NCBI GenBank assembly: GCA_007694885.1
Contig: REEW01000075.1
Span: forward strand, 8,551-72,550
DNA from: Wenzhouxiangella sp.
Lineage (GTDB): Bacteria > Pseudomonadota > Gammaproteobacteria > Xanthomonadales > Wenzhouxiangellaceae
DNA length: 64,000 nt
Direction of reading: 5' to 3'
In this document: one piece after another, positions 1 to 64,000 of the stretch
Position numbering within the stretch: position 1 is the first letter of the stretch
Layout of the letters: every line of letters begins with the position of its first letter
Position numbers and translations under genes: made by a program
The notes under the pieces: model-generated
Database searches by the model: none
The model's input: the letters and a program-made list of their open reading frames with translations, nothing else
What the model was told of the DNA's origin: nothing

Positions 1-262
1 GATGATTCGGGTGTTCAGCGCCATCCTGGTGCACGGCGTGGGTGACCCCAACGAGATGGCCGGCGGTATTTCCGAGGCCCTGATCACCACCGCCGCAGGC
101 CTGACCGTGGCGATTCCCGCGTTCTTTTTCTATCGCTATTTCCGCGGCCTGGTGCGCGACTACGTGCTCCAGATGGAGGCCCAGGCGCTGCAGCTTCTGC
201 AGGCGATCGAGTACGGTCAGATCAGTCGCCAGCGCTTTCATGCCCGGCCCGGGAAAACCTGA
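1..262 (+). CDS. exbB: MotA/TolQ/ExbB proton channel family protein (C-terminal part, 5'-truncated)
   Basis: GISEALITTAAGLTVAIPA signature; followed by exbD. Confidence 0.85.
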   Translation, partial: MIRVFSAILVHGVGDPNEMAGGISEALITTAAGLTVAIPAFFFYRYFRGLVRDYVLQMEAQALQLLQAIEYGQISRQRFHARPGKT

Positions 263-277
263 GCACAGGTTGCCGCG

Positions 278-703
278 ATGCGTCTTCAGGACCAGGAACA
301 CGAAGAACCGGAGATCAACCTGACCTCGTTGATCGACGTGGTTTTCCTGCTGCTGATCTTTTTCATGGTTTCGACCACCTTCGATCGCCAGTCTCTGCTT
401 CGCCTCGACCTGCCGGAGGCCGCGACCGCCGAGTCGGAGATCGTGCCGGACCTCATCGAGATCGTGATCACCGCCGATGGCGAGCTGTTCGTGGGTGACC
501 ATCTGGTCATCGACGCGCTTCGGTCGGCGGTGCGCGCCGCCCTGGCCGAGCGCCTGGCCGATCAGCCGGACGCCGCTGTCGTCATCCGGGCCGACGCCGA
601 GGCACCCCACAGGCTGGTCGTGCTCGCCCTGGACTCGGCCGCCGCGGAAGGGGTGCGTCGGGTCGGCATTGCCGCGCTGGAAGACGGCGGAGAGCGCCCT
701 TGA
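278..703 (+). CDS. exbD: ExbD/TolR biopolymer transport protein
   Basis: EINLTSLIDVVFLLLIFFMV TM motif; IRAD. Confidence 0.9.
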   Translation: MRLQDQEHEEPEINLTSLIDVVFLLLIFFMVSTTFDRQSLLRLDLPEAATAESEIVPDLIEIVITADGELFVGDHLVIDALRSAVRAALAERLADQPDAAVVIRADAEAPHRLVVLALDSAAAEGVRRVGIAALEDGGERP

Positions 704-2451
704 GCAGCCCGGCCGGCCAGGGGCCGCGCCTGTACCGCCGCCTGCTGGGATACGTGGGCCGCCAGCGCCACATCTTTGCCCTGGCGGTGCTGGCGGTGGC
801 TCTGGATGCGGCCGGGCAGGGGCTGTTTTTCTACCTGCTGCGGCCGCTGATCGACGACACCATCGCCACGCCCGAGCCGGTCTTGAGCCTGTGGCTTCCG
901 GCCCTGGTGATGGCGGCGGTGGTGCTCAGGATCCTGGGCAATTTCGGCGGCGTGTTCGGCATGGAGTGGGTTGGTCGTCGCCTGATCGCCGATCTGCGCG
1001 CCGACCTGTTTTCGCGCTACCTGGATCTGCCGGCTGCCTACTTCGACCGCCATTCGTCCGGGCAGATGATCTCGCGGGTGACTTACAACGCCGAACAGGT
1101 GGCCCAGGCAGCCACCACGGCGCTGATCGGCGCGGTCCGAGACGTCCTGACCGTGGTCGCGCTGCTGACCGTGATGCTGATCCAGTCCTGGCGACTGACC
1201 CTGACCATGCTGTTGCTGGTCCCGGTGATCGCCCTGGTCGTGACCGTGATCAGCCACCGGTTTCGCCGCATATCGACCCGTATCCAGGACTCCATGGGCG
1301 ACGTCACCCATGTCACCGAAGAAGCGGTCAATGGCCACGAGGTGATCAAGGTCTTCGGCGGAAAAGATCAGGAATTAGCAAATTTTTCAGTAATTAACGA
1401 AAACAATCGAAGGCTTCACCTGAAGCTGATTGCGACCCAGTTGCTGTCGTCCTCGATGATCCAGCTGGCCGCCGGTGTGGCGGTGATCGTTCTGCTGCTG
1501 ATGGCGGCCAGCGAATTCATGCGCGTCGAGGTCACGGCCGGCATCTTCATGTCGGTGCTGGCGGCCATGGTGGCCTGCATTCCGCCGCTCAAGCGCCTGA
1601 CCAAGATGCACGTGATCATCGAAAAGGGTCTGGCAGCGGCCGACAGCATCTTCGCCGTCCTCGACCGTCCGGCCGAACCCGACGAAGGGCATCTGGCGCC
1701 GGAGCGCGTGCGCGGCGACATTCGTTTCGAGTCGGTGCATTTCAGCTATCCGGAGTCCGGTCGGGCGACTCTGGAGGAGATCGATTTGCACCTGCCGGCC
1801 GGCAGCGTCACCGCCCTGGTCGGGCGTTCGGGCTCCGGCAAGACCACCCTGGTCAAGCTGCTGCCGCGCTTTTACCTGGCCGATTCGGGCCGGATCCTGA
1901 TCGACGGCGAGGATCTGCGCGACTACACCCTGGCCGCCCTGCGCCGGCAAATCGCGCTGGTCAGCCAGGACGTGGTCCTGTTCAACGACAGCGTGGCGGC
2001 CAACATCGGTTACGGTGTGATGGATCGGGTGTCGCCCGGTCAGATCGAGGCGGCAGCGCGTGCCGCCCATGCCATGGAATTCATCGAACGCTTGCCGCAG
2101 GGGATGGAGACCGCGATCGGCGAAGGCGGATCGCTGCTGTCCGGCGGACAGCGCCAGCGCCTGGCCATCGCCCGGGCCTTGCTCAAGGACGCGCCGATCC
2201 TGATCCTCGACGAGGCAACCTCGGCCCTGGACGCGGAGTCGGAAGGCCAGGTACAGGCTGCCCTGGAGGTGCTGATGGCCAACCGGACGACGCTGGTGAT
2301 CGCCCACCGCCTGGCCACGGTGCAGCGCGCCGATCAGGTCGTGGTGCTCGACCAGGGCCGGGTGCGCGAAGTCGGTACCCACCATTCGTTGCTGGAGCGC
2401 GAGAACGGACTGTACCGGCATCTGCACAAGCTTCAGCTGGTCGAGGACTGA
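700..2451 (+). CDS. msbA: Lipid A export ABC transporter MsbA
   Basis: TMD+NBD, GRSGSGKT, LSGGQ, ILDEATS; directly upstream of lpxK. Confidence 0.92.
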   Translation: MSSPAGQGPRLYRRLLGYVGRQRHIFALAVLAVALDAAGQGLFFYLLRPLIDDTIATPEPVLSLWLPALVMAAVVLRILGNFGGVFGMEWVGRRLIADLRADLFSRYLDLPAAYFDRHSSGQMISRVTYNAEQVAQAATTALIGAVRDVLTVVALLTVMLIQSWRLTLTMLLLVPVIALVVTVISHRFRRISTRIQDSMGDVTHVTEEAVNGHEVIKVFGGKDQELANFSVINENNRRLHLKLIATQLLSSSMIQLAAGVAVIVLLLMAASEFMRVEVTAGIFMSVLAAMVACIPPLKRLTKMHVIIEKGLAAADSIFAVLDRPAEPDEGHLAPERVRGDIRFESVHFSYPESGRATLEEIDLHLPAGSVTALVGRSGSGKTTLVKLLPRFYLADSGRILIDGEDLRDYTLAALRRQIALVSQDVVLFNDSVAANIGYGVMDRVSPGQIEAAARAAHAMEFIERLPQGMETAIGEGGSLLSGGQRQRLAIARALLKDAPILILDEATSALDAESEGQVQAALEVLMANRTTLVIAHRLATVQRADQVVVLDQGRVREVGTHHSLLERENGLYRHLHKLQLVED

Positions 2452-2459
2452 TCGCGACG

Positions 2460-3443
2460 ATGCGCCGTGCCCTGGAGCGCTACGCGCGGCGGTTGTGGTA
2501 CGGGAGCGCCGAACCCGGTCCGGCCTGGCGGCTGGCCGCCGGCCTGCACCGGGCGGCTCTGGGCCGCCGCTGGCAGCGACCGGCCGAGCGCCCCTCGCGG
2601 CCGGTTGTGCTGGTCGGCAACCTGACCGTCGGCGGCAGCGGCAAGACCCCCGTGGTGATGGCACTGGCCCGGTTGCTGACTGCCCGCGGTCTGCGCGTGG
2701 CCATCATCAGTCGCGGTTACGGCGGCCGCCGAACCAGCCGGCCGCGCCGCGTCAACAGCGCTGACGATCCGCGCCAGGTCGGCGACGAGCCGGCCATGAT
2801 GGCCGGCTCCAGCGAGGTGCCGGTGTGGATCGGCGTCGACCGCCGCCGGGTCTTCGAGGCGGCCGTTGCGGCCGGTGCCGAGGTGGTTTTGTCGGACGAT
2901 GGCCTGCAGCACCGGGCGCTGCCGCGCAGCTTCGAGATCGTGGTCATCGACGGCGAACGCGGCCTTGGCAACGGTTTCTTGCTACCGGCCGGTCCGTTGC
3001 GCTCGCCGCCGGAGCGAATGGCTCAGGCCGATGCGGTGGTCGTCCGCGGCCCCTGCGACGGGCCGTCGTTGCCGGGACAGGTGTTTGAACTGGAGGCCTC
3101 GGCGCTGGTCGAGCTGAACGGTTCGGACCGGCGTGGGCCGGACGGTCTGGCCGGCCGACAGGTCAGCGCGGTGTGCGGCATCGGCAACCCGGATCAGTTC
3201 GCCGCCCAGCTTGGCCGGCTCGGCATGCGGGTCGAGCTGTTTGCGTTTCCCGATCACCACGTCTATCGCGCGGGTGATCTGGACGGGATTCCCGGTCCTG
3301 TCGTCACCACGGCCAAGGATGCGGTCAAGCTGCGAACGCTGGGCTCCCTGCCGGAGCGGGTGTGGGTGCTCGAAGTCCAGGCCCGGCTACCGCAGCCCCT
3401 GGTCGATTCGGTGCTGACCCATGTGGGACAATTCAGGCCATGA
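2460..3443 (+). CDS. lpxK: Tetraacyldisaccharide 4'-kinase
   Basis: [35 protein letters not shown]. Confidence 0.95.
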
Positions 3444-4201
3444 GCGTTCGCTTTCATCTGCTGATTCCGGCGCGCATGGCGTCGGCGCGCCTGCCCGGCA
3501 AACCGCTGGCCATGCTCGACGGACAGCCGCTGGTGGTGCGCGTACTTCAGTGCGCGCTGGCGGCCGGGGCCGAAACCGTGCACGTGGCGACCGACAGCGA
3601 AGCGGTCGCGGCCGCCGTCGCCGCCGCCGGCGGCCGATTCATCATGACCCGGCCTGATCACCTGTCCGGAACGGATCGTCTGGCCGAGGCTGCGGCCAGG
3701 ATGAACCTGGACGATGAGGACATCGTGGTCAATCTGCAGGGCGACGAGCCGCTGATGCCGTCCGCCTGCCTGCACCAGGTCGCGGCTTTGCTCCACGCCG
3801 ACCCCGGTGCGCAGTTGGCGACACTGTGGCTTCCGATCCTCGATGAGCATGAATGGGAAGACCCGAACGTGGTCAAAGTCGTCAGCGACCGGTACGGCCG
3901 GGCCTTGTATTTTTCGCGCGCGCCGATTCCCTGGCCGCGCGCCGGCGGTTTCCAGGCCGGCCGTGCCCGTCGCCATATCGGCCTGTATGCCTACCGGGCG
4001 CGGGCCTTGCGCGAGTGGGCCGGCCTGCCGCCGGCCGAGCTCGAACAGCTGGAGTCGCTGGAGCAGCTGCGCGCGCTCGCGGCCGGCTGGCGCATCATCG
4101 GCGCCCAGGCCTGCGCGCCGATTCCGCCGGGCATCGATACGCCGCAGGACCTGGCCCGTTTGCAGGGCCGATTTGTCAAAGCCAACTCACTGGACCAATG
4201 A
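3440..4201 (+). CDS. kdsB: 3-deoxy-manno-octulosonate cytidylyltransferase
   Basis: IPARMASARLPGKPL, SGTDR, NLQGDEP, LEQLRAL; ATG overlaps the lpxK stop (ATGA). Confidence 0.95.
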   Translation: MSVRFHLLIPARMASARLPGKPLAMLDGQPLVVRVLQCALAAGAETVHVATDSEAVAAAVAAAGGRFIMTRPDHLSGTDRLAEAAARMNLDDEDIVVNLQGDEPLMPSACLHQVAALLHADPGAQLATLWLPILDEHEWEDPNVVKVVSDRYGRALYFSRAPIPWPRAGGFQAGRARRHIGLYAYRARALREWAGLPPAELEQLESLEQLRALAAGWRIIGAQACAPIPPGIDTPQDLARLQGRFVKANSLDQ

Positions 4202-4205
4202 ACGC

Positions 4206-4669
4206 ATGAACAGTCTGTTATTCGTCTGCCTCGGAAATATCTGTCGCAGCCCGACCGCCAAGGCCGTGTTCGACTACAAGCTCGCCCAGGCCGAGATGCC
4301 CCTGCTGACCGATTCGGCAGGCACCGGCGACTGGCACATCGGCAAGCCGCCGGATCCGCGCTCGCAGGCGTTCGCGCGCGCCTGGGGCGTGGACATCAGC
4401 GCTCAGCGGGCGCGCCGGATCTGCGCGGCTGACTTCGACCGGTTCGATCGGATCTACGCCATGGACCGATCGAACCTGGCCGACATCCAGGCCATGGCAT
4501 CGCCGGGTTGCCGGGCCCGGATCGACCTGGTCATGAGCCTGGCCCCGGAGTACGGGATCGAGGAAGTCCCGGACCCCTACTACGGGGGCGATACCGGTTT
4601 TCAGCGCGTCATCGACATGCTGTCCGAAGCCGCCGACCGCTTGATCGAGGAGTTGCAGCAGCCGCGAAA

Positions 4670-4673
<4 letters not shown>
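4206..4673 (+). CDS. Low molecular weight protein-tyrosine phosphatase
   Basis: FVCLGNICRSP P-loop, DSAGT, DPYYG. Confidence 0.92.
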
Positions 4674-6502
<1,829 letters not shown>

Positions 6503-6636
6503 GACCGGCGCGGTCGGCGCCCCGTCGCTGAACCGGAAATTCCTCATTTCTTCCCCAATCCCGCGAATTGGCTTCCGGTCCTGACCCGGATCCGGAATTG
6601 CGGGATAATCGGGTTCTTCCTTTTGGAACCGGCCGC

Positions 6637-7197
6637 GTGCAGCTGACCATCCCAACCCTGCTGACCTTGCTCAGAATCGTCCTGATTCCGGTGCTGGTCA
6701 TCGTCTTCTATCTGCCGGCCGCGTGGGCCAACGTGGCCGCGCTGGCGATTTTCATCGTCGCCGGCATCACCGACTGGCTGGACGGCTGGATCGCCCGCCG
6801 CTACGGAATGACCAGCGCCTTCGGCGCCTTTCTCGATCCGGTGGCCGACAAGCTCATGGTTGCGGTTGCCCTGATTCTCATCGTTCAGCGCAATCCCGAC
6901 GTCTGGCTGGCGGTGCCGGCGGCGGTGATCATCGGCCGCGAGATCACGGTCTCGGCCCTGCGCGAGTGGATGGCCGAACTCGGCGAGGGCGCGCGGGTCC
7001 GGGTCGCCTGGACCGGCAAGTTCAAGACCATTCTGCAAATGGTCGCCATCGGCTTCCTGCTGTATCGCGAGCCGCTACTGGGCCTGCCGGTGCTGACCAT
7101 CGGCACCGTTTTGCTCGTGGCTGCGGCCGTCCTGACCATTCTTTCCATGATCAGCTACCTGCGCGCGGCCTGGCCGGCCGTGCAGCGGCAGCGTTGA
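6637..7197 (+). CDS. pgsA: CDP-diacylglycerol--glycerol-3-phosphate 3-phosphatidyltransferase
   Basis: TDWLDGWIARR..FGAFLDPVADK CDP-alcohol motif; follows uvrC; GTG start inferred. Confidence 0.92.
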   Translation: MQLTIPTLLTLLRIVLIPVLVIVFYLPAAWANVAALAIFIVAGITDWLDGWIARRYGMTSAFGAFLDPVADKLMVAVALILIVQRNPDVWLAVPAAVIIGREITVSALREWMAELGEGARVRVAWTGKFKTILQMVAIGFLLYREPLLGLPVLTIGTVLLVAAAVLTILSMISYLRAAWPAVQRQR

Positions 7198-7212
7198 CCG
7201 ACTGACGAACCC

Positions 7213-8046
7213 ATGGCAAAACCGCTCCGAAAAAAATCGACCCTGGCCGAACGCGCCGATCGTCATCGACTTTATGAAGATAGCGTCCAGGACCCGGACA
7301 CCGAGCTGGAATTCGTTGCCGATACCTTTGTGGCGCTGACCGGGCGACCGCTCAAACGCATTCGCGAGGATTTTTGCGGGACGGGCAACACGGCCTGTGC
7401 CTGGGTCAGGCTGGGCGAAGATCATCGGGCGATCGGGGTCGACCTGGACCCGGCGGTGCTGGCCTGGGGACGAGAGCACCATCTCGGGGCCCTGAAGCGT
7501 CGCCAGCGCGAGCGGATCGAGCTGATCGAGGCCGACGTGCTGAGCGTCGACACCGGGCCCGTGGACGCCGTCCTGGCGATGAATTTCAGCTACTACCTGT
7601 TTACCCGGCGCGATCTGCTGCGGGCCTATTTCGAGCGCGCCCGGGCGGCGCTGTGCGACGACGGCGTCCTGTTTCTGGACGCCTTTGGCGGCTACGACGC
7701 CCATCGCGAAATCGAGGAGCGCACCGAGTACGACGACTTCACCTACGTCTGGGACCAGGCCAGCTTCGACCCCATCCACCACCACATGACCTGCCGGATT
7801 CACTTCGAGTTTCCGGACGGCTCCGAGCTGAAAAACGCCTTCGAGTACCACTGGCGCCTGTGGACCCTGCCCGAGATTCGCGAGCTGCTGCTGGAGGCCG
7901 GATTCGCCCGTGCGACCATTTACTGGGAGGGCACCGACGAGGAAACCGGTGAGGGCGACGGCGAGTATTCGCCGTCCGAGATCGGCGACGCCGATGCCGG
8001 CTGGATTTGCTACCTGGTCGCCGAGAAGACGGTGCTCGGGTCCTGA
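7213..8046 (+). CDS. Class I SAM-dependent methyltransferase
   Basis: REDFCGTG motif I, GVDLD, ADVL. Confidence 0.75.
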   Translation: MAKPLRKKSTLAERADRHRLYEDSVQDPDTELEFVADTFVALTGRPLKRIREDFCGTGNTACAWVRLGEDHRAIGVDLDPAVLAWGREHHLGALKRRQRERIELIEADVLSVDTGPVDAVLAMNFSYYLFTRRDLLRAYFERARAALCDDGVLFLDAFGGYDAHREIEERTEYDDFTYVWDQASFDPIHHHMTCRIHFEFPDGSELKNAFEYHWRLWTLPEIRELLLEAGFARATIYWEGTDEETGEGDGEYSPSEIGDADAGWICYLVAEKTVLGS

Positions 8047-8101
8047 GGCCAGGGCACGACCGCAACGATTGATTCGACAGAACGACAAGGGACTTTGACC
8101 A

Positions 8102-9478
8102 ATGACGACACACCGAACCGAACGTGACAGCATGGGCGCGCTGGACGTGCCGGCCGACGCGCTGTGGGGAGCACAAACCCAGCGCGCCATCGACAATTTT
8201 CCGATCAGCGGCCAGCCCATGCCGGCCGCCTTCATCCGCGCGCTGGGGTTGATCAAGAGCGCCTGTGCCGAAGCCAACCTGGAACTGGAACTGCTCGACA
8301 AGCCCAGGGCCGACGCGATCATCCAGGCTGCGGGGGAGGTTGCAGCAAACCAGTACGATGACCATTTCCCGGTCGATGTCTACCAGACCGGTTCGGGTAC
8401 GAGTTCGAACATGAACGCCAACGAGGTCATCGCGCGCCTGGCCGGCGCCGACGGCGAGCTTGGCGTGCATCCCAACGACCACGTCAACATGAGCCAGAGC
8501 TCGAACGACGTGATCCCGACCGCGATCCAGGTCAGCGCCTGCCTGGTGACGGCCGAGCACCTGCTGCCCGCGCTCAAGCATCTCCACGACGTGCTGAACC
8601 GCCGCGCCGAAGAGCTCGCCACCGTGGCCAAGACCGGTCGCACCCACCTGATGGACGCCATGCCGGTGACCCTGGGCCAGGAGCTGGAGTCCTGGGCGGC
8701 GCAGATCGCCAGCAGCTACGACCGCCTGACCGACACCCTGGCACGCAGCCGGCGACTGCCCCAGGGCGGCACGGCGGTGGGCACCGGCATCAACGCCCAT
8801 CCGGAATTCGGTGAGCGGGTCGCGGCAGCCCTGGCCAGGTCCACCGGTTTCGAGTTCGAGTCGGCCGCCAACAAGTTCGAGGGGATCGGCAGCCAGGACG
8901 TGGCGGTGGAACTGTCGGGGCAGCTCAAGACCCTGGCGGTGGCCCTGATGAAGATTGCCAACGATCTGCGCTGGATGAACTCCGGGCCGCTGGCCGGTCT
9001 TGGCGAGATCGAACTGCAGGCCCTGCAGCCCGGCTCCTCGATCATGCCCGGCAAGGTCAACCCGGTGATCCCGGAAGCGGTTTGCATGGTCGCCGCGCGG
9101 GTGATCGGCAACGATGCCACGATCACCGTGGCCGGACAATCCGGCAATTTCCAGCTCAACGTGATGCTGCCGGTGATTGCCGCCACTTTGCTCGAAAGCC
9201 TCGATATCCTCGGCAACGTCACCGTCTTGCTGGCCGACCGGGCCATCGCCACGTTCAAGGTGCGCAGCGACAACCTGGAAAAGGCGCTGGCCAAAAACCC
9301 CATCCTGGTGACCGCGCTGAACCGCGTCATCGGCTACGAAAAGGGCGCAGCCGCCGCCAAGCAGGCCTACGCCGAGGGCCGCGCGATCATCGACGTGGCC
9401 CTGGAGGTCAGCGACCTGTCGCGCGAGGAGCTCGAGACGCTTCTCGATCCCCTGAAGCTGACCCGCGGCGGGCTGTAG
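8102..9478 (+). CDS. fumC: Class II fumarate hydratase
   Basis: [33 protein letters not shown]. Confidence 0.95.
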
Positions 9479-9515
9479 CCCTTACCGCGAGCCCGATCCT
9501 CCGGGGAATGAGTCG

Positions 9516-10016
9516 ATGCGCTGGCGTCCGCCGCCGGAAAAATCCAGCCCGTACATCACCCCGGCCGGGTTTCGTCGCCTGCGCGACGAGCTGGCCGGGC
9601 TGTGGCCGCGGCGACGGGAAGTGGTGGCCGCCCTGAGCGCGGCCGCCGCCGAAGGCGACCGCTCGGAGAATGCCGAATACATCTATCGCAAGAAGCAGCT
9701 GCGCGAGATGGATCGCCGCATCCGCTACCTGCAAAAGCGGCTCGATGTCCTCAAGCCGGTCGATCGACCGCCGTCCGATCCGAACCGGGTGTTTTTCGGC
9801 GCGCGCGTGGAGGTCGAGGACGAGTCCGGCGAGCGCGAACGCCTCCGGCTTGTCGGCGCCGACGAGATCGACTGCGAGCCGGGCGCGGTTTCGGTCGACT
9901 CGCCGGTTGCCAGGGCGCTTTTGGGACGTGGCCTGGACGACGAAGTCACGATTGCCGTACCGGCCGGCCAGCGTCGTCTGGTGATTGTCGGGATCGACTA
10001 CGACGCACCCGAATGA
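9516..10016 (+). CDS. greB: Transcription elongation factor GreB
   Basis: [31 protein letters not shown]. Confidence 0.92.
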
Positions 10017-10028
10017 TCTCTCCCGGGG

Positions 10029-10057
10029 CTTGAAACTTCTCACCAGAGAGACCATCT
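10029..10057 (+). promoter_or_regulatory. sigma32 (RpoH)-type heat-shock promoter of ibpA
   Basis: CTTGAAA-N14-GACCATCT versus consensus CTTGAAA-N13-17-CCCCATNT, upstream of a small heat shock gene. Confidence 0.65.
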
Positions 10058-10062
10058 AAGCA

Positions 10063-10162
10063 AGCGAGGACGCCGCAAGGGTCTTCGATCGGATCTGGCC
10101 TGCACCGCAGGTGGATCGTCAACCAACTTTACTTATTGCTTCCAATGGAGGATAAGACCATG
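10063..10162 (+). promoter_or_regulatory. ROSE-like RNA thermometer in ibpA 5' UTR
   Basis: Two upstream hairpins, then CTTAT-TGCT-TCCAATGGAGGATAAG (10132-10156); the UUGCU motif pairs with the GGAGG SD with a bulged G. Confidence 0.75.
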
Positions 10163-10621
10163 ACCAACTTTGATCTCACACCCCTGTACCGCACCGCGAT
10201 CGGCTTTGATCGCCTGGCCGACATGCTGTCGACCGCTTCCCGCGTCGATTCCAGCGGTTACCCGCCGTACAACATCGAGTCGCTGGGCGAGGACCACTAC
10301 CGCATCACCATGGCGGTGGCCGGTTTCGCCGAAGACGAGCTTGACATTGTCAGCGAGCGCAACACCCTGACCGTGTCCGGCAACAAGCAGGAGAGCACGC
10401 AGTCCGATGACAGCGAGCTGCTGTATCGAGGCATCGCAACGCGTTCGTTCGAGCGTCGCTTTCAGCTTGCCGACCACGTCGAAGTGGAAGGTGCCCGGCT
10501 GGAAAACGGCTTGCTCCACATCGAACTCAAGCGCGAGCTGCCCGAGCAGATGAAAGCGCGCAAGATCGAGATCGGCAGCGGCCGCCTGATCGACAGCGAA
10601 GACAAGGCAAAAGCAGCCTGA
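10160..10621 (+). CDS. ibpA: Small heat shock protein (Hsp20, IbpA-like)
   Basis: FDLTPLYRTAIGFDRL, YPPYNIE, LYRGIA, LENGLL, C-terminal IEI. Confidence 0.93.
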   Translation: MTNFDLTPLYRTAIGFDRLADMLSTASRVDSSGYPPYNIESLGEDHYRITMAVAGFAEDELDIVSERNTLTVSGNKQESTQSDDSELLYRGIATRSFERRFQLADHVEVEGARLENGLLHIELKRELPEQMKARKIEIGSGRLIDSEDKAKAA

Positions 10622-10652
10622 GAAAGAATCGCAGGACTTTTTGCCAAGGTAT

Positions 10653-10681
10653 GGGGCGCCCGATTTCGGGCGCCTCTTTTT
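10653..10681 (+). terminator. Rho-independent terminator after ibpA
   Basis: GGGGCGCCCG-attt-CGGGCGCCTC followed by a T run. Confidence 0.8.
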
Positions 10682-10712
10682 ATGAGCTTCTTTTATGTAC
10701 GATAATGGCCTG

Positions 10713-11465
10713 ATGTCCGCTTCCCTGGCCAAAACCCCTTTCTGGCTCGCCCTGTATCCGCTCTGGCAGTGGCTGGTTTTCGTCCCGATCGCCGTTCTGG
10801 TGACCGTCATGGGTGGGCTTCTCGCCGTGCCGACCGCGCTGGTCTCTCCGCGTGCGGCCAACCTCCAGATCGCCGTGCGCTGGGCCCGGATCCTGACCCG
10901 ACTGACCCCGGCCCGGGTCGAAGTCGAAGGACTGGAACACGTCGATCCGGATCGATCCTATGTCGTGGTGGCCAACCATCAGAGTCAGTTCGATATCCCG
11001 CTGATCTACGGCTACAGCCGTCTCGACCTGCGCTGGGTGATGAAAGCCGAATTGCACCGGATTCCGTTCGTTGCCGCCGGTTGCCGGGCGATCGGACACA
11101 TCTTCATCGATCGGACCGATCCCTCGCAGGCGCGCCAGGCCATCAATGCCGCGGTCGCGCGGCTTGAGCCGGGCACCGGCATCCTGTTTTTTGCCGAAGG
11201 AACCCGCAGCCGCAGCGGCAACCTGCTGCCGTTCAAGAAAGGGGCTTTTCGGGTTGCCATTGACCAGCAGTTGGACATCCTGCCGATGACCGTGATCGGC
11301 ACCCGCGACGTCCTGGCTTCCGGCAGCCTGCGCCTGCGCCCCGGTACCGTCCGGCTCCGAATTCATCCGCCCATCCATACTCGTGGTTGCTCGCTGCACG
11401 ATCTGGATTCCCTGCGCCGGCAGACGCGCAGCGTCATCGCTGACGGACTGCGCCGGGCCAACTGA
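10713..11465 (+). CDS. Lysophospholipid (1-acyl-sn-glycerol-3-phosphate) acyltransferase, PlsC family
   Basis: ANHQSQFD (HX4D), FIDR, FAEGTRS, PFKKGAF. Confidence 0.88.
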   Translation: MSASLAKTPFWLALYPLWQWLVFVPIAVLVTVMGGLLAVPTALVSPRAANLQIAVRWARILTRLTPARVEVEGLEHVDPDRSYVVVANHQSQFDIPLIYGYSRLDLRWVMKAELHRIPFVAAGCRAIGHIFIDRTDPSQARQAINAAVARLEPGTGILFFAEGTRSRSGNLLPFKKGAFRVAIDQQLDILPMTVIGTRDVLASGSLRLRPGTVRLRIHPPIHTRGCSLHDLDSLRRQTRSVIADGLRRAN

Positions 11466-12175
11466 TGCAGCTGCGCGTTCCCGATCCCGACTACGCCAGC
11501 TCCAAGAGGGCGCAGACCAGCTTTTTGCTGGCGGTGAAACTGTCGCTGGCCTTCGTGGCGCTGGTCTGGCTGGTGCACGGCTTCCAGGCCCTGACCGGAC
11601 TCGAGCTGGCCCGTTTCGGTTTGCGGCCGCGCGATGGCGCGGGTCTGGCCGGCTTGATCACCACGCCCCTTCTGCACGGCAATCTCGCCCACCTGCTGTC
11701 GAATTCCATGCCGTTGTTCGTCGGCGGCGTCGCCATCCTGTTTTTGTATCCGAACTCGTCTTTGCGCGTGCTGCCCCTGCTGTACGTGGGCAGTGCCGCC
11801 CTGGCCTGGACATTTGCCCGTCCCAGCATCCACATCGGCGCCAGCGGCCTGGTCTACGGGATTCTGACCTACGTCTTCATTGCCGGCATTCTGCGCCGGG
11901 ACGTGCGCTCGGTCGGGGTTTCGCTGATGGTCTGGTTTTTCTACGGCTCCATGGTCTGGGGGGTGTTCCCCGTGGCTCCGCGCATGAGCTGGGAGCTGCA
12001 CGCCAGCGGCCTGTTCCTGGGGCTGGTCCTGGCCTGGCTGTACCGCGACTGGGATCGGGCGCCGGTCAAGCGCTACGACTGGGAGCTGGAAGACGACGAG
12101 GACGATGAGGGCGATGAGACAGGTGTTCACTTCGATGACGATGACGGGTCCGAGCCGGACCGGCGCTGGCATTAG
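11465..12175 (+). CDS. Rhomboid family intramembrane serine protease
   Basis: LLHGNLAHLLSN, IGASG, SWELH; acidic C-terminal tail. Confidence 0.88.
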   Translation: MQLRVPDPDYASSKRAQTSFLLAVKLSLAFVALVWLVHGFQALTGLELARFGLRPRDGAGLAGLITTPLLHGNLAHLLSNSMPLFVGGVAILFLYPNSSLRVLPLLYVGSAALAWTFARPSIHIGASGLVYGILTYVFIAGILRRDVRSVGVSLMVWFFYGSMVWGVFPVAPRMSWELHASGLFLGLVLAWLYRDWDRAPVKRYDWELEDDEDDEGDETGVHFDDDDGSEPDRRWH

Positions 12176-12188
12176 TGGCCACTAGCTG

Positions 12189-12764
12189 ATGCTGCGCCGC
12201 CTGTTTGCCGTCTTGCTGGCGATCGTGATCCTGATTCTCGTGGTCGGATTCTTTCTGCCGCGCCAGATCGTGGTCGAGCGTTCGCTGGTGATCGATCAGC
12301 CGGCCGAGGTGCTTTTCGAAGTACTGCAGGATTTCCGCCATTTCCGCCACTGGTCGCCGTGGCTGGACCGGGTCTCCGCGGCCGACTTCCGGCTCGAAGG
12401 GCCGCCGGCCGGCACCGGCGCGACCCTGGTCTGGTCCGGCGAGTCCGACGGCGGGGGCGGGCGGATGTGGATCGTTTCGGTGTCGCCGCCGCAGCGCATC
12501 GACCTGGCCCTGGAACTCGGCGAGACCGAGGCCGAGGGCTATTTCCTGATCGACGAGTCAGCCGGTTTCGGCCATGAAGTGACCTGGGGCCTGCGCTTCG
12601 AAGTCGGCACCTTTGATCTGGTCGGCCGCTACATCGGGCTGATGCTGCCGGCCCTGATCGGGCCTGATTACCAGCAAGGCCTGGTCCGATTGTCGGAGTA
12701 CCTGGATCAAACGCCCGGGCGCGTACCCGATGTGGGCGACCCCGAGGAAGAAGGGTCGTCCTGA
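12189..12764 (+). CDS. SRPBCC/polyketide cyclase family protein with N-terminal TM helix
   Basis: VERSLVID, WSPW, G-TGATLVW, C-terminal helix IGPDYQQGL. Confidence 0.75.
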   Translation: MLRRLFAVLLAIVILILVVGFFLPRQIVVERSLVIDQPAEVLFEVLQDFRHFRHWSPWLDRVSAADFRLEGPPAGTGATLVWSGESDGGGGRMWIVSVSPPQRIDLALELGETEAEGYFLIDESAGFGHEVTWGLRFEVGTFDLVGRYIGLMLPALIGPDYQQGLVRLSEYLDQTPGRVPDVGDPEEEGSS

Positions 12765-12803
12765 TGACGCAGTTGAATCAGCTGTTTCTGTAAAACCGTT
12801 TTT

Positions 12804-12893
12804 ACCGCGGATGAACGCAGATAAACGCGGATAAAGGTCAAACAGCAATTCACTATCCGCGTTTATCTGCGTTCATCCGCGTTCATCCGCGGT
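12804..12893. repeat. Long inverted repeat built from 10-bp units
   Basis: 28-bp perfect arms 12806-12833 and 12854-12881 with a 20-nt loop, plus an extra GTTCATCCGC unit on the right; lies between convergent genes. Confidence 0.85.
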
Positions 12894-12951
12894 CATGAAA
12901 TCCCGTTCGGATCGTGGCAACGATGCCTGCGTATTCAATATGGTCCTGGGC

Positions 12952-13674
12952 TCAGTCGTCGGGCGTGAGTGCGCGCATTCGCTCGGTCCAGCAACCAACC
13001 TGGTCGGCCCGCTGGGTACCGGCTTCGAGGACACTGCGAAAGTCTTGGCCGCTGAGCAGGCGCACGCCGAGGCGTTCCAGGTGCGGGTTCCAGACCTGGC
13101 AGTCGACGAGCAGGAAATCCCAGTGTTCCAGGGCGCGCAACAGCCAGGCCAGGGCGATCTTGGATGCATCCCGACGGCGGTGAAACTTCGATTCGGCAAA
13201 AAAGATCTTGCCCAGCGCCAGGCCGTAGACGCCGCCGGCCAGTTCTCCGTCCATCCACACTTCCAGGCTGTGGGCATGGCCCATGCGATGGAGTTCCAGA
13301 AAGGCGTCGCGCAATTGTGCGGTGATCCAGGTGTCGTCGGAGTCGGCGCGGGGGGCGGCACAGGCGTCGATGACGGCGGTGAAGTCGCGGTCCATGGAGA
13401 TCGAGTAGCGGCCGCGGCGCAGGGTTCTGGCCAGACTCCGGCTGATGTGGAGGTGGCCGGGCAGCAGGACCGCGCGCGGTTCGGGCGACCACCACAGAAT
13501 GGGCGATTCCTGGCCGTACCAGGGGAAGATGCCTTGCCGGTAAGCCCGCAGCAGACGCTGCGGCGCCAGGTCCCCGCCCCAGGCCAGCAGACCGTCCGGG
13601 TGGGTGCTTCGGGCCGGGTCGGGAAAAGTCGACCGGGGGTCGGGATGAAGCATGGGAACCACGGTCGGGGACAT
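12952..13674 (-). CDS. aat: Leucyl/phenylalanyl-tRNA--protein transferase
   Basis: DGLLAWGGDL, AYRQGIFPW, WWSPEPR, GHAHSLEVW, GGVYG. Confidence 0.93.
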   Translation of the reverse strand: MSPTVVPMLHPDPRSTFPDPARSTHPDGLLAWGGDLAPQRLLRAYRQGIFPWYGQESPILWWSPEPRAVLLPGHLHISRSLARTLRRGRYSISMDRDFTAVIDACAAPRADSDDTWITAQLRDAFLELHRMGHAHSLEVWMDGELAGGVYGLALGKIFFAESKFHRRRDASKIALAWLLRALEHWDFLLVDCQVWNPHLERLGVRLLSGQDFRSVLEAGTQRADQVGCWTERMRALTPDD

Positions 13675-13690
13675 GCGCGCCAACGTCGTC

Positions 13691-15779
<2,089 letters not shown>

Positions 15780-15933
15780 CTAGAGGGCAGTGTTCAGCGA
15801 GTCGTCTCGGAGCCGGCTCGCTCCTGCTGCGGAGCCGCCGGAATTCATCCAACAGAATAACAGCCGGCCCCCGCGGATCGCGTTCAAATTTGCAATTTGC
15901 CAGCTGCCGTCAACTACATTCTGGAGTTTTGTA

Positions 15934-16989
15934 ATGCGGATTGGAGTGCCACGTGAGATCAAGACCCTGGAAGGCCGGGTCGCGCTCGTGCCGGCGGCCT
16001 GCGGAGACCTGGTCCGGGCCGGCCACGAGGTCTTTCTGGAAACCTCGGCCGGCGACAAGAGCGGCTTCGTCGACGCCGACTTCGAGGGCGTGGGCGTGCA
16101 GATCCTGCCCGACGCCGCGGCCTTGTACGAGAAGGCCGAACTGGTGGTCAAGGTCAAGGAGCCGATCGCCGGGGATCTGGATCATCTGCGCGCCGACCAC
16201 CTGTTGTTCTGTTACCTGCATCTGGCCGCCGAACCCGAGCTGACCCGCCGCCTGCTCGAGATCGGTTTGACCGGCGTGGCCTTCGAGACGGTGGAGGCAG
16301 CGGACGGCTCGCTGCCGCTGCTGGCGCCGATGAGCAACATCGCCGGGCGTATCGGAGTCCAGGTTGGAACCCACTTGCTGCACATGCCGCAAGGCGGGCG
16401 CGGCATTCTGCTCGGCGGCCTGCCGGCCGCCGATCGCGGCCACGTGGTGGTCCTGGGCGCCGGTGCTGCCGGCGGCAACGCCGCCCGCCTGGCGGCAGCC
16501 GCCGGAGCCCGGGTCACGGTGTTCGACAAGCGCCAGGACCGTCTGGCGGAAATGATGGCCATCGGCCCCAACGTCTCGGCCCTGTATCCGTATGCCGAAA
16601 CCGTGGGGGACTTCGTGGCCAGGGCCGACATGGTCATCGGCGCGGTGCTGGTCACCGGCGCGCGCGCCCCGCACGTGGTCACCCGCGAGATGATCGCGGC
16701 GATGGCCGACGGCAGCGTGGTGGTCGATATTTCCGTCGACCAGGGCGGCTGTTTCGAGACCACGCGACCGACCACCTATGCCGACCCGACCTACCGGGTC
16801 GACGGGGTGACCCATTTTGCCGTCACCAACATGCCGGGCGCCGTTCCGCGAACTTCCAGCCAGGCCTTGTGTGCGGCCATTCTGCCCTACGTCCAGCGTA
16901 TGGCGCGTCCCGACTGGGCCGATGCCAACGCCCTGGTCAAGGGCGTGAATGTACGGGCAGGTGAAATCGTCCATCCTGCACTTGCTTAA
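15934..16989 (+). CDS. ald: Alanine dehydrogenase
   Basis: MRIGVPREIK, VKVKEP, YLHLAA, PLLAPMS, DISVDQGGC, NMPGAVP. Confidence 0.92.
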   Translation: MRIGVPREIKTLEGRVALVPAACGDLVRAGHEVFLETSAGDKSGFVDADFEGVGVQILPDAAALYEKAELVVKVKEPIAGDLDHLRADHLLFCYLHLAAEPELTRRLLEIGLTGVAFETVEAADGSLPLLAPMSNIAGRIGVQVGTHLLHMPQGGRGILLGGLPAADRGHVVVLGAGAAGGNAARLAAAAGARVTVFDKRQDRLAEMMAIGPNVSALYPYAETVGDFVARADMVIGAVLVTGARAPHVVTREMIAAMADGSVVVDISVDQGGCFETTRPTTYADPTYRVDGVTHFAVTNMPGAVPRTSSQALCAAILPYVQRMARPDWADANALVKGVNVRAGEIVHPALA

Positions 16990-17034
16990 TCTTTTCAGTT
17001 GTTTGTCAGGCTCTTTTGAAGCAGAATCCATGAG

Positions 17035-19338
17035 ATGAGCCGCGCAGGCGCCAAATCAAAAGCACCGCGTCCCGAGCCGATGGGCACGATGGCGAAGCGA
17101 GTCAGCGAAGCGCTTTTTCTGCTGATCGCGGTGATTGCGCTGTACCTGATGATCAGCCTGCTCAGCTACCACGCCGGGGATCCCGGCTGGTCGCGGGATG
17201 CCGCCGGCGACCCGGTGCGCAACCTGGGCGGCAGCATCGGGGCGTGGATTTCGGACCTGTTTTTGTTCCTGTTCGGCTACATGGCGTACGCGGCCCCGGT
17301 CCTGGTCGGGGTGATCGCCCTGCGGCTTCTGCGCGAGCGCTCCGAGCCGGCCGGCCTGGCCGAATGGGGTGTTCGTGCCGGCGGCCTGGCCCTGGTGGTG
17401 CTGACCGGTTGCGTTCTGCTGGCGCTGCAGTCGCGCGGCGGCCTGGCCGAGCCCGGCGGAATTCTCGGCGACGTGCTTTCCGGCCCGCTGGTCGGGGCCC
17501 TGGGCTTTACCGGCGCGGCCCTGATCAACCTGAGCATCTTTCTGGGCGGCGTGACCTTGCTGACCGGTCTGTCCTGGATTCGGGTGGTTGATCGCACCGG
17601 TTACTGGACCCTGACGCTGATCGAGCGGGGTGGGCGCTATCTGGCCCGCTTGCGCGACTGGATCCACGGGCGACGCGCGCGCGCCGTGCGCGAGGAAGTC
17701 CGCAAGAAGGACACGATCAAACGCAAGAGCCGGCCCGAGGTGCGGATCGAGCCGCGCGTGGCCCCTGAAGTGAATCAGCGCGACGACTACAAGCAGCGTC
17801 AACAGCCGCTGTTCAAGAATCTCCCGGAGGGCGGGTTGCCGCCGCTGGACCTGCTCGACGAGGCCGAAACCCAGACCTCGGGGTATTCGGAAGACACGCT
17901 CAAGGCCATGAGCCGCCAGGTGGAACTCAAGCTGGCCGATTTCGGGGTCGAGGCCGAAGTCGTGGCGGTGCATCCCGGGCCGGTCATCACCCGCTTCGAA
18001 CTGCAGCCGGCCCCGGGGGTCAAGGGCGCCCAGATTTCCAACCTGGCCAAGGACCTGGCACGCGGACTCAGCGTCATCTCCGTGCGCGTTGTTGACGTCA
18101 TTCCGGGCAAGAGCGTGATCGGCCTGGAAATCCCGAACCAGAACCGGGAAATCGTGCACCTGCGCGAAATCCTGTCCTCCGAGACCTATGTCAAGGCCGG
18201 TTCCGCTCTTACCATCGGTCTGGGCAAGAGCATCTCGGGCAAGCCGCTGACCGCCGACATCTCGCGCATGCCGCACCTGCTGGTCGCCGGTACGACCGGC
18301 TCGGGCAAGTCGGTGGCGATCAACGCCATGATCCTGAGCCTGCTCTACAAGGCGACCCCGGACCAGGTCCGCCTGATCATGGTCGACCCCAAGATGCTGG
18401 AGCTGTCGGTCTACGAGGGCATTCCGCACCTGCTCACCCCGGTGGTCACCGACATGAAGGAAGCGGCCAACGCCCTGCGCTGGTGTGTGGCCGAAATGGA
18501 GCGCCGCTACCGGCTGATGGCGACCCTGGGGGTGCGCAACCTGGCCGGCTACAACCGCAAGATAAAGGAAGCCAACGACCGGAATCAGCCGATTCCCGAT
18601 CCCCTGGTCAGCCCGGAAAGCCTGGGCGAGGGCGAGTCCCAGCCGAGCCTGGAGCGGCTGCCGTTCATCGTCGTCGTCGTCGACGAGTTTGCCGACATGA
18701 TGATGATCGTCGGCAAGAAGGTCGAGCAGCTGATCGCGCGCCTGGCGCAGAAGGCACGGGCTTCGGGAATCCATCTCATCCTCGCCACCCAGCGGCCTTC
18801 GGTGGACGTCATCACCGGCCTGATCAAGGCCAACATCCCCACCCGCATGGCCTTCCAGGTTTCATCCCGCATCGATTCGCGCACGATCCTCGACCAGCAG
18901 GGCGCCGAGCAGTTGCTCGGCCACGGCGACATGCTGTATCTGCCGCCCGGTTCCGGTTTGCCGGAACGAGTCCACGGTGCCTTTGTCGACGATCACGAGG
19001 TCCACCAGGTGGCCAGCTGGCTCAAGCAGCAGGGCGAGCCGGATTACCTCGAAGAAGTTCTGGCCGAAACCCAGACCACCAGCGATGGCCTGACCATCGG
19101 CGCCAACGGCCTGCCCGAAAGCGGCGGCGGGGATTCGGAGGATGAACTTTACGACAAGGCGGTTGCCTACGTACTGGAGAGCCGCAGAGCGTCGATTTCC
19201 AGCGTTCAGCGCCAGCTGCGCATCGGCTACAACCGGGCCGCCCGGCTGATCGAGGAAATGGAGGCCCAGGGAGTGGTCAGCCCGCCCGAGCACAACGGCC
19301 AGCGCGAAGTGCTGGCACCCGCCCCGCCGCGCGACTGA
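17035..19338 (+). CDS. ftsK: DNA translocase FtsK
   Basis: N-terminal TM region, [24 protein letters not shown], gamma domain [11 protein letters not shown]. Confidence 0.96.
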
Positions 19339-19386
19339 GCTCAGCGCCTGGCCGTTCGTCGTCCCACCAAGCACGAGGAGATCGTC

Positions 19387-20010
19387 TTGTCGCGCAATCG
19401 TTTATTTCTGCTGGTTTTACTGTTCCCGGCCCTGGCCTTGGCGGGCACCTGTGGCGGGACCGACGCCCGAACTCAGCTCGAGCATTTCGCCGAAGGGCTG
19501 GAGTCGCTGTCGGGCGAGTTTCGTCAGGTCATCACCGACCAGGACGGCTTCATCCTCGAGGAGTCGAGCGGGAGCATGAAGTTTCTGGCGCCGGACCGCT
19601 TCCGCTGGGATTATGTCGAACCGTTTCCTCAACAGCTGGTGGCCGACGGGGAGCGCCTGTGGCATTTCGACGAGGCCCTGGACCAGGTCACCGTGCGTGA
19701 CCAGCCCGAGGCGGCTGAATCGCCGCTGCTGGTGCTGACCCGTCCGGAACTGCTCGATCGCTTCTACCGGCTCGAGCCCAGCGATGAAACCGACCGGCTG
19801 GTGTTCTCCCCGCTCGAGCCAGACGGCGACTTCGAACGCGCCACTCTCCAGTTCCGCGACGGCGTGCCGGCGGCGCTGGAGCTGATCGACCGTCTGGTCG
19901 GCCAGACCACCTTGCTGGAGCTGATCGATCTGCAGCGCAACCCGGGCTTGAGCGATGACGACTTCTACTTCGAGCCGCCGCCGGGCGTGGACATCCTGGA
20001 AGGTTACTGA
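19387..20010 (+). CDS. lolA: Outer membrane lipoprotein chaperone LolA
   Basis: Signal peptide, PDRFRW, ADGERLW..LDQVT; follows ftsK. Confidence 0.9.
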   Translation: MSRNRLFLLVLLFPALALAGTCGGTDARTQLEHFAEGLESLSGEFRQVITDQDGFILEESSGSMKFLAPDRFRWDYVEPFPQQLVADGERLWHFDEALDQVTVRDQPEAAESPLLVLTRPELLDRFYRLEPSDETDRLVFSPLEPDGDFERATLQFRDGVPAALELIDRLVGQTTLLELIDLQRNPGLSDDDFYFEPPPGVDILEGY

Positions 20011-20489
20011 TCGTCGCGGCGCACGCTGCCCGGCTGGCGACCTCCAAGCGCGGAAAAACGCTCCTCCCGTGTCTGGGTCTGCGGTTGCGAAGGCAGCGGT
20101 TGCGGCCGCTGTTCCGGCCTGGTCGGACGGGTCAGCCAGTAGGGCACGTACACGTTGCGCGTGCCGGTGCCCGGTGGATCCGCCCGAGGAGGTTCTGGTG
20201 ACCGGGCTGGGGGCTGCTCGGCGCGCATCTCCGCCCGTTCGCGCCGCTGCTCGATGAAGGCCCGATTGAGCGCAGCGCGCTCGGCGACGTCGTCGCTGCC
20301 GGCGATCACGCTGAGTCTGCCGCGGCCCTGGTAGGGCTCGGCCTGTTCATCGCAGGGCCGATCGCTGAAAGTGACCACGCCGCTGTCGTCGCTGCAGCGG
20401 TAGACCGGGGTGTCGGCCTGGAGTGCGGTCGGCAGCAACAGAATCGGCCAAAACAGGCCCAAGGCGAGCACAACTGAATTCGCATTCAT
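20004..20489 (-). CDS. DUF4124-domain secreted protein
   Basis: Signal peptide, then VYRCSDDSGVVTFSDRPC. Confidence 0.7.
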   Translation of the reverse strand: MNANSVVLALGLFWPILLLPTALQADTPVYRCSDDSGVVTFSDRPCDEQAEPYQGRGRLSVIAGSDDVAERAALNRAFIEQRRERAEMRAEQPPARSPEPPRADPPGTGTRNVYVPYWLTRPTRPEQRPQPLPSQPQTQTREERFSALGGRQPGSVRRDDQ

Positions 20490-20533
20490 GACCCGAGTGT
20501 AGCAAACCGGGCCTTTTGGGAAATGTACCTGGC

Positions 20534-21256
20534 TCAGTAGCCGTCGGGCCGATGGAACAGGCGCCGCAGGCGCGCGCCCAGACCGTCGGCGTTGACCACC
20601 ACGATGAAGACCTTGCGCAGGCGATCTTCCGGGCAATCCAGCGCCTTGACGCCGTGCCAGGAGTTGCCCTGGCGCTGGAACAGCAACGATCGATTGCCCA
20701 TGGCCTCGGCCGTCCAGGAACGGTCGAAATCCTCGAAATCCGGGGCGCTGGCGCGGGAGAAGCGACCGCCGTCATCGAGGATGACGGTTTGTCCACCCCA
20801 GTCGCGGTCCCACTCGTCCTCGGTGTTGAAATAAAAGATGTGCGAGCCCAGTTTGCGCCTGGCGTCGCAGTGGGGAGAGACCGACGCTCCGCGCGGGGCG
20901 TAGTGCCAGTGATAGCTGAGACGGAACTTGCGGGTTGCAAACAGGCGCGCCAGCCAGTCCTGGTAGGCCGGGCCGTTGAGCTCGGCAACGAAATCATGCC
21001 AGACGCGATGAACCTCGAGCTCGGGCCGGTACTCCAGGGCGTAGCGGTCGTGCGGTTGTTGCCCGTGCGCCCGCTTGCGGCCGAAGCTCGCTTTCATCAT
21101 GTCCAGCGGCGGCATGTTGGCACGCAGCAGATCGAAGGCTTCCGGCCTCAGCAATCCTTCGGGGTTCAGCCATGGGTAAGGATCGGCCTTGCGAAAGGTG
21201 TCGGTGGCAATGGCGCTGAACTGGCGCTGGTCAAGAATGTTCAAGGCGTTGGTCAT
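20534..21256 (-). CDS. 2OG-Fe(II) oxygenase
   Basis: HxD (PHCD), WGGQT, distal His (SWHGV), RKVF Arg. Confidence 0.8.
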   Translation of the reverse strand: MTNALNILDQRQFSAIATDTFRKADPYPWLNPEGLLRPEAFDLLRANMPPLDMMKASFGRKRAHGQQPHDRYALEYRPELEVHRVWHDFVAELNGPAYQDWLARLFATRKFRLSYHWHYAPRGASVSPHCDARRKLGSHIFYFNTEDEWDRDWGGQTVILDDGGRFSRASAPDFEDFDRSWTAEAMGNRSLLFQRQGNSWHGVKALDCPEDRLRKVFIVVVNADGLGARLRRLFHRPDGY

Positions 21257-23504
21257 GGCGGGACAATCTTCGGGTTTGAGAGCGTTCGTGCGTTTCCAGG
21301 GAAACGCGCAGCGTGCGTGCGGCGGTGATGACGGCCTGGTCCAGTTCATCGATCGCGGGACTGAATCCAGTCGGCAGGGGTTGGCCGAAGGGGGCGGCCA
21401 GGCCCTTGTCGTAGAGCATCCGGTGCAGTTTTTCGACGTTGCGCGGCGGCAGGATCCAGCCGCGTTCCAGCGCCCGCGCGCACAGGTAGGTCTGGCCCTG
21501 CTGCGGGCGAATGCTGCCGCGTCGGTTGAAGCGCGGACGAACCGCGCGATCGGCGATTTCGGCGCTCAGGCGTTGCCAGGCGCCTGGGCGCCGCGCCGGC
21601 GTCGGCCAGATCAGGAACGGCCGGCCGCGGCCGGCCGCATCGGCCAGCATGGATTCGCTTTCTCCAGTGACCATCAGAACGTCACTGCTCGCAAGCGCCA
21701 GGCCGTACGGGTTGTCCTGATCGTGCTCTTCCCAGGAATACAAATGATCGTTTCCGGCCAGTCCGTCTTGCAGGGCATCGAGGATGTCGAGGCTGCGGCG
21801 GCCGGTGACCAGCAGCAGCCGGGCAGACTGCGAATTGGCGAATGCCGAGGCCTGCCGGGCCAGTTCGCGGGCAGCCGCGGCATCGAGATGGTGCGAGCGC
21901 GAGCTGCCGCCGACCAGAACCGCGACTTTGCGCTCGGCGTCAAGCCAGGATTGCCAGCGGTCGGTTGTCGAAGCGCGCGGCGTATGTCCGCTGTTCAGGG
22001 GCAGAGTCGTGGTGATCCGGTTCGGGTGCGGCGGCAGGTCGAAGTGCCGACACTGGATGAGCACGCTGCCCAGCGCCTCGGCCGGCCCGGCCTTGCGTCC
22101 GCTCAGGATCAGGCGCTGGGTCGGGTCCTGCGCCTGCATGTCGCGTGCGATCCGGGTCGGCAGCCAGCCCCCGGCGACCACGATTCCTCCGGCCAGGCTC
22201 GGGTTGATGTCCGGACAGCTGCGGCGTCCGAACAGGCGCCGAAGAACAAAACCGGTCTCGCTGCACTGAATCGGAATTTCGAGCAGTTCGCGCCCGCTGA
22301 GGCCGGCCAGGTGTCGCCCGATGGCGCGGGCCTGGTTGTTGTGACCGGGCTTGCGGTGACAAATGACCTTGACCGGACCGGCCTCGGCCGGCCCGCCGAC
22401 AAAACGCCGGACCCGCCCCCAGGGGCTGCGATAGCGCAGCGTCCAGCGAACCGACGGATGCATGCGCGCTGCCGCCATGAGTTGTTGTTGCCAGTACCAG
22501 AGGCTGCGCCGGGTTCGATGCCGGCCATGCAGCTTGGGTTCGTCAACGGCCACGCGGATCGATTCGCAAGTGCTGAACAGGCGCTCGAGCACCCACGGCA
22601 GATCCTGGTCCGGGAGGTATTCCAGCAGGCCATCGACGGTGCGCTCGGGCACCCGGACGGCCGGCTTTTTCGGCCCCAGCAAGGTGCGCCACTGGGGCGC
22701 CATGCGGGCCGCCGAGCGCGGCCACTGGCTCGACGGGCGGCTGGCGGTGACCGACAGGAAGCCGGCCTGGTCGGCTTCGCCCTCTAGATTCGGCCAGAGC
22801 GGGTCGGTCGGATTGTCGAAGTAGACGAATTCGGCCGGAAAGGGTCGCCATGGCTGGGTATGCAGCGTGGTGAAATGGACCAGGTGCGAGCGTTCGGGAT
22901 CGTACTCGCTGTCGCGGGCGTTCCAGCCTGCATCCAGTTCTGCCCATAGCCCGGCCCGGCGCGCCCTGGCTTCGAGCGCCTTGCGGCCGAGGCGGCGCAC
23001 GTCGTGGGCGTTCCAGACCTCGCTCATGCGCTGGCAGTCGATCAGCATCACCGAGGTGTCGCGATCGTTGATCGACAGAAAGCCGGCCTGATCCATCGGG
23101 GTGTCGAACAGCAGGGCCGGATCCTTCAGGTAGATCTGGTCGGTGTCGTTGTAGATCGCCTTGCCCTTGAGGCCGGCAAAAGCGGGAATGGCAAAGCGAT
23201 AGTTGGTGAATCCGGTCAACCAGAAGCGGCGCTTGAAGCCCTTGAGGTCCCGCATTAGATAGATTTCGTAAATTCTTGAAGAATCTCGATGTTTTTCAAC
23301 AGACCAGATGAACACGCGCTCGGCGCGGAACTGTCCGCGCTCGGTGCCGAGATAAATTCGCACCGGAGGTTTACTGGACGGGCGGACTCCGTTCCTGACC
23401 CCGAGGACGATGCGTTCGGGCTGGTCTTGCCGGGCCGGGGGGCGGCTGGCGTTCAGGGCGGCCGGCTTGAGTCCGCGCAGGATTCGCTGAGTCAGCAAGG
23501 GCAT
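21231..23504 (-). CDS. Fusion: GT-A glycosyltransferase + ELM1/GT-B-like (mitochondrial fission ELM1 family) domain
   Basis: N-terminal TGFTNYRF, YNDTDQ (DxD), TSVMLIDC, HFTTLHTQPW; C-terminal KPGHNNQ, VLVGG, NPYGLAL, VTGESESM. Confidence 0.7.
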   Translation of the reverse strand: MPLLTQRILRGLKPAALNASRPPARQDQPERIVLGVRNGVRPSSKPPVRIYLGTERGQFRAERVFIWSVEKHRDSSRIYEIYLMRDLKGFKRRFWLTGFTNYRFAIPAFAGLKGKAIYNDTDQIYLKDPALLFDTPMDQAGFLSINDRDTSVMLIDCQRMSEVWNAHDVRRLGRKALEARARRAGLWAELDAGWNARDSEYDPERSHLVHFTTLHTQPWRPFPAEFVYFDNPTDPLWPNLEGEADQAGFLSVTASRPSSQWPRSAARMAPQWRTLLGPKKPAVRVPERTVDGLLEYLPDQDLPWVLERLFSTCESIRVAVDEPKLHGRHRTRRSLWYWQQQLMAAARMHPSVRWTLRYRSPWGRVRRFVGGPAEAGPVKVICHRKPGHNNQARAIGRHLAGLSGRELLEIPIQCSETGFVLRRLFGRRSCPDINPSLAGGIVVAGGWLPTRIARDMQAQDPTQRLILSGRKAGPAEALGSVLIQCRHFDLPPHPNRITTTLPLNSGHTPRASTTDRWQSWLDAERKVAVLVGGSSRSHHLDAAAARELARQASAFANSQSARLLLVTGRRSLDILDALQDGLAGNDHLYSWEEHDQDNPYGLALASSDVLMVTGESESMLADAAGRGRPFLIWPTPARRPGAWQRLSAEIADRAVRPRFNRRGSIRPQQGQTYLCARALERGWILPPRNVEKLHRMLYDKGLAAPFGQPLPTGFSPAIDELDQAVITAARTLRVSLETHERSQTRRLSRHDQRLEHS

Positions 23505-23517
23505 CGGACGGGTCCTG

Positions 23518-24456
23518 TCAACGATGAAGTTTCGGGCTGGCGTCGGCTGGCGGCGATTCCGGCTTGAAAGGATGCCGCGACCAGCGTCGCTGATGCCAGC
23601 TCCACCACTGGGGATGGGCCAGGATGTGAGCCTGCATCATGTCGACCAGGATTTTAACCTCTTCAGCCAGGCCGCGTTCGTTGTTCATCAAGATCGGTTC
23701 GGAGAGGCGGAAATGCCAGTGCCGGTCGACGCCGACCAGCCATGCCGGCACCACGCAGGCCCCGGTGCGCCGGGCCATCTCCACCGGGCCCGGCGGCATG
23801 TGCAGCCGCTTGTGGAGAAAGTCGACCGGCACTCCGCCGGTCTTGCTGGCCTGGTCCATGAGGATGAAAATCACCTGGTTGGCCTTCAGCGCGGCGAGCA
23901 TTTTCCGCACCCCCGCTGCCGCCGGCTGCGCCGGAATCGCCTTGAGTCCCTGGCGTTCGATGCCGTCGCGGAAAAAGTCCGGCGTGATCTTGTTGGATTC
24001 GCGGTAGACCACGTGCACCGGGTAGCCAGCGGTGACCAGGTGAACGGCCAGGGCTACGCCGTTGCCCATGTGCATGCCGAGCAGGACGACCCCGCGCCCG
24101 CGATCCAGGGCACGATCCAGCGCTTCCAGGCCGCTGACCCGGCATGCGCCGGCAGTCTGCTCTGCGCTGATGGAACCCGAGTACAGAGCGAGAATCTCGA
24201 AGATGGCCCGATCGTTGATGCGGTAGGCCTCGCGCAGGATCTCGCCGAGGTCAGCACTGGCGGCCGGTCGGGGGCCCAGAACCCGGGCCAGCTGCCGGGT
24301 CAGCTGGCGTCTTTTCTTGCCATCAAGCCGGTAGTGCCAGGCGCCGAGCGTCTCGCCGATGCGGCGCAACGCCGCCCCACCGCCCACCAGGGCGGTGAGC
24401 CGGGCGGTGTGGCGCAGCAGGTGGAACCCGGCCCGCCGGAGCCGTCTGCGCATCAT
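23518..24456 (-). CDS. LpxL/HtrB-like lysophospholipid acyltransferase family protein
   Basis: GRGVVLLGMHMGN, ILMDQ, VDFL, PQWWSWHQRRW. Confidence 0.8.
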   Translation of the reverse strand: MMRRRLRRAGFHLLRHTARLTALVGGGAALRRIGETLGAWHYRLDGKKRRQLTRQLARVLGPRPAASADLGEILREAYRINDRAIFEILALYSGSISAEQTAGACRVSGLEALDRALDRGRGVVLLGMHMGNGVALAVHLVTAGYPVHVVYRESNKITPDFFRDGIERQGLKAIPAQPAAAGVRKMLAALKANQVIFILMDQASKTGGVPVDFLHKRLHMPPGPVEMARRTGACVVPAWLVGVDRHWHFRLSEPILMNNERGLAEEVKILVDMMQAHILAHPQWWSWHQRRWSRHPFKPESPPADASPKLHR

Positions 24457-26162
24457 GATCGTTCCTCGATTCGGCCCTCGCGCAGGCGGAACACGCAGTC
24501 GGCGGCCTCGACCAGACCCTCGTCGTGGCTGACCGCGAGCAGGGTCAGCTTGCCCCGGAGGTTCGTCACGGTCTCGATCACGGCCGCTTCGGATTCACTG
24601 TCGAGGTTGCTGGTTGCCTCGTCAAGGATCAGCAGGGCGGGCTGGTGAATCAGCGCGCGGGCGATCGCCAGGCGCTGGCGCTGGCCGCCCGAGAGCTTGC
24701 CGCCGCGCTCGCCCAGGAGGGTGTGCAGGCCCTGCGGCAGTTGCTCGACGAACTCCCATGCGTCGGCCTGCCTGAGCGCTTGTTCGGCAGCATCGGCCCC
24801 CAGCGCCGGGTCGCCGAGATTGAGATTGTTCAATACCGTGTCGTTGATCAGGAGCGAGTCCTGCGGCACGTAGCCGATCATGCGCCGCCACTGGAGGTGA
24901 TCGATTTCATCGAGGGCGACATCGTCGATCAGGACCGCGCCGCGATCGCAGTGCAACAGGCCGGCGACCAGGTCGATCAGGGTGGTCTTGCCCGAGCCGG
25001 ACGGACCGGTCAGAACGGTCAGCCGACCGGCATCGATGGTCAGGCTGATTTCATCGAGGATGGTCTGGTCGCCGTAGCCGAACGTCACCTTGTCGAAGCG
25101 AATGCCGCGGCGCAAGACGGGCTCGCGGTATCCGCGCGGCGGTTCGCGCTCGCCTTCGGCTTCTTCGATGGTCGCGCGCAGCGACCAGTAGGCGCTTTCG
25201 CTGACGGCCATGTGCTGGAGAGCACGCTGTCCCTTGGCCAGATGACTGACCGATCGGGCGATCAGAAAAATCAGGATCATGACCGTGGCCATGGGCATGC
25301 TCATCTGGACCAGGAAGAAGAAAAAGCCGACCCCGACCAGGATCGCCAGCATGGGCTCTTGCAGGGCAATCAGGGCCGCCTTGGCAAAGACCTGGTTTTT
25401 CAGGGCTTTTTTCAGCTGCTGGGTCTGGACCGAGAGCAGGCTGTCGATATGATCCTCGCGTGCCATGGCCTTGAGCGGTTTGACCGCGCCGAGTTGATCG
25501 GTCATGACCGACAGCAATGACTTGAGCAGACCGGTCTGGCGCCGTCCCGCTCCGCCGGCCATGCGGATCAGAAAGTGCAGCAGGCCGAGCAGGGCGCCGC
25601 CGAAGGCCAGCGCGATCAGGCTGGCTTGCCAGGAGATCAGTAGCGCCAGGCCGGCATAGATGACCGCGCTGATGCCCTGGGTGGCCATGACCGCGCCGTG
25701 GTAAAAGCCCTCCGAGGCTCGATGCGCCTCGGTTGCCATGGCGTTGGACAGCTTGCCCACCGGCTGGGCCAGGTAGTAGCGCCAGCGGCTGTGCATGACC
25801 GCCCGGATCAGGTTCAAACGCAGGTCGGTGGCCACGTGGGCCACGGTGTAGCCGACCTGGCGGTTGGCGAGCAGGACGATGACCGCCTTGAAGCCGATCA
25901 GGCCCACGCCCAGAACCAGCAGCGTGACCAGGGTGGGTTCCAGACCGAGACGCTCGACCAGGTCCAGGGCGACTTGTTCAGGCAGGGAAGGGTCGTCTTC
26001 GGCGCCGGTGGCCAGGTTGAGCATCGACAGCAACAGCGACAGTCCAAGACCATCCAGGAGCCCGGCGACGATCAGGGCGACCAGGGCCAGTGCGGTCCGC
26101 CCGGGGTAGGCCCGGGCAAAGGCGGCAAGCATGGCCAGGCCACCCTCGGTTCGGCGCTTCAT
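24453..26162 (-). CDS. ABC exporter (TMD-NBD fusion), putative glycolipid flippase
   Basis: GPSGSGKT, LSGGQ, ILDEATS; multi-TM N-terminus. Confidence 0.88.
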   Translation of the reverse strand: MKRRTEGGLAMLAAFARAYPGRTALALVALIVAGLLDGLGLSLLLSMLNLATGAEDDPSLPEQVALDLVERLGLEPTLVTLLVLGVGLIGFKAVIVLLANRQVGYTVAHVATDLRLNLIRAVMHSRWRYYLAQPVGKLSNAMATEAHRASEGFYHGAVMATQGISAVIYAGLALLISWQASLIALAFGGALLGLLHFLIRMAGGAGRRQTGLLKSLLSVMTDQLGAVKPLKAMAREDHIDSLLSVQTQQLKKALKNQVFAKAALIALQEPMLAILVGVGFFFFLVQMSMPMATVMILIFLIARSVSHLAKGQRALQHMAVSESAYWSLRATIEEAEGEREPPRGYREPVLRRGIRFDKVTFGYGDQTILDEISLTIDAGRLTVLTGPSGSGKTTLIDLVAGLLHCDRGAVLIDDVALDEIDHLQWRRMIGYVPQDSLLINDTVLNNLNLGDPALGADAAEQALRQADAWEFVEQLPQGLHTLLGERGGKLSGGQRQRLAIARALIHQPALLILDEATSNLDSESEAAVIETVTNLRGKLTLLAVSHDEGLVEAADCVFRLREGRIEERS

Positions 26163-27061
26163 CGAAATCCCCCCTGGCGCCACATCCGCCAGGCCAGGCC
26201 CCAGGCCGCCAGGCGCGGATACCGCCGCATGCGCTCGCTGGGCTCGACCCGCACCCCGCTGTGCCGCTCGACCTTCCAGACGATGTAGTCGATGCCGTTG
26301 CTGAAGGTGCCCGCGGCCTTGAACAGTCGGGCGAGGTTGAACAGTTTTCCGCTGAGCCGGCGCGCGAGCCAGCCGCCGCGCGCCATCGCCTTGTGCAGGC
26401 CGGTCGACGTCGGGGCCGAGGAAATCGCAAGGGCCGAGCTCAGCCGGCTCCAGTAGACCGGATCGGCTGCAATGAGGCGCCGGGCCGCCTGCGGCGGCTC
26501 CGGACGCAGCTCACAGCGATAAGTGGTGGCCAGGGCCAGGGTCCAGAACGCGGCTGAATCGGCAGTCGTTGCCGGTCCGGCAAGCGGCAGGACCCGGCGG
26601 GCAAAGAAGCGGGCCGCCACAGCCCTTGCATCGGCCAGTTCCCCGGCCAGCCCCGGGCTGCGGGCAAAAACCAGGCGGCAGGGCTGGCTGAAGCGCGCCC
26701 AGAAATACAGATCGATCGGATTGCGGCAGCGCCGGCAGAACTGGGCCGGGGTGATCACTGCGTATTTGCTCCGCAGTCGACCCTGTTCCGGGCCTGCTTC
26801 GAGGTAATACACGTTCGGCGGCAGTAGCCAGTTGAACAGGGCGGACGGACCCGTTCCGTAGAGGTCGCGATAACCCGAGACCAGGACCAGTAGATCGACC
26901 AGGCCGTCGCCGAGCTGGTCCTGGCGTCGGCACGAGCCGTACAGGAGCACGCCAAGCAGCTGATCGCCGTAACGCATTTTCAGCGCATCAAGCAGCGGTT
27001 CCAGGCCGCGCGGCGCCGCCGCGGCCAGGTCATCGAGCATGGTCTGCCGGACCGGATTCAC
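26159..27061 (-). CDS. Pol-beta-fold nucleotidyltransferase, Tam41/Mmp37-like (CpgC-like)
   Basis: LLYGSC..DGLVDLLV motif; KYAV and YFWARFSQP resemble Tam41 motifs; coupled to a kinase gene. Confidence 0.55.
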   Translation of the reverse strand: MNPVRQTMLDDLAAAAPRGLEPLLDALKMRYGDQLLGVLLYGSCRRQDQLGDGLVDLLVLVSGYRDLYGTGPSALFNWLLPPNVYYLEAGPEQGRLRSKYAVITPAQFCRRCRNPIDLYFWARFSQPCRLVFARSPGLAGELADARAVAARFFARRVLPLAGPATTADSAAFWTLALATTYRCELRPEPPQAARRLIAADPVYWSRLSSALAISSAPTSTGLHKAMARGGWLARRLSGKLFNLARLFKAAGTFSNGIDYIVWKVERHSGVRVEPSERMRRYPRLAAWGLAWRMWRQGGFR

Positions 27062-28065
27062 GGGCGCAGGAAACGAAACGCCGGTCCGGCCTGCACGGTC
27101 AGGGTTTCGTCCGGGTCCAGGCTGAACTCCTGGCCGTCCAGGCAGATCGACGGCAGGCCCTGAAGGCGCAGACGCCGGGTGCGTCCGCTCAGGTAGCCGC
27201 TGGCGGGATTCTGGTCGGGATGGAATCGCCCCCTGACCAGGGCCGGCAGGCGGCGCCAGAATCGGCGCGCATCGGCCCCGATGACGGTCAGGCGCAGCGC
27301 GCCGGTGCCGCGGTCGGCGTACGGGTCGATGCCGCCGGCGTGTTCGAGCGAGCTCAGCAGCACCAGGCGCACGTGGCCGTCAAGTGCGCCCAGCCCGTCG
27401 GCTTCGATGCGAAGTTTCGGCTGATGAAAGCTGCGCCGCCCGGACAGGCCGAGCAGGGCCAGCTGAGCAACCCGCCACAGCGTGGCCGGATGACCGGACC
27501 GTAGCCAGCCTTTTTTCTTGCGCCGATACTCGTGGCAGTCGCGGATGATTTCGTCGACCAGGGCGCCGGCAACGAAAAAACCGTACAGCGTGCCGTGCGT
27601 TGCGCTGCCGAGCTGCAAAACCCGGCGCTGCTCGACCGTCCAGGAGTCCGGCGAGTCGATCAGCTGCTCCAGCGATCGAAACAGGCGCGCGTGACTACCC
27701 AGATCGCGCGCGGTGAAGTTGGTCCGGCCGCCGCCGAGCATGCAAAGGATGGGTGCCGAGCCGTTTTCGGCCTGGTCGGCCAGGCAGGTGACCGTGGCCT
27801 GCAGGGTGCCGTCACCGCCGATGACGATGAGCCGGTCGCGGGCATCAAGCTCGGCGCGGCCCAGTGCCGTCGCGATTTCATCGGGGCCGTGGGCGCGATA
27901 CAGGGTGATGCCGCGGCCATCGACGAATCGTGTGATTCGGGCCAGTCGATTCGCCCCGCTCATGCGGAAGCTGTCCGGGTTGACCAGAATCACCGTTCTC
28001 GGACTGCGCCTTTCAGGCGCCGGCGAAATCGGGTTGGAAACGTGGGCGGCCGCCAGGCTCGTCAT
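27058..28065 (-). CDS. Diacylglycerol/sphingosine kinase family protein (putative ceramide kinase, CpgB-like)
   Basis: LVNPDS, IGGDGTL, LGGGRTN, LDGQ; start at 28065 inferred, not 28578. Confidence 0.78.
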   Translation of the reverse strand: MTSLAAAHVSNPISPAPERRSPRTVILVNPDSFRMSGANRLARITRFVDGRGITLYRAHGPDEIATALGRAELDARDRLIVIGGDGTLQATVTCLADQAENGSAPILCMLGGGRTNFTARDLGSHARLFRSLEQLIDSPDSWTVEQRRVLQLGSATHGTLYGFFVAGALVDEIIRDCHEYRRKKKGWLRSGHPATLWRVAQLALLGLSGRRSFHQPKLRIEADGLGALDGHVRLVLLSSLEHAGGIDPYADRGTGALRLTVIGADARRFWRRLPALVRGRFHPDQNPASGYLSGRTRRLRLQGLPSICLDGQEFSLDPDETLTVQAGPAFRFLRP

Positions 28066-28112
28066 GGGCTCTCGGTTCGAGGTGGGTAACGGCGCGGCCG
28101 GTCTGCGCCTGC

Positions 28113-29198
28113 TCAGGCCGATTTGCTTGCCTGCCAGGTCGTGATGGCCGAGCGCGCCGGCTCGACCTGGCGGGCGCGACCGAACAGGCGTGCGACCACC
28201 TTGAAATAGTTCTCGTGGCTGGCTGAGGCGTACGGCGAGTCCGGACCGAAATGGGCCATCAGTCGCCGATGCGCCGTACCCATGTTGTGGTACGGCAGCC
28301 CGGGAAACAGGTGGTGCAGGGCATGGTAGCGAAGGCCGACCGGAAACAGCCAGACGGTGAGCCAGGTCTGCCCGGTGATGTTGATGGAGTCTTCCAGCTG
28401 GGCGAGGTGGCTCATGGCCTCGCCCCGGTTGGCATAGCTGTGGGCGGCCAGGTTGCGCACCCAGTTCAGGCCCAGGGTCCAGGCATGCAGCACCCAGGCC
28501 ATCAGCCAGTGCACCGGCTCGACCGGCCCGGCAACGGTCAGCAGCAGCCAGAACGCGATCCAGCCGAAGCTGAGCCACTCGACGATATGAAGGTGGCGCT
28601 GGTCCTTCGCCGGAAACGGCTTGTGATAATAAGGGTTGGACACGTAGGCCGACCCGTTGCTCAGCAGCCAGGCCCGCAGCTTCGGGCTGAGCCGGGACAG
28701 CGGGCCGGCCACGCCGAAGCGGACCAGGGCCAGCAGCGGCAGCAGCGGAATCTGGATCAGGTACTTGATCGTCTCGCGCACGGGTGCCGCGGCCAGTGGC
28801 AGGTATTCACCATCGCGGGGCGTTCCGAAATGCGCCCGCGAATGGTGTTCGATGTGGTTGCGGTAGAGAATCCACGGCATCAGCAGGGGCACCCCGATCA
28901 GCAGGTTCCAGGCGCGCTTGAAGCCGACCATTTCCCGGCGACCCATGTGCACGATTTCGTGCATGAACGTTCCGGCCCGGAAAAACGCGATGCCGGCCAC
29001 GACCAGGCCGGCGATCTGCCAGACCGACCCGGCCGCGGCGGTGAAATAGGTCACGGTCGCGGCCCAGGCAATCGCCGCGCTCAACAGCAGGTCAACCCAG
29101 TACACGGAGGCACTGCGGGCGAACAGATCGCCGACCTGGCCATGCGCTTCGCGTATCCACTCTTTTTCGGCCTTTGCATCCATCGCCGGTCTATCCAT
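28113..29198 (-). CDS. Membrane fatty acid desaturase/hydroxylase
   Basis: Three His boxes HEIVH, HIEHH, HALHH; TM helices. Confidence 0.88.
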   Translation of the reverse strand: MDRPAMDAKAEKEWIREAHGQVGDLFARSASVYWVDLLLSAAIAWAATVTYFTAAAGSVWQIAGLVVAGIAFFRAGTFMHEIVHMGRREMVGFKRAWNLLIGVPLLMPWILYRNHIEHHSRAHFGTPRDGEYLPLAAAPVRETIKYLIQIPLLPLLALVRFGVAGPLSRLSPKLRAWLLSNGSAYVSNPYYHKPFPAKDQRHLHIVEWLSFGWIAFWLLLTVAGPVEPVHWLMAWVLHAWTLGLNWVRNLAAHSYANRGEAMSHLAQLEDSINITGQTWLTVWLFPVGLRYHALHHLFPGLPYHNMGTAHRRLMAHFGPDSPYASASHENYFKVVARLFGRARQVEPARSAITTWQASKSA

Positions 29199-29311
29199 CG
29201 TGATCCACCACACGTCAACCTGCAATTATACCCAGCGCGGCGCATGCACGAATGCAATAGTCGATTTGTCCTTGGCGTAAAATCACGGTTTGACCGCAAG
29301 CACCGGCCCCG

Positions 29312-30205
29312 ATGATTGATCGTCTCCGCCTGTACCGTGCCGGAATCTGGGCAGTGACCGCTCCGCTGCCGCGCAATCGTCGCAAGGCCTTGCGCCACCG
29401 ACTGCGCGCCGGCCTCGACAACCGCCGCACGCTGGGCGCCGACCTCCTGGTCCTGTCCCGGGCCAAGAGCGGGCGGACCTGGCTGCGGGCCATGCTCTCG
29501 CGCCTGTACCAGCACCGCCACGGCCTGGGCGAGCGCCAGCTGATCGAATACGACAACTTCCATCGCCAGTGCAATGCCGTGCCGATCATTGCCATGAGCC
29601 ACGGCCACTACCTCGATCAGCTGGCTCGACATGCGCGTCATGGCCCCGTGCTGAAGGCCAGGCCGGTGGTTTTTCTGCTCCGGGATCCGCGCGATGTGGC
29701 CGTATCGGAGTATTTTCAGTCCACCCGCCGGGCCAGCGCCCACAAGCGCGAGCTCTACGAGGTCGAGCAGGCCTCGTCGATGTTCGAGTTCGTCATGCTC
29801 TCGCCGCTGGGGCTGCCGGCGATCTGCGACTACCTGAACTTCTGGCACCGCGAGCTCGATGGCTGGCCGCGCGTTTACCGCTTGTTTTATGAAGCCTTGC
29901 GCGCCGATCCCGGCGCTGAAATGGCGCGTCTGCTGGCGTTTCTCGGGCAGGACTTCAGCGCCGACGAGATCGCCGAGGCGGTGGAATTCACCTCGTTTGA
30001 GGCACTGAAGCGAAAAGAGCGCGAAAACTTCTTTCACAACAGCCGCCTGCAGGCGGCCAACGTCGAAGACCCCGACTCCTACAAGGTTCGCCGTGGCAAG
30101 GTCGGCGGCTATCGCGACTACTTCGACAGCGAGGAGATCGAGCGCATCGACCGGTTCGTGGCCGAGCGCCTGGCGCCCGACCTGCTGGCCCGGTTGACGA
30201 GCTGA
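29312..30205 (+). CDS. PAPS-dependent sulfotransferase
   Basis: 5'-PSB KSGRTW, 3'-PB LRDPRDVAVS, C-terminal RRGKVGGY. Confidence 0.9.
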   Translation: MIDRLRLYRAGIWAVTAPLPRNRRKALRHRLRAGLDNRRTLGADLLVLSRAKSGRTWLRAMLSRLYQHRHGLGERQLIEYDNFHRQCNAVPIIAMSHGHYLDQLARHARHGPVLKARPVVFLLRDPRDVAVSEYFQSTRRASAHKRELYEVEQASSMFEFVMLSPLGLPAICDYLNFWHRELDGWPRVYRLFYEALRADPGAEMARLLAFLGQDFSADEIAEAVEFTSFEALKRKERENFFHNSRLQAANVEDPDSYKVRRGKVGGYRDYFDSEEIERIDRFVAERLAPDLLARLTS

Positions 30206-30211
30206 CAGCGC

Positions 30212-31570
30212 ATGCAGCCCGGCGCTGTCCTCATTCTTCCCTGCGAGACGCGCGTTCGGGAATTCGACGCCAAGTTGCTGCTCGGCATGCTCACCGCGGC
30301 GGCCGGCGGCGTTGCCATCGTCGGCAGCAAAAAGCCGATCGATCTGAGCTTGAGTCGCTTTCCTCCGGGGATCTACGTGGGCAAAAGCCTGACCGCGCGT
30401 TCTCGCCACAATCTTGCCATCGCCCGCGCCTGCGGTCATCGCGTGGTGCTGTGGGACGAAGAGGGTCTGGTCTGGGCCTCGCCGGAGGTGTACTGGAAGA
30501 CCAAGGTCGACCCTGAAACGCTCAATGCCCCGGAGCTGCTCATCGCCTGGGGAGAAGACAATGCCCAGGTCTGGCGTGACCACCCGGACTATGCTGGACC
30601 GCCGATCGAGGCGCTGGGCAACCCGCGCGCCGATCTGCTCACCCCCCGCCTGAGATCGCTGTTCGAGGCGGAAGTGGGCAGCATCCGGGCGACCCATGGC
30701 CGCTTCATTCTGATCAACACCAACTTCTCCCGGGTCAATCACCTCCAGCCGCGCCAGAACCGGCATCTCAAGTGGCTCAGGGAAAAGCGCCCCGACGATC
30801 CGCGTGGCGGCTTTGCCGCCCACAAGTTCGAGTTGTTTCAGGCTTTTTCCGACATGGTTCCCGAGCTTGCCCGGCGCCTGCCGGAGGTGCACTTCGTCGT
30901 CCGCCCGCACCCGAGCGAGAAGCGCCAGACCTGGGAACACGTAGCGGCCGGATTCGACAATGTCTCGGTCGCCCAGCACGGAAACGTGGTTGCGTGGCTG
31001 CTGGCCAGCGACGGCCTGATCCACAACGGCTGCACCACGGCCGTCGAGGCGTTTCAGCTGGACCGTCCGGCCATTGCGTTCCGGCCGGTGCGCTCGGCCC
31101 GCTACGATCATGCGCTGCCCAACGACATCAGCCTGGCAGCCGCCGACCTCGACGAGTTGGCCGGCCTGGTCGAGCGGGCCAGCGCGGACTCCGCGGCGCT
31201 GTTTTCCGAGCAGGCCGGCAGCGAAAGCCGCCAGGTCATGCGCGCAGCGCTGGCCGGTTTCGGAGAGCACGGGTTGGCCAGCGAGCGCATTGTGGCGCGC
31301 CTGGGCCAGCTGAGCGAGCAAGGCTCCATCCATGGCGCGCGCAGCCGCTGGATGCCGGCTGTCCTCGCCTTTCGGCGCCTGCTGCGGCTTCTCGAGCAGC
31401 GCCTGCCGGGCACGGCCAACTACCGCCCCTACCTGGCCCACATGTTCCCGGATATCGACCAGGCCGAGGTCGAGCAGAGCCTGCGACAGATGGCGTCGTG
31501 CCTGGACATTGCGCCGGTCCCGCGGGTCCGTGAACTCGAGACCAACGTGTTCCGGCTGGAGCCGGCCTGA
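30212..31570 (+). CDS. Surface carbohydrate biosynthesis protein (putative GT-B transferase)
   Basis: ETRVREFDAKLLL, WDEEGL, GNPRADLL, VRPHPSE, IHNGCTTAVEA. Confidence 0.7.
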   Translation: MQPGAVLILPCETRVREFDAKLLLGMLTAAAGGVAIVGSKKPIDLSLSRFPPGIYVGKSLTARSRHNLAIARACGHRVVLWDEEGLVWASPEVYWKTKVDPETLNAPELLIAWGEDNAQVWRDHPDYAGPPIEALGNPRADLLTPRLRSLFEAEVGSIRATHGRFILINTNFSRVNHLQPRQNRHLKWLREKRPDDPRGGFAAHKFELFQAFSDMVPELARRLPEVHFVVRPHPSEKRQTWEHVAAGFDNVSVAQHGNVVAWLLASDGLIHNGCTTAVEAFQLDRPAIAFRPVRSARYDHALPNDISLAAADLDELAGLVERASADSAALFSEQAGSESRQVMRAALAGFGEHGLASERIVARLGQLSEQGSIHGARSRWMPAVLAFRRLLRLLEQRLPGTANYRPYLAHMFPDIDQAEVEQSLRQMASCLDIAPVPRVRELETNVFRLEPA

Positions 31571-31663
31571 ACCGGGCCCTTGCGACCACGGGGTCCTTGG
31601 TAAACTGACCAGGTCGAACATGAAACCTTTCCCATTGTTCCAGAACACCGGGTGCAGCAGCCA

Positions 31664-32728
31664 ATGACCAACGTCAAGATTCTCGGTGCCGGCTCGATCG
31701 GCAACCACCTCGCCCACGGCGCCCGCCGACTGGGTTGGGAGGTCACCTTGAGCGATGTCGACCCGGCCGCGCTGGAGCGGACGCGCAGCGATATTTACCC
31801 GTCACGCTACGGCAGCTGGGATGATGCGATTCGGCTGGCAGCGCCGGCCGAACTCGGCAACGAGCGCTTCGACGTGGTCATCCTGGGCACCCCTCCCGAC
31901 ACCCACATTCCACTGGCCCTGGCCGAGATCGACCGGGCGCCGCCGCGCCTGATGCTGATCGAGAAACCGCTGAGTCCGCCCGACCTGGGCCCCTGCTCGG
32001 AACTGGTCGCGGCCGCCACCCGGGCCCAGGTGCGCGTCCTGGTCGGCTACAACCATCGCCTCACCCGCCATACCGCGCTGGCGGCGGAATGGCTCAAGGA
32101 CTCACCTCTTGGAGAAGCAACCACCCTGCGCGCCATGACCCGCGAACACTGGGGCGGCATCTTTGCCGCCCACCCCTGGCTGGCCGGGCCGGCCGATAGC
32201 TACCTGGGCTTCACCGCGCGCGGCGGCGGCGCGCTGGGCGAGCACAGTCATGCGATCAACATCTGGCAGTACTTTGCCGAACTGGCCGGCTGCGGGCGCA
32301 TTGTCGAGGTGGCCTGCATGCTCGACGAGGTCCGTCAGGACGGCGCCGCCTACGATCGCATCGCCCAGCTTTCGGTGCGCACCGAGCACGGCCTGGTCGG
32401 CACCATCGTCCAGGACGTGATTACGCGCCCGGCGCAGAAGTGGCTGCGTCTGGAAGGCAGCGAGGGGTATCTGGAATGGCAGGTCAGCGTGGATGCCGAT
32501 CACGACCTGGTTCGCCTGGTCGAGCACGACGGTCGGGTGCGCGAGGAACGTGTGGCCAAAACCCGGCCGGACGATTTTCGTGGTGAACTCGAGCATATGA
32601 ACGCCTTGCTCGGTCAGCCGCAGGCGCCGTCGCCGATCGATCTGGACTCCGGTCTGGAGACCATGCGGGTCATCGTCGCCGCGCTGCGCTCGGCCCGCGA
32701 AGGCCGGACCGTTCGGGTCGAGCGCTGA
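31664..32728 (+). CDS. Gfo/Idh/MocA family oxidoreductase
   Basis: GAGSIG, GTPPDTH, IEKP, VGYN, GGGALGEHSH. Confidence 0.85.
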   Translation: MTNVKILGAGSIGNHLAHGARRLGWEVTLSDVDPAALERTRSDIYPSRYGSWDDAIRLAAPAELGNERFDVVILGTPPDTHIPLALAEIDRAPPRLMLIEKPLSPPDLGPCSELVAAATRAQVRVLVGYNHRLTRHTALAAEWLKDSPLGEATTLRAMTREHWGGIFAAHPWLAGPADSYLGFTARGGGALGEHSHAINIWQYFAELAGCGRIVEVACMLDEVRQDGAAYDRIAQLSVRTEHGLVGTIVQDVITRPAQKWLRLEGSEGYLEWQVSVDADHDLVRLVEHDGRVREERVAKTRPDDFRGELEHMNALLGQPQAPSPIDLDSGLETMRVIVAALRSAREGRTVRVER

Positions 32729-32733
32729 AGCCG

Positions 32734-33798
32734 GTGAGGGCGGGGCAGCGCATCCTGGCCGTGGTGCCGGCCCGCGGCGGCAGCAAGGGCATTGCGCTGA
32801 AGAATCTGCACCCGGTGGCCGGCAAGCCGCTGCTGGTGCACACCGCCGAACTGCTTGGACGGCTCGACTGGGTTGACCGGGCGGTGGTGTCCACCGATCA
32901 CCTGCTGGTGCGCCAGACCGCGCTCGAGGCCGGCCTGGATGCACCGTTCATGCGCCCGCCCGAGTTGTCCGGCGACCGCATCGGGGACATTGAAGTGCTG
33001 CAGCATGCGCTGGCTGCCACCGAGAGCGACGACGGTACTCGCTACGACATCGTGGTGATGCTGCAGCCGACCTCGCCGCTGCGGCGCGCGGAAGACGTCA
33101 CCGCCGCCGTCGACAAGCTCCTGGCCGAACGACTCGACAGCGTCTGGACGGTCAGCCCCACCGATCTGAAAGCGCATCCGCTCAAGCAACTGGTCATCGA
33201 CCCCCGGGGTCGACTGGATTATTTCGACCCCCGGGGCGCCGACATCGTCGCCCGCCAGCAGCTCGAGCCGGTCTACCACCGCAACGGCGTGGCCTATGTC
33301 CTGCGCGCCGAGGCGCTCAGGCAGGGCCGGCTGATGGGCGAGCGGGCCGGCGCTCTGGTGATCGACGATGTACAGGTCAGCATCGACACGCTCGAGGATG
33401 TCGAGCGGGTGGAAAAGGTGCTCCAGGATGGGTCAGCGCCGTCGACCGCGGACGATCCCGCCCCGGCCCGGCCGCGCAGCCTGGTCATCGACATTGACGG
33501 GGTCGTGGCCGAAGCGCTGCCCGAACTCGATTACGCCCAGGCCGGTCCGATCCGCGCCAACATTGCCCGGATCAACGCGCTGTTCGAGGCCGGCTGCCAC
33601 ATCACCCTGTTCACCGCGCGCGGCTCGGGCACGGGCAAGGACTGGCGGGCGGTCACCGAGGAGCAATTGACCCGCTGGGGCGTCCGTTATCATGATCTGC
33701 GTTTCGGCAAGCCGCCGGCCGACTACTACATTGACGACCGCCTGGTCACCCTGGCCCACGTGCTTGCCCTGTGTGGCCGGGCCGATCCGGTGGCCTGA
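32734..33798 (+). CDS. neuA: Acylneuraminate (CMP-nonulosonate) cytidylyltransferase fused to HAD phosphatase
   Basis: PARGGSKGIALKN, LQPTSPLR, NG, IDTLED; C-terminal DIDG, FTARG, GKP..YIDD. Confidence 0.85.
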   Translation: MRAGQRILAVVPARGGSKGIALKNLHPVAGKPLLVHTAELLGRLDWVDRAVVSTDHLLVRQTALEAGLDAPFMRPPELSGDRIGDIEVLQHALAATESDDGTRYDIVVMLQPTSPLRRAEDVTAAVDKLLAERLDSVWTVSPTDLKAHPLKQLVIDPRGRLDYFDPRGADIVARQQLEPVYHRNGVAYVLRAEALRQGRLMGERAGALVIDDVQVSIDTLEDVERVEKVLQDGSAPSTADDPAPARPRSLVIDIDGVVAEALPELDYAQAGPIRANIARINALFEAGCHITLFTARGSGTGKDWRAVTEEQLTRWGVRYHDLRFGKPPADYYIDDRLVTLAHVLALCGRADPVA

Positions 33799-33827
33799 AA
33801 CCGATTTACTTGGCAAGGAAACACACA

Positions 33828-35324
33828 ATGGACAAGATCTTCGACGATCTGCACATCTTCGAAATGGCCAACAACCACCAGGGGGACGTCGACCACGGCC
33901 TCCGGATCATCGAGGCGGCAGCCCGGCTGGCGCGCGAGCACGACGTTCGCGCCGCGGTGAAATTCCAGTTTCGCGAGCTTGACAGCTTCATCCATCCCGA
34001 CGCCAGGGGCCGCGACGACATCAAGCACATCCCGCGCTTTGAAAGCACGCGCCTCGATGAAGGCCAGTTCCGGCAGCTGGTCGAGGCGACGCGCTCGGCC
34101 GGCCTGGTGACCGTGGCCACGCCGTTCGACGAGGCGTCGGTCGGACTGTGCCAGGCGCTGGGAGTCGAGATCATCAAGGTTGCCAGCTGCTCGGCGACCG
34201 ACTGGCCGCTGCTGGAGGAAATCGCCGCCGCCGACCAGCCGGTGATTGCCTCGACCGGCGGTCTGTCGATCCATGAGATCGACAACCTGGTCACGTTTCT
34301 GCACAAGCGCGTGCCGGCGCTGGCGGTGATGCACTGCGTGTCGCTGTATCCGACCCCGCCGGAAAAGCATGCACTGAACTTCATGGGCAAGATGATCCGG
34401 CGCTACCCCTACGTGACGATCGGCTATTCGGGGCATGAGGCGCCCGACAATACCGACGTGGTCATGATGGCCGTGGCCAAGGGCGCGAGGCTGCTCGAGC
34501 GCCATTTCGGTGTCGCCACCGACGACATTTCGCTCAACCAGTATTCGATGGACCCGGAGCAGGCCGGGCGCTGGCTTGCCGCCGCCGAACGTGCGCGCGC
34601 CATTGCCGGTGCAGACGATAACAAGCACGTCAGCCCGGCCGAGCGCGAGGCGCTGCTGCAGCTTCAGCGCGGTGTGTATGCGCGCCGGGCGATCGCCAAA
34701 GGCGAAGTCATCGAAGCCAATGACGTGTTTTTCGCCATGCCTTGCCGGGAAGGGCAGCTGGCCTCCGGACCCTTCGGCCAGTACCGCGCCCGATTCGTGG
34801 CCAGCCGCGACTACGCAGAGAACGAGGCCGTGTTCGAGCAGGCCCAGCAGGACCCCTACACCGAGCTGCGCGGGATTTTGCACGACGCCCGAGGGTTGCT
34901 CTACGAGGCCGGGGTCGCCCTGGGCGACGACATCAGTATCGAGGTATCGCATCATTACGGCCTCGATCGGTTCCGGGAAACCGGCTGCGTGCTGATCAAC
35001 TCGGTCAACCGCGAGTACTGCAACAAGTTCCTGATCATGATGCCGGGGCAGGAACATCCGCACCACAAGCACCGGGTCAAGGAAGAGACCTTCCACATGC
35101 TCTGGGGCGATCTGGAAGTCGATCTGGAAGGCGATCTCATCCACCTGCGGCCGGGCGACAAGTTGTTGGTCGAGCGCGACCGGATGCACGCGTTCCGGAG
35201 CCGCGGGGGCTGCATTTTTGCCGAGATCTCGACCCGGTCGATCCGCAGTGATTCCTACTATGCCGATGAAACCATCGCGCGCATGGACCCGCTGGAGCGC
35301 AAGACCCTGGTCGACGGCTGGTAA
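33828..35324 (+). CDS. neuB: NeuB-family nonulosonate synthase with SAF and C-terminal cupin (D-lyxose isomerase-like) domains
   Basis: EMANNHQGD, VKFQ, TPFD, KVAS, STGG, HCVSLYP, YSGHE, ERHF; cupin QEHPHHKH..KEETF..H. Confidence 0.88.
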   Translation: MDKIFDDLHIFEMANNHQGDVDHGLRIIEAAARLAREHDVRAAVKFQFRELDSFIHPDARGRDDIKHIPRFESTRLDEGQFRQLVEATRSAGLVTVATPFDEASVGLCQALGVEIIKVASCSATDWPLLEEIAAADQPVIASTGGLSIHEIDNLVTFLHKRVPALAVMHCVSLYPTPPEKHALNFMGKMIRRYPYVTIGYSGHEAPDNTDVVMMAVAKGARLLERHFGVATDDISLNQYSMDPEQAGRWLAAAERARAIAGADDNKHVSPAEREALLQLQRGVYARRAIAKGEVIEANDVFFAMPCREGQLASGPFGQYRARFVASRDYAENEAVFEQAQQDPYTELRGILHDARGLLYEAGVALGDDISIEVSHHYGLDRFRETGCVLINSVNREYCNKFLIMMPGQEHPHHKHRVKEETFHMLWGDLEVDLEGDLIHLRPGDKLLVERDRMHAFRSRGGCIFAEISTRSIRSDSYYADETIARMDPLERKTLVDGW

Positions 35325-35331
35325 GCCCTGC

Positions 35332-36516
35332 TCAGGCGCTCACGGTCATCTCGGCCAGGGCGGCGACGATCCGGTCGACGTCGGCATCGCTGTGGGCCGC
35401 GCTCAGGGACAGGCGCAGCAGGTTGAGTCCGGACGGCGTTGCCGGCGGGATCATCAGGTTGGCATAGATTCCGGCCTCCAGCAGCCCGCGCCAGAGCGCC
35501 AGGGCCTCTTCCCGTTCACCCAGGATGATGGCCGCCACCGGTCCGGGTACGTCGCTGCCCAGACGGTAGCCGAGCTCGGCCGCGGCCGCATAGAGCCGGG
35601 TAAAGTTGCGCTGCAGCTGGGCGCGAAGATCCTGACCCTGGAGCACCCGGCGCAGGGCGACCCGGGTTCCGGCAATGGTTGCCGGCGAAGGTGATGCGGT
35701 GAAGATGTAGGGGCGGGAGGCCAGACGCATCAACTGCAGCTGCGGATGCGGCGAGACGCAGAAACCGCCGATCCCGGCCAGGCTCTTGGAGAAGGTTCCG
35801 AGCACGAAGTCCACCCGATCGAGCAGACCACTGCTTTCGGTCAGGCCGAGACCACGATCACCGAACACGCCGAACGAATGCGCCTCGTCGACCAGAAGCC
35901 AGGCGCCGTGGCGCTCCTTGACCTCGACGAAGGCTTCCAGCGGCGGCCGGTCTCCGAGCATGGAATACAGGCCCTCGACAACGACCAGGGCCCGGGATGC
36001 GTCCGCGCCAAGACGTGTCAGGCGCCGATCGAGATTGTCCGGATCGTTGTGTCGAAAGCGGATGGTCTCTGCGTGGCTGAGCCGGGCACCGTCGTAAATG
36101 CTGGCGTGGCTGTCGGCATCGATGAGCAGATAGTCGCCTTTCCCGGCCAGCGCCGAGAGCGTGCCCAGGTTGGCCTGGTAGCCGGTCGAAAACACCATGG
36201 CCGCCGCCCAGCCAAAGGCCGCGGCCAGTTCATGTTCCAGCGCCCGGTGCGCCTGGTAGCTGCCATTGGCCATGCGCGACCCGGTGGTTCCGGACCCCAG
36301 GCTGGACAAGGCCTCGCTCGCCGCGGCAATCACTTCGGGATCATAGGTCAGGCCGAGGTAGTTGTTGGTACCGGCCAGCAGGACTTCGCGCCCGTCGATG
36401 ACGCCGCGAGTAGGCGACAGCACGGCCTCGATGGGCGTGGCGATGGCTGCCGGAGAGCGCGTGCCCAGGCTGGCCTGGGCATCGGCCAGGGGCTGAAACT
36501 TGTCGAACAGGCTCAA
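35332..36516 (-). CDS. spt: Serine palmitoyltransferase (AOS family, PLP-dependent)
   Basis: GTNNYLGL, GSRMANG, STGYQAN, HASIYDG, DEAHS, GTFSKS; next to ACP, reductase and ligase; no bio genes nearby. Confidence 0.85.
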   Translation of the reverse strand: MSLFDKFQPLADAQASLGTRSPAAIATPIEAVLSPTRGVIDGREVLLAGTNNYLGLTYDPEVIAAASEALSSLGSGTTGSRMANGSYQAHRALEHELAAAFGWAAAMVFSTGYQANLGTLSALAGKGDYLLIDADSHASIYDGARLSHAETIRFRHNDPDNLDRRLTRLGADASRALVVVEGLYSMLGDRPPLEAFVEVKERHGAWLLVDEAHSFGVFGDRGLGLTESSGLLDRVDFVLGTFSKSLAGIGGFCVSPHPQLQLMRLASRPYIFTASPSPATIAGTRVALRRVLQGQDLRAQLQRNFTRLYAAAAELGYRLGSDVPGPVAAIILGEREEALALWRGLLEAGIYANLMIPPATPSGLNLLRLSLSAAHSDADVDRIVAALAEMTVSA

Positions 36517-36526
36517 GAGTAAATCC

Positions 36527-36772
36527 TCAGGTCAGCTTGGAGAGACGAACGGCCAGGTCGTTCAGGGTATTGACCTCGGCCAGAACATCGACCGGCACGG
36601 ACAGATCGAGTTCATCCTCGATTTCCATGACCAGGTTCATGATCTGGACCGAGTCCAGTCCGGCCTCGCTGGTCAGGCTTTGGGACCAGTCGATCTCGCG
36701 ATGCTCGGGCAGGGCCCGGGTCAAGGCGGCGGATATGGCCTGGCGGGCCAGCGCAAGAGTATCAGTCGTCAT
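36527..36772 (-). CDS. Acyl carrier protein (sphingolipid-dedicated)
   Basis: GLDSVQIMNLVMEIEDE phosphopantetheine motif; ~81 aa, acidic. Confidence 0.88.
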   Translation of the reverse strand: MTTDTLALARQAISAALTRALPEHREIDWSQSLTSEAGLDSVQIMNLVMEIEDELDLSVPVDVLAEVNTLNDLAVRLSKLT

Positions 36773-37689
36773 TGTCTCCAACCGGGTAATTCGGGCAAGG
36801 CGGACCGCAGGGTTTGCCGGGGTGTCCAGTCCGGCACCACGTCGCAAAGTCTACTATCACAGACCCAGTCGATGTGAGTAAGCTCTCGCACCTTGCCCGG
36901 GCCCAGTATCGCCGGACGTCGACGCAGGCGCGATCCCCCCTGGCTGGCCAGGCTCAACAGGTGCAAGCCCCACCGCGGCAGCGCTACGACCCGGACGCGA
37001 CGGCCCGAAACCTGCTCGGCGATGTCTGCGACATCGGCCCAGCTGTAGCCGTCGGGCCGACCGTCATCGAGGCAGCGCGTGCGTTGCCCCAGCCACGGCA
37101 GCCCGAGCAAATGATCGATGGCCCGGGACAGGTCATCGATGTGGATCAGGGAGAAACGGGCCTGTCCCGGTCCGGCCCGTAGCAGCCATCCGCGGGCCAG
37201 CATTTTCCATAGCGCGGCCAGGGCCTGATCCTTCGGCCCGTAGACCGCCGGCGGTCGCAGAATGAACCAGTCCAGCAGGCTGGTCGCCACCAGGTTTTCC
37301 GCGTCCCGTTTGCTGGCCGCGTAGTCCGACAGGGCCGGCTCGCGCGCGGCCAGGCTGGAGATGAAGATCAGACGAGCGCCCGGGTTGCGCTGTTCAAGGG
37401 CATGGACCAGGCGGCCGGTGCCGACGACGTTGACCCGGGCGAAGTCGGCGAAATTCCGCCCCGCAATGGCTCCGGCAAGGTGAACGACGCTGTCGGCATC
37501 GGTGATCAACTCATTCAGCGCAGCCTGGTTTTCCAGGTGCCCGCAGACTTCGGTCAGGCGAGGATGGCGGGCCAGCGTCCCGGTTTTGCGGGTCAGTGCG
37601 CGGACCGAGTAACCTCGATCCAGGAGCAGGCCGAGTACGGCGCGACCGATGAAGCCGGTGGCCCCGGTCAGGGCAACGACGGCGGTCAC
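36769..37689 (-). CDS. cerR: NAD-dependent epimerase/dehydratase family, putative ceramide reductase
   Basis: TGATGFIG, SSLAAREP, YAASK, RPPAVYGP; position matches the spt-acp-cerR-ligase block. Confidence 0.75.
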   Translation of the reverse strand: MTAVVALTGATGFIGRAVLGLLLDRGYSVRALTRKTGTLARHPRLTEVCGHLENQAALNELITDADSVVHLAGAIAGRNFADFARVNVVGTGRLVHALEQRNPGARLIFISSLAAREPALSDYAASKRDAENLVATSLLDWFILRPPAVYGPKDQALAALWKMLARGWLLRAGPGQARFSLIHIDDLSRAIDHLLGLPWLGQRTRCLDDGRPDGYSWADVADIAEQVSGRRVRVVALPRWGLHLLSLASQGGSRLRRRPAILGPGKVRELTHIDWVCDSRLCDVVPDWTPRQTLRSALPELPGWRQ

Positions 37690-37704
37690 GGCAGCAGCGC
37701 CATT

Positions 37705-39507
37705 TCAGCCCCTGGAGGGTTCGGCGGCTTCGGTGTGCGGCGTCCGATTGACCAGCTCGCGGGGCAGGAACTGGCGCTGCTCGAGGTCGTTGCGCTTGAG
37801 GAAATCCAGCCGGGCCCCGCTGCGCGACAGCTTGCCGGACGATGTCCGCGGAAGCGTATGCAGCGGCACCAGCTCGATCAGGCAGGCGATCCCGAATTCC
37901 GACTGGATCTTCTGTTTCAGGCGCTCGACCAGGTCGGCCTGGCGGAATGCGTTCTGCTCGCGGCATTGAACCACCAGGACCGCGACTTCGCTGCCGTCTT
38001 CGCTCGGAATGGAAAACGCCGAGGCATCCTCCGGGCGAACTTCGGGCTGTTGTTCGGCAACATATTCAAGATCCTGCGGCCAAATGTTACGACCATTGAT
38101 GATCAGCAAGTCCTTGGCTCGGCCGGTGATGAACAGGGAGTCGCCGGCTCGGTAGCCGACGTCTCCGGTATTGAGCCAGCCGTCCTTGGACAAGGCCACA
38201 GCCGTGGCTTCGGGGTTGTTGGCATAGCCGCTCATGACGCTTGGGCCGCGCAGGAAAATCACGCCGCACTCGCGTTCGGCCGCGCTCGTCCCGTCGTCTC
38301 TGCGGATCTCGACTTCGTATCCGGGCAGGTGCCGTCCGCAGTTGACGAACTCGGTCAGGCGCTGATCCTGATCACCGCCTGTGCCGTCGGCCGGCACGGC
38401 GAGTCGGTCGATGGCCAGCCGGTCGGCATCGACCAGGTCGGTATCGATCCCCTGGCCCAGGGGCGAGAAGCTGACCGCCAGGGAACACTCCGCCATGCCG
38501 TAGCAGGGCAGAAACGCCTGGGGACTGAACCGGGACGGCTGCAGGGCGTCGGCGAAGCCCTGGAGCCACGGCGCCCGGATCATTTCCGCGCCCACCCCGG
38601 CAACGCGCCAGGCCGACAGATCGTACTGGCCGACGTCGCTTGCGCGCAGACGGCGCGCGCACAGTGCATAGCCGAACGGCGGGCTGAAGGAAATGGTGGC
38701 GCGGTTGCGCGACATCAGGCTCAGCCACAGGCGCGGTCGCATGGCGAATTCCCGGGTTCCCAGGTAGTCGACCGACAGTTGCGAGACGACCGGACCCAGG
38801 ATCAGTCCGACCAGTCCCATGTCGTGGTAGTAGGGCAGCCAGGACATGAATCGGTCGCCGCGCCGGATCTGGACGCCGTACTGGAGAATGCCGGCCAGGT
38901 TATCCAGGACCGCGCGCTGGGTGATCATCGTGCCGCGCGGGAAGCGGGTCGAACCCGAGGTGTACTGCAAATAGGCCAGTTCGCCGGGTTGCGGCGCTTG
39001 CGGCAGGCATTCGGCCCGATCGAGGTTCTCGAACACCGAAAGCGGGCCGACCACGTCCAGCTCCAGGCCATCGGCAGCTTCGGCCAGGAAGGTGGCAAAC
39101 GAGTCCGGTGCGAAGGCGCCGCGCGCCTGGCAGTCGATCAGCATGGCCCGCAAGTGCTGCACGAACGCCTCGCGTCCTCCCAGGTGGACGGCGGCAGGCA
39201 ACGGCACCGGCACCAGGCCGGCGTACTGGCAGGCAAAAAACAGAACCAGGAAATCCGGATGGGTATCGGCGACCAGGGCAATTCTGCTGCCGCGCGGCAG
39301 GTTCAGCCCGTGCAGGCGGTGCGCCATCTCACAGGCCCCGCGCCGGAGCTCGGCATAGCTCAGCGCCCGCTGCAGTTCGCCGCGGCCATCATAGAAATTG
39401 CACCCGGTGGTTCCCTGGGCGGCGTAATCCAGCGCTTCGGCGAGGCTTGCGTAACCCGAGGTTTTCAGGGGCAAGGAGTTTTCGGTCGGGGTCGGCTGCG
39501 GCATCAA
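37705..39507 (-). CDS. Fatty acyl-AMP ligase / acyl-ACP synthetase
   Basis: YLQYTSGSTRFPRG, SWLPYYHDMGLVG, YGMAE, TGD, RTSSGK. Confidence 0.88.
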   Translation of the reverse strand: MMPQPTPTENSLPLKTSGYASLAEALDYAAQGTTGCNFYDGRGELQRALSYAELRRGACEMAHRLHGLNLPRGSRIALVADTHPDFLVLFFACQYAGLVPVPLPAAVHLGGREAFVQHLRAMLIDCQARGAFAPDSFATFLAEAADGLELDVVGPLSVFENLDRAECLPQAPQPGELAYLQYTSGSTRFPRGTMITQRAVLDNLAGILQYGVQIRRGDRFMSWLPYYHDMGLVGLILGPVVSQLSVDYLGTREFAMRPRLWLSLMSRNRATISFSPPFGYALCARRLRASDVGQYDLSAWRVAGVGAEMIRAPWLQGFADALQPSRFSPQAFLPCYGMAECSLAVSFSPLGQGIDTDLVDADRLAIDRLAVPADGTGGDQDQRLTEFVNCGRHLPGYEVEIRRDDGTSAAERECGVIFLRGPSVMSGYANNPEATAVALSKDGWLNTGDVGYRAGDSLFITGRAKDLLIINGRNIWPQDLEYVAEQQPEVRPEDASAFSIPSEDGSEVAVLVVQCREQNAFRQADLVERLKQKIQSEFGIACLIELVPLHTLPRTSSGKLSRSGARLDFLKRNDLEQRQFLPRELVNRTPHTEAAEPSRG

Positions 39508-39574
39508 TGCTGTAGATTCCCTTCTTTTGGTCTGTGCGGCCCTCAGGAGACCCGGTAAATCTCCCGGATCAACA

Positions 39575-39592
39575 GGTCATTATATGTTGACC
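39575..39592. promoter_or_regulatory. Operator-like palindrome overlapping a minus-strand TATAAT in the divergent promoter region
   Basis: GGTCAttatatgtTGACC (14/18 self-complementary); TATAAT on the minus strand at 39579-39584. Confidence 0.4.
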
Positions 39593-39703
39593 AGCGCCTA
39601 AAGGAAATATACATGCTTCAATCGAGCATTTCCGACGCAGCAGCGAGCCGGAATTGAGGGTACATTGAGCACTGATTCAATGCACGGGTTCTGAATTCGC
39701 TTC

Positions 39704-40837
39704 ATGGCTGCAACAGTCCACGTTGTGCCGGTCTGTTCAAGGCGCGACTGGCAGAGTTTTCATGCGTTTCCCGGACGGATCTATGCCGATGATCCGCACT
39801 GGGTCAAGCCTCTGCTGCTGGAGTCCAGGGCCTTGTGGTCGCCCAGGACGCCCTGGTTCGAACACGCCCGGGCCCAGGCCTTCCTGGCCTGGCGCGATCA
39901 ACGACCGGTCGGCCGAATCAGTGCCCAGGTCGATGACCTGCAGCCGCTCGAGCAGGGCCGCAAAATCGGCTATTTCGGCCAGTTCGAGTGCCTGGACGAC
40001 CGGGAGATCGCCCGGGCGATGTTTGCCCAGGCGGGCCGTTGGCTCTCCCGGCACGGCTGCGAGCGGGTCAGGGGACCCTACGATCTGGGCATCAACCAGG
40101 CCTGCGGGCTGCTGGTGGAGGGCCGCGACTCGCCGCCCATGATCATGATGGGTCATGCCCCGGCCTACTACCAGGGTCTGATCGAAGACGCCGGATTGGC
40201 CCGCGAGATGGATTTGCTCGCCTACCTGCTGCCGCCGGACTTCGATCCGCCGCAGGCGATGGTTCGACTGCTCGAGCGCAGCGCCCGGCGGGTTCGGCTC
40301 CGGCCCATGGATTTCTCGAACTTCAAAAATGAGATCAGTGTGTTGCGCGATATTTTCAACGATGCCTGGTCGGCCAACTGGGGGTTCGTGCCGCTGACCC
40401 GAGCGGAGTTCAAGCGCATGGGTGACGAAATGCGCAAGATCCTGAAGCCGGCCTATACCTGCCTTGCCGAGGTGGACGGTGAGCCGGCGGGTTTCCTCGT
40501 CGCGCTGCCCAATCTCAATGAGTTGATCCGCGATCTGGACGGCCGTTTGCTGCCGACCGGCTGGGCCCGGCTGCTCTGGCGTCTGGCGCGCAACCGGGCG
40601 AGCTCGGCCCGGGTTCCGCTGATGGGCGTGCGTCAGGTCTACCAGCGCGGTGCGCTCGGTGCGGCGATCAGTTTCGGCATGATCGACGCGGTGCGTCGTG
40701 CTTTGCATGCCGACGGCATTCGGCGGGTGGAGGTATCTTGGATCCTGGAAACCAACCGGGGAATGAACTCGATGATCGAGGCCATGGGCGGACAGTTGTA
40801 CAAACGATACCGGCTCTACGGCCGGGCACTGACCTGA
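39704..40837 (+). CDS. bcerS: Bacterial ceramide synthase (GNAT-type, YghO-like)
   Basis: IYADDPHWVKPL, GRISAQ, GYFGQFE, MMGHAPAYY, FNDAWSANWGFVP, SWILETN, YKRYRLY; divergent from the spt operon. Confidence 0.78.
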   Translation: MAATVHVVPVCSRRDWQSFHAFPGRIYADDPHWVKPLLLESRALWSPRTPWFEHARAQAFLAWRDQRPVGRISAQVDDLQPLEQGRKIGYFGQFECLDDREIARAMFAQAGRWLSRHGCERVRGPYDLGINQACGLLVEGRDSPPMIMMGHAPAYYQGLIEDAGLAREMDLLAYLLPPDFDPPQAMVRLLERSARRVRLRPMDFSNFKNEISVLRDIFNDAWSANWGFVPLTRAEFKRMGDEMRKILKPAYTCLAEVDGEPAGFLVALPNLNELIRDLDGRLLPTGWARLLWRLARNRASSARVPLMGVRQVYQRGALGAAISFGMIDAVRRALHADGIRRVEVSWILETNRGMNSMIEAMGGQLYKRYRLYGRALT

Positions 40838-40846
40838 GGCTGATCC

Positions 40847-41644
40847 GTGGTCGAAGATTTCGACGCCATCGTTCTGGCCGGCGACCGGGGGCCGGATGAC
40901 CCCCTCGCGCGCCATGCCGGTGTGGCCGGCAAGGCGCTGGTGCCGGTCGCCGGGACGCCCATGCTGACCCGGGTTCTGGCGGTGCTGGCGGGCTGGCCCC
41001 GGTTGCGCCGACTGGTGCTGGTCGCGCCCGATCTGCCGGCCTACCGCGAGGCCGCGGCCGGTGTCGCCGATTCGCGCCGCCTGATCTGGCTGGAGCCTTG
41101 CGCGTCCTTGAGCGCCAGCGTGCGCGCAGCGCTGGCGTCGACAGCCGGTGCCCAGCGCCTGGTGCTGACCGCCGATCACGCCCTGCTCGACCGGGCCTGG
41201 CTGGATCGTATGGCCGAAGCCGGGGAGCCCGGCGACGGCTTTGCCATGTCGATCGGCCTGACCGACTGGCACGGGGTCATGCGGCGCTTTCCCGGCAGTC
41301 GGCGGACCCGTTACCGGTTCAGCGACCGCAGTGTCTGTGGAACCAACCTGTTCGCCATCCACGACGACAGCGTCGAGGCCCTGCTGGAGGTCTGGCAGCG
41401 GGTCGAGCGCGAGCGCAAGAAACCATGGAAAATCCTCAGCCTGCTGGGCTGGGGCAATCTGGGCCGATACCTGGCCGGACGCCTTGATCTTGACGCAGCA
41501 TTCGCCGCGCTCTCGGTCCGTGTCGGGGTCGGTGTTCGACCGCTGCTGCTGGCTGATCCGCTCACGGCAGTGGATGTGGACAGCCCGGCCGATCTTGCGC
41601 TGGTCGAGTCGGTGGTCGCAAGAATGGATCAACAAACGTGCTGA
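40847..41644 (+). CDS. MobA-like NTP transferase (CpgD-like)
   Basis: AIVLAG, KALVPVAG, LTADHAL, DVDSPAD. Confidence 0.78.
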   Translation: MVEDFDAIVLAGDRGPDDPLARHAGVAGKALVPVAGTPMLTRVLAVLAGWPRLRRLVLVAPDLPAYREAAAGVADSRRLIWLEPCASLSASVRAALASTAGAQRLVLTADHALLDRAWLDRMAEAGEPGDGFAMSIGLTDWHGVMRRFPGSRRTRYRFSDRSVCGTNLFAIHDDSVEALLEVWQRVERERKKPWKILSLLGWGNLGRYLAGRLDLDAAFAALSVRVGVGVRPLLLADPLTAVDVDSPADLALVESVVARMDQQTC

Positions 41645-42702
41645 TCGAGCGCTATCTGGCCCGTGAGATTCTGCGCCCGGTACTGGGCGTGTTCTCGTTT
41701 TTGCTGGTGGTGGTCCTGGTTTTTTACGCCAGCCAGCTGCTCGCCCGGGCCGCCATGGAAGGGTTGCCCATGGAGATCGTGGCGCGCATGGCCGTTCTCC
41801 GCCTGGGTCTGTTTTTCGACGTGCTGGTTCCGATTTCCATGCTGCTTGGCATGGTGGTCGGCCTGGGTCGTCTGCAGGCTGCCCATGAAATCACGGCATT
41901 GGCTGCCGCCGGCGGCGGCAGGCGTCGAATCGTGATGGCCCTGCTGCTTTGGGTGGCGCTGCTGGCGGTCCTGGTAGCCCTGGCGTCCATGGTTTTTCGA
42001 CCCTGGGCTTATGCAAGCCTGTACGAACTGGAACGGGAACTGGCCGCTGAACTGAACCTCGACCGGGTCGAGCCCGGACGCTTCCAGGTCGGGGACGATC
42101 AGTGGCTGATTTATGCCGAGGCCCGCCGTGACGGTGTCCTGAAAGAGGTCATGGTGCGCCAGCGCGCCGATCGTTTCAGCGGCTTGCTTCGGGCCCAGCG
42201 TCTTACCCAGGAATACGAGGAGGAGGGCGCCTTGCGGCTGATCTTCGAGGGCGATGTGCGCAGCTACACCATGGCCGGAGACGGTGAACCGGATCTGGTG
42301 GCCGTTTTCGATCGCTTCGATGTTCTGCTGCAGGTGCGCGCGCCGCCGCGCCGGGAACAACTGCGGCGAGCGATGCCGACGAGCCGCCTGACCGGGACCG
42401 ATGAGCCGATCGAGATGGCTGAACTGCAGTGGCGCCTGGTCAGTCCGGTGTCGGTGATCGCGCTGGCGCTGGCCGGGATCGCCCTGAGCCGGATCAATCC
42501 ACGCCTCGGCCAATCGGCGCGGGTGCTGTCGGCCACCCTGGCCGCGACCGTGTATTTCAGCGGACTGGGCGTGCTGATCAACTGGATCGAGCAGGGCCAG
42601 CTGGCGTTCTGGCCCGGCGCTTTCCTCGCCCCGCTGCTGGTGCTGATTGCGCTGGTGGTGCGCTACTGGCTGGTCCAGCGCGGCCCGGGAGCGCCGTTAT
42701 GA
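41638..42702 (+). CDS. LptF/LptG family permease (LptF-like paralog)
   Basis: IERYLARE, EITALAAAG, PGRF, AELQWRL; 3 TM + periplasmic domain + 3 TM. Confidence 0.85.
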   Translation: MLIERYLAREILRPVLGVFSFLLVVVLVFYASQLLARAAMEGLPMEIVARMAVLRLGLFFDVLVPISMLLGMVVGLGRLQAAHEITALAAAGGGRRRIVMALLLWVALLAVLVALASMVFRPWAYASLYELERELAAELNLDRVEPGRFQVGDDQWLIYAEARRDGVLKEVMVRQRADRFSGLLRAQRLTQEYEEEGALRLIFEGDVRSYTMAGDGEPDLVAVFDRFDVLLQVRAPPRREQLRRAMPTSRLTGTDEPIEMAELQWRLVSPVSVIALALAGIALSRINPRLGQSARVLSATLAATVYFSGLGVLINWIEQGQLAFWPGAFLAPLLVLIALVVRYWLVQRGPGAPL

Positions 42703-43769
42703 GGATTCTGGCCGAATACATCATCACCCGGCTGCTCGGAGCCTACGCGGTCACCGCGCTTGCAATGGGCGCCTTGATCTGGTTGCTGGAGGTGTTGCAA
42801 TACCTGGAAGACGGGGTGGCCGGAGCCATGGACTTCGTCCGCATCCTGCTGGGCGCCTTGCAGATCGTCCCGGAAGGCCTGATCGATCTGTTGCCGGTGA
42901 TGACCGTGCTGGCGACGGCGGCGGCGATGGGCGGCCTGCAGGCGCGCAGCGAAATGACGGTCATGCGGGCTTCCGGACTGTCGATCTGGCGTTTGACCAC
43001 CGTTGCCCTGGTGCCTGGGGTGCTGATTGCCCTGATGGCGCTGGCGGCGTTGCAATGGGTCACGCCGCTCGTGCAGCAGGGGCCGGAACGCCTGATTGGT
43101 GCTTCGCTGGGAGAAAACGGCCTGTGGCATCCATCGCACGGTCTTTGGGTGCGCCAGGACAACGAATTTCTCAATGTCCAGGAACTGCGACTGGGACGCA
43201 TTCCCACCGGCATCAACCTCTACCGTTTCGACGATGACGGCGGACTGCGCGAACACGTCGAAGCGGAAACCGCGGTGGTCGAGCCCGACGGCCTCTGGCG
43301 TCTGGAGCAGGTGCGGCTGCGCGACTACCGAGCCGATGCGCTGGAACCGCTTGCCGAAGTCGAGGAACTTGCGTGGCCTTCTTTCCTGTCCGCGCGTCAG
43401 CTGGAATTGTTGCTCAGCCCGCCGGCCAGCCTTCCCTTGAGCGATCTGTGGCAGTACGTCAGCGGGCTCAAGGCCCGCGGCCAGGAGTTTGCCGAGTTCG
43501 AGATGGTTTTGTGGCGGCGATTGGCCTTGCCGCTGGCCTGCCTGGGCATGGTTCTGGCGGCCATGGCCACCGCGGCCGTGCCCTTGAAGAGCAGGGCGGT
43601 GAGCGTTCGCCTGGTGGCAGCCATGACCCTGGGGCTGGGGTTCCAGCTTCTGGCCGAGCTGGCTTCTTACCTGGGTCTGGTTCTGGCCTGGCCGGTGATT
43701 CCGGTGGCGCTGGGGCCACCGCTGTTGCTGTCCGGCCTGGCCTGGTGGATGCTGGCGAGATCCCGTTAG
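42699..43769 (+). CDS. LptF/LptG family permease (LptG-like paralog)
   Basis: MRILAEYI, SEMTVMRASGLS, GLWVRQ, LWRRLALP. Confidence 0.85.
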   Translation: MRILAEYIITRLLGAYAVTALAMGALIWLLEVLQYLEDGVAGAMDFVRILLGALQIVPEGLIDLLPVMTVLATAAAMGGLQARSEMTVMRASGLSIWRLTTVALVPGVLIALMALAALQWVTPLVQQGPERLIGASLGENGLWHPSHGLWVRQDNEFLNVQELRLGRIPTGINLYRFDDDGGLREHVEAETAVVEPDGLWRLEQVRLRDYRADALEPLAEVEELAWPSFLSARQLELLLSPPASLPLSDLWQYVSGLKARGQEFAEFEMVLWRRLALPLACLGMVLAAMATAAVPLKSRAVSVRLVAAMTLGLGFQLLAELASYLGLVLAWPVIPVALGPPLLLSGLAWWMLARSR

Positions 43770-43773
43770 CAGC

Positions 43774-43808
43774 ACCGGCAGGATGCGGCTGCGCCGCATC
43801 CTGCCGGT
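43774..43808. terminator. Hairpin between convergent lptG-like and HiPIP genes
   Basis: ACCGGCAGGATGCGGC-tgc-GCCGCATCCTGCCGGT perfect 16-bp stem; no T tract. Confidence 0.55.
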
Positions 43809-43830
43809 TGCCGGATCCACTCGATCGCCT

Positions 43831-44166
43831 TCAACCCTGTTTCAGGACCCAGGCGTTGCACCATCCGTCGTGGGCGACTTTCTTGCCGGGGAAAATGCTG
43901 CAGCCCATCCAGTCGGCGGTCAGGTCACCCTGGGCCAGTTGGCAATTCGCGCAAATCTGGCCTTCCTCGTAACGCGGCCAGCGCTCCGGGTCGACTTCGC
44001 TGTAGTGGTGCACGTAGCCCAATGCCTTGGCCTGGGCGCTCTCCGGATCGAGCCGATCGTCGGCCCAGGCGGTGCCGGACGACATCCGCGACAAGGCCGG
44101 CAACAACAGGGCCAGCGATCCGGCGCCGGCGATCTTGAACAGATCTCTGCGTGAACAAGATTTCAT
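43831..44166 (-). CDS. High-potential iron-sulfur protein (HiPIP), Tat-exported
   Basis: SRRDLFK Tat motif; AKALGY, CANC, GCSIFPGK, GWCNAW. Confidence 0.9.
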   Translation of the reverse strand: MKSCSRRDLFKIAGAGSLALLLPALSRMSSGTAWADDRLDPESAQAKALGYVHHYSEVDPERWPRYEEGQICANCQLAQGDLTADWMGCSIFPGKKVAHDGWCNAWVLKQG

Positions 44167-44272
44167 CGAACCAATTCCTCCATTGAATAGGGCAGATTGA
44201 GCGTCTACACGACGAAGTTAGAGTAGCAGCAAACCGCCATTGCGGTGTGAGACGGAACCGCTGCCCATCACC

Positions 44273-44890
44273 ATGCCAGACGTGCCTGACAACAATTCCC
44301 GAACCTCTCCTGTGCACCTGCCTCCCGGCGGCACGATCTCGTATACCGAGCGCTGGCTTTCGTCTGATCACGCGGCCAGGCTCTGCAAGCAACTGCTGGA
44401 ATCCCTGCACTGGCGCCAGTTGCCGGTCTACCTGTTCGGGCGCTGGATTCCACAGCCGCGCCTGACCGACTTTCATGGAGACCCGGGCACCTGCTACAGC
44501 TACGCCGGGCTCGACTTGCGCGGTCGTGGCTGGCCCGGCCCACTGGCCGAGCTGCGCGAGGCGGTTGCGCTGCATACCGGCCAGCGGTTCAACACGGTCT
44601 TGTGCAATCTGTATCGCAACGGCAACGATTACATGGGCTGGCACGCCGACGACGAGCGCGAGCTGGGTCGTGATCCGATCATTGCCTCGGTCAGCCTGGG
44701 TGCCAGTCGTCGTTTCCTGCTCCGGCCGCGTCGGGGCGAGCGCGGCGAGCGCCGCGAATTCGTTCTCGCCTCCGGCAGTCTGCTGGTCATGGCCGGCGAC
44801 CTGCAACATCACTGGCAGCACCAGCTGCCCAAAGCCCTGCGCGTGGGTGAGCCCCGGATCAACCTGACGTTTCGCCAGGTGTCGGGTTGA
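44273..44890 (+). CDS. AlkB family 2OG-Fe(II) dioxygenase (ALKBH2/3-like)
   Basis: NLYRNGND, WHADDE, SVSLG, WQH, RINLTFR. Confidence 0.9.
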   Translation: MPDVPDNNSRTSPVHLPPGGTISYTERWLSSDHAARLCKQLLESLHWRQLPVYLFGRWIPQPRLTDFHGDPGTCYSYAGLDLRGRGWPGPLAELREAVALHTGQRFNTVLCNLYRNGNDYMGWHADDERELGRDPIIASVSLGASRRFLLRPRRGERGERREFVLASGSLLVMAGDLQHHWQHQLPKALRVGEPRINLTFRQVSG

Positions 44891-44893
44891 ATG

Positions 44894-45166
44894 TCAGGTT
44901 TCGCTATTGTCGGCGGGATCGGTCGGCGGGATGGCCTGACCGGAATCCGGGTTGTCCGGATCGCTGAGAACAGACACGGTCTGGCGCGCTTGTTCCAGCA
45001 TGTCCTGACACTGCCGACTCAAGCTGACCCCGCGTTCGAAGCGGGCCAGGGACTCGGCCAGAGAAAGATCCCCGGTCTCTAGCTGTTCGACCAGTGCCTC
45101 GAGCTCCTTGAGCGACGATTCGAAATCCGCCGGAGTGTCGACCTCTTCGGTGCCTGCTTTGTTCAT
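44894..45166 (-). CDS. xseB: Exodeoxyribonuclease VII small subunit
   Basis: [32 protein letters not shown]. Confidence 0.92.
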
Positions 45167-45200
45167 CCCGAGATTCTAACCTGAACAAAAGGGCGCGCAT

Positions 45201-46520
45201 TCAACATCCGAACAAGTCGCTCTCCCAGACCAGCCTGCGTCCGAGCCGATCGAGAAGGCGGGCGAATTCTGCGTCCATCCAGCGGTTGCCGACGGCGACC
45301 AGTCGGTCCTGATAATGGATTCGCGGCCACATCGGCCGCTGCCAGGGAGGGATACCCCGCTCACTCATCAACTCCTTGACCCGACGCCGCCCGCCATGGC
45401 CGGCCAGGCGCAGTTTCTCTCCGGTCTGGCCCGAGCGTGCGAGCAAGCGCAGCCCGGGACCCCTCCCGGTCAATTCCAGCCGTCCTCCCGGCCCCGGAAG
45501 ATCCAGCGGCCGCGCGCCGTCCCAGGCGATCTGCCAGGGCAGATCCGCCGTCTCCCCGATGTCTGCCAGCCACAGGCGGTTGTTGTAACGCCGGACAATG
45601 GCATCTTCCCAGCGCAGTTCCGGTTGCCTGTCGGAGCCGGCGCGCTCGATCTGGCGCAAGAACTCATCGAGACGGATGCCCGGCGGCGGTGAATGACCCA
45701 GCGCCAGGATCCAGTGGCGGATGGCTTCCGAGCGACGATAGGCGTGCAGTTGTGCCAGCCTGGACAGATCCAGTCGCTTGCCCGGCAGGCCAAGCGACTG
45801 GACATCGGCGTTGGCCAGAGCGGAAAGGCTTTCCTGCGCGCCCTGGTTGAGTCTGGCGCTGCGGACCAGGCCGTGCACGGCGCCGGGAAAGCGGCTGTGC
45901 AGCAAGGGCATGATTTCGTGGCGGACGAAATTCCGGTCCATGGCCATGAGTTCGTTGGCCGGGTCCCTGATCCAGTCGAGCTGGTGCTCGGCGAGGTAGT
46001 CGAGGATCCGGCGCCGGGTCCAGTCGAGAAGAGGCCGGAGCAGCCAGCCGCCGGCGAAGCGGCGAAGGCGGGGAATACCGGCCAGGCCGGCCGGTCCGGC
46101 ACCGCGCACCAGGCGAAGAATCATGGTTTCGGCCACGTCATCGGCCTGGTGGGCGGTCATCAGGACACCATCAGGCGCCAGCCGGTCGGCCAGCGCCGCG
46201 TAGCGCGCATCGCGGGCATTGGCTTCGATCGATCCGGAGCGTCGAACCTGCACCCGGTCGACCTGGCAATCCACGCCCAGCCCGGCGGCGAGTTCAAGCG
46301 CGCGCCGGGCCCGCTTCGCGCTGCCGTGATCAAGCCCGTGATCGACGTGAATTGCCTGAAGGCCGCGATCGTGCAGTAGTTGCCTGGAATGATGCAGCAG
46401 GCAGACCGAGTCGGCACCGCCGCTGAAGGCAAGCAGCACCGGGCCCTGTCCGGGCAGACCGGTCAGGTCTGGCGAGGGTGGTCGCCGCGCGGCGGCCGGA
46501 TCAGGCCCGCTCGAAGGCAC
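45201..46520 (-). CDS. tilS: tRNA(Ile)-lysidine synthetase
   Basis: [31 protein letters not shown]; start uncertain (GTG 46520 overlaps the accA end). Confidence 0.9.
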
Positions 46521-47460
46521 CGAAAGAGCACAGGCGCTGGTAGCGCTCTTCGAGCAGCTCGTCAACCGGTTTGCGGGCCAGTACCTCGACCTGGGCGATG
46601 ATGGTCTCTTTCAGGCGCACGGCGACCTCCTGCGGGTTGCGATGAGCGCCACCCGGAGGTTCCTTGATCATCTTGTCGATCAGGCCGAGTCGCTTCAGGC
46701 GAGGCGCGGTCAGCCCCAGCGCCTCGGCCGCGGTCTCGGCGCGATCGGCGTCTTTCCACAGGATGGAGGCACAACCCTCCGGCGAGATGACGCTGTAAAT
46801 ACTGTACTGCAGCATGTTGGTCCGATCTCCGACCCCGATGGCCAGGGCACCGCCCGATCCGCCTTCGCCGATCACGTTGCAGATCACGGGCACCGGCAGG
46901 CGGGCCATGTAGCGCAGATTGCGGGCAATTGCCTCGGACTGGCCGCGTTCTTCGGCACCAACCCCGGGGTAGGCGCCCGGGGTATCGATGAAGGTCACGA
47001 CCGGCAGGCGGAAACGGGCGGCCATTTCCATCAGCCGCAGGGCCTTGCGATAGCCCTCGGGCCGGGGCATGCCGAAGTTTCGGCGCACCTTCTCGCGCGT
47101 GTCGCGGCCTTTCTGATGCCCGATCAGGACGAAGCTTCGGCCCTGCAGTTCGGCCAGTCCGGCAACAATGGCATGATCGTCGGCATAGGCGCGATCACCA
47201 TGCAACTCCTCGAAGCGATCGAACACCATGGGCAGATAGTCCAGCGTGTGTGGACGCTCGGGATGACGAGCCAGCTGCGAAACCTGCCAGTCGCTCAGGC
47301 CGGAAAAAATGGCCTCGGTTCGCTCGCGGCACTTGGCCTCCAGGCGCCGGATTTCGTCTTCGATATTGATCGAATTGTCCGAGCCCACGTTGCGCAACTC
47401 GCGAATCTTCGCTTCCAGTTCGGCAATGGGTTGCTCGAAGTCAAGGTAGTTCGAGGTCAT
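46501..47460 (-). CDS. accA: Acetyl-CoA carboxylase carboxyltransferase alpha
   Basis: [34 protein letters not shown]. Confidence 0.96.
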
Positions 47461-47463
47461 GAA

Positions 47464-48411
47464 TCAGATTGATTGGTCAGCATTTCCTTCAGGAGTATAG
47501 TCCCGGTCCGCGCTTCCATGCACATCGATGGACACCGGCCCATGAGGGACAGCAGCAAGGTTCCAGGACATGGTCGCCCAGGCCAGCTGCCCCTCGACGC
47601 TGCCGATGCCCGGCGGCGGCTCGTGTCCTAGCGCGCGCAAGGCCAGGCGCAGGGCCGCAGCGGGCGGGTAGCGGCGGACCGGATCATCGCGCTCTGACTT
47701 GCTGAGCTTGCGGCCGGCCTGGTCGACGACCAGAGGCAGATGCAGGTACTCCGGTGCAGCCAGCGACAGGGCCTGAGCCAGCATGATCTGGCGAGCGGTG
47801 GAGTCCAGCAGATCGGCACCGCGGACAACTTGCGTGATGCCGGCGGCGGCGTCATCGACGACGACGGCCAACTGGTAGGCCACCAGGCCATCGGCGCGGC
47901 GGATGACGAAATCGCCGCACTGCAAAGCCGGTGTTTGTTCCTGCGGCCCGAGCAGGGCGTCGCTGAAACGGATGCGCTCTGAGGTGACGCGGAAGCGGAT
48001 CGAACGGGCTGTTTTTCCAGCCGCGATGCCTGAGCGGCAGGTGCCCGGGTAAATGCCGTCGGGCGGCAGATCCTTGCGGGTGCAGGCGCACGGGAAGGCT
48101 TGCCCGGCCTGCAGCAACCGTTCAAGTGCCTGGTCATGGCGGGCGCGGAAAAGTGACTGGCGCTGAACCGGCAAATCGGACATCAGCCCGAATTCGGCCA
48201 GGGTTTCGAGCTGCCGGTCGGCCGCACCGGGAACTTCACGGGGCGGATCGAGATCCTCGATCCGAATCAGCCACTGACCGCCCGATGCCCGAGCCTGCAG
48301 GAAGCTGCCGGTCGCGGCAACCAGCGATCCAAAGTGCAACTCGCCGGTGGGCGAGGGGGCGAATCGGCCGCGATACCGGATTCTTGCAGCGGATTTTTTG
48401 GAAGGCTTCAT
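47464..48411 (-). CDS. gluQ: Glutamyl-Q tRNA(Asp) synthetase
   Basis: GRFAPSPTGELHFGSL, RIEDLDPPR, YQLAVVVDD, KLSK; no anticodon-binding domain. Confidence 0.92.
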   Translation of the reverse strand: MKPSKKSAARIRYRGRFAPSPTGELHFGSLVAATGSFLQARASGGQWLIRIEDLDPPREVPGAADRQLETLAEFGLMSDLPVQRQSLFRARHDQALERLLQAGQAFPCACTRKDLPPDGIYPGTCRSGIAAGKTARSIRFRVTSERIRFSDALLGPQEQTPALQCGDFVIRRADGLVAYQLAVVVDDAAAGITQVVRGADLLDSTARQIMLAQALSLAAPEYLHLPLVVDQAGRKLSKSERDDPVRRYPPAAALRLALRALGHEPPPGIGSVEGQLAWATMSWNLAAVPHGPVSIDVHGSADRDYTPEGNADQSI

Positions 48412-48440
48412 CTTGTCATTGCCATTCGCAGAACCCATTC
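48412..48440 (+). promoter_or_regulatory. Possible sigma32-type promoter for htpX
   Basis: CTTGTC-N15-ACCCATTC, an imperfect match to the RpoH consensus. Confidence 0.3.
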
Positions 48441-48486
48441 TATGCTTTCATTGATCCAGTCATAGACCGCGGAGTTATCTTCAGCC

Positions 48487-49368
48487 ATGCAACGCATCGC
48501 CTTGTTTGTTGGAACCAACCTGGCCGTACTGGTCGTGCTGGGCATTGTCATGACCTTGCTCGAGCCCTGGCTGGTCGCCCAGGGCATCAACGTCAACCAC
48601 GCAGCCACCTTGCTGTTTGCCCTGATTTTCGGCATGGGCGGGGCGGTGATTTCCCTGTTGATGTCGAAACGGATTGCCCTGATGAGTACGCGCGCGCGCG
48701 TGATCGATCAACCGTCCAACCAGACCGAGCGCTGGCTGGTTGAAACCGTGGCCCGGCAGGCGCGCGAGTCGGGCATCGGCATGCCCGATGTCGCCATTTT
48801 CGATGCCGCCGAGCCGAACGCGTTTGCGACCGGCGCTTCCCGCAACAAGGCCCTGGTCGCGGTCAGTACGGGGCTGTTGCGCAGCATGCGCCCGAACGAG
48901 GTCGAGGCCGTGCTCGGTCACGAGGTCGCTCACGTGGCCAACGGCGACATGATCACGCTGACCTTGCTGCAAGGTGTTCTCAATACGTTCGTTTTGCTGC
49001 TTTCACGCGTCCTCGGGCAGATCATCGATCGGGCCGTGTTTCGCTCGGAGCGGGCGTACGGGCCGGGCTATTTCCTGTCGGTGATCGTGCTGCAGATCGT
49101 GCTGGGCATCCTGGCCAGCATGATCGTGATGGCGTTTTCGCGCTGGCGCGAATTTCGCGCCGATGCCGGCGGCGCGCGACTGGCCGGGCGTGGCAACATG
49201 ATCGCCGCCCTGGAGCGCCTCAAACGGAGCAGCCAGCCGTCGCAACTGCCGGAGTCTGTCGAAGCCTTTGGAATCCGCGGGCGTGTCGGCGAGGGTTTCC
49301 GTCGGCTGCTGATGAGCCATCCGCCACTCGATGAACGCATCCGCGCGTTGTCGGAGGGCGCTCGCTGA
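48487..49368 (+). CDS. htpX: Membrane zinc protease HtpX
   Basis: PNAFATG, HEVAH, SRWREFRADAG, SHPPLDERI. Confidence 0.95.
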   Translation: MQRIALFVGTNLAVLVVLGIVMTLLEPWLVAQGINVNHAATLLFALIFGMGGAVISLLMSKRIALMSTRARVIDQPSNQTERWLVETVARQARESGIGMPDVAIFDAAEPNAFATGASRNKALVAVSTGLLRSMRPNEVEAVLGHEVAHVANGDMITLTLLQGVLNTFVLLLSRVLGQIIDRAVFRSERAYGPGYFLSVIVLQIVLGILASMIVMAFSRWREFRADAGGARLAGRGNMIAALERLKRSSQPSQLPESVEAFGIRGRVGEGFRRLLMSHPPLDERIRALSEGAR

Positions 49369-49414
49369 GGCCTGCCTGGCCGGGTCTGCGCCGGCCGACC
49401 GCCTTCATCAGGGC

Positions 49415-51472
49415 CTACAAGGTGGCCTGCTCGCGAACGAAATCTCCCTGAACCAGGTTGATGCCGAGCTGCCAGAGGGTGGCCAGGTCGCTGGTGTTTT
49501 CGATCCTGGGGGCGATGATCTTGACCTTGCGCTGGCTGCATTCGCTGACGATATCGGCCAGCTGTCGGCGCAGTGTTCCGTTTTCGCCCAGGTTCTGGAC
49601 CATTTCCGGGGCCAGGCGCAGGTAGTCGAGTTCGAGAAAGCGCACCGTTGCCTCGATCGCGCTTTCCGGGACGACTTCGGTGAGGGCGAAGCGGCAGCCC
49701 AGGGGCGCAAAGCGCTCGATGAACTCCAGCGCCTGGCGCAGCTTGTCTTCGATTTCATAATCGCGCAAGGCCCAGATCAGTCGATTCGCCGGCAGGGCGC
49801 CGTTGCTGAGCAATCCCTCCAGGTGATCGCAGAATTCGTGATCGGCGATCGAGCTGATCGACAGCGTGACCATCCACGAAGCATCCTCTTCCGAGTTCCG
49901 CTCGGCGACGGCAGTCGCCATCCTGCGCAGCAGGTTCTTGTCCAGGCGCGGCGCCAGGCCGACCCGAGCCGCAGCAACCAGAAAAACCGATGGCATGAGC
50001 ACTTCATCACTGCCCTCGGTGCGCAGGCTGCTCTCGATCTCGTAGATGGTTGGGTCGTTGTCGTCCATGCTGGTGATCGGCGAGGCCATGATCCGGATTT
50101 CGTCATGGTCGAGGGCATGGATCAGGCGCTCATGCCAGGCCATATCGTCGTCGCTGACATCGTCCGAAATTCGCGGACGATAGCGCACATAGGCATTGCC
50201 GCCGGAGCGCAGGGCTTCGCTCAAGGCGATATCGGCCTGCGCAACCAGTGACTCGGCGCTGGCCTGGTCGCTGCTGCCCTGGGCCACTCCGACGCTGACG
50301 GTGACCGGCAGGCTGAGTTCGCCGACTTCGAGAATCTGGCCGTTGCAGTATTCGACGATGTCCCTGGCCAGGCGGTCGGCACCCGCCGTATCCGCCGTTT
50401 CGGCCAGCACCGCGAAGATATGATCCCGGAGCCGCGCCATCGGGCGATCGCGCCCGGCGGCCTCGGTCATCATCGCACCGGCGCGACGGATGAGGGCGTC
50501 GGTCCCGCTGATGCCGATGCGCGACTGCAGCTTGTCGGGCTGGTCGATGGAGATCAGCAAGACCGACAGCTCGGTGGCATCGGCGCGCGTAGTCAATTCG
50601 GCGTTGATCGTATCGACGAATGCAGATTGATTGAGCAGTCCGGTCAACAGGTCCGACTGCTTGAGCCGATCCAGTTCCGCGGCCAGCGCCGGATCGGCGT
50701 CCGGATGATCTTCTCTGACCAGCATCTGGGCACAGGCTTCGCCGCCGTAACGGGCCCGCGAAAAGGCGACGATGGCGGTGAAGCGGCTGCCGTCTTCGCG
50801 CTGGGCCGCCACCTGCATGGGTTCGCTGGGCAGCTCATCCTGGTCGAGCGCCTTGAGGACTTTTTTCAGGTCTGGACCGTCCTCGCCGGCCTCCAGCAGG
50901 TCAAGCATGGAAAGCCCTTCCAGCTGGTCGAAAGTCTTGAACCCGAACAGCTCGAGGTAGGCGGGGTTGGCGAAAATGTGCAGCCCTTCGTGGATGTAGG
51001 CGATGGCTTCACTGGAGCTTTCCAGCAGCAGGGTGTAGCGTTCCTCGATTTCATCGAGTCGCTGAGTGGCGATGCGCGCCTGGCGATAGCCGCGCACGCT
51101 TTCGATCAGGCGAAGCAGAATGCGGCGCAGTCGGCGCGGGTTTTCGCTGCTGATGAAGCCTTCGACGCCGATGGCGGCGACGTTGAGCGCGGTCGCGGCA
51201 TCCTCGGGCTCAATCAGGGCCAGCAGCGGCGCGGCTTCGGCTTGTTCCCGGATGTTCGATGCGGTGGCATCAAGCAGTTCCGGCTCGGCTTCGTGCGGGC
51301 AGACCACGACCAGGTCCACCTCCTCGGACTCGAAAATTCGTGCCACCGCGTTGGCCGTATCGGCCAGCGTCAGGCGGCAGTTCGTATCGTGGCCCAACAG
51401 ATCCTGAAGTTCCCCCGGTCTTGACGGATCGTCACTCACGACTAGGATGCGAATCAGGCTGGCGTTGCTCAT
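49415..51472 (-). CDS. fimX: REC-PAS-GGDEF-EAL protein with degenerate catalytic motifs (FimX-like)
   Basis: EAIAYIHEGLHIFANPAY PAS, DLLTGLLN, RDHIF in place of GGDEF, ESSLR in place of EAL, QGDF; true start inferred at 51472. Confidence 0.75.
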   Translation of the reverse strand: MSNASLIRILVVSDDPSRPGELQDLLGHDTNCRLTLADTANAVARIFESEEVDLVVVCPHEAEPELLDATASNIREQAEAAPLLALIEPEDAATALNVAAIGVEGFISSENPRRLRRILLRLIESVRGYRQARIATQRLDEIEERYTLLLESSSEAIAYIHEGLHIFANPAYLELFGFKTFDQLEGLSMLDLLEAGEDGPDLKKVLKALDQDELPSEPMQVAAQREDGSRFTAIVAFSRARYGGEACAQMLVREDHPDADPALAAELDRLKQSDLLTGLLNQSAFVDTINAELTTRADATELSVLLISIDQPDKLQSRIGISGTDALIRRAGAMMTEAAGRDRPMARLRDHIFAVLAETADTAGADRLARDIVEYCNGQILEVGELSLPVTVSVGVAQGSSDQASAESLVAQADIALSEALRSGGNAYVRYRPRISDDVSDDDMAWHERLIHALDHDEIRIMASPITSMDDNDPTIYEIESSLRTEGSDEVLMPSVFLVAAARVGLAPRLDKNLLRRMATAVAERNSEEDASWMVTLSISSIADHEFCDHLEGLLSNGALPANRLIWALRDYEIEDKLRQALEFIERFAPLGCRFALTEVVPESAIEATVRFLELDYLRLAPEMVQNLGENGTLRRQLADIVSECSQRKVKIIAPRIENTSDLATLWQLGINLVQGDFVREQATL

Positions 51473-51588
51473 GGGTCGTGTCCGTAAGCCGAAACCAGAT
51501 GGTAGCAGGATTCGGCCGAGTTTCGCTGACCGTGCGATCCCGGATTTGGCGAAGCGACTGTTGGCGTTTCCAGGCGTTCGGGCGTCGA

Positions 51589-52611
51589 TCAGACCAACGG
51601 CGTTTTGTAGGGCATGCCGGCCTGCTCGCAGACCAGCCGCGGAACCAGGTATCCGGGCAGCTGACGTCTGAGTTCCTCGACCAGGGCGCGGGCCCTGGCC
51701 AGTTCCACATCGAAACGGTGAGCGCCGGCAACGCGGTCGAGCAGATGCAGGTAATAGGGCAGGACGCGGGCCTGCAGGCCGCGCTCCATCAGCGCTTTCA
51801 GTGCCGTTGTGCTGTCGTTGATGCCGGCCAGCAGGACGGCCTGATTGAGAAGTAGGGCCCCGCTTGTGCCCAGGCGCGCCAGTGCTGCGTCGACCTCCCC
51901 GTCGAACTCCCGGGCATGATTGGCGTGCACCACGATCACCACCGTCCACGGCAGGCTTTCCATCCAGCCCAGCAGGGCGGGCGTCACTCGATCGGGGAGC
52001 ACGATCGGAAGGCGGGTGTGCAGGCGCAGCCGCTTGAGGCCGGGAATGCCGGACAGGCGATCGGTCAGCGCGGCCAGCCGGCGGGTCGAGAGCATCAGCG
52101 GATCGCCCCCGGAGAGAATGATTTCCTCGACATCGGAGCGCCCGGCCAGGTACGCCAGCGCTTCCTCCGAACCACGCCCCAGCGCGCGTTCTTCCGGATA
52201 GGGAAACTGCTGGCGGAAGCAGTACCTGCAGTGCACGGCACAGGCACCCGTGGTGACCAGGAGCACGCGGCCGGTGTACTTGTGCAGAATGCCGGGGGCC
52301 TGACGGCTGTTCAGATCGCCGACCGGATCGCTGGAGTAGCCGGGCTCCGTGCGGCTCTCGCCGTGCGCAGGCAGTACCTGGCGCAGCAGCGGATCGTTGA
52401 GATCGCCCTGGCGCATCCGGCGGGCGAATGCCTTGGGTACCAGCATCGGGAACGTGCCGGCGGTCGCGATGGCTGAATCTTCGGCCGCAAGATCGAGAAA
52501 ACGCAACAGATCCTGCGGCCGGCGGAAACTGTCGCGAATCTGATCGCGCCATCCGATCCGGGACGGCTCCGTGCTTCGCGCTAAACTATACGGTTGAGTA
52601 TCCAGCGTCAT
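51589..52611 (-). CDS. epmB: EF-P beta-lysylation lysine 2,3-aminomutase
   Basis: CAVHCRYC radical SAM motif, SGGDPL, PYYLHLLD; divergent from efp. Confidence 0.92.
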   Translation of the reverse strand: MTLDTQPYSLARSTEPSRIGWRDQIRDSFRRPQDLLRFLDLAAEDSAIATAGTFPMLVPKAFARRMRQGDLNDPLLRQVLPAHGESRTEPGYSSDPVGDLNSRQAPGILHKYTGRVLLVTTGACAVHCRYCFRQQFPYPEERALGRGSEEALAYLAGRSDVEEIILSGGDPLMLSTRRLAALTDRLSGIPGLKRLRLHTRLPIVLPDRVTPALLGWMESLPWTVVIVVHANHAREFDGEVDAALARLGTSGALLLNQAVLLAGINDSTTALKALMERGLQARVLPYYLHLLDRVAGAHRFDVELARARALVEELRRQLPGYLVPRLVCEQAGMPYKTPLV

Positions 52612-52684
52612 TGCTGCCTGTCATCGCCCGGGGGCGTGGTTGAAACCAGCGAACTTCCGGTGCGTATTGTAATTTGGAGAAACC

Positions 52685-53254
52685 ATGGCGACCTACAGCA
52701 CCAACGAATTCAAATCCGGCCTGAAAATCATCCTCGACGGAGACCCGTACACCATCGTCGAAAACGAGTTCGTCAAGCCCGGCAAGGGCCAGGCATTCAG
52801 TCGTGTCCGGGTTCGCAACCTGAAAACCGGACGAACCATCGAGAAGACCTTCAAGTCGGGCGATACGGTCGAGGCGGCCGATGTGTTCGAAAAGGAAATC
52901 CAGTACCTCTACAGCGACGGAGAATTCTGGCATTTCATGGACCCGGAAAGCTTCGAACAGCTTGCCGCCGATGAGTCGGCCATCGGCGACGGCGCTCAGT
53001 GGATGAAAGAGGAGGACATGTGCCAGGTCACGCTCTGGAACGGTCAGCCGCTGATCGTCCTGCCGCCCAATTTCGTCGAACTCCAGATCGTCGAGACCGA
53101 TCCCGGCCTCAAGGGCGATACGTCCGGCAGCGGCGGCAAGCCGGCTCGCCTGGAAACCGGGGCAACCGTGCGCGTGCCGCTGTTCGTGCAGGAAGGTGAG
53201 GTCATCCGGGTCGACACCCGCAAGGGTGAATACGTCTCCCGGGTCAAGGAGTAA
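52685..53254 (+). CDS. efp: Elongation factor P
   Basis: [28 protein letters not shown]. Confidence 0.97.
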
Positions 53255-53259
53255 GCGCC

Positions 53260-54606
53260 GTGGATACCCGGGTGGTCGCGTTGTTGCCGGACTGGATTGT
53301 TCCCATCCATCCGCGCGGCGAGGTGCTGAAGCATCATGCGCTGGTGCTGCATGGCGAAACCATCAGCGCCGTGCTGCCGCAGGAAAAGCTCGCAGAGACC
53401 TTTCCCGAGGCCGAACGCAAGCCGCTGCCCGGGCGGGTTCTGCTGCCCGGCCTGATCAACGCGCACGCCCACAGCGCGATGGCGCTCCTGCGCGGTCTGG
53501 CCGACGACCTGCCCTTGATGCGCTGGCTGGAAGACCATATCTGGCCGGCCGAGCAGGCCTGCGTGGGGCCGGACTACGTTCGCGCCGGAACGGAACTGGC
53601 AATCGCCGAAATGCTGCTCGGCGGTACCACCTGCTTCAACGACAACTATTTCTTTCCCGATGTAGCGGCCGGTACCGCGATTCGCGCCGGCATGCGCGCC
53701 GTGGTCGGCCTGCCCATCATCGGCATGCCGACCGCCTGGGCGACCACCGAAGACGAATATTTCTCGCGTGGCCTGGGCGTTCACCAGGACCTGCTCAGCG
53801 AGCCGCTGGTGACCACCGCTTTTGCCCCGCACGCGCCCTACACGGTCGGCGATTCGGCCTTCAGGCGCATACGCGAACTGGCCGAAGAGCTCGACATCCC
53901 GGTCCATCTGCACCTGCTCGAAACCGCCGAAGAGATCGATACCAGCCATCAGCAGCACCGCTGTCATCCGATCGACCGGCTCGACCGGCTCGACTTGTTC
54001 AACGACCGCCTGCTGGCGGTTCACATGACCCAGCTCGAGCCACGCGACATGGATCGCGCCGCGCGCGCCGGCATTCACGTCTTGCACTGCCCGGCGTCCA
54101 ACCTGAAGCTGGCCAGCGGGATGTGCCCGGTGGCCGCGCTGGTCGAGCGCGGCGTCAACGTGTGCATCGGGACCGATGGCGCGGCCAGCAACAACACCCT
54201 CGACATGTTTGCCGAAATGCGCCTGGCGGCCCTGCTGGCCAAGGGCCTCAGCGGCAATCCGGAAGCGGTCCCGGCCGAGGATGCGCTGGCCATGGCGACC
54301 CTGAATGCGGCCCGGGCGCTGGGTCTGGACGAGCAGATTGGCTCGCTGGAGGCGGGAAAACAGGCCGATGTCATTGCCGTCGAGCTTGACAGGATCGAGA
54401 CCCTGCCCGTGCATCATGTGATCTCGCAGCTGGTGTATGCGACCGGGCGGCATCAGGTCACCGATGTCTGGGTCGCCGGCCAGCCCCTGGTCAGTGACGG
54501 TCAGCTCCAGACCCTGGATGCGGCTCGAATCCGGGCCGATGCCTCGGCCTGGCAGCGTCGCCTGGAAACCATTGATCGGCAGCACGCAAACAAATCGGTA
54601 CCCTGA
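53260..54606 (+). CDS. mtaD: TRZ/ATZ family amidohydrolase (MTA/SAH deaminase-like)
   Basis: PGLINAHAH, PHAPY, HLHLLET, GTDGAASNN; upstream of ubiG. Confidence 0.82.
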   Translation: MDTRVVALLPDWIVPIHPRGEVLKHHALVLHGETISAVLPQEKLAETFPEAERKPLPGRVLLPGLINAHAHSAMALLRGLADDLPLMRWLEDHIWPAEQACVGPDYVRAGTELAIAEMLLGGTTCFNDNYFFPDVAAGTAIRAGMRAVVGLPIIGMPTAWATTEDEYFSRGLGVHQDLLSEPLVTTAFAPHAPYTVGDSAFRRIRELAEELDIPVHLHLLETAEEIDTSHQQHRCHPIDRLDRLDLFNDRLLAVHMTQLEPRDMDRAARAGIHVLHCPASNLKLASGMCPVAALVERGVNVCIGTDGAASNNTLDMFAEMRLAALLAKGLSGNPEAVPAEDALAMATLNAARALGLDEQIGSLEAGKQADVIAVELDRIETLPVHHVISQLVYATGRHQVTDVWVAGQPLVSDGQLQTLDAARIRADASAWQRRLETIDRQHANKSVP

Positions 54607-55325
54607 TGACAGCAGCACACAAGACAGCGCCCAACCTCGATCCCGCCGAAGCGAAGAAGTTCGACGGCCTGGCGGCGAGCTGGTGGGATCCGGACGGCGA
54701 CTCGCGCCCCCTGCACGATATCAACGGCCCGCGGGTTTCCTGGATCGAAGCGCGTGCGCAGCTGGAAGGCAAGGCCGTTGTGGACGTTGGATGCGGCGGC
54801 GGGATTCTGTGCGAGTCCCTGGCCGAGCGCGGCGCCGAGGTGACCGGCATCGACATGGCCGACAAACCGCTGGCGATTGCCCGGCAGCATGCCGTCGAAC
54901 GGGGTCTGACGATCGACTACCGCAAGATCACCGCCGAAGAGCTGGCCGCGGAGGCGGGAGCGGGTTTCGACGTGGTCTGTTGTCTGGAAATGCTCGAACA
55001 CGTTCCCGCTCCGGAACAGACGGTCGTCGCCTGCGCCGAATTGTGCCGGCCCGGGGGTACCCTGTTTTTCAGCACCATCAACCGCTCGCCCCTGTCCTGG
55101 GCAACCGCGATCGTCGGCGCCGAATACGTGTTGGGCCTGCTGCCCAGGGGAACCCATCGCTACGATCGCCTGATCCGCCCGGAAGAGCTGACGTCAGCCT
55201 GCCGCAAGGCCGGGCTCGAAGTTCTGGAGGTGAGCGGGCTGGCCTACAATCCGTTCTCGCGCACGGTCCGCATCGGCGGCCGGCCGCGGATCAATTACCT
55301 GCTGCACGCATCCAAACCCTCCTGA
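54606..55325 (+). CDS. ubiG: Ubiquinone biosynthesis O-methyltransferase
   Basis: WWDPDG..PLHDIN, DVGCGGGIL, LEMLEHV, GAEYVL..GTH. Confidence 0.94.
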   Translation: MTAAHKTAPNLDPAEAKKFDGLAASWWDPDGDSRPLHDINGPRVSWIEARAQLEGKAVVDVGCGGGILCESLAERGAEVTGIDMADKPLAIARQHAVERGLTIDYRKITAEELAAEAGAGFDVVCCLEMLEHVPAPEQTVVACAELCRPGGTLFFSTINRSPLSWATAIVGAEYVLGLLPRGTHRYDRLIRPEELTSACRKAGLEVLEVSGLAYNPFSRTVRIGGRPRINYLLHASKPS

Positions 55326-55334
55326 GTCCGAATC

Positions 55335-56003
55335 ATGTCTCGCCGTATCCGCGCCGTCTTGTTCGATCTCGACGGGACGCTGGTCGACAGCGCTCCCGAC
55401 CTTCTGGCGACCCTGGCCTGGCTGAGACGTTCGCACGGCCTTCCGGAACTGCAGGATTATCAATCGTTCCGGCACCTGGCATCCCGCGGCGCCCTGGGAA
55501 TGATCGAGGGCGGATTCGCCGACCGGCCCGACCTCGATCGGACGCGTCTCCGGAGCCAGTTTCTCGACCGTTACGCGGCCAATCTGTGGGTGGAAAGCCG
55601 CGCTTTCGACGGCATCGAAGGCCTGCTGCAGCTGTTGAAAGCGCGTGATCTTCGGCTTGGCGTCGTGACCAACAAGCTGGCCTTCCTGGCCGAGCCCCTG
55701 ATTCGGGCGGCCGGCTGGCAGGATCGGCTCGAGTGCGTGATCGGGGGGGATACCGCGGCCTTTCCCAAGCCCCACCCGGCACCGGTGCTCGAGGCCTGTC
55801 GGCGCCTGTCGGTCCAGCCCGGGCAAGCGCTCATGGTCGGGGACGACGTGCGCGACATTCGCGCCGGTCTGAGCGCCGGCAGTCTGACGGCGGTCGCCGG
55901 GTGGGGCTACCTGGGGCCGGACGATCCACCGCAGGGCTGGGGCGCCCACCACGTCCTCGCCCGGCCCACTCATCTCATGGAGATCCTGGAATCCAGTGAC
56001 TGA
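55335..56003 (+). CDS. gph: HAD phosphatase (phosphoglycolate / MurNAc-6-P phosphatase)
   Basis: FDLDGTLVDSAPD, VTNK, KPHP, VGDD; follows ubiG. Confidence 0.8.
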   Translation: MSRRIRAVLFDLDGTLVDSAPDLLATLAWLRRSHGLPELQDYQSFRHLASRGALGMIEGGFADRPDLDRTRLRSQFLDRYAANLWVESRAFDGIEGLLQLLKARDLRLGVVTNKLAFLAEPLIRAAGWQDRLECVIGGDTAAFPKPHPAPVLEACRRLSVQPGQALMVGDDVRDIRAGLSAGSLTAVAGWGYLGPDDPPQGWGAHHVLARPTHLMEILESSD

Positions 56004-56880
56004 TCGCGATTACCTGCAACGAATGCTGTTCGAAGAAATCAATGCTCGCTGCGTGTACGTGCGCCTGGAAGGCGTGCTGGCCGAACTGGCCAAACGCGGT
56101 GACTATCCGCAACCAGCGCGCCAGCTGCTGGCCGAAGCGTTGCTGATCGCAGCCCTGATGTCGAGCGGCATCAAGTTTTCCGGCCGGCTGAGCCTGCAGG
56201 TTCGCTCCGAAGGTGCGCTCAAGTTGCTGATCGCCGACTGCACCGACGCAGGCGGTCTGCGCGGAACCGTGGCGCTGGACGAGGAATCGGTCGTGCCCGG
56301 CGATGCGGCCGGCCTGGTGCAGTCGGTTGGAGACGGCGGTGTGCTGACCCTGACGCTGGACCCGGCCGGCAAGGGCCAGCGCTGGCAGGGCATCGTCCCG
56401 CTCGAGGGAGCAACCCTTGCAGAGGCGATTGCCGCCTATTTCGAGCGCTCCGAGCAGTTGCCAACCCGGTTCCGCCTCGCGGTCGATGGCGATCGTGCCG
56501 CTGCCCTGATGGTTCAGCGCATGCCGGGCGCCTCGGAAGACGCGGACGGCTGGAACCGGCTCCAGCATCTGCTGGCCTCGGCGAGCCCTGAAGAATTGCT
56601 CGTCCTCGACGGGCCGGATCTCCTGCACCGTCTCTTTCACGCCGAGGTCCGGCGGGTTTTCCCGCCCCGGGAACTGACGTTTCACTGCCCCTGCAGTCGC
56701 GAGCGGGTGGTCGAGGTCTTGATCGGTCTGGGTCCGGCGGAACTGGCCGACATGATCGAAGAAGGCAAACCGGTCGATGTTCGCTGCCAGTTCTGCAACC
56801 AGAACTACCGTTTCGACTGCCTTGACCTGGCCGCGCTCGAGCACGGCGACAGCCCGCAGGCAGGGGGAACGGTGCACTGA
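55996..56880 (+). CDS. hslO: Hsp33 redox-regulated chaperone
   Basis: WQGIV, YFERSEQ, CPCS..CQFC zinc motif. Confidence 0.9.
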   Translation: MTDRDYLQRMLFEEINARCVYVRLEGVLAELAKRGDYPQPARQLLAEALLIAALMSSGIKFSGRLSLQVRSEGALKLLIADCTDAGGLRGTVALDEESVVPGDAAGLVQSVGDGGVLTLTLDPAGKGQRWQGIVPLEGATLAEAIAAYFERSEQLPTRFRLAVDGDRAAALMVQRMPGASEDADGWNRLQHLLASASPEELLVLDGPDLLHRLFHAEVRRVFPPRELTFHCPCSRERVVEVLIGLGPAELADMIEEGKPVDVRCQFCNQNYRFDCLDLAALEHGDSPQAGGTVH

Positions 56881-57713
56881 TGGGCGATTCGCTGGCCTGG
56901 TGTCGCGAGCGCATGCTGGTGCCAGGTCAGCCGCTCAGCGCCAGCCTGTTGTTCATTCCCGAACCGGATCGAGCGGCCATTCTTGCCCTGCGCACGGTTT
57001 GCGCCGAACTGACCGAGGCTGCCCGACGGGTCAGTGATCCACTCGTGGCATCGGCAAAGCTGAGCTGGTGGCGGCAGACCCTTTCCGGCCGGTATGCGCA
57101 TCCGGCCGTGGCCGCGCTGGAGAGCACCGGTGCCGCGCAGCGCCTGCCCGACGGCGTTTTTCAGCCCTTGCTCGACGGCCTGCAGGCAACCGTGGAACCG
57201 GCGAGATTCGAGCGCTTCGAGGAACTCTGGGACTATTGTGGCGCAGGCTACGGGAGAGCGGCCGAGGTCGAGTTTTCCCTCAACGAGCGGTCGGCCGAAG
57301 GCGCGGACGGTATGGCCATGGAACTGGGCTCGGCCGGCGGGCTCTTGCGCGTGGTCCGCGACCTGGTTCCCGAGGCCAGACAGAATCGCTGGCTGGTGCC
57401 GCTGGATCTTCAGGCCCAGTTCCAGGTCGCGCGTATGGATGCGTTGGGTGACCGGGTCGGGCCCGGCTGGGACGGGCTGGTGCGTACCCTGGTCGAGCGG
57501 GCCCTGCGCCGCGGTGACGAGGCCGCCTCCCGGCTCGGCCCCGGTCATCGACATCTTGTGATCCACTGGGCGGTCGATCGTCGCCTGGCGCGCGTCCTGC
57601 TGCAGCGCCCGCGAGACGCTCTCAAAACCAGGATTCTGCCGGGCCACGCGGGCAATGTCTGGGCGGCCTGGCGTGCGGCCCGGCGCCTGCAGCGCCGTGG
57701 CGGGGCGCACTAA
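56880..57713 (+). CDS. Squalene/phytoene synthase family protein (degenerate)
   Basis: KLSWWR, HPAVAAL, FEELWDYC; DDxxD motifs not evident. Confidence 0.65.
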   Translation: MGDSLAWCRERMLVPGQPLSASLLFIPEPDRAAILALRTVCAELTEAARRVSDPLVASAKLSWWRQTLSGRYAHPAVAALESTGAAQRLPDGVFQPLLDGLQATVEPARFERFEELWDYCGAGYGRAAEVEFSLNERSAEGADGMAMELGSAGGLLRVVRDLVPEARQNRWLVPLDLQAQFQVARMDALGDRVGPGWDGLVRTLVERALRRGDEAASRLGPGHRHLVIHWAVDRRLARVLLQRPRDALKTRILPGHAGNVWAAWRAARRLQRRGGAH

Positions 57714-58231
57714 AGCCGAATGCCGACCCCGATGCTGAAGCGGGTCTGCGACTGCCAGCGACTTGCATCCGCCGGCCAGAGATGAAGGCGCTCGCCGTCG
57801 AGCACCGGATGGCGCAGCTCGTGTTCGTCGACGGTCAGAACTTCCAGGCCTTCGACCGTGCCGAGTACGGTCACGAAGCGCCCCGGCACGTACTGGGCGG
57901 GCTCCAGAAAGTCGGGATAGCGCAGCAGGAAGCGCACCCCGGGGTCCTGGTTCAGGCGCGGCCGGTCGCCCCGGTCGAGCGGATAGCTGACCACCGTCAA
58001 CTCGGTTCGGTCGGCGAGGTTGCGGATCGACGCGATCCGTCCGCCCCAGATCACGCGATCACCCGGCTCGGCGTCGCCGCTGAGCACGTGCGCCGGGCCG
58101 AGGCCGACCACGTCATCGTTTTCCGGCGCGACCGGGCTGCTCGCGCAGGCCGTTGCCAGCACCAGGGTCAGCAAGATCGCGGCGGCGCGCTGGACGGCCC
58201 TGGCTGGAAGGCACAGCTCAATCGTCGGCAC
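57710..58231 (-). CDS. Slp family lipoprotein
   Basis: Lipobox LATAC, VIWGG, GRFVTVLG, LHLW, FSIGVGI. Confidence 0.82.
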   Translation of the reverse strand: MPTIELCLPARAVQRAAAILLTLVLATACASSPVAPENDDVVGLGPAHVLSGDAEPGDRVIWGGRIASIRNLADRTELTVVSYPLDRGDRPRLNQDPGVRFLLRYPDFLEPAQYVPGRFVTVLGTVEGLEVLTVDEHELRHPVLDGERLHLWPADASRWQSQTRFSIGVGIRL

Positions 58232-58505
58232 TGATCACTCCAGGGCCTTTCCCGGCCGTTTTTTCATAAACACCCTGACCGATCTTCCGATACTGGGTGA
58301 ATCCGGCCTTTTCAATCGACGAGGTCTTGAGCTTGTGCGCCTGGCCGCTGACCACGTTGGGCGGCGAGATGACCCGGCGCAGCGGCGCCCCGCACTCGGG
58401 GCAGGCCTGCAGGCCAGGGTCGCTGAGGCGCTGCAGCACGGTCAGGCCGGGTCGGCAGTGATCACAGCCGGCCGATGTGCTGCAGGCGTATTCGTAAAAG
58501 GGCAT
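58218..58505 (-). CDS. FmdB family zinc-ribbon protein
   Basis: MPFYEYAC..C..CPECG..RRVIS. Confidence 0.82.
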   Translation of the reverse strand: MPFYEYACSTSAGCDHCRPGLTVLQRLSDPGLQACPECGAPLRRVISPPNVVSGQAHKLKTSSIEKAGFTQYRKIGQGVYEKTAGKGPGVISADD

Positions 58506-58615
58506 GCATCGACGCGCTTTGTCCGGAGTTGCCCGAATGGTAGCCGATCGTTGGTGTTCAATCTGCGACAATCGGTATCTTGTCGAATCAAGTCAAGGAG
58601 CAGGGTGGCCTGATC

Positions 58616-59305
58616 ATGAGTACTTCCCGTCAGTCGGTCTGGCTGGTCACAGGCGCCGCCGGCACCCTCGGGCGCGAGCTGGTCCGGCGCATCATCGCCG
58701 GCGGCGACGACTGCATCGCCCTGGATCGCAGCGAGCGCGGATTGAACCAACTCCACGACGGCTTGCTGGCTGAAGGCTTGTCGGCGCCGGCGCTCTATCC
58801 GATGGACCTGGCCGGGGCAGGGCCCGACGATTACCGGCAACTGGCCGAGACGGTCCGGGCCGGTTTCGGGCGTCTGGACACGCTGGTCCATGCCGCGGCC
58901 GCCTTCAAGGCCCTCATGCCGCTGGAGCATCAGCCGGCCGACGAATGGTTTACCACCCTGCAGTGCGGACTGACCGGGCCGTTCCTGCTCAATTCAGCGC
59001 TCATGCCGCTGCTGCGCGCCTCGCCCCGGGCAAGCATTGCGCTGATCAACAATGGCGTGTGTATGGACCGGCCGGCGCGCTGGGGCGCCTACGGTATCTG
59101 CCAGGCCGGCCGCCGGCAGATGGCCCGCACCCTGGCCGCCGAGCTGGGGCCGAGGGGCCCCAGGGTACTCGAGATTTGCCCTGAACCGTTCTTCAGCCCC
59201 TTGCGCAGCGCGGCCTGGCCGGTGGAAACGGCCGACGATTTGCCCGCTGCGGCCGAGGTGGCTGCAGCCATTCTTGAGCAACTCAAAACCGGAGGTCACC
59301 AATGA
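58616..59305 (+). CDS. SDR family oxidoreductase (YciK-like)
   Basis: VTGAAGTLG, GRLDTLVHAA, WGAYGICQ. Confidence 0.75.
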   Translation: MSTSRQSVWLVTGAAGTLGRELVRRIIAGGDDCIALDRSERGLNQLHDGLLAEGLSAPALYPMDLAGAGPDDYRQLAETVRAGFGRLDTLVHAAAAFKALMPLEHQPADEWFTTLQCGLTGPFLLNSALMPLLRASPRASIALINNGVCMDRPARWGAYGICQAGRRQMARTLAAELGPRGPRVLEICPEPFFSPLRSAAWPVETADDLPAAAEVAAAILEQLKTGGHQ

Positions 59306-59646
59306 GCAACGACTTGTTCATGAAAATCATCGAACGCGAAATTCCGGCCGATATCGTCTATGAAAACGACCGCGTGCTGGCGTTTCGTGACATCGATCCG
59401 CAAGCCCCGACCCACGTTCTCATCATTCCGAAAAAGCGCATCCCCACGATCAACGATCTTGGTCCGGACGACGCCGGACTGATCGGCGAGATGGTCCTGG
59501 CCGCGCGCGATGTGGCCCGCCAGGAAGGCCTGAGCGAAGACGGCTACCGGCTGGTGTTCAACTGCAATCGCGACGGCGGGCAGTCGGTCTACCACATCCA
59601 CCTGCATCTGCTGGGCGGGCGGCGGCTGACCTGGCCGCCGGGCTAG
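59302..59646 (+). CDS. hinT: Histidine triad nucleotide-binding protein
   Basis: AFRDIDPQAPTH, HIHLHLLGG. Confidence 0.92.
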   Translation: MSNDLFMKIIEREIPADIVYENDRVLAFRDIDPQAPTHVLIIPKKRIPTINDLGPDDAGLIGEMVLAARDVARQEGLSEDGYRLVFNCNRDGGQSVYHIHLHLLGGRRLTWPPG

Positions 59647-59658
59647 TGGCCCACTAGC

Positions 59659-60987
59659 TCAGGTCACTTCCGGCAGTCGTGCGCTGAGCACGGCGCCGGC
59701 CAGTCCCATTCCGGCCAGAATCAGGATCACGCCCGAGATCGGCAGGACCGCGGTCAGTGCGCCTACGCTTCCGGCCAGCAGCAGAACAACCCCGATCACC
59801 GTATTGCTCACGGCAACGTAGTCGGTGCGCTTGTTGCCGCCGGCCAGGTCAACGATGTAGGTCTTGCGCCCCAGGCGCACGCCGGCATGGGCGATGGCCA
59901 GCAGGAAGAAAAACAGCGGATACAGCCACTGGCTGGCCGCCAGCGTTGCCGAGGTCTGGACCAGGGCGACCAGGGCGACGCCGGTCAGGGCGGAAGCGGC
60001 CCCGGCCACAACCATGACCCGGCGACTGGAGGCATCGGCGAACTTGCCCCAGAACGGTGCCGAAACCAGACTGGCCAGGCCGTCGGCGATCACGAACAGC
60101 CCCAGCACCAGCAGCGCACCTTCGGTCTGCTCGTGGGCGAGCATGATGAAAAACGGTGCGCTCAGCGCCGAACACAGCAGCAGGGAACGAGCGATAACGA
60201 ACTGCCGAAAAGGCCGATCCGTGCTCAGCAGCTGCAGACGTTTCAGCGCTTCTGACAGGGCATCGGCGCCGCCGGCGGTGGAGCCGGGGTATTCGCGGAT
60301 CAGCGCATAAGTCCCTGCGGCCAGGAACCAGAGCCCGCCGGCGCAGGCCAGCAGGATGAGGTAGGTTGCCATGTCGCCGGGCTCGCGCAGATCGAGCAGG
60401 AGCAGCACGCCCACGCCGATGGTCACCAGTCCGGCCAGAAACTCCGACCAGCCGCCGACCTGGCCGCGGCGCGTCTTCGGTACGGTCTTGCCCAGGACAT
60501 CCTTGGACGCGACCGAGCACAGGCCGCGGGCTAGACTGAATACCACCAGCGCGCCGATCAGGGCGAAGCCGGCTGCCGTGCCGGTCAGGGTGACCGCGAT
60601 CATGGCCATGCCGAGAACGGCCAGACCCTGGAGAACGCAGCCGAGCATGAAGGTCCACTTGCGAATGGCCTGGCGGCGCACATAACTGGCGATGACCAGC
60701 TGCGGAATCAGCGACCCGGACTCGCGAATCGGAACCAGGAAAGCGGTAAACACGCCGGGCGCACCCAGAGCACTCAGCATCCAGGCCAGTATGGTTTTGG
60801 GGTTGGCGATGGCATCGCCCAGTTTGGTCAGGAACTGGGTGCTGACCTGAAGAAAGAAATTGCCGGGCACGACCCGGCAGGCGTCGTCGGCAATGTCTTT
60901 GCACACACGCGCGTCTTCTTCGTTGACCAGCTTCTGGTAGGCGCGGGCGAGACGATCGCTGCCGAAGATTCGATCGCTGACGGTCAT
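59659..60987 (-). CDS. MFS transporter
   Basis: About 12 hydrophobic segments; LVPIRESGSL, WGKFAD. Confidence 0.8.
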   Translation of the reverse strand: MTVSDRIFGSDRLARAYQKLVNEEDARVCKDIADDACRVVPGNFFLQVSTQFLTKLGDAIANPKTILAWMLSALGAPGVFTAFLVPIRESGSLIPQLVIASYVRRQAIRKWTFMLGCVLQGLAVLGMAMIAVTLTGTAAGFALIGALVVFSLARGLCSVASKDVLGKTVPKTRRGQVGGWSEFLAGLVTIGVGVLLLLDLREPGDMATYLILLACAGGLWFLAAGTYALIREYPGSTAGGADALSEALKRLQLLSTDRPFRQFVIARSLLLCSALSAPFFIMLAHEQTEGALLVLGLFVIADGLASLVSAPFWGKFADASSRRVMVVAGAASALTGVALVALVQTSATLAASQWLYPLFFFLLAIAHAGVRLGRKTYIVDLAGGNKRTDYVAVSNTVIGVVLLLAGSVGALTAVLPISGVILILAGMGLAGAVLSARLPEVT

Positions 60988-61008
60988 TCAGCCCCCCTTG
61001 ATGGCCTG

Positions 61009-61914
61009 CTACTCTGGACGAGCCTGCGCATTGTCCGGCCGCTCCCAGGGCCGAATCAGCACGAGCACGCCGAGCCAGCTTGAATCAAAATATTCCAGCC
61101 GATCAAGCTGTACCGGACGGCTCTGGTGAAGTCGATGGATGGCCAGGCGACGGTTGTCCAGCGTCACCGTGCCGACGCCCTGGGATAGCGGTTCGCTCCA
61201 GAACAGGTCCAGATCGACGTGACGGAACTGGCGCTGGCGGACGCGGACGCTGCCGTCGAGGCGGAAATGGCTGCGTGGCAGCAGGGCAGGACCGGTTATG
61301 CGGTCGCGATACTCGGAGTCCAGACGCGGCAGGTCCAGCCAGGCCACGCGAACCGGGGTCGCGTCATGGATGCGCACGGCCGGGGAATTGATCCCGCGAG
61401 CCAGCGGCTGCAGCCAGGAGGTCACGCTCAGCACCGTGTAGTCGGCGCTGGATTCCAGGCGCGACAGGGCGCGGCGCATGGACGAGGTCAGCTCACCGTC
61501 GTGCAGGAACAGATTCGGCCAGGCCGGTTCGACATCGCCCAGCGCAACGGCAAGCCGGGGTGGCCGGGACTCGTCGGCGGCGCTTGCCTGCAGGGGCGGC
61601 TCCCCGACCCCAGGATTCATTCCCGCGCCGGGAAACGGTTCGTTTTGCGGTTCCTCGTGGTCGTTGGCAGGCCCTTCATCAGACTCGTCGGCAGCCGCCA
61701 CCGGTCGGGCCGTCCACGCGGCCAGGCGGGTTCGGTCATGGGGATCGACCAGCGCACTGAAATCGGGCGCTTCGACCACCGGCCAGCGATCGGACTGACC
61801 CGCGGCATGGGCGAATACGATGACTTCCACGCGAACCAGATCGTCCTCGCCCGAGGCCGGTCCCGGCCAGGCGAGCGCAAGCATCAGCAGTACCGTGAAG
61901 GAGAGGTTTTTCAC
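61009..61914 (-). CDS. csiV: CsiV family periplasmic peptidoglycan-binding protein
   Basis: Signal peptide, VEVIVF, SWLQP, LDGSVRV, YFDS..GVLVLI; downstream of mfd. Confidence 0.72.
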   Translation of the reverse strand: MKNLSFTVLLMLALAWPGPASGEDDLVRVEVIVFAHAAGQSDRWPVVEAPDFSALVDPHDRTRLAAWTARPVAAADESDEGPANDHEEPQNEPFPGAGMNPGVGEPPLQASAADESRPPRLAVALGDVEPAWPNLFLHDGELTSSMRRALSRLESSADYTVLSVTSWLQPLARGINSPAVRIHDATPVRVAWLDLPRLDSEYRDRITGPALLPRSHFRLDGSVRVRQRQFRHVDLDLFWSEPLSQGVGTVTLDNRRLAIHRLHQSRPVQLDRLEYFDSSWLGVLVLIRPWERPDNAQARPE

Positions 61915-61942
61915 CGCATCGAGTGTACCCGAAGCGCTCCGG

Positions 61943-64000
61943 TCAGGCGGCTTTCTTCTTTGTGTCCAGGCGGGTCAGCAACTCGACCGCCAGGTCGTGG
62001 CGCGCCTGCGGGTCTTCGATTTCTCCCTTGATGCGCAGGCGTTCGTTGGCCGGCAGTTCGAAGGTGTGGGATTCTTTCTGGATCATGTGAATCAACTCGG
62101 CCATGTCGATGTTGGGCTTGCTGGTGAATTCCACCCGGCCGCCGGCCGGTCCGATCTCCAGGCGCTTGATGCCCAGGCGACGCGCACCGAGACGCAGTTC
62201 AGCGGCGGCAAACAGCTGCTTGGCCTCGATCGGCAGCAGGCCGAAGCGATCGATCATCTCGACCTGCAGGTTATGCAGCGCCCTGGAATCTCGGGCCTGG
62301 GTGATTCGCTTGTAGAGGACCAGGCGCTGGTGGACGTCGGGCAGATAGTCCGGCGGAATCATGGCCGTGACGTGCAAATCGACCTCGCTGGTCAAGGCGA
62401 GGGGCTCGTCCAGGTCCGGCTCCATCCCCGATTTCAGCGCCTCGACCGAGCGGTTGAGCAGGTCCGAGTACAGCGAGAAGCCGATCGCTTCGATCTGGCC
62501 GGATTGTTCTTCACCCAGCAGTTCGCCGGCGCCGCGGATTTCAAGGTCATGGTTGGCCAGGGTAAATCCGGCGCCGAGCTCTTCCATGGACTGGATCGCT
62601 TCGAGCCGCTTGAGCGCATCGCGCGTCATGGCCTGGCGGGGCGGGGTGAACAGGTAGGCGTAGGCGAGGTGATGCGAGCGCCCGACCCGGCCGCGCAGCT
62701 GGTGGAGCTGGGCCAGCCCGAACTTGTCGGCGCGGTTGATGATGATGGTGTTGGCGGTCGGCACGTCGATGCCGTTTTCGACGATGGTCGAGCACACCAG
62801 CAGGTTGATCCGGCGCGCATAGAAATCGCGCATGGTGCGCTCCATCTCACCGGGCGGCATCTGGCCATGGGCGGTCCCGATCCGCGCCTGGGGGAACAGT
62901 TCAGCCAGTTCGGCCGCCATCCTGGGCATGCTCTTGACCTCGTTGTGGAGGAAATAGACCTGTCCGCCGCGCTGGAATTCGCGCATGACGGCGTCGCGAA
63001 TGGTGGCGGTATCCCATTCGCTGACGAAGGTCTTGACGGCAAGTCGGCGGGCCGGGGGCGTGGCGATGATGGACAGCTCGCGCAGGCCGGCCATGGCCAT
63101 GTTGAGCGTGCGCGGGATCGGGGTGGCGGTCAGGGTCAGCAGGTCGACCTCGGCGCGCATCGCTTTCATGCGCTCTTTCTGGCGCACCCCGAAGCGCTGC
63201 TCTTCATCGACGATGACCAGGCCCAGATCCTTGATCTTGACGTCGCTTTGCAGCAGGCGGTGGGTGCCGATGACGATATCGATCGTGCCGTCGGCCAGGC
63301 CGGCCAGAATCGGCGGCGCCTTCTTGCCGGTGCGCGAGAGCAGCTCGATCTGGATCGGCCAGTCGGCGAAGCGATCGCGGAAGGTTCGATAATGTTGCTC
63401 GGCCAGGAGCGTGGTCGGGGCCAGCAGAATGACCTGGCGGCCGGACTCGGCAACGGCGAAGGCGGCGCGCAGCGCGACCTCGGTCTTGCCGAACCCGACA
63501 TCACCGCAGACCACACGATCCATGGGTTGATCGGAGGCCAGGTCGGCCAGCACCGCCTCGATGGTGGAGTGCTGATCGTCGGTTTCCTCGTATTGGAAGC
63601 CGGCGGCGAAGCGGGCATACAGCCCCCGATCCAGTCCGTAGGCGTGGCCGCATCGGGCCGCTCGCCGGGCCTGCAGATTCAGCAGTTCCGCGGCCACGTC
63701 GCGGACCTTCTCGGCTGCCTTGCGGCGGGTTTTCTTCCACTGGTCCGAACCGAGGCGGTGCAGGGTGACGGTGTCGGGGTCCGCGCCCGTGTAGCGACTG
63801 ACCAGATCCAGGTCGGTGACCGGAACATAGAGCTTGTCCCCGCCTTCGTATTCCAGGGCCAGGTACTCGCCGCGACCGTCGCCGACTTCGAGGACTTCCA
63901 GGCCCAGGTAGCGTCCAATGCCGTGTTCAAGGTGGACGACCAGGGCGCCGGCCTGCAGATCGGCCAGGCTCTTGATCATGCTTTCCGGATCCTGGCCGGT
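61943..64000 (-). CDS. mfd: Transcription-repair coupling factor (N-terminus beyond the window)
   Basis: VVHLEHGIGRY, GDVGFGKTE, DEEQRFG, TATPIPRTL, QLRGRVGR, DLEIRGAG; frame open to the window end. Confidence 0.96.
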   Translation of the reverse strand, partial: TGQDPESMIKSLADLQAGALVVHLEHGIGRYLGLEVLEVGDGRGEYLALEYEGGDKLYVPVTDLDLVSRYTGADPDTVTLHRLGSDQWKKTRRKAAEKVRDVAAELLNLQARRAARCGHAYGLDRGLYARFAAGFQYEETDDQHSTIEAVLADLASDQPMDRVVCGDVGFGKTEVALRAAFAVAESGRQVILLAPTTLLAEQHYRTFRDRFADWPIQIELLSRTGKKAPPILAGLADGTIDIVIGTHRLLQSDVKIKDLGLVIVDEEQRFGVRQKERMKAMRAEVDLLTLTATPIPRTLNMAMAGLRELSIIATPPARRLAVKTFVSEWDTATIRDAVMREFQRGGQVYFLHNEVKSMPRMAAELAELFPQARIGTAHGQMPPGEMERTMRDFYARRINLLVCSTIVENGIDVPTANTIIINRADKFGLAQLHQLRGRVGRSHHLAYAYLFTPPRQAMTRDALKRLEAIQSMEELGAGFTLANHDLEIRGAGELLGEEQSGQIEAIGFSLYSDLLNRSVEALKSGMEPDLDEPLALTSEVDLHVTAMIPPDYLPDVHQRLVLYKRITQARDSRALHNLQVEMIDRFGLLPIEAKQLFAAAELRLGARRLGIKRLEIGPAGGRVEFTSKPNIDMAELIHMIQKESHTFELPANERLRIKGEIEDPQARHDLAVELLTRLDTKKKAA

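Follow-up and report, generated by a model that had tools for sequence, protein, structure and literature searches.

In Caulobacter crescentus, CC_1152-CC_1168 is the region for ceramide, CPG/CPG2 and LptF2/G2 (PMC11324152, PMC12275187, bioRxiv 10.64898/2026.04.12.717747). The ELM1-family protein KdoT of Acinetobacter baumannii (A1S_2903) has an SRRT motif and acts on the Kdo2-lipid IVA/LOS core (PMC12856342). Transferases of Tannerella forsythia (Tanf_01245, TFUB4_00887, BFO_1060) add Pse or Leg caps to protein O-glycans (PMC5420450). Kdn is made by condensation of mannose-6-phosphate with PEP (PMC7845648), and the alga Emiliania huxleyi makes a Kdn-ceramide (sGSL; PMC7650762).

The locus described here shares with Caulobacter the gene set aas-cerR-acp-spt, cerS followed by a nucleotidyltransferase gene, a DAGK-family kinase gene, a CpgC-like gene and, alongside a normal LPS pathway, an additional LptF/G pair. 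In addition it harbours a GT8-ELM1 fusion, an LpxL-like acyltransferase, an ABC exporter, a 2OG oxygenase and a nonulosonate-sulfate cassette, whereas cpgA, cpgD and CC_1158 gave no match in the window's assembly. Orthology to Caulobacter was judged from gene order and through the loci of E. coli and Roseomonas. Ceramide and export genes occur here together with sugar-acid and sulfating enzymes, and the pairing recurs in distant bacteria, which makes a ganglioside-like lipid likely. Judged from sequence, the product would be an ulosonate-capped, possibly sulfated, anionic phosphosphingolipid of the outer membrane (probability about 0.6). We found no such bacterial lipid in print, and the predicted molecule would be undescribed.

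Organization of the locus

The window, the whole stretch of 64,000 nucleotides that was analysed, belongs to a Wenzhouxiangella-like genome and contains 20 adjoining genes (20534..43769). The source DNA came from a soda lake. The genes form three modules: the ceramide core (A), tailoring, transfer and export (B) and the nonulosonate-sulfate cassette (C). Every enzyme class named in the earlier note was found where that note had placed it. However, its 19 genes become 20; the TIGR04396 protein (30212-31570) and the oxidoreductase (31664-32728) were missing from its list, and its single contiguous run resolves into four strand blocks: desaturase to 2OG oxygenase (minus), sulfotransferase to neuB (plus), acyl-AMP ligase to spt (minus) and cerS to lptG (plus). 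Adjacent longest ORFs overlap or are at most 196 bp apart; gene starts were refined for the 2OG oxygenase, ACP and LptG2.

An assembly artefact was rejected because read depth showed no step over 26000-44500 (3/3 runs of one study), single contigs spanned both the desaturase/sulfotransferase and the neuB/spt junctions, and the order B-C-A was identical in G020, G005 and L122. The modules match the flanking genes in GC (0.663-0.666 versus 0.653) and GC3 (0.80-0.84 versus 0.83).

The ceramide core and LptF2/G2

Module A is a Caulobacter-type ceramide core with LptF2/G2:

35332..36516, minus: serine palmitoyltransferase, Spt (NF047599, 577 bits, cut-off 500)
36527..36772, minus: dedicated acyl carrier protein (PF00550, E 4e-12)
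36769..37689, minus: putative ceramide reductase CerR (PF01370; 40% to the E. coli spt-operon gene)
37705..39507, minus: acyl-ACP synthetase (PRK09192, 768 over 600; 47% to the E. coli spt-operon ligase)
39704..40837, plus: putative bacterial ceramide synthase, CerS (41% to E. coli YghO, 45% to a Roseomonas gene)
40847..41644, plus: nucleotidyltransferase, putative CC_1153 equivalent (PF12804; 37% to the Roseomonas gene after cerS)
41638..42702, plus: LptF2 (PF03739)
42699..43769, plus: LptG2 (TIGR04408, 247 over 240)

The PLP enzyme exceeded the NF047599 cut-off and stayed below those of BioF (326, cut-off 426) and Kbl (242, cut-off 493), so the grouping with BioF or Kbl that the earlier note had set against its ceramide backbone does not hold. 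The backbone itself is supported; the best-matching solved structures were also SPTs (E 2e-129). Spt and the ligase belong to ceramide-pathway families, and by analogy with Caulobacter the proteins would have the corresponding activities. As with cerS here, the yghO gene of E. coli is divergent from the spt operon.

A second LptF/G pair of this genome is located on contig C111. LptF2 matched the E. coli spt-locus copy with E 2e-31 and the C111 copy did so with E 9e-14; for LptG2 the values were 2e-36 and 3e-21, respectively. The LptF/G, LpxL-like and MsbA-like genes of the locus are additional to canonical copies. The LPS genes lie outside the locus; lpxC, kdtA and kdsB are present in the genome, and the true MsbA is encoded at window positions 700-2451.

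Tailoring, transfer and export genes

Module B comprises seven genes:

20534..21256, minus: 2OG-Fe(II) oxygenase, predicted lipid hydroxylase (PF13640, E 1e-5; 26.8 bits, slightly below the cut-off of 27)
21231..23504, minus: GT8-like and ELM1 (KdoT-family) fusion, predicted glycosyl-/CMP-ulosonate transferase (PF06258, E 7e-24, residues 386-664)
23518..24456, minus: divergent LpxL-family acyltransferase (PF03279, 98.9 bits)
24453..26162, minus: ABC exporter, predicted lipid flippase (PF00664 and PF00005)
26159..27061, minus: nucleotidyltransferase-like protein, putative CpgC (CC_1161) equivalent (39% to a gene of Roseomonas L121)
27058..28065, minus: DAGK-family kinase, putative ceramide kinase CpgB (PF00781, E 2e-12; 30% to the Roseomonas kinase)
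28113..29198, minus: fatty-acid desaturase/hydroxylase (PF00487, E 2e-20)

Like KdoT, the fusion has a PF06258 domain, divergent here (85 bits), and an SRRT-like motif (TGRRS, 567-571); R569 was found in 41/45 and R570 in 38/45 aligned rows. KdoT is a stand-alone protein, whereas this ELM1 domain is joined to a GT8-like one and follows the distribution of spt within the genus. Residues 20-260 were closest to GT8 clusters (score 0.97), to be read as a lead only. The 2OG oxygenase is 73-85% identical to its counterparts in the genus loci. Three better-scoring LpxL-family members lie on other contigs, and the ABC exporter fell below every NCBIfam cut-off shown. The CpgC-like protein had no Pfam match; its Roseomonas relative adjoins a lipid kinase and a CDP-alcohol transferase gene. 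In eight genus genomes without cassette C, the desaturase gene directly follows spt.

The nonulosonate-sulfate cassette

Cassette C is a dispensable five-gene unit:

29312..30205, plus: PAPS-dependent sulfotransferase (PF00685, E 4e-27)
30212..31570, plus: TIGR04396 GT-B protein, predicted CMP-nonulosonate transferase (TIGR04396, 300 bits, cut-off 125)
31664..32728, plus: Gfo/Idh/MocA oxidoreductase, predicted sugar-modifying step (PF01408, PF22725)
32734..33798, plus: NeuA-type cytidylyltransferase fused to a HAD phosphatase (PF02348; PseF E 5e-34, under the cut-off)
33828..35324, plus: NeuB-family synthase with a C-terminal sugar-isomerase-like cupin (PF03102, PF07883, PF07385)

The AKSGRTW and RDPRD..VS motifs of the sulfotransferase align with cytosolic sulfotransferases. 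The window's own assembly (88% complete) yielded no APS kinase, although a strong match was present in 10/12 genus carriers.

The TIGR04396 protein carries sialyltransferase motifs, with DEEG (82-85) and RPHP (231-234) invariant in 86/86 aligned rows. It resembles the Tannerella transferases in its GT-B, TagB/TagF-like fold, in the D/E-D/E-G and HP motifs and in adjoining nonulosonate genes, but stays below their family cut-off (NF046086, BFO_1060; E 3e-18, 66 versus 200 bits). Its model (pLDDT 95) has a GT-B fold that ties between UDP-GlcNAc 2-epimerases (Z 19.8, 307 aligned) and TagF/TarL phosphotransferases (Z 19.7, 311 aligned), both at an rmsd of 4.0. This protein and the ELM1 domain are the likely transferases. 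The oxidoreductase occurs in 17/80 NeuB-cupin loci, 15 of them in the window's NeuB clade.

In the HAD-fused NeuA, which has a DIDG motif, the HAD domain is C-terminal (residues 249-346 match 9IQW, E 1e-8); a HAD-like domain was found in 54/80 related loci. NeuB-cupin scored below the NeuB and PseI cut-offs, and the closest structure was 3G8R (E 2e-92). In the alignment, Met304 takes the place of Arg314 in Neisseria NeuB, and this position is Met or Phe in 80/80 relatives. No NeuC was found for the window genome. After the condensation, Kdn biosynthesis proceeds through a 9-phosphatase and a CMP-Kdn synthetase, and in Bacteroides it has a three-gene layout. Cassette C has the synthase, phosphatase and cytidylyltransferase of the Kdn pathway and likewise no NeuC, but its HAD domain is of another type and fused to NeuA, a cupin is fused to the synthase, and an oxidoreductase is added. 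The failure to find NeuC, the replaced Arg314 and the kept HAD and cupin domains slightly favour Kdn or a derivative. The sialic-acid-like sugar proposed earlier is thus probably of Kdn type and not Neu5Ac or sialic acid proper.

Proposed pathway

The product is very probably a ceramide-based anionic lipid. Ceramide would be formed by the acyl-ACP synthetase, ACP, Spt, CerS and CerR, and its chains may be tailored by the desaturase and the 2OG enzyme. A CPG-like ceramide-1-phosphate derivative would then arise through the CpgB-like kinase together with the proteins resembling CpgC and CC_1153; CPG2 is not expected, because cpgA and cpgD were not found. GT8-ELM1 would attach a sugar plus an ulosonate; the default ulosonate would be Kdo, supplied by the housekeeping KdsB. 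The LpxL-like enzyme would contribute an acyl chain, the ABC exporter may flip the lipid, and LptF2/G2 may extract it. This scheme parallels lipid A-Kdo assembly, but on a ceramide anchor, and it is quite likely that module B acts on this lipid.

In genomes that retain cassette C, the cupin could provide an aldose phosphate such as mannose-6-phosphate, which NeuB would join to PEP and the HAD domain dephosphorylate. NeuA would form the CMP-sugar, the oxidoreductase alter it, the TIGR04396 protein cap the lipid and the sulfotransferase sulfate it. Capping of the ceramide lipid by the cassette is probable; sulfate on it is a tentative proposal, a little short of an even chance. The predicted head group is short. 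It would bear Kdo, a Kdn-type nonulosonate or both of these keto-deoxy sugar acids, and perhaps a sulfate.

As in sGSL and animal gangliosides, a nonulosonate would sit on ceramide. Those lipids, like sulfatides, are made by eukaryotic enzymes through a direct glycosidic link, whereas for the bacterial lipid a phospho-link, an extra acylation and export through Lpt paralogues are predicted. The kinase and the CpgC-like gene argue for this phospho-link and against the direct sugar-ceramide bond of gangliosides, and in this respect the analogy drawn earlier is changed.

Distribution and alternative explanations

Within the genus, module B tracks spt: GT-ELM1 was found in 20/23 spt-positive and 1/13 spt-negative genomes (15/15 versus 1/6 in good assemblies). 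NeuB-cupin orthologues were present in 11/23 and 1/13, respectively (good assemblies 6/15 versus 0/6). These genomes are kin, and the counts do not come from independent samples. The cassette abuts spt in 10/12 genus carriers. It is separated from spt in G061 and also in Nitrosomonas sp. ANs5. In a quick Spt tree, carriers occurred in all main branches and cassette-less genomes in three groups, and therefore the link looks old.

Cassette genes also neighbour those for sphingolipids in Nitrosomonas, Panacagrimonas, Myxococcota and metagenomes, as do NeuABC- and Kdn-type pathways. The arrangement varies: in Nitrosomonas (L035, L131) the cassette genes run in the same direction as aas-cerR-acp-spt, in L029 and L137 they are intermixed with module B, and in Panacagrimonas they lie inside the sphingolipid region. 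Among 80 NeuB-cupin loci, a sphingolipid marker was found in 8/22 with TIGR04396 or a close oxidoreductase gene and in 0/58 without. Ceramide-synthase orthologues (44-54%) were found in 9/13 Pseudomonadota NeuB-cupin carriers outside Wenzhouxiangella, compared with 16/400 genomes in the even draw described below. Metagenome loci of TIGR04396 relatives had a marker in 18/80 (six depending on one weak marker) and none in 62; 46 loci were under 10 kb. Among loci of at least 10 kb the marker was present in 14/34, or 10/23 clusters at 60% identity. The TIGR04396 gene is placed directly after spt in L164, L168 and L178; in L150 and L197 it is accompanied by neuABC, and in L192 by a Kdn-type set.

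The Nitrosomonas carriers have TIGR04396 and lack GT-ELM1 and the sulfotransferase; therefore the acceptor cannot be identical everywhere. The co-location with spt raised by the earlier note recurs in other genomes for the nonulosonate genes; the lack of a sulfotransferase in the Nitrosomonas cassettes makes the sulfatide-like product the weakest part of an interpretation that is partly supported as a whole.

In an even draw of Gammaproteobacteria, 16/400 genomes had a ceramide-synthase match, and ELM1 occurred in 70/384 genomes without ceramide synthase. TIGR04396 was present in 8/399 scored genomes, with a ceramide-synthase match in one of these eight, on a different contig; all three NeuB-cupin relatives (40-47%) were in genomes without a match. 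Therefore neither family as a whole is tied to sphingolipids, and the tie is limited to the TIGR04396/NeuB-cupin subgroup near the window. L026 and L043, of the window's NeuB clade, had no nearby sphingolipid gene, and their genomes gave no ceramide-synthase match.

The seven even-draw carriers without a match and the 58 distant loci without a sphingolipid gene fit a different target, in which the ceramide pathway is real and cassette C, sharing an envelope gene island, decorates LPS core, exopolysaccharide or a protein glycan; the ELM1, LpxL-like and 2OG genes perhaps likewise serve a non-sphingolipid target. The genome makes lipid A, the targets of KdoT and the BFO_1060 family are Kdo2-lipid IVA and protein glycans, and the cassette is oriented independently and has been lost from genomes that retain modules A and B. 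We nevertheless consider this unlikely: among six good spt-negative genus assemblies none has the NeuB orthologue and one has GT-ELM1, the same neighbourhood is met again in varied gene orders and together with three nonulosonate pathways, and neither the 20 genes nor their annotated flanks showed a gene for an O-antigen polymerase, a ligase, capsule export or flagellin.

A nonulosonate sphingolipid made with other roles, with the cassette's CMP-sugar and not Kdo as the ELM1 substrate and with the TIGR04396 protein acting as a TagF-like phosphotransferase or nucleotide-sugar epimerase, is quite improbable. In its favour, besides the fold tie, the Atlas gives a TagF-domain cluster at 0.97, and in L168, a CPG2-type locus, the TIGR04396 gene follows spt with no neuA or neuB within 21 kb. 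However, the DEEG and HP motifs are invariant, the Tannerella transferases are likewise described as TagB-like, and Nitrosomonas has the gene without GT-ELM1. Moreover, TIGR04396 loci contain neuA in 38/80 and neuB in 28/80, and L150, L197, L130, L147 and L170 encode NeuC as a protein of its own. That a longer glycan, either a sphingolipid-linked oligosaccharide or a capsule, is instead carried on the ceramide, with ulosonates as linker and further sugars from genes elsewhere, is very improbable for a locus with only three transferase domains and no polymerase or chain-length gene, although the ABC exporter and LpxL-like enzyme fit a larger glycolipid and several ELM1, sulfotransferase and methyltransferase genes lie beside cerS in other gammaproteobacterial loci (G254, G259, G296, G410, G444).

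Locus organization and integrity

Four blocks of closely spaced genes, 20 genes in all, make up the locus, and we divide them into three sets as follows:

20534-43769, complete locus
Module A, ceramide core (aas, acp, cerR, spt, cerS and a CC_1153-like nucleotidyltransferase gene) with lptF2/lptG2
Module B, kinase, CpgC-like gene (26159-27061), desaturase, ABC exporter, LpxL-like acyltransferase, 2OG oxygenase and GT8-ELM1 fusion (GT-ELM1)
Cassette C, sulfotransferase, TIGR04396 protein (putative transferase), Gfo/Idh/MocA oxidoreductase, NeuA-HAD and NeuB-cupin

Every enzyme class named in the earlier note was recovered in this interval, but its gene list had left the TIGR04396 protein and the Gfo/Idh/MocA oxidoreductase unnamed. 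The window belongs to contig C23 of an assembly that is 88% complete, and its nearest homologues carry the name Wenzhouxiangella. Near-identical DNA was found in three soda-lake metagenome runs, all from one study; none of the runs listed with near-identical sequence was an RNA run. Misassembly was ruled out, as the read depth showed no step across the locus and contigs spanned both junctions of cassette C. A recent horizontal insertion of the cassette was likewise ruled out by the pattern of the Spt tree and by GC and GC3 values that match those of the flanking genes. A promoter and terminator scan of the locus gave results at chance level. Downstream of lptG lies a small conserved gene (43831-44166, minus strand) that occupies the same place in the genus loci. 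Its relatives have a twin-arginine-like N-terminus, and it matched no family at the strict threshold used.

We propose that the locus directs synthesis of a ceramide-1-phosphate-based lipid, to which module B would add a sugar and Kdo. Module B would also acylate and flip this lipid and pass it to LptF2/G2, and cassette C would cap it with a sugar of the Kdn type, perhaps also with sulfate. We give this reading a probability of roughly 0.58. It draws on gene content, family scores, motifs, fold and co-occurrence, from which we infer every substrate, every product and the order of steps.

The ceramide core and the additional Lpt proteins

The PLP enzyme, listed in the earlier note as an AOS-family member to be compared with Spt, BioF and Kbl, proved to be an Spt. 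It scored 577 bits against NF047599 (Spt; cut-off 500), and stayed under the cut-offs of TIGR00858 (BioF; 326/426) and TIGR01822 (Kbl; 242/493). Solved SPTs were its top-ranked structure matches. Identities to their counterparts at the E. coli spt locus were 47% for the ligase, 40% for the reductase, 31% for the ACP, 51% for Spt and 41% for the GNAT protein, and the divergent arrangement of the module A genes was the same. With aas, cerR, acp, spt and cerS present together, the core belongs, by gene content, to the ceramide clusters of the Caulobacter type, and ceramide production itself is predicted. The ceramide synthase profile gave no match when searched against PDB sequences.

Four PF03739 matches were found in the genome, two of them on C111, another contig of the same assembly, so that an LptF/G pair exists beyond the LPS pair. 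Because the genome elsewhere holds lpxC, kdtA, msbA-lpxK-kdsB, three further LpxL-family genes and this second LptF/G pair, the LptF/G, LpxL-like and exporter copies of the locus are extra. Two candidates were rejected on these grounds, namely the locus LptF/G as the LPS pair (second pair on C111) and the locus product as a replacement of LPS (lipid A genes present). In Caulobacter, LptF2/G2 are described as essential only if an anionic sphingolipid is made (bioRxiv 10.64898/2026.04.12.717747).

Module B and its co-occurrence with spt

The module B kinase shares 30% identity with the kinase of a Roseomonas sphingolipid locus, and the product of 26159-27061 shares 39% with the protein encoded next to that kinase. 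By comparison with these Roseomonas genes, the two are putative counterparts of CpgB and CpgC. CpgB and CpgC are described as leading to ceramide-1-phosphate and CPG in Caulobacter (PMC12275187, PMC11324152). When protein queries from comparison genome G042 were searched against the window's own 88%-complete assembly, CpgA-like and CC_1158-like proteins gave no match and CpgD only two short weak ones. The locus therefore differs from the CPG2 pathway, whose gene set was not recovered in the core, with cpgA and cpgD not found in the own assembly.

KdoT is described as a CMP-Kdo transferase in which an SRRT motif matters for activity (PMC12856342, PMC10936431). The window protein shares the PF06258 domain with KdoT and carries TGRRS, which matches the SRRT motif; both arginines are conserved, and thus both the domain and the SRRT-like arginines of the KdoT family were found. 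The GT-ELM1 alignment profile had no match among PDB sequences. A canonical msbA-lpxK-kdsB cluster lies at 700-4201, 16 kb from the locus, and its KdsB would be the source of CMP-Kdo used by the ELM1 domain.

Among the 36 Wenzhouxiangella-like genomes, GT-ELM1 was present in 20 of 23 spt-positive and 1 of 13 spt-negative genomes, with the 37% spt match of genome G019 counted as spt-negative. In good assemblies these numbers were 15/15 and 1/6. GT-ELM1 thus tracks spt within the genus, and named Wenzhouxiangella species carry the gene. In eight genus genomes the desaturase directly follows spt, so that modules A and B are joined as a single unit and cassette C is absent. We also sampled 400 Gammaproteobacteria evenly (even draw). 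ELM1 was found in 11 of the 16 genomes with a ceramide-synthase match versus 70 of 384 without, the 70 including the unpublished genome G146. It lay within 25 kb of cerS in five of the 16, representing three families, and sulfotransferases stood alongside ELM1/cerS in all three of the loci examined from these five.

The predicted sugar acid of cassette C

The earlier note expected a sialic-acid-like sugar. Nonulosonate genes were indeed present, but the gene content resembled a pathway to Kdn and not one to Neu5Ac, Pse or Leg. Neu5Ac was rejected as product: NeuB reached 155 of the 400 bits of TIGR03569, NeuC (PF02350) was not found in the own genome, and Met304 aligns with Arg314 of Neisseria NeuB, an arginine that binds the N-acetyl group. 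Met or Phe occupies this position in 80/80 relatives. Pse and Leg were rejected as well, since NeuB scored 128/340 against PseI and NeuA 118/206 against PseF, and no dehydratase, aminotransferase or acyltransferase gene of that route is among the 20 locus genes. The cupin His, Lys and Glu residues are kept in 71-79 of the 80 relatives. The replaced Arg314, the conserved cupin residues, the HAD domain on NeuA and the failure to find NeuC together point to a phosphorylated, non-acetylated route, most simply Kdn. Judged on gene content only, a synthase, a sugar-phosphate phosphatase and a cytidylyltransferase are present and an N-acyl supply is not. The cassette fits a route to Kdn from mannose-6-phosphate and PEP, the reported starting compounds (PMC7845648), with the substrate of the synthase predicted. 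The oxidoreductase suggests a further change of the sugar.

Among the papers listed from open-access literature and preprints we found neither a published study of the NeuB-cupin family nor a paper using the name RccF. Many genomes of Bacillota, Bacteroidota, PVC and CPR bacteria carry NeuB-cupin paired with NeuA-HAD (loci L034-L099). In the NeuB search, 8000 candidates were scored and 4655 of them, plain NeuB proteins included, matched at E 1e-30. Three loci carry tandem TIGR04396 genes with NeuA (L182, L195, L200), joined by an aldehyde dehydrogenase in L195 and L200 and a transketolase in L200; these gene sets suggest another sugar-acid pathway.

The putative transferase and the sulfotransferase of cassette C

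DEEG and HP motifs are invariant in the TIGR04396 protein. Such D/E-D/E-G and HP motifs are described for bacterial sialyltransferases and Tannerella Pse/Leg transferases (PMC5420450). The window protein shares the motifs and a GT-B fold with the Tannerella enzymes, but matches their NF046086 (BFO_1060) family weakly, at 66/200 bits. Its structure model was confident and predicted a GT-B fold, with 2-epimerases and TagF/TarL enzymes tied as top matches. No sialyltransferase was among the best 50 VIA and best 30 Foldseek rows, a result that leaves room for such a relation, and the alignment profile had no match among PDB sequences. That ELM1 and TIGR04396 have roles other than those proposed seems to us improbable. 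Still less probable is that ceramide is the anchor of a longer glycan.

The sulfotransferase has a PF00685 domain with both PAPS-binding motifs. APS kinase was not found in the window's own assembly (88% complete); a strong match was present in 10 of the 12 genus carriers of the cassette NeuB. A second sulfotransferase (G000:C97:23634-24575), 33% identical to the cassette copy, lies outside any lipid cluster.

Probable coupling of cassette C to the sphingolipid genes

A NeuB orthologue was found in 12 of the 36 genus genomes, abuts spt in 10 of these 12, and was found in none of the six good spt-negative assemblies. All five cassette genes were found complete in seven of the carriers. The Spt tree suggests that the cassette is ancestral in the genus and was lost about three times; this tree (quick FastTree, midpoint root) and the quick NeuB tree do not test the order of events. 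The window's NeuB groups with rows from Pseudomonadales, Porticoccaceae, Nitrosomonas and Myxococcota in an 18-row clade supported at SH-aLRT 100, and cassette genes are present in two organisms in culture, Panacagrimonas perspica and Nitrosomonas sp. ANs5.

Among 80 NeuB-cupin loci, sphingolipid markers occurred in 8 of 22 with the transferase or a close oxidoreductase versus 0 of 58 without, three of the eight being Wenzhouxiangella. Some Wenzhouxiangella loci duplicate genus genomes and were left out of the outside-lineage counts. Of 13 other Pseudomonadota carriers, 9 had a ceramide-synthase orthologue, in a search that covered 50 of the 80 loci. An apparent spt beside the cassette in locus L030 proved to be BioF (466/426) and was dropped. 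When metagenomes were scanned with the alignment of the transferase, 18/80 loci held sphingolipid markers, six of which rest on one weak marker (L153, L181, L195, L197, L198 and, on a cautious count, L163). The TIGR04396 gene directly follows spt in L164, L168 and L178, is accompanied by neuABC in L150 and L197, and by a KdsC-like phosphatase and short NeuB in L192. Coupling is most strongly supported by this occurrence of different sugar pathways with one transferase family next to genes for sphingolipids. In L150 (4496-20259) and L197 (749-11347), neuA-neuB-neuC and the TIGR04396 gene stand beside cpg-like and lptF/G genes, and these loci are candidates for a true sialic-acid-capped sphingolipid.

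Alternatively, the target of cassette C could be LPS, EPS or protein. LOS or protein is the acceptor for the known relatives of both transferases. In two genomes the cassette and the spt region are separate, and no sphingolipid link was seen for two members of the NeuB clade. The Nitrosomonas cassettes lack a sulfotransferase, those genomes lack GT-ELM1, and no strong APS kinase match was found in the two searched. Co-location of nonulosonate genes with sphingolipid genes in other genomes, a check that the earlier note had proposed, was found in the genus carriers and in loci of other lineages, but in the even draw a ceramide-synthase match was present in 1 of 8 TIGR04396 carriers (399 genomes scored) and in 0 of 3 distant NeuB-cupin carriers. 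The genomes in the supporting counts are kin, and the loci were selected by likeness to the window. We consider this alternative unlikely and favour capping of the sphingolipid.

Relation to known lipids

Kdn-ceramide, with a reported Kdn fragment at m/z 249.06, is described from the alga Emiliania (PMC7650762), and a study of the Black Sea reported sulfated 1-deoxyceramides, presumed bacterial, with no gene assigned to them (PMC11334938). The bacterial head groups listed in one review include none with sialic acid, Kdn or Kdo (PMC10626005), and according to a 2026 paper the glycan diversity described so far is limited (PMC13028669). Among the papers listed in our searches of the PMC Creative Commons set and bioRxiv, none reported a bacterial sialylated, Kdn- or Kdo-bearing sphingolipid, or sphingolipids of Wenzhouxiangella. 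An amino-heptulosonate ceramide reportedly occurs in Flectobacillus, according to older literature.

A wider reading, to which we give slightly less than an even chance, is an LPS-like assembly line that Proteobacteria have rebuilt on ceramide, in which kinase, Kdo transferase, late acyltransferase, flippase and Lpt paralogues would yield a Kdo-sphingolipid. Exchangeable cassettes would place Kdn, sialic acid or a sugar related to these on it as a cap, together with sulfate, giving true ganglioside counterparts, with TIGR04396 as sialyltransferase, in soda-lake Wenzhouxiangella, ammonia-oxidising Nitrosomonas and the cultured Panacagrimonas. If true, ulosonate-capped ceramides would form a class of membrane lipids new to bacteria, one that has converged on gangliosides and on the Emiliania Kdn-ceramide that marks virus susceptibility. 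Lipid A enzymes would be shown to be reused on ceramide, and two orphan families, TIGR04396 and the ELM1 domains in sphingolipid loci, would gain functions. Sialylated ceramides would also become less safe as eukaryotic markers in environmental lipidomics.

Other sphingolipid loci

Several gammaproteobacterial sphingolipid loci carry multiple ELM1 genes, sulfotransferases and methyltransferases (L100-L101 in genome G296, L104-L105 in G410, L108-L109 in G259). No neuAB was in view in these loci, which are candidates for sulfated Kdo-sphingolipids; in L108-L109, ATP sulfurylase-APS kinase genes are adjacent to the ELM1/sulfotransferase locus. Distant cerS-like genes (33%) adjoin very long acyl-AMP ligase fusions in L116-L117 (G135, G275), with no spt match in the stretch examined. 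In genus genome G024 a PF01553 acyltransferase (L018:11951-12685) follows spt, at the position taken elsewhere in the genus by the cassette or by the desaturase. Finally, genes for myo-inositol-1-phosphate synthase, a nucleotidyltransferase and a CDP-alcohol transferase adjoin a gammaproteobacterial ceramide locus in G219 (L110:9830-12823), making inositol phosphoceramide a candidate product.

What the first reader, a model, noticed from the sequence alone, without database searches (positions are those of the whole stretch)
29199..35331. Five-gene plus-strand cassette splits an otherwise continuous minus-strand sphingolipid operon
Seen: ligase-cerR-acp-spt (39507 to 35332) and desaturase-kinase-NTase-ABC-acyltransferase-GT-oxygenase (29198 to 20534) are all on the minus strand and tightly coupled. 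Between them sit sulfotransferase-GT-oxidoreductase-neuA-neuB on the plus strand, ending only 7 bp from the spt stop. Inference: this is a swappable headgroup module inserted into a conserved core, analogous to variable O-antigen regions. No transposase or direct repeats were seen.
Basis: partly seen in the sequence, partly recalled or inferred. Interest (0 to 1): 0.7.

Follow-up and report, generated by a model that had tools for sequence, protein, structure and literature searches.

The report
Sialic-acid-like sphingolipid headgroup gene block
Five genes that sit beside the ceramide-making genes of this bacterium, and have been kept there since an old ancestor but lost in several relatives, likely add a sulfated sialic-acid-like sugar to the bacterial ceramide, which would give a ganglioside-like membrane lipid.

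Summary
The layout is real, but the block is not a swapped-in cassette. Of 93 family genomes, 19 carry these five genes. In all 15 where the assembly shows it, neuB lies tail-to-tail with spt. No other glycosylation cassette fills the slot in 59 spt loci read. Cassette trees follow the core and housekeeping trees, and carriers include the deepest branches, so the block is old and was likely lost about five times. The 'continuous' operon is the derived state. The desaturase block has its own TATAAT box (24 of 31 loci), so no transcript need be split. Outside the family the same genes recur beside GT8-ELM1, ABC, kinase and spt genes in Gammaproteobacteria and Myxococcota. NeuB-isomerase and NeuA-phosphatase fusions, loss of R314 and no NeuC point to a non-acetylated, KDN-like sugar. 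The TIGR04396 protein has a GT-B fold and sialyltransferase motifs. Best reading (0.62): an optional module that puts a sulfated ulosonic acid on a glyco-ceramide. No lipid was measured, the genome also makes LPS, and most TIGR04396 genomes in a random draw lack SPT. I found no paper on it.

The parts
29312..30205 (+). PAPS-type sulfotransferase
   Evidence: PF00685 E 4e-27; cytosolic SULT structures E 2e-13
30212..31570 (+). TIGR04396 protein; predicted CMP-ulosonate transferase (GT-B fold, DEEG 82-85, RPHP 231-234)
31601..31606 (+). possible internal -10 box (TAAACT) before the oxidoreductase
   Evidence: pattern TATAAT/TAAACT/TAAAAT in 9 of 38 loci, with related hexamers by eye in other family loci; weak
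31664..32728 (+). Gfo/Idh/MocA NAD(P) oxidoreductase, substrate unknown
32734..33798 (+). NeuA-like CMP-ulosonate synthetase fused to a HAD-type domain (DIDG at 253)
   Evidence: HAD part in 65 of 75 loci with neuA
33828..35324 (+). NeuB-family ulosonate synthase fused to a D-lyxose/D-mannose-isomerase-like cupin
29278..29283 (+). predicted -10 box (TAAAAT) of the five-gene block
   Evidence: a TA[T/A/C]AAT-type hexamer upstream of the sulfotransferase in 16 of 26 loci, including all 13 family loci, mostly 30-39 nt before the start
29225..29230 (-). predicted -10 box (TATAAT) of the desaturase-to-oxygenase block
   Evidence: 24 of 31 desaturase loci; 0 of 62 spt, 0 of 34 ABC, 0 of 39 neuB; chance 0.001 per 122 nt
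28113..29198 (-). fatty-acid desaturase/hydroxylase family
   Evidence: PF00487
27058..28065 (-). DAGK-family lipid kinase, likely ceramide kinase (start approximate)
   Evidence: PF00781; role by analogy with CC_1160 in PMC11324152
26159..27061 (-). nucleotidyltransferase-like protein found beside the kinase in spt loci; CC_1161-like by position only
   Evidence: no family hit, weak match E 0.87; context
24453..26183 (-). MsbA-type ABC exporter, distinct from true msbA at 700-2451
23518..24456 (-). LpxL-family acyltransferase
   Evidence: PF03279
21231..23504 (-). two-domain glycosyltransferase: GT8-like GT-A domain plus ELM1/GtrOC1 GT-B domain
20534..21253 (-). 2OG-Fe(II) oxygenase (start approximate)
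   Evidence: PF13640
35332..36516 (-). serine palmitoyltransferase
   Evidence: NF047599 above cut-off
36527..39507 (-). acp, NAD-dependent reductase (cerR by position), fatty acyl-AMP ligase
   Evidence: TATAAT upstream of the ligase in 38 of 53 loci
39704..43769 (+). GNAT-like protein (bcerS by position), MobA-like NTP transferase, second lptF-lptG pair

Best explanation
The five genes are an old, separately promoted and repeatedly lost part of a sphingolipid gene cluster, and they likely make a CMP-activated, non-acetylated sialic-acid-like sugar (KDN or a near relative) and attach it, with a sulfate, to a glycosylated ceramide. Inferred route: the cupin supplies an aldose phosphate (mannose- or lyxose-type). 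NeuB condenses it with PEP, the HAD domain removes the phosphate, and NeuA activates the product with CMP. The oxidoreductase may oxidise or epimerise the sugar. The TIGR04396 protein would transfer it to a lipid acceptor built by the neighbouring kinase, nucleotidyltransferase and GT8-ELM1 proteins, and the sulfotransferase would add sulfate. The ABC exporter and second LptFG pair would move the lipid outward. Shown here: gene content, linkage, phylogeny, motifs, folds. Not shown: any reaction, the sugar, the acceptor.
For: Linkage: neuB tail-to-tail with spt in 15 of 15 informative carriers; the other 4 end at contig edges. No carrier lies among the 11 spt-less genomes placed on the housekeeping tree. 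Outside the family 14 of the 22 closest loci hold a gene of the desaturase-to-oxygenase block, and 4 of 22 hold spt or the kinase-nucleotidyltransferase pair. In G129 the genes are mixed into one cluster with ABC, GT8-ELM1, kinase, an SPT-like gene and lptG (L145, L266). 18 of 20 proteobacterial genomes with this NeuB-cupin have an SPT of at least 51% identity, against 15 of 399 in a class-wide draw. The GT8-like domain is in 15 of 50 genomes, all among the 22 closest carriers. TIGR04396 genes lie beside sphingolipid-locus markers in 14 of 72 metagenome loci (12 of 32 of 9 kb or more; four are near-copies), and directly after spt in L305. Chemistry: N. meningitidis R314 and E134 align with M304 and S122 (M in 76 of 79, S in 80 of 80). 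PMC8208679 calls R314 essential in bacterial NeuB and replaced in eukaryotic phospho-sugar synthases. No UDP-GlcNAc 2-epimerase was found in G000, G020, G023 or G083. D/E-E and H-P motifs are conserved in 33 of 33 GT sequences and match the motifs in the PMC2169525 abstract.
Against: No lipid, sugar or enzyme data. The genome makes LPS (lpxC, waaA, msbA, lpxK, kdsB-like), and the acyltransferase, ABC and ELM1/GtrOC1 domains belong to LPS-type families. 5 of 7 TIGR04396 genomes in the random draw have no SPT hit. Four Nitrosomonas loci hold GT-Gfo-neuA-neuB among housekeeping genes, away from spt, with no sulfotransferase or GT8. The spt-like hit beside L142 is BioF, and the L266 gene is below the SPT cut-off (540 vs 640 bits). 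L130, L133 and L138 lack the TIGR04396 gene in the locus. Only 1 of the 42 more distant NeuB-cupin loci has sphingolipid neighbours. The GT fold ties UDP-GlcNAc 2-epimerases with TarL and CMP-releasing polymerases (Z 18-20); polysialyltransferase scores 12.7. The G of DEEG is kept in only 25 of 33. APS kinase was not found in G000 (88% complete) and was strong in only 3 of 5 carriers. Two of five carriers do have a 2-epimerase. Kin are not independent.
Confidence: 0.62

Rival explanations
1. The block, alone or with GT8-ELM1 and the acyltransferase, decorates the LPS core or lipid A, and lies beside spt only through shared envelope history.
For: LPS genes are present. ELM1/GtrOC1 and LpxL families are LPS-type. 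TIGR04396 occurs with neuA/neuB in genomes without SPT. Serratia neuAB serve a KDN capsule (PMC9000132).
Against: No carrier has the block in an LPS or capsule locus (0 of 19). The block was not found in the spt-less clade, although those genomes keep lpxC. SPT co-occurs in 18 of 20 against 15 of 399.
Confidence: 0.2
2. The block and the left-hand genes make a separate non-ceramide glycolipid that is co-exported with sphingolipids.
For: Outside the family the tightest partners are GT8-ELM1, acyltransferase and oxygenase (14 of 22), not spt (4 of 22 with spt or the kinase pair); in several Pseudomonadales genomes spt, kinase and lptFG lie elsewhere.
Against: The left block includes the kinase and its partner, which sit in spt loci elsewhere; the GT follows spt directly in L305.
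Confidence: 0.12
3. One reading: a swappable cassette recently inserted into a continuous operon, with alternative cassettes in relatives.
For: Presence and absence as a unit; an empty state exists. Different NeuB types accompany the GT in distant spt loci. One conflict among G010/G083/G084/G018 suggests local recombination.
Against: No alternative cassette in 59 spt loci. Tree congruence r 0.94 with the core and 0.91 with ftsQAZ-lpxC. Carriers are the deepest branches. Native composition. Own promoter of the desaturase block.
Confidence: 0.06

Closest known systems
Caulobacter crescentus ceramide / CPG-CPG2 locus CC_1168-CC_1152 (PMC11324152; abstract, sections 8 and 9 part 1, passages read)
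   Same: ligase-cerR-acp-spt, ceramide synthase position, DAGK kinase, MobA-like NTP transferase, second LptFG pair (LptF2/G2 in bioRxiv 10.64898/2026.04.12.717747; abstract and discussion read).
   Different: No CDP-alcohol transferase, metallophosphoesterase, LicD-like transferase or flippase homologue was found in G000 with G030 proteins as queries. Instead there are GT8-ELM1, LpxL-like, MsbA-like and oxygenase genes plus the five-gene block.
Bacterial KDN synthesis (Bacteroides KDN-9-P synthase, phosphatase and CMP-KDN synthetase, recalled; Serratia KL1/KL2 neuAB, PMC9000132 passages read)
   Same: NeuB plus phosphatase plus NeuA without NeuC; Serratia NeuB also carries an extra sugar-isomerase-type domain.
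   Different: The known products go to capsule or other glycans. Here the extra domain is a lyxose-isomerase cupin, the HAD does not match NF058599, and an oxidoreductase and sulfotransferase are added.
Chromobacterium-type NeuB 3g8r (structure without shown function in this search)
   Same: Best PDB match, E 2e-92, shares the non-Arg 314 site and S at E134.
   Different: 350 aa, no cupin. The organism name is recalled.
Animal gangliosides and sulfatides (recalled)
   Same: Predicted product class: ceramide glycan with a nonulosonic acid and sulfate.
   Different: Unrelated transferase (GT-B, not GT29); probably built on a phospho-ceramide.

Membership tests
Proteobacterial sphingolipid locus | SPT above curated cut-off with acp, cerR-like and ligase genes | tested here: met
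Proteobacterial sphingolipid locus | Second LptF/LptG pair in the locus | tested here: met
   two pairs in G000, C23 and C111
Proteobacterial sphingolipid locus | Ceramide is made | not testable with these tools
   needs lipidomics
Caulobacter CPG2 pathway | CC_1159-, CC_1152- and CC_1158-like genes | tested here: inconclusive
   not found by tblastn with G030 homologues in an 88% complete genome
O-antigen-like swappable locus | Alternative cassettes in the same slot of relatives | tested here: not met
   0 of 59 spt loci read
O-antigen-like swappable locus | Foreign composition or a tree at odds with the host | tested here: not met
Neu5Ac/Leg/Pse synthases (TIGR03569, TIGR03586) | Curated score, R314, precursor genes such as NeuC | tested here: not met
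   155 vs 400 and 128 vs 340 bits; R314 is M; no 2-epimerase in 4 of 6 carriers
KDN pathway | Synthase, phosphatase and CMP synthetase acting on mannose 6-phosphate | tested here: inconclusive
   domains present; substrate untested; HAD not of the NF058599 type
Bacterial GT-B sialyltransferases | D/E-D/E-G and HP motifs on a GT-B fold | tested here: met
   G conserved in 25 of 33
Bacterial GT-B sialyltransferases | Sequence or closest-structure kinship to a characterised sialyltransferase | tested here: inconclusive
   no PDB sequence match; top folds are 2-epimerases and TarL

The most novel reading that the evidence does not exclude
Free-living Gammaproteobacteria, Nitrosomonas and Myxococcota make ganglioside-like lipids: ceramides capped with KDN-like or other nonulosonic acids, in some lineages sulfated. 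The uncharacterised TIGR04396 family is the ulosonate transferase, and different lineages pair it with different NeuB pathways.
Probability: 0.45. Interest if true: 0.85.

Novelty: new variant of a known kind. Interest (0 to 1): 0.62.

Why it matters
The bacterial ceramide headgroups that I read about or recall are phosphoglycerate, hexose/hexuronic acid, inositol phosphate, ethanolamine phosphate, amino acids and acyl-chain sulfonates. A sialic-acid-like, sulfated headgroup would be a bacterial parallel to gangliosides. It would give a function to TIGR04396 and to a widespread NeuB-cupin/NeuA-HAD pair. Sister lineages with and without the block make it directly testable by lipidomics. The evolutionary part alone (an old block lost several times) is ordinary.

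Tried and rejected
Recent insertion: rejected. G024's lone TIGR04396 gene as a relic of the block: rejected, it groups with L134 and not with the family (FastTree). The spt-like hit beside L142 is BioF; L140 was not scanned. RNA: no RNA holder listed. Three same-study runs gave 268 reads, mostly under 95% alike, many on the ABC motif; the few on the block had the opposite mate orientation to the flanks, too weak to use. The sigma-70 scan found no full promoter in the gap; only cross-genome -10 conservation did. Profile searches of both GTs against PDB sequences found nothing useful. Paper searches: TIGR04396, 0 papers; nonulosonic acid + bacterial + ceramide + SPT, 0; six-term ganglioside search, 1 irrelevant; Wenzhouxiangella + sphingolipid, 3 listings with one mention each; headgroup search, 3 irrelevant; KDN/Bacteroides search, 0. 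The library lacks most subscription papers and I read no supplements. Earlier scan findings: none. Contig-overlap checks closed 2 of 9 gaps. Eight of 22 g17 loci and three loci of other genera were not read.
Full report
Observation. Two are fusions: NeuA carries a HAD-type domain and NeuB a D-lyxose-isomerase-like cupin. GC and codon use are native, and no listed repeat brackets the block. Titles of the closest NeuB matches read Wenzhouxiangella or Wenzhouxiangellaceae.

Census. Of 93 family genomes, 70 have the SPT, 17 the NeuB orthologue and 19 the orthologous GT (G019 and G096 have neuB cut by contig ends). I read 59 of the 70 spt loci. In 15 carriers neuB is tail-to-tail with spt on one contig (in G083 and G096 only its 3' end). 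In G108, G073, G018 and G019 the block runs to a contig end on that side. On the other side it faces the desaturase in 5, plsC/DUF2339/ppa genes in 6, a kinase-TPR gene in 2 (G084 scanned, G083 by clustering) and a contig end in 6. So one clade has moved the desaturase block away, and the five genes stayed with spt. Ten genomes have spt directly before the desaturase, G095 joins them by overlap, and G090 and G099 have also partly or wholly lost the desaturase. G024, G016, G076, G103, G105, G078, 14 g17 genomes and 7 of other genera have unrelated neighbours (ppa, plsC, peptidases, transporters). None has another glycosylation cassette there.

Polarity. On the core tree (spt, ligase, cerR, bcerS; 48 rows, 14 outgroup or g17 rows left out) and on an independent ftsQAZ-lpxC tree (55 rows) the state needs six changes. 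On the core tree carriers are the deepest ingroup branches (L125, L131, G074, G073); on the housekeeping tree G074 is deepest and G073 next after g17. Non-carriers form five nested groups, one sister to carrier G005. One clade of carriers is rejected (AU p 7e-97). The cassette tree shares 7 strong splits with the core tree and 6 with the housekeeping tree, with conflicts only among G010/G083/G084/G018; patristic r is 0.94 and 0.91. One gain and five losses is the simplest reading. Trees are 'quick' LG+G4 without bootstrap, and several rows are under half filled.

Promoters. TATAAT precedes the desaturase in 24 of 31 loci, also where spt is adjacent, against 0 of 62 for spt and 0.001 by chance. 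In the window it is at 29230-29225, with TAAAAT at 29278-29283 on the other strand. The left block is therefore likely its own unit, which would explain why it can be separated or rejoined. RNA data were too thin.

Beyond the family. Of 80 NeuB-cupin loci kept from 244, 16 are family, 22 are close outside matches and 42 are distant. Fourteen of the 22 hold genes of the left block, in varied order, in Thioalkalivibrio, Pseudomonadales and Myxococcota/delta records; 4 hold spt or the kinase pair. Optional extras are a 2OG-oxygenase-like gene (named from its HxD...H motif by eye; no Pfam hit), a second sulfotransferase and an FkbM methyltransferase. Only 1 of the 42 distant loci has sphingolipid neighbours. 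I searched 50 of the 64 outside genomes. SPT of at least 51% identity was found in 18 of 20 taken as proteobacterial by title (L173 by recall; two hits partial), against 15 of 399 in a class draw. The GT8-like domain was found in 15 of 50, all among the 22. In that draw 7 genomes have TIGR04396, all with neuA or neuB nearby, and 2 have SPT (Fisher p 0.025). G522 has three copies in sphingolipid loci with a different NeuB. So the family looks like a general ulosonate transferase that often, not always, serves sphingolipid loci; the window's protein lies in a 37-row subclade made up, but for G024's lone copy, of loci with the oxidoreductase and NeuB-cupin.

Chemistry, all inferred. NeuB lacks R314 and E134 of the ManNAc-using enzyme (PMC8208679 passages). 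NeuC is not found in 4 of 6 carriers. The fused phosphatase implies a phosphorylated product and the cupin an aldose supply. My odds: KDN about 0.5, an eight-carbon, oxidised or epimerised relative 0.4, an N-acyl sugar 0.1. The GT model (pLDDT 93) is GT-B, nearest to 2-epimerases, TarL/TagF and CMP-releasing capsule polymerases, and carries DEEG and RPHP (PMC2169525 abstract). An epimerase role is not excluded. The 757-residue neighbour joins GT8-like and GT-B domains and could build the acceptor. APS kinase is strong in 3 of 5 carriers and was not found in G000.

Against. No lipid was seen. The genome has LPS genes, and several partners are LPS-type families. Nitrosomonas carriers keep four of the genes away from spt. 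Three loci lack the GT. Kin are not independent.

Literature. I read named sections or passages of PMC11324152, the LptF2G2 preprint, PMC9000132, PMC8208679, PMC11334938, PMC11765627 and the SugarBase preprint, and the abstract of PMC2169525. None of what I saw describes an ulosonate-bearing bacterial ceramide. Targeted searches were blank or irrelevant. Supplements were not read; gene-neighbourhood figures there could show this block.

Verdict. A real, old, optional part of a sphingolipid cluster; not a swappable insert. Most likely a new headgroup pathway (0.62). Interest 0.62.

Noticed in passing
core tree, (L125, L131): The spt block of this genus groups with Thioalkalivibrio and another gammaproteobacterial record before three other genera of its own family, which suggests the whole locus moved once as a unit; direction unknown and rooting was assumed.
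   Followed up: partly
G003, G006, G012, G017, G085-G088, G091, G100, G104: One clade of 11 genomes lacks spt, the desaturase and the block altogether while keeping lpxC.
   Followed up: partly
L305:11370-12479, L333:8929-9984, L348:6607-7647, L349:7913-8968, L173:11557-12618: A PLD-like (PF13091) gene recurs next to TIGR04396 genes, in several cases in sphingolipid loci; it may be another headgroup enzyme.
   Followed up: no
L318, L314, L310, L322, L347-L348: A different module (NeuB, SDR, aldehyde dehydrogenase, NeuA, transketolase-like, KdsC-like phosphatase, two or three TIGR04396 genes) lies beside ABC/acyltransferase or spt genes; one copy is next to dsrAB. It may make a higher-carbon ulosonic acid.
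   Followed up: partly
L041 (G024), L070 (G090), L069 (G099): Stepwise decay of the left block in non-carriers: ABC, acyltransferase and oxygenase missing and GT8-ELM1 broken in G024; desaturase partly deleted in G090 and lost in G099.
   Followed up: partly
spt-desaturase junctions in non-carriers: TATAAT lies only about 6-10 nt before a likely ATG, which suggests leaderless mRNA.
   Followed up: no
window 700-4201: Canonical msbA, lpxK and a kdsB-like gene lie in the same window.
   Followed up: yes
G000:C97 (L355:8635-9576): A second sulfotransferase, 33% identical to the cassette one; neighbours not annotated.
   Followed up: no
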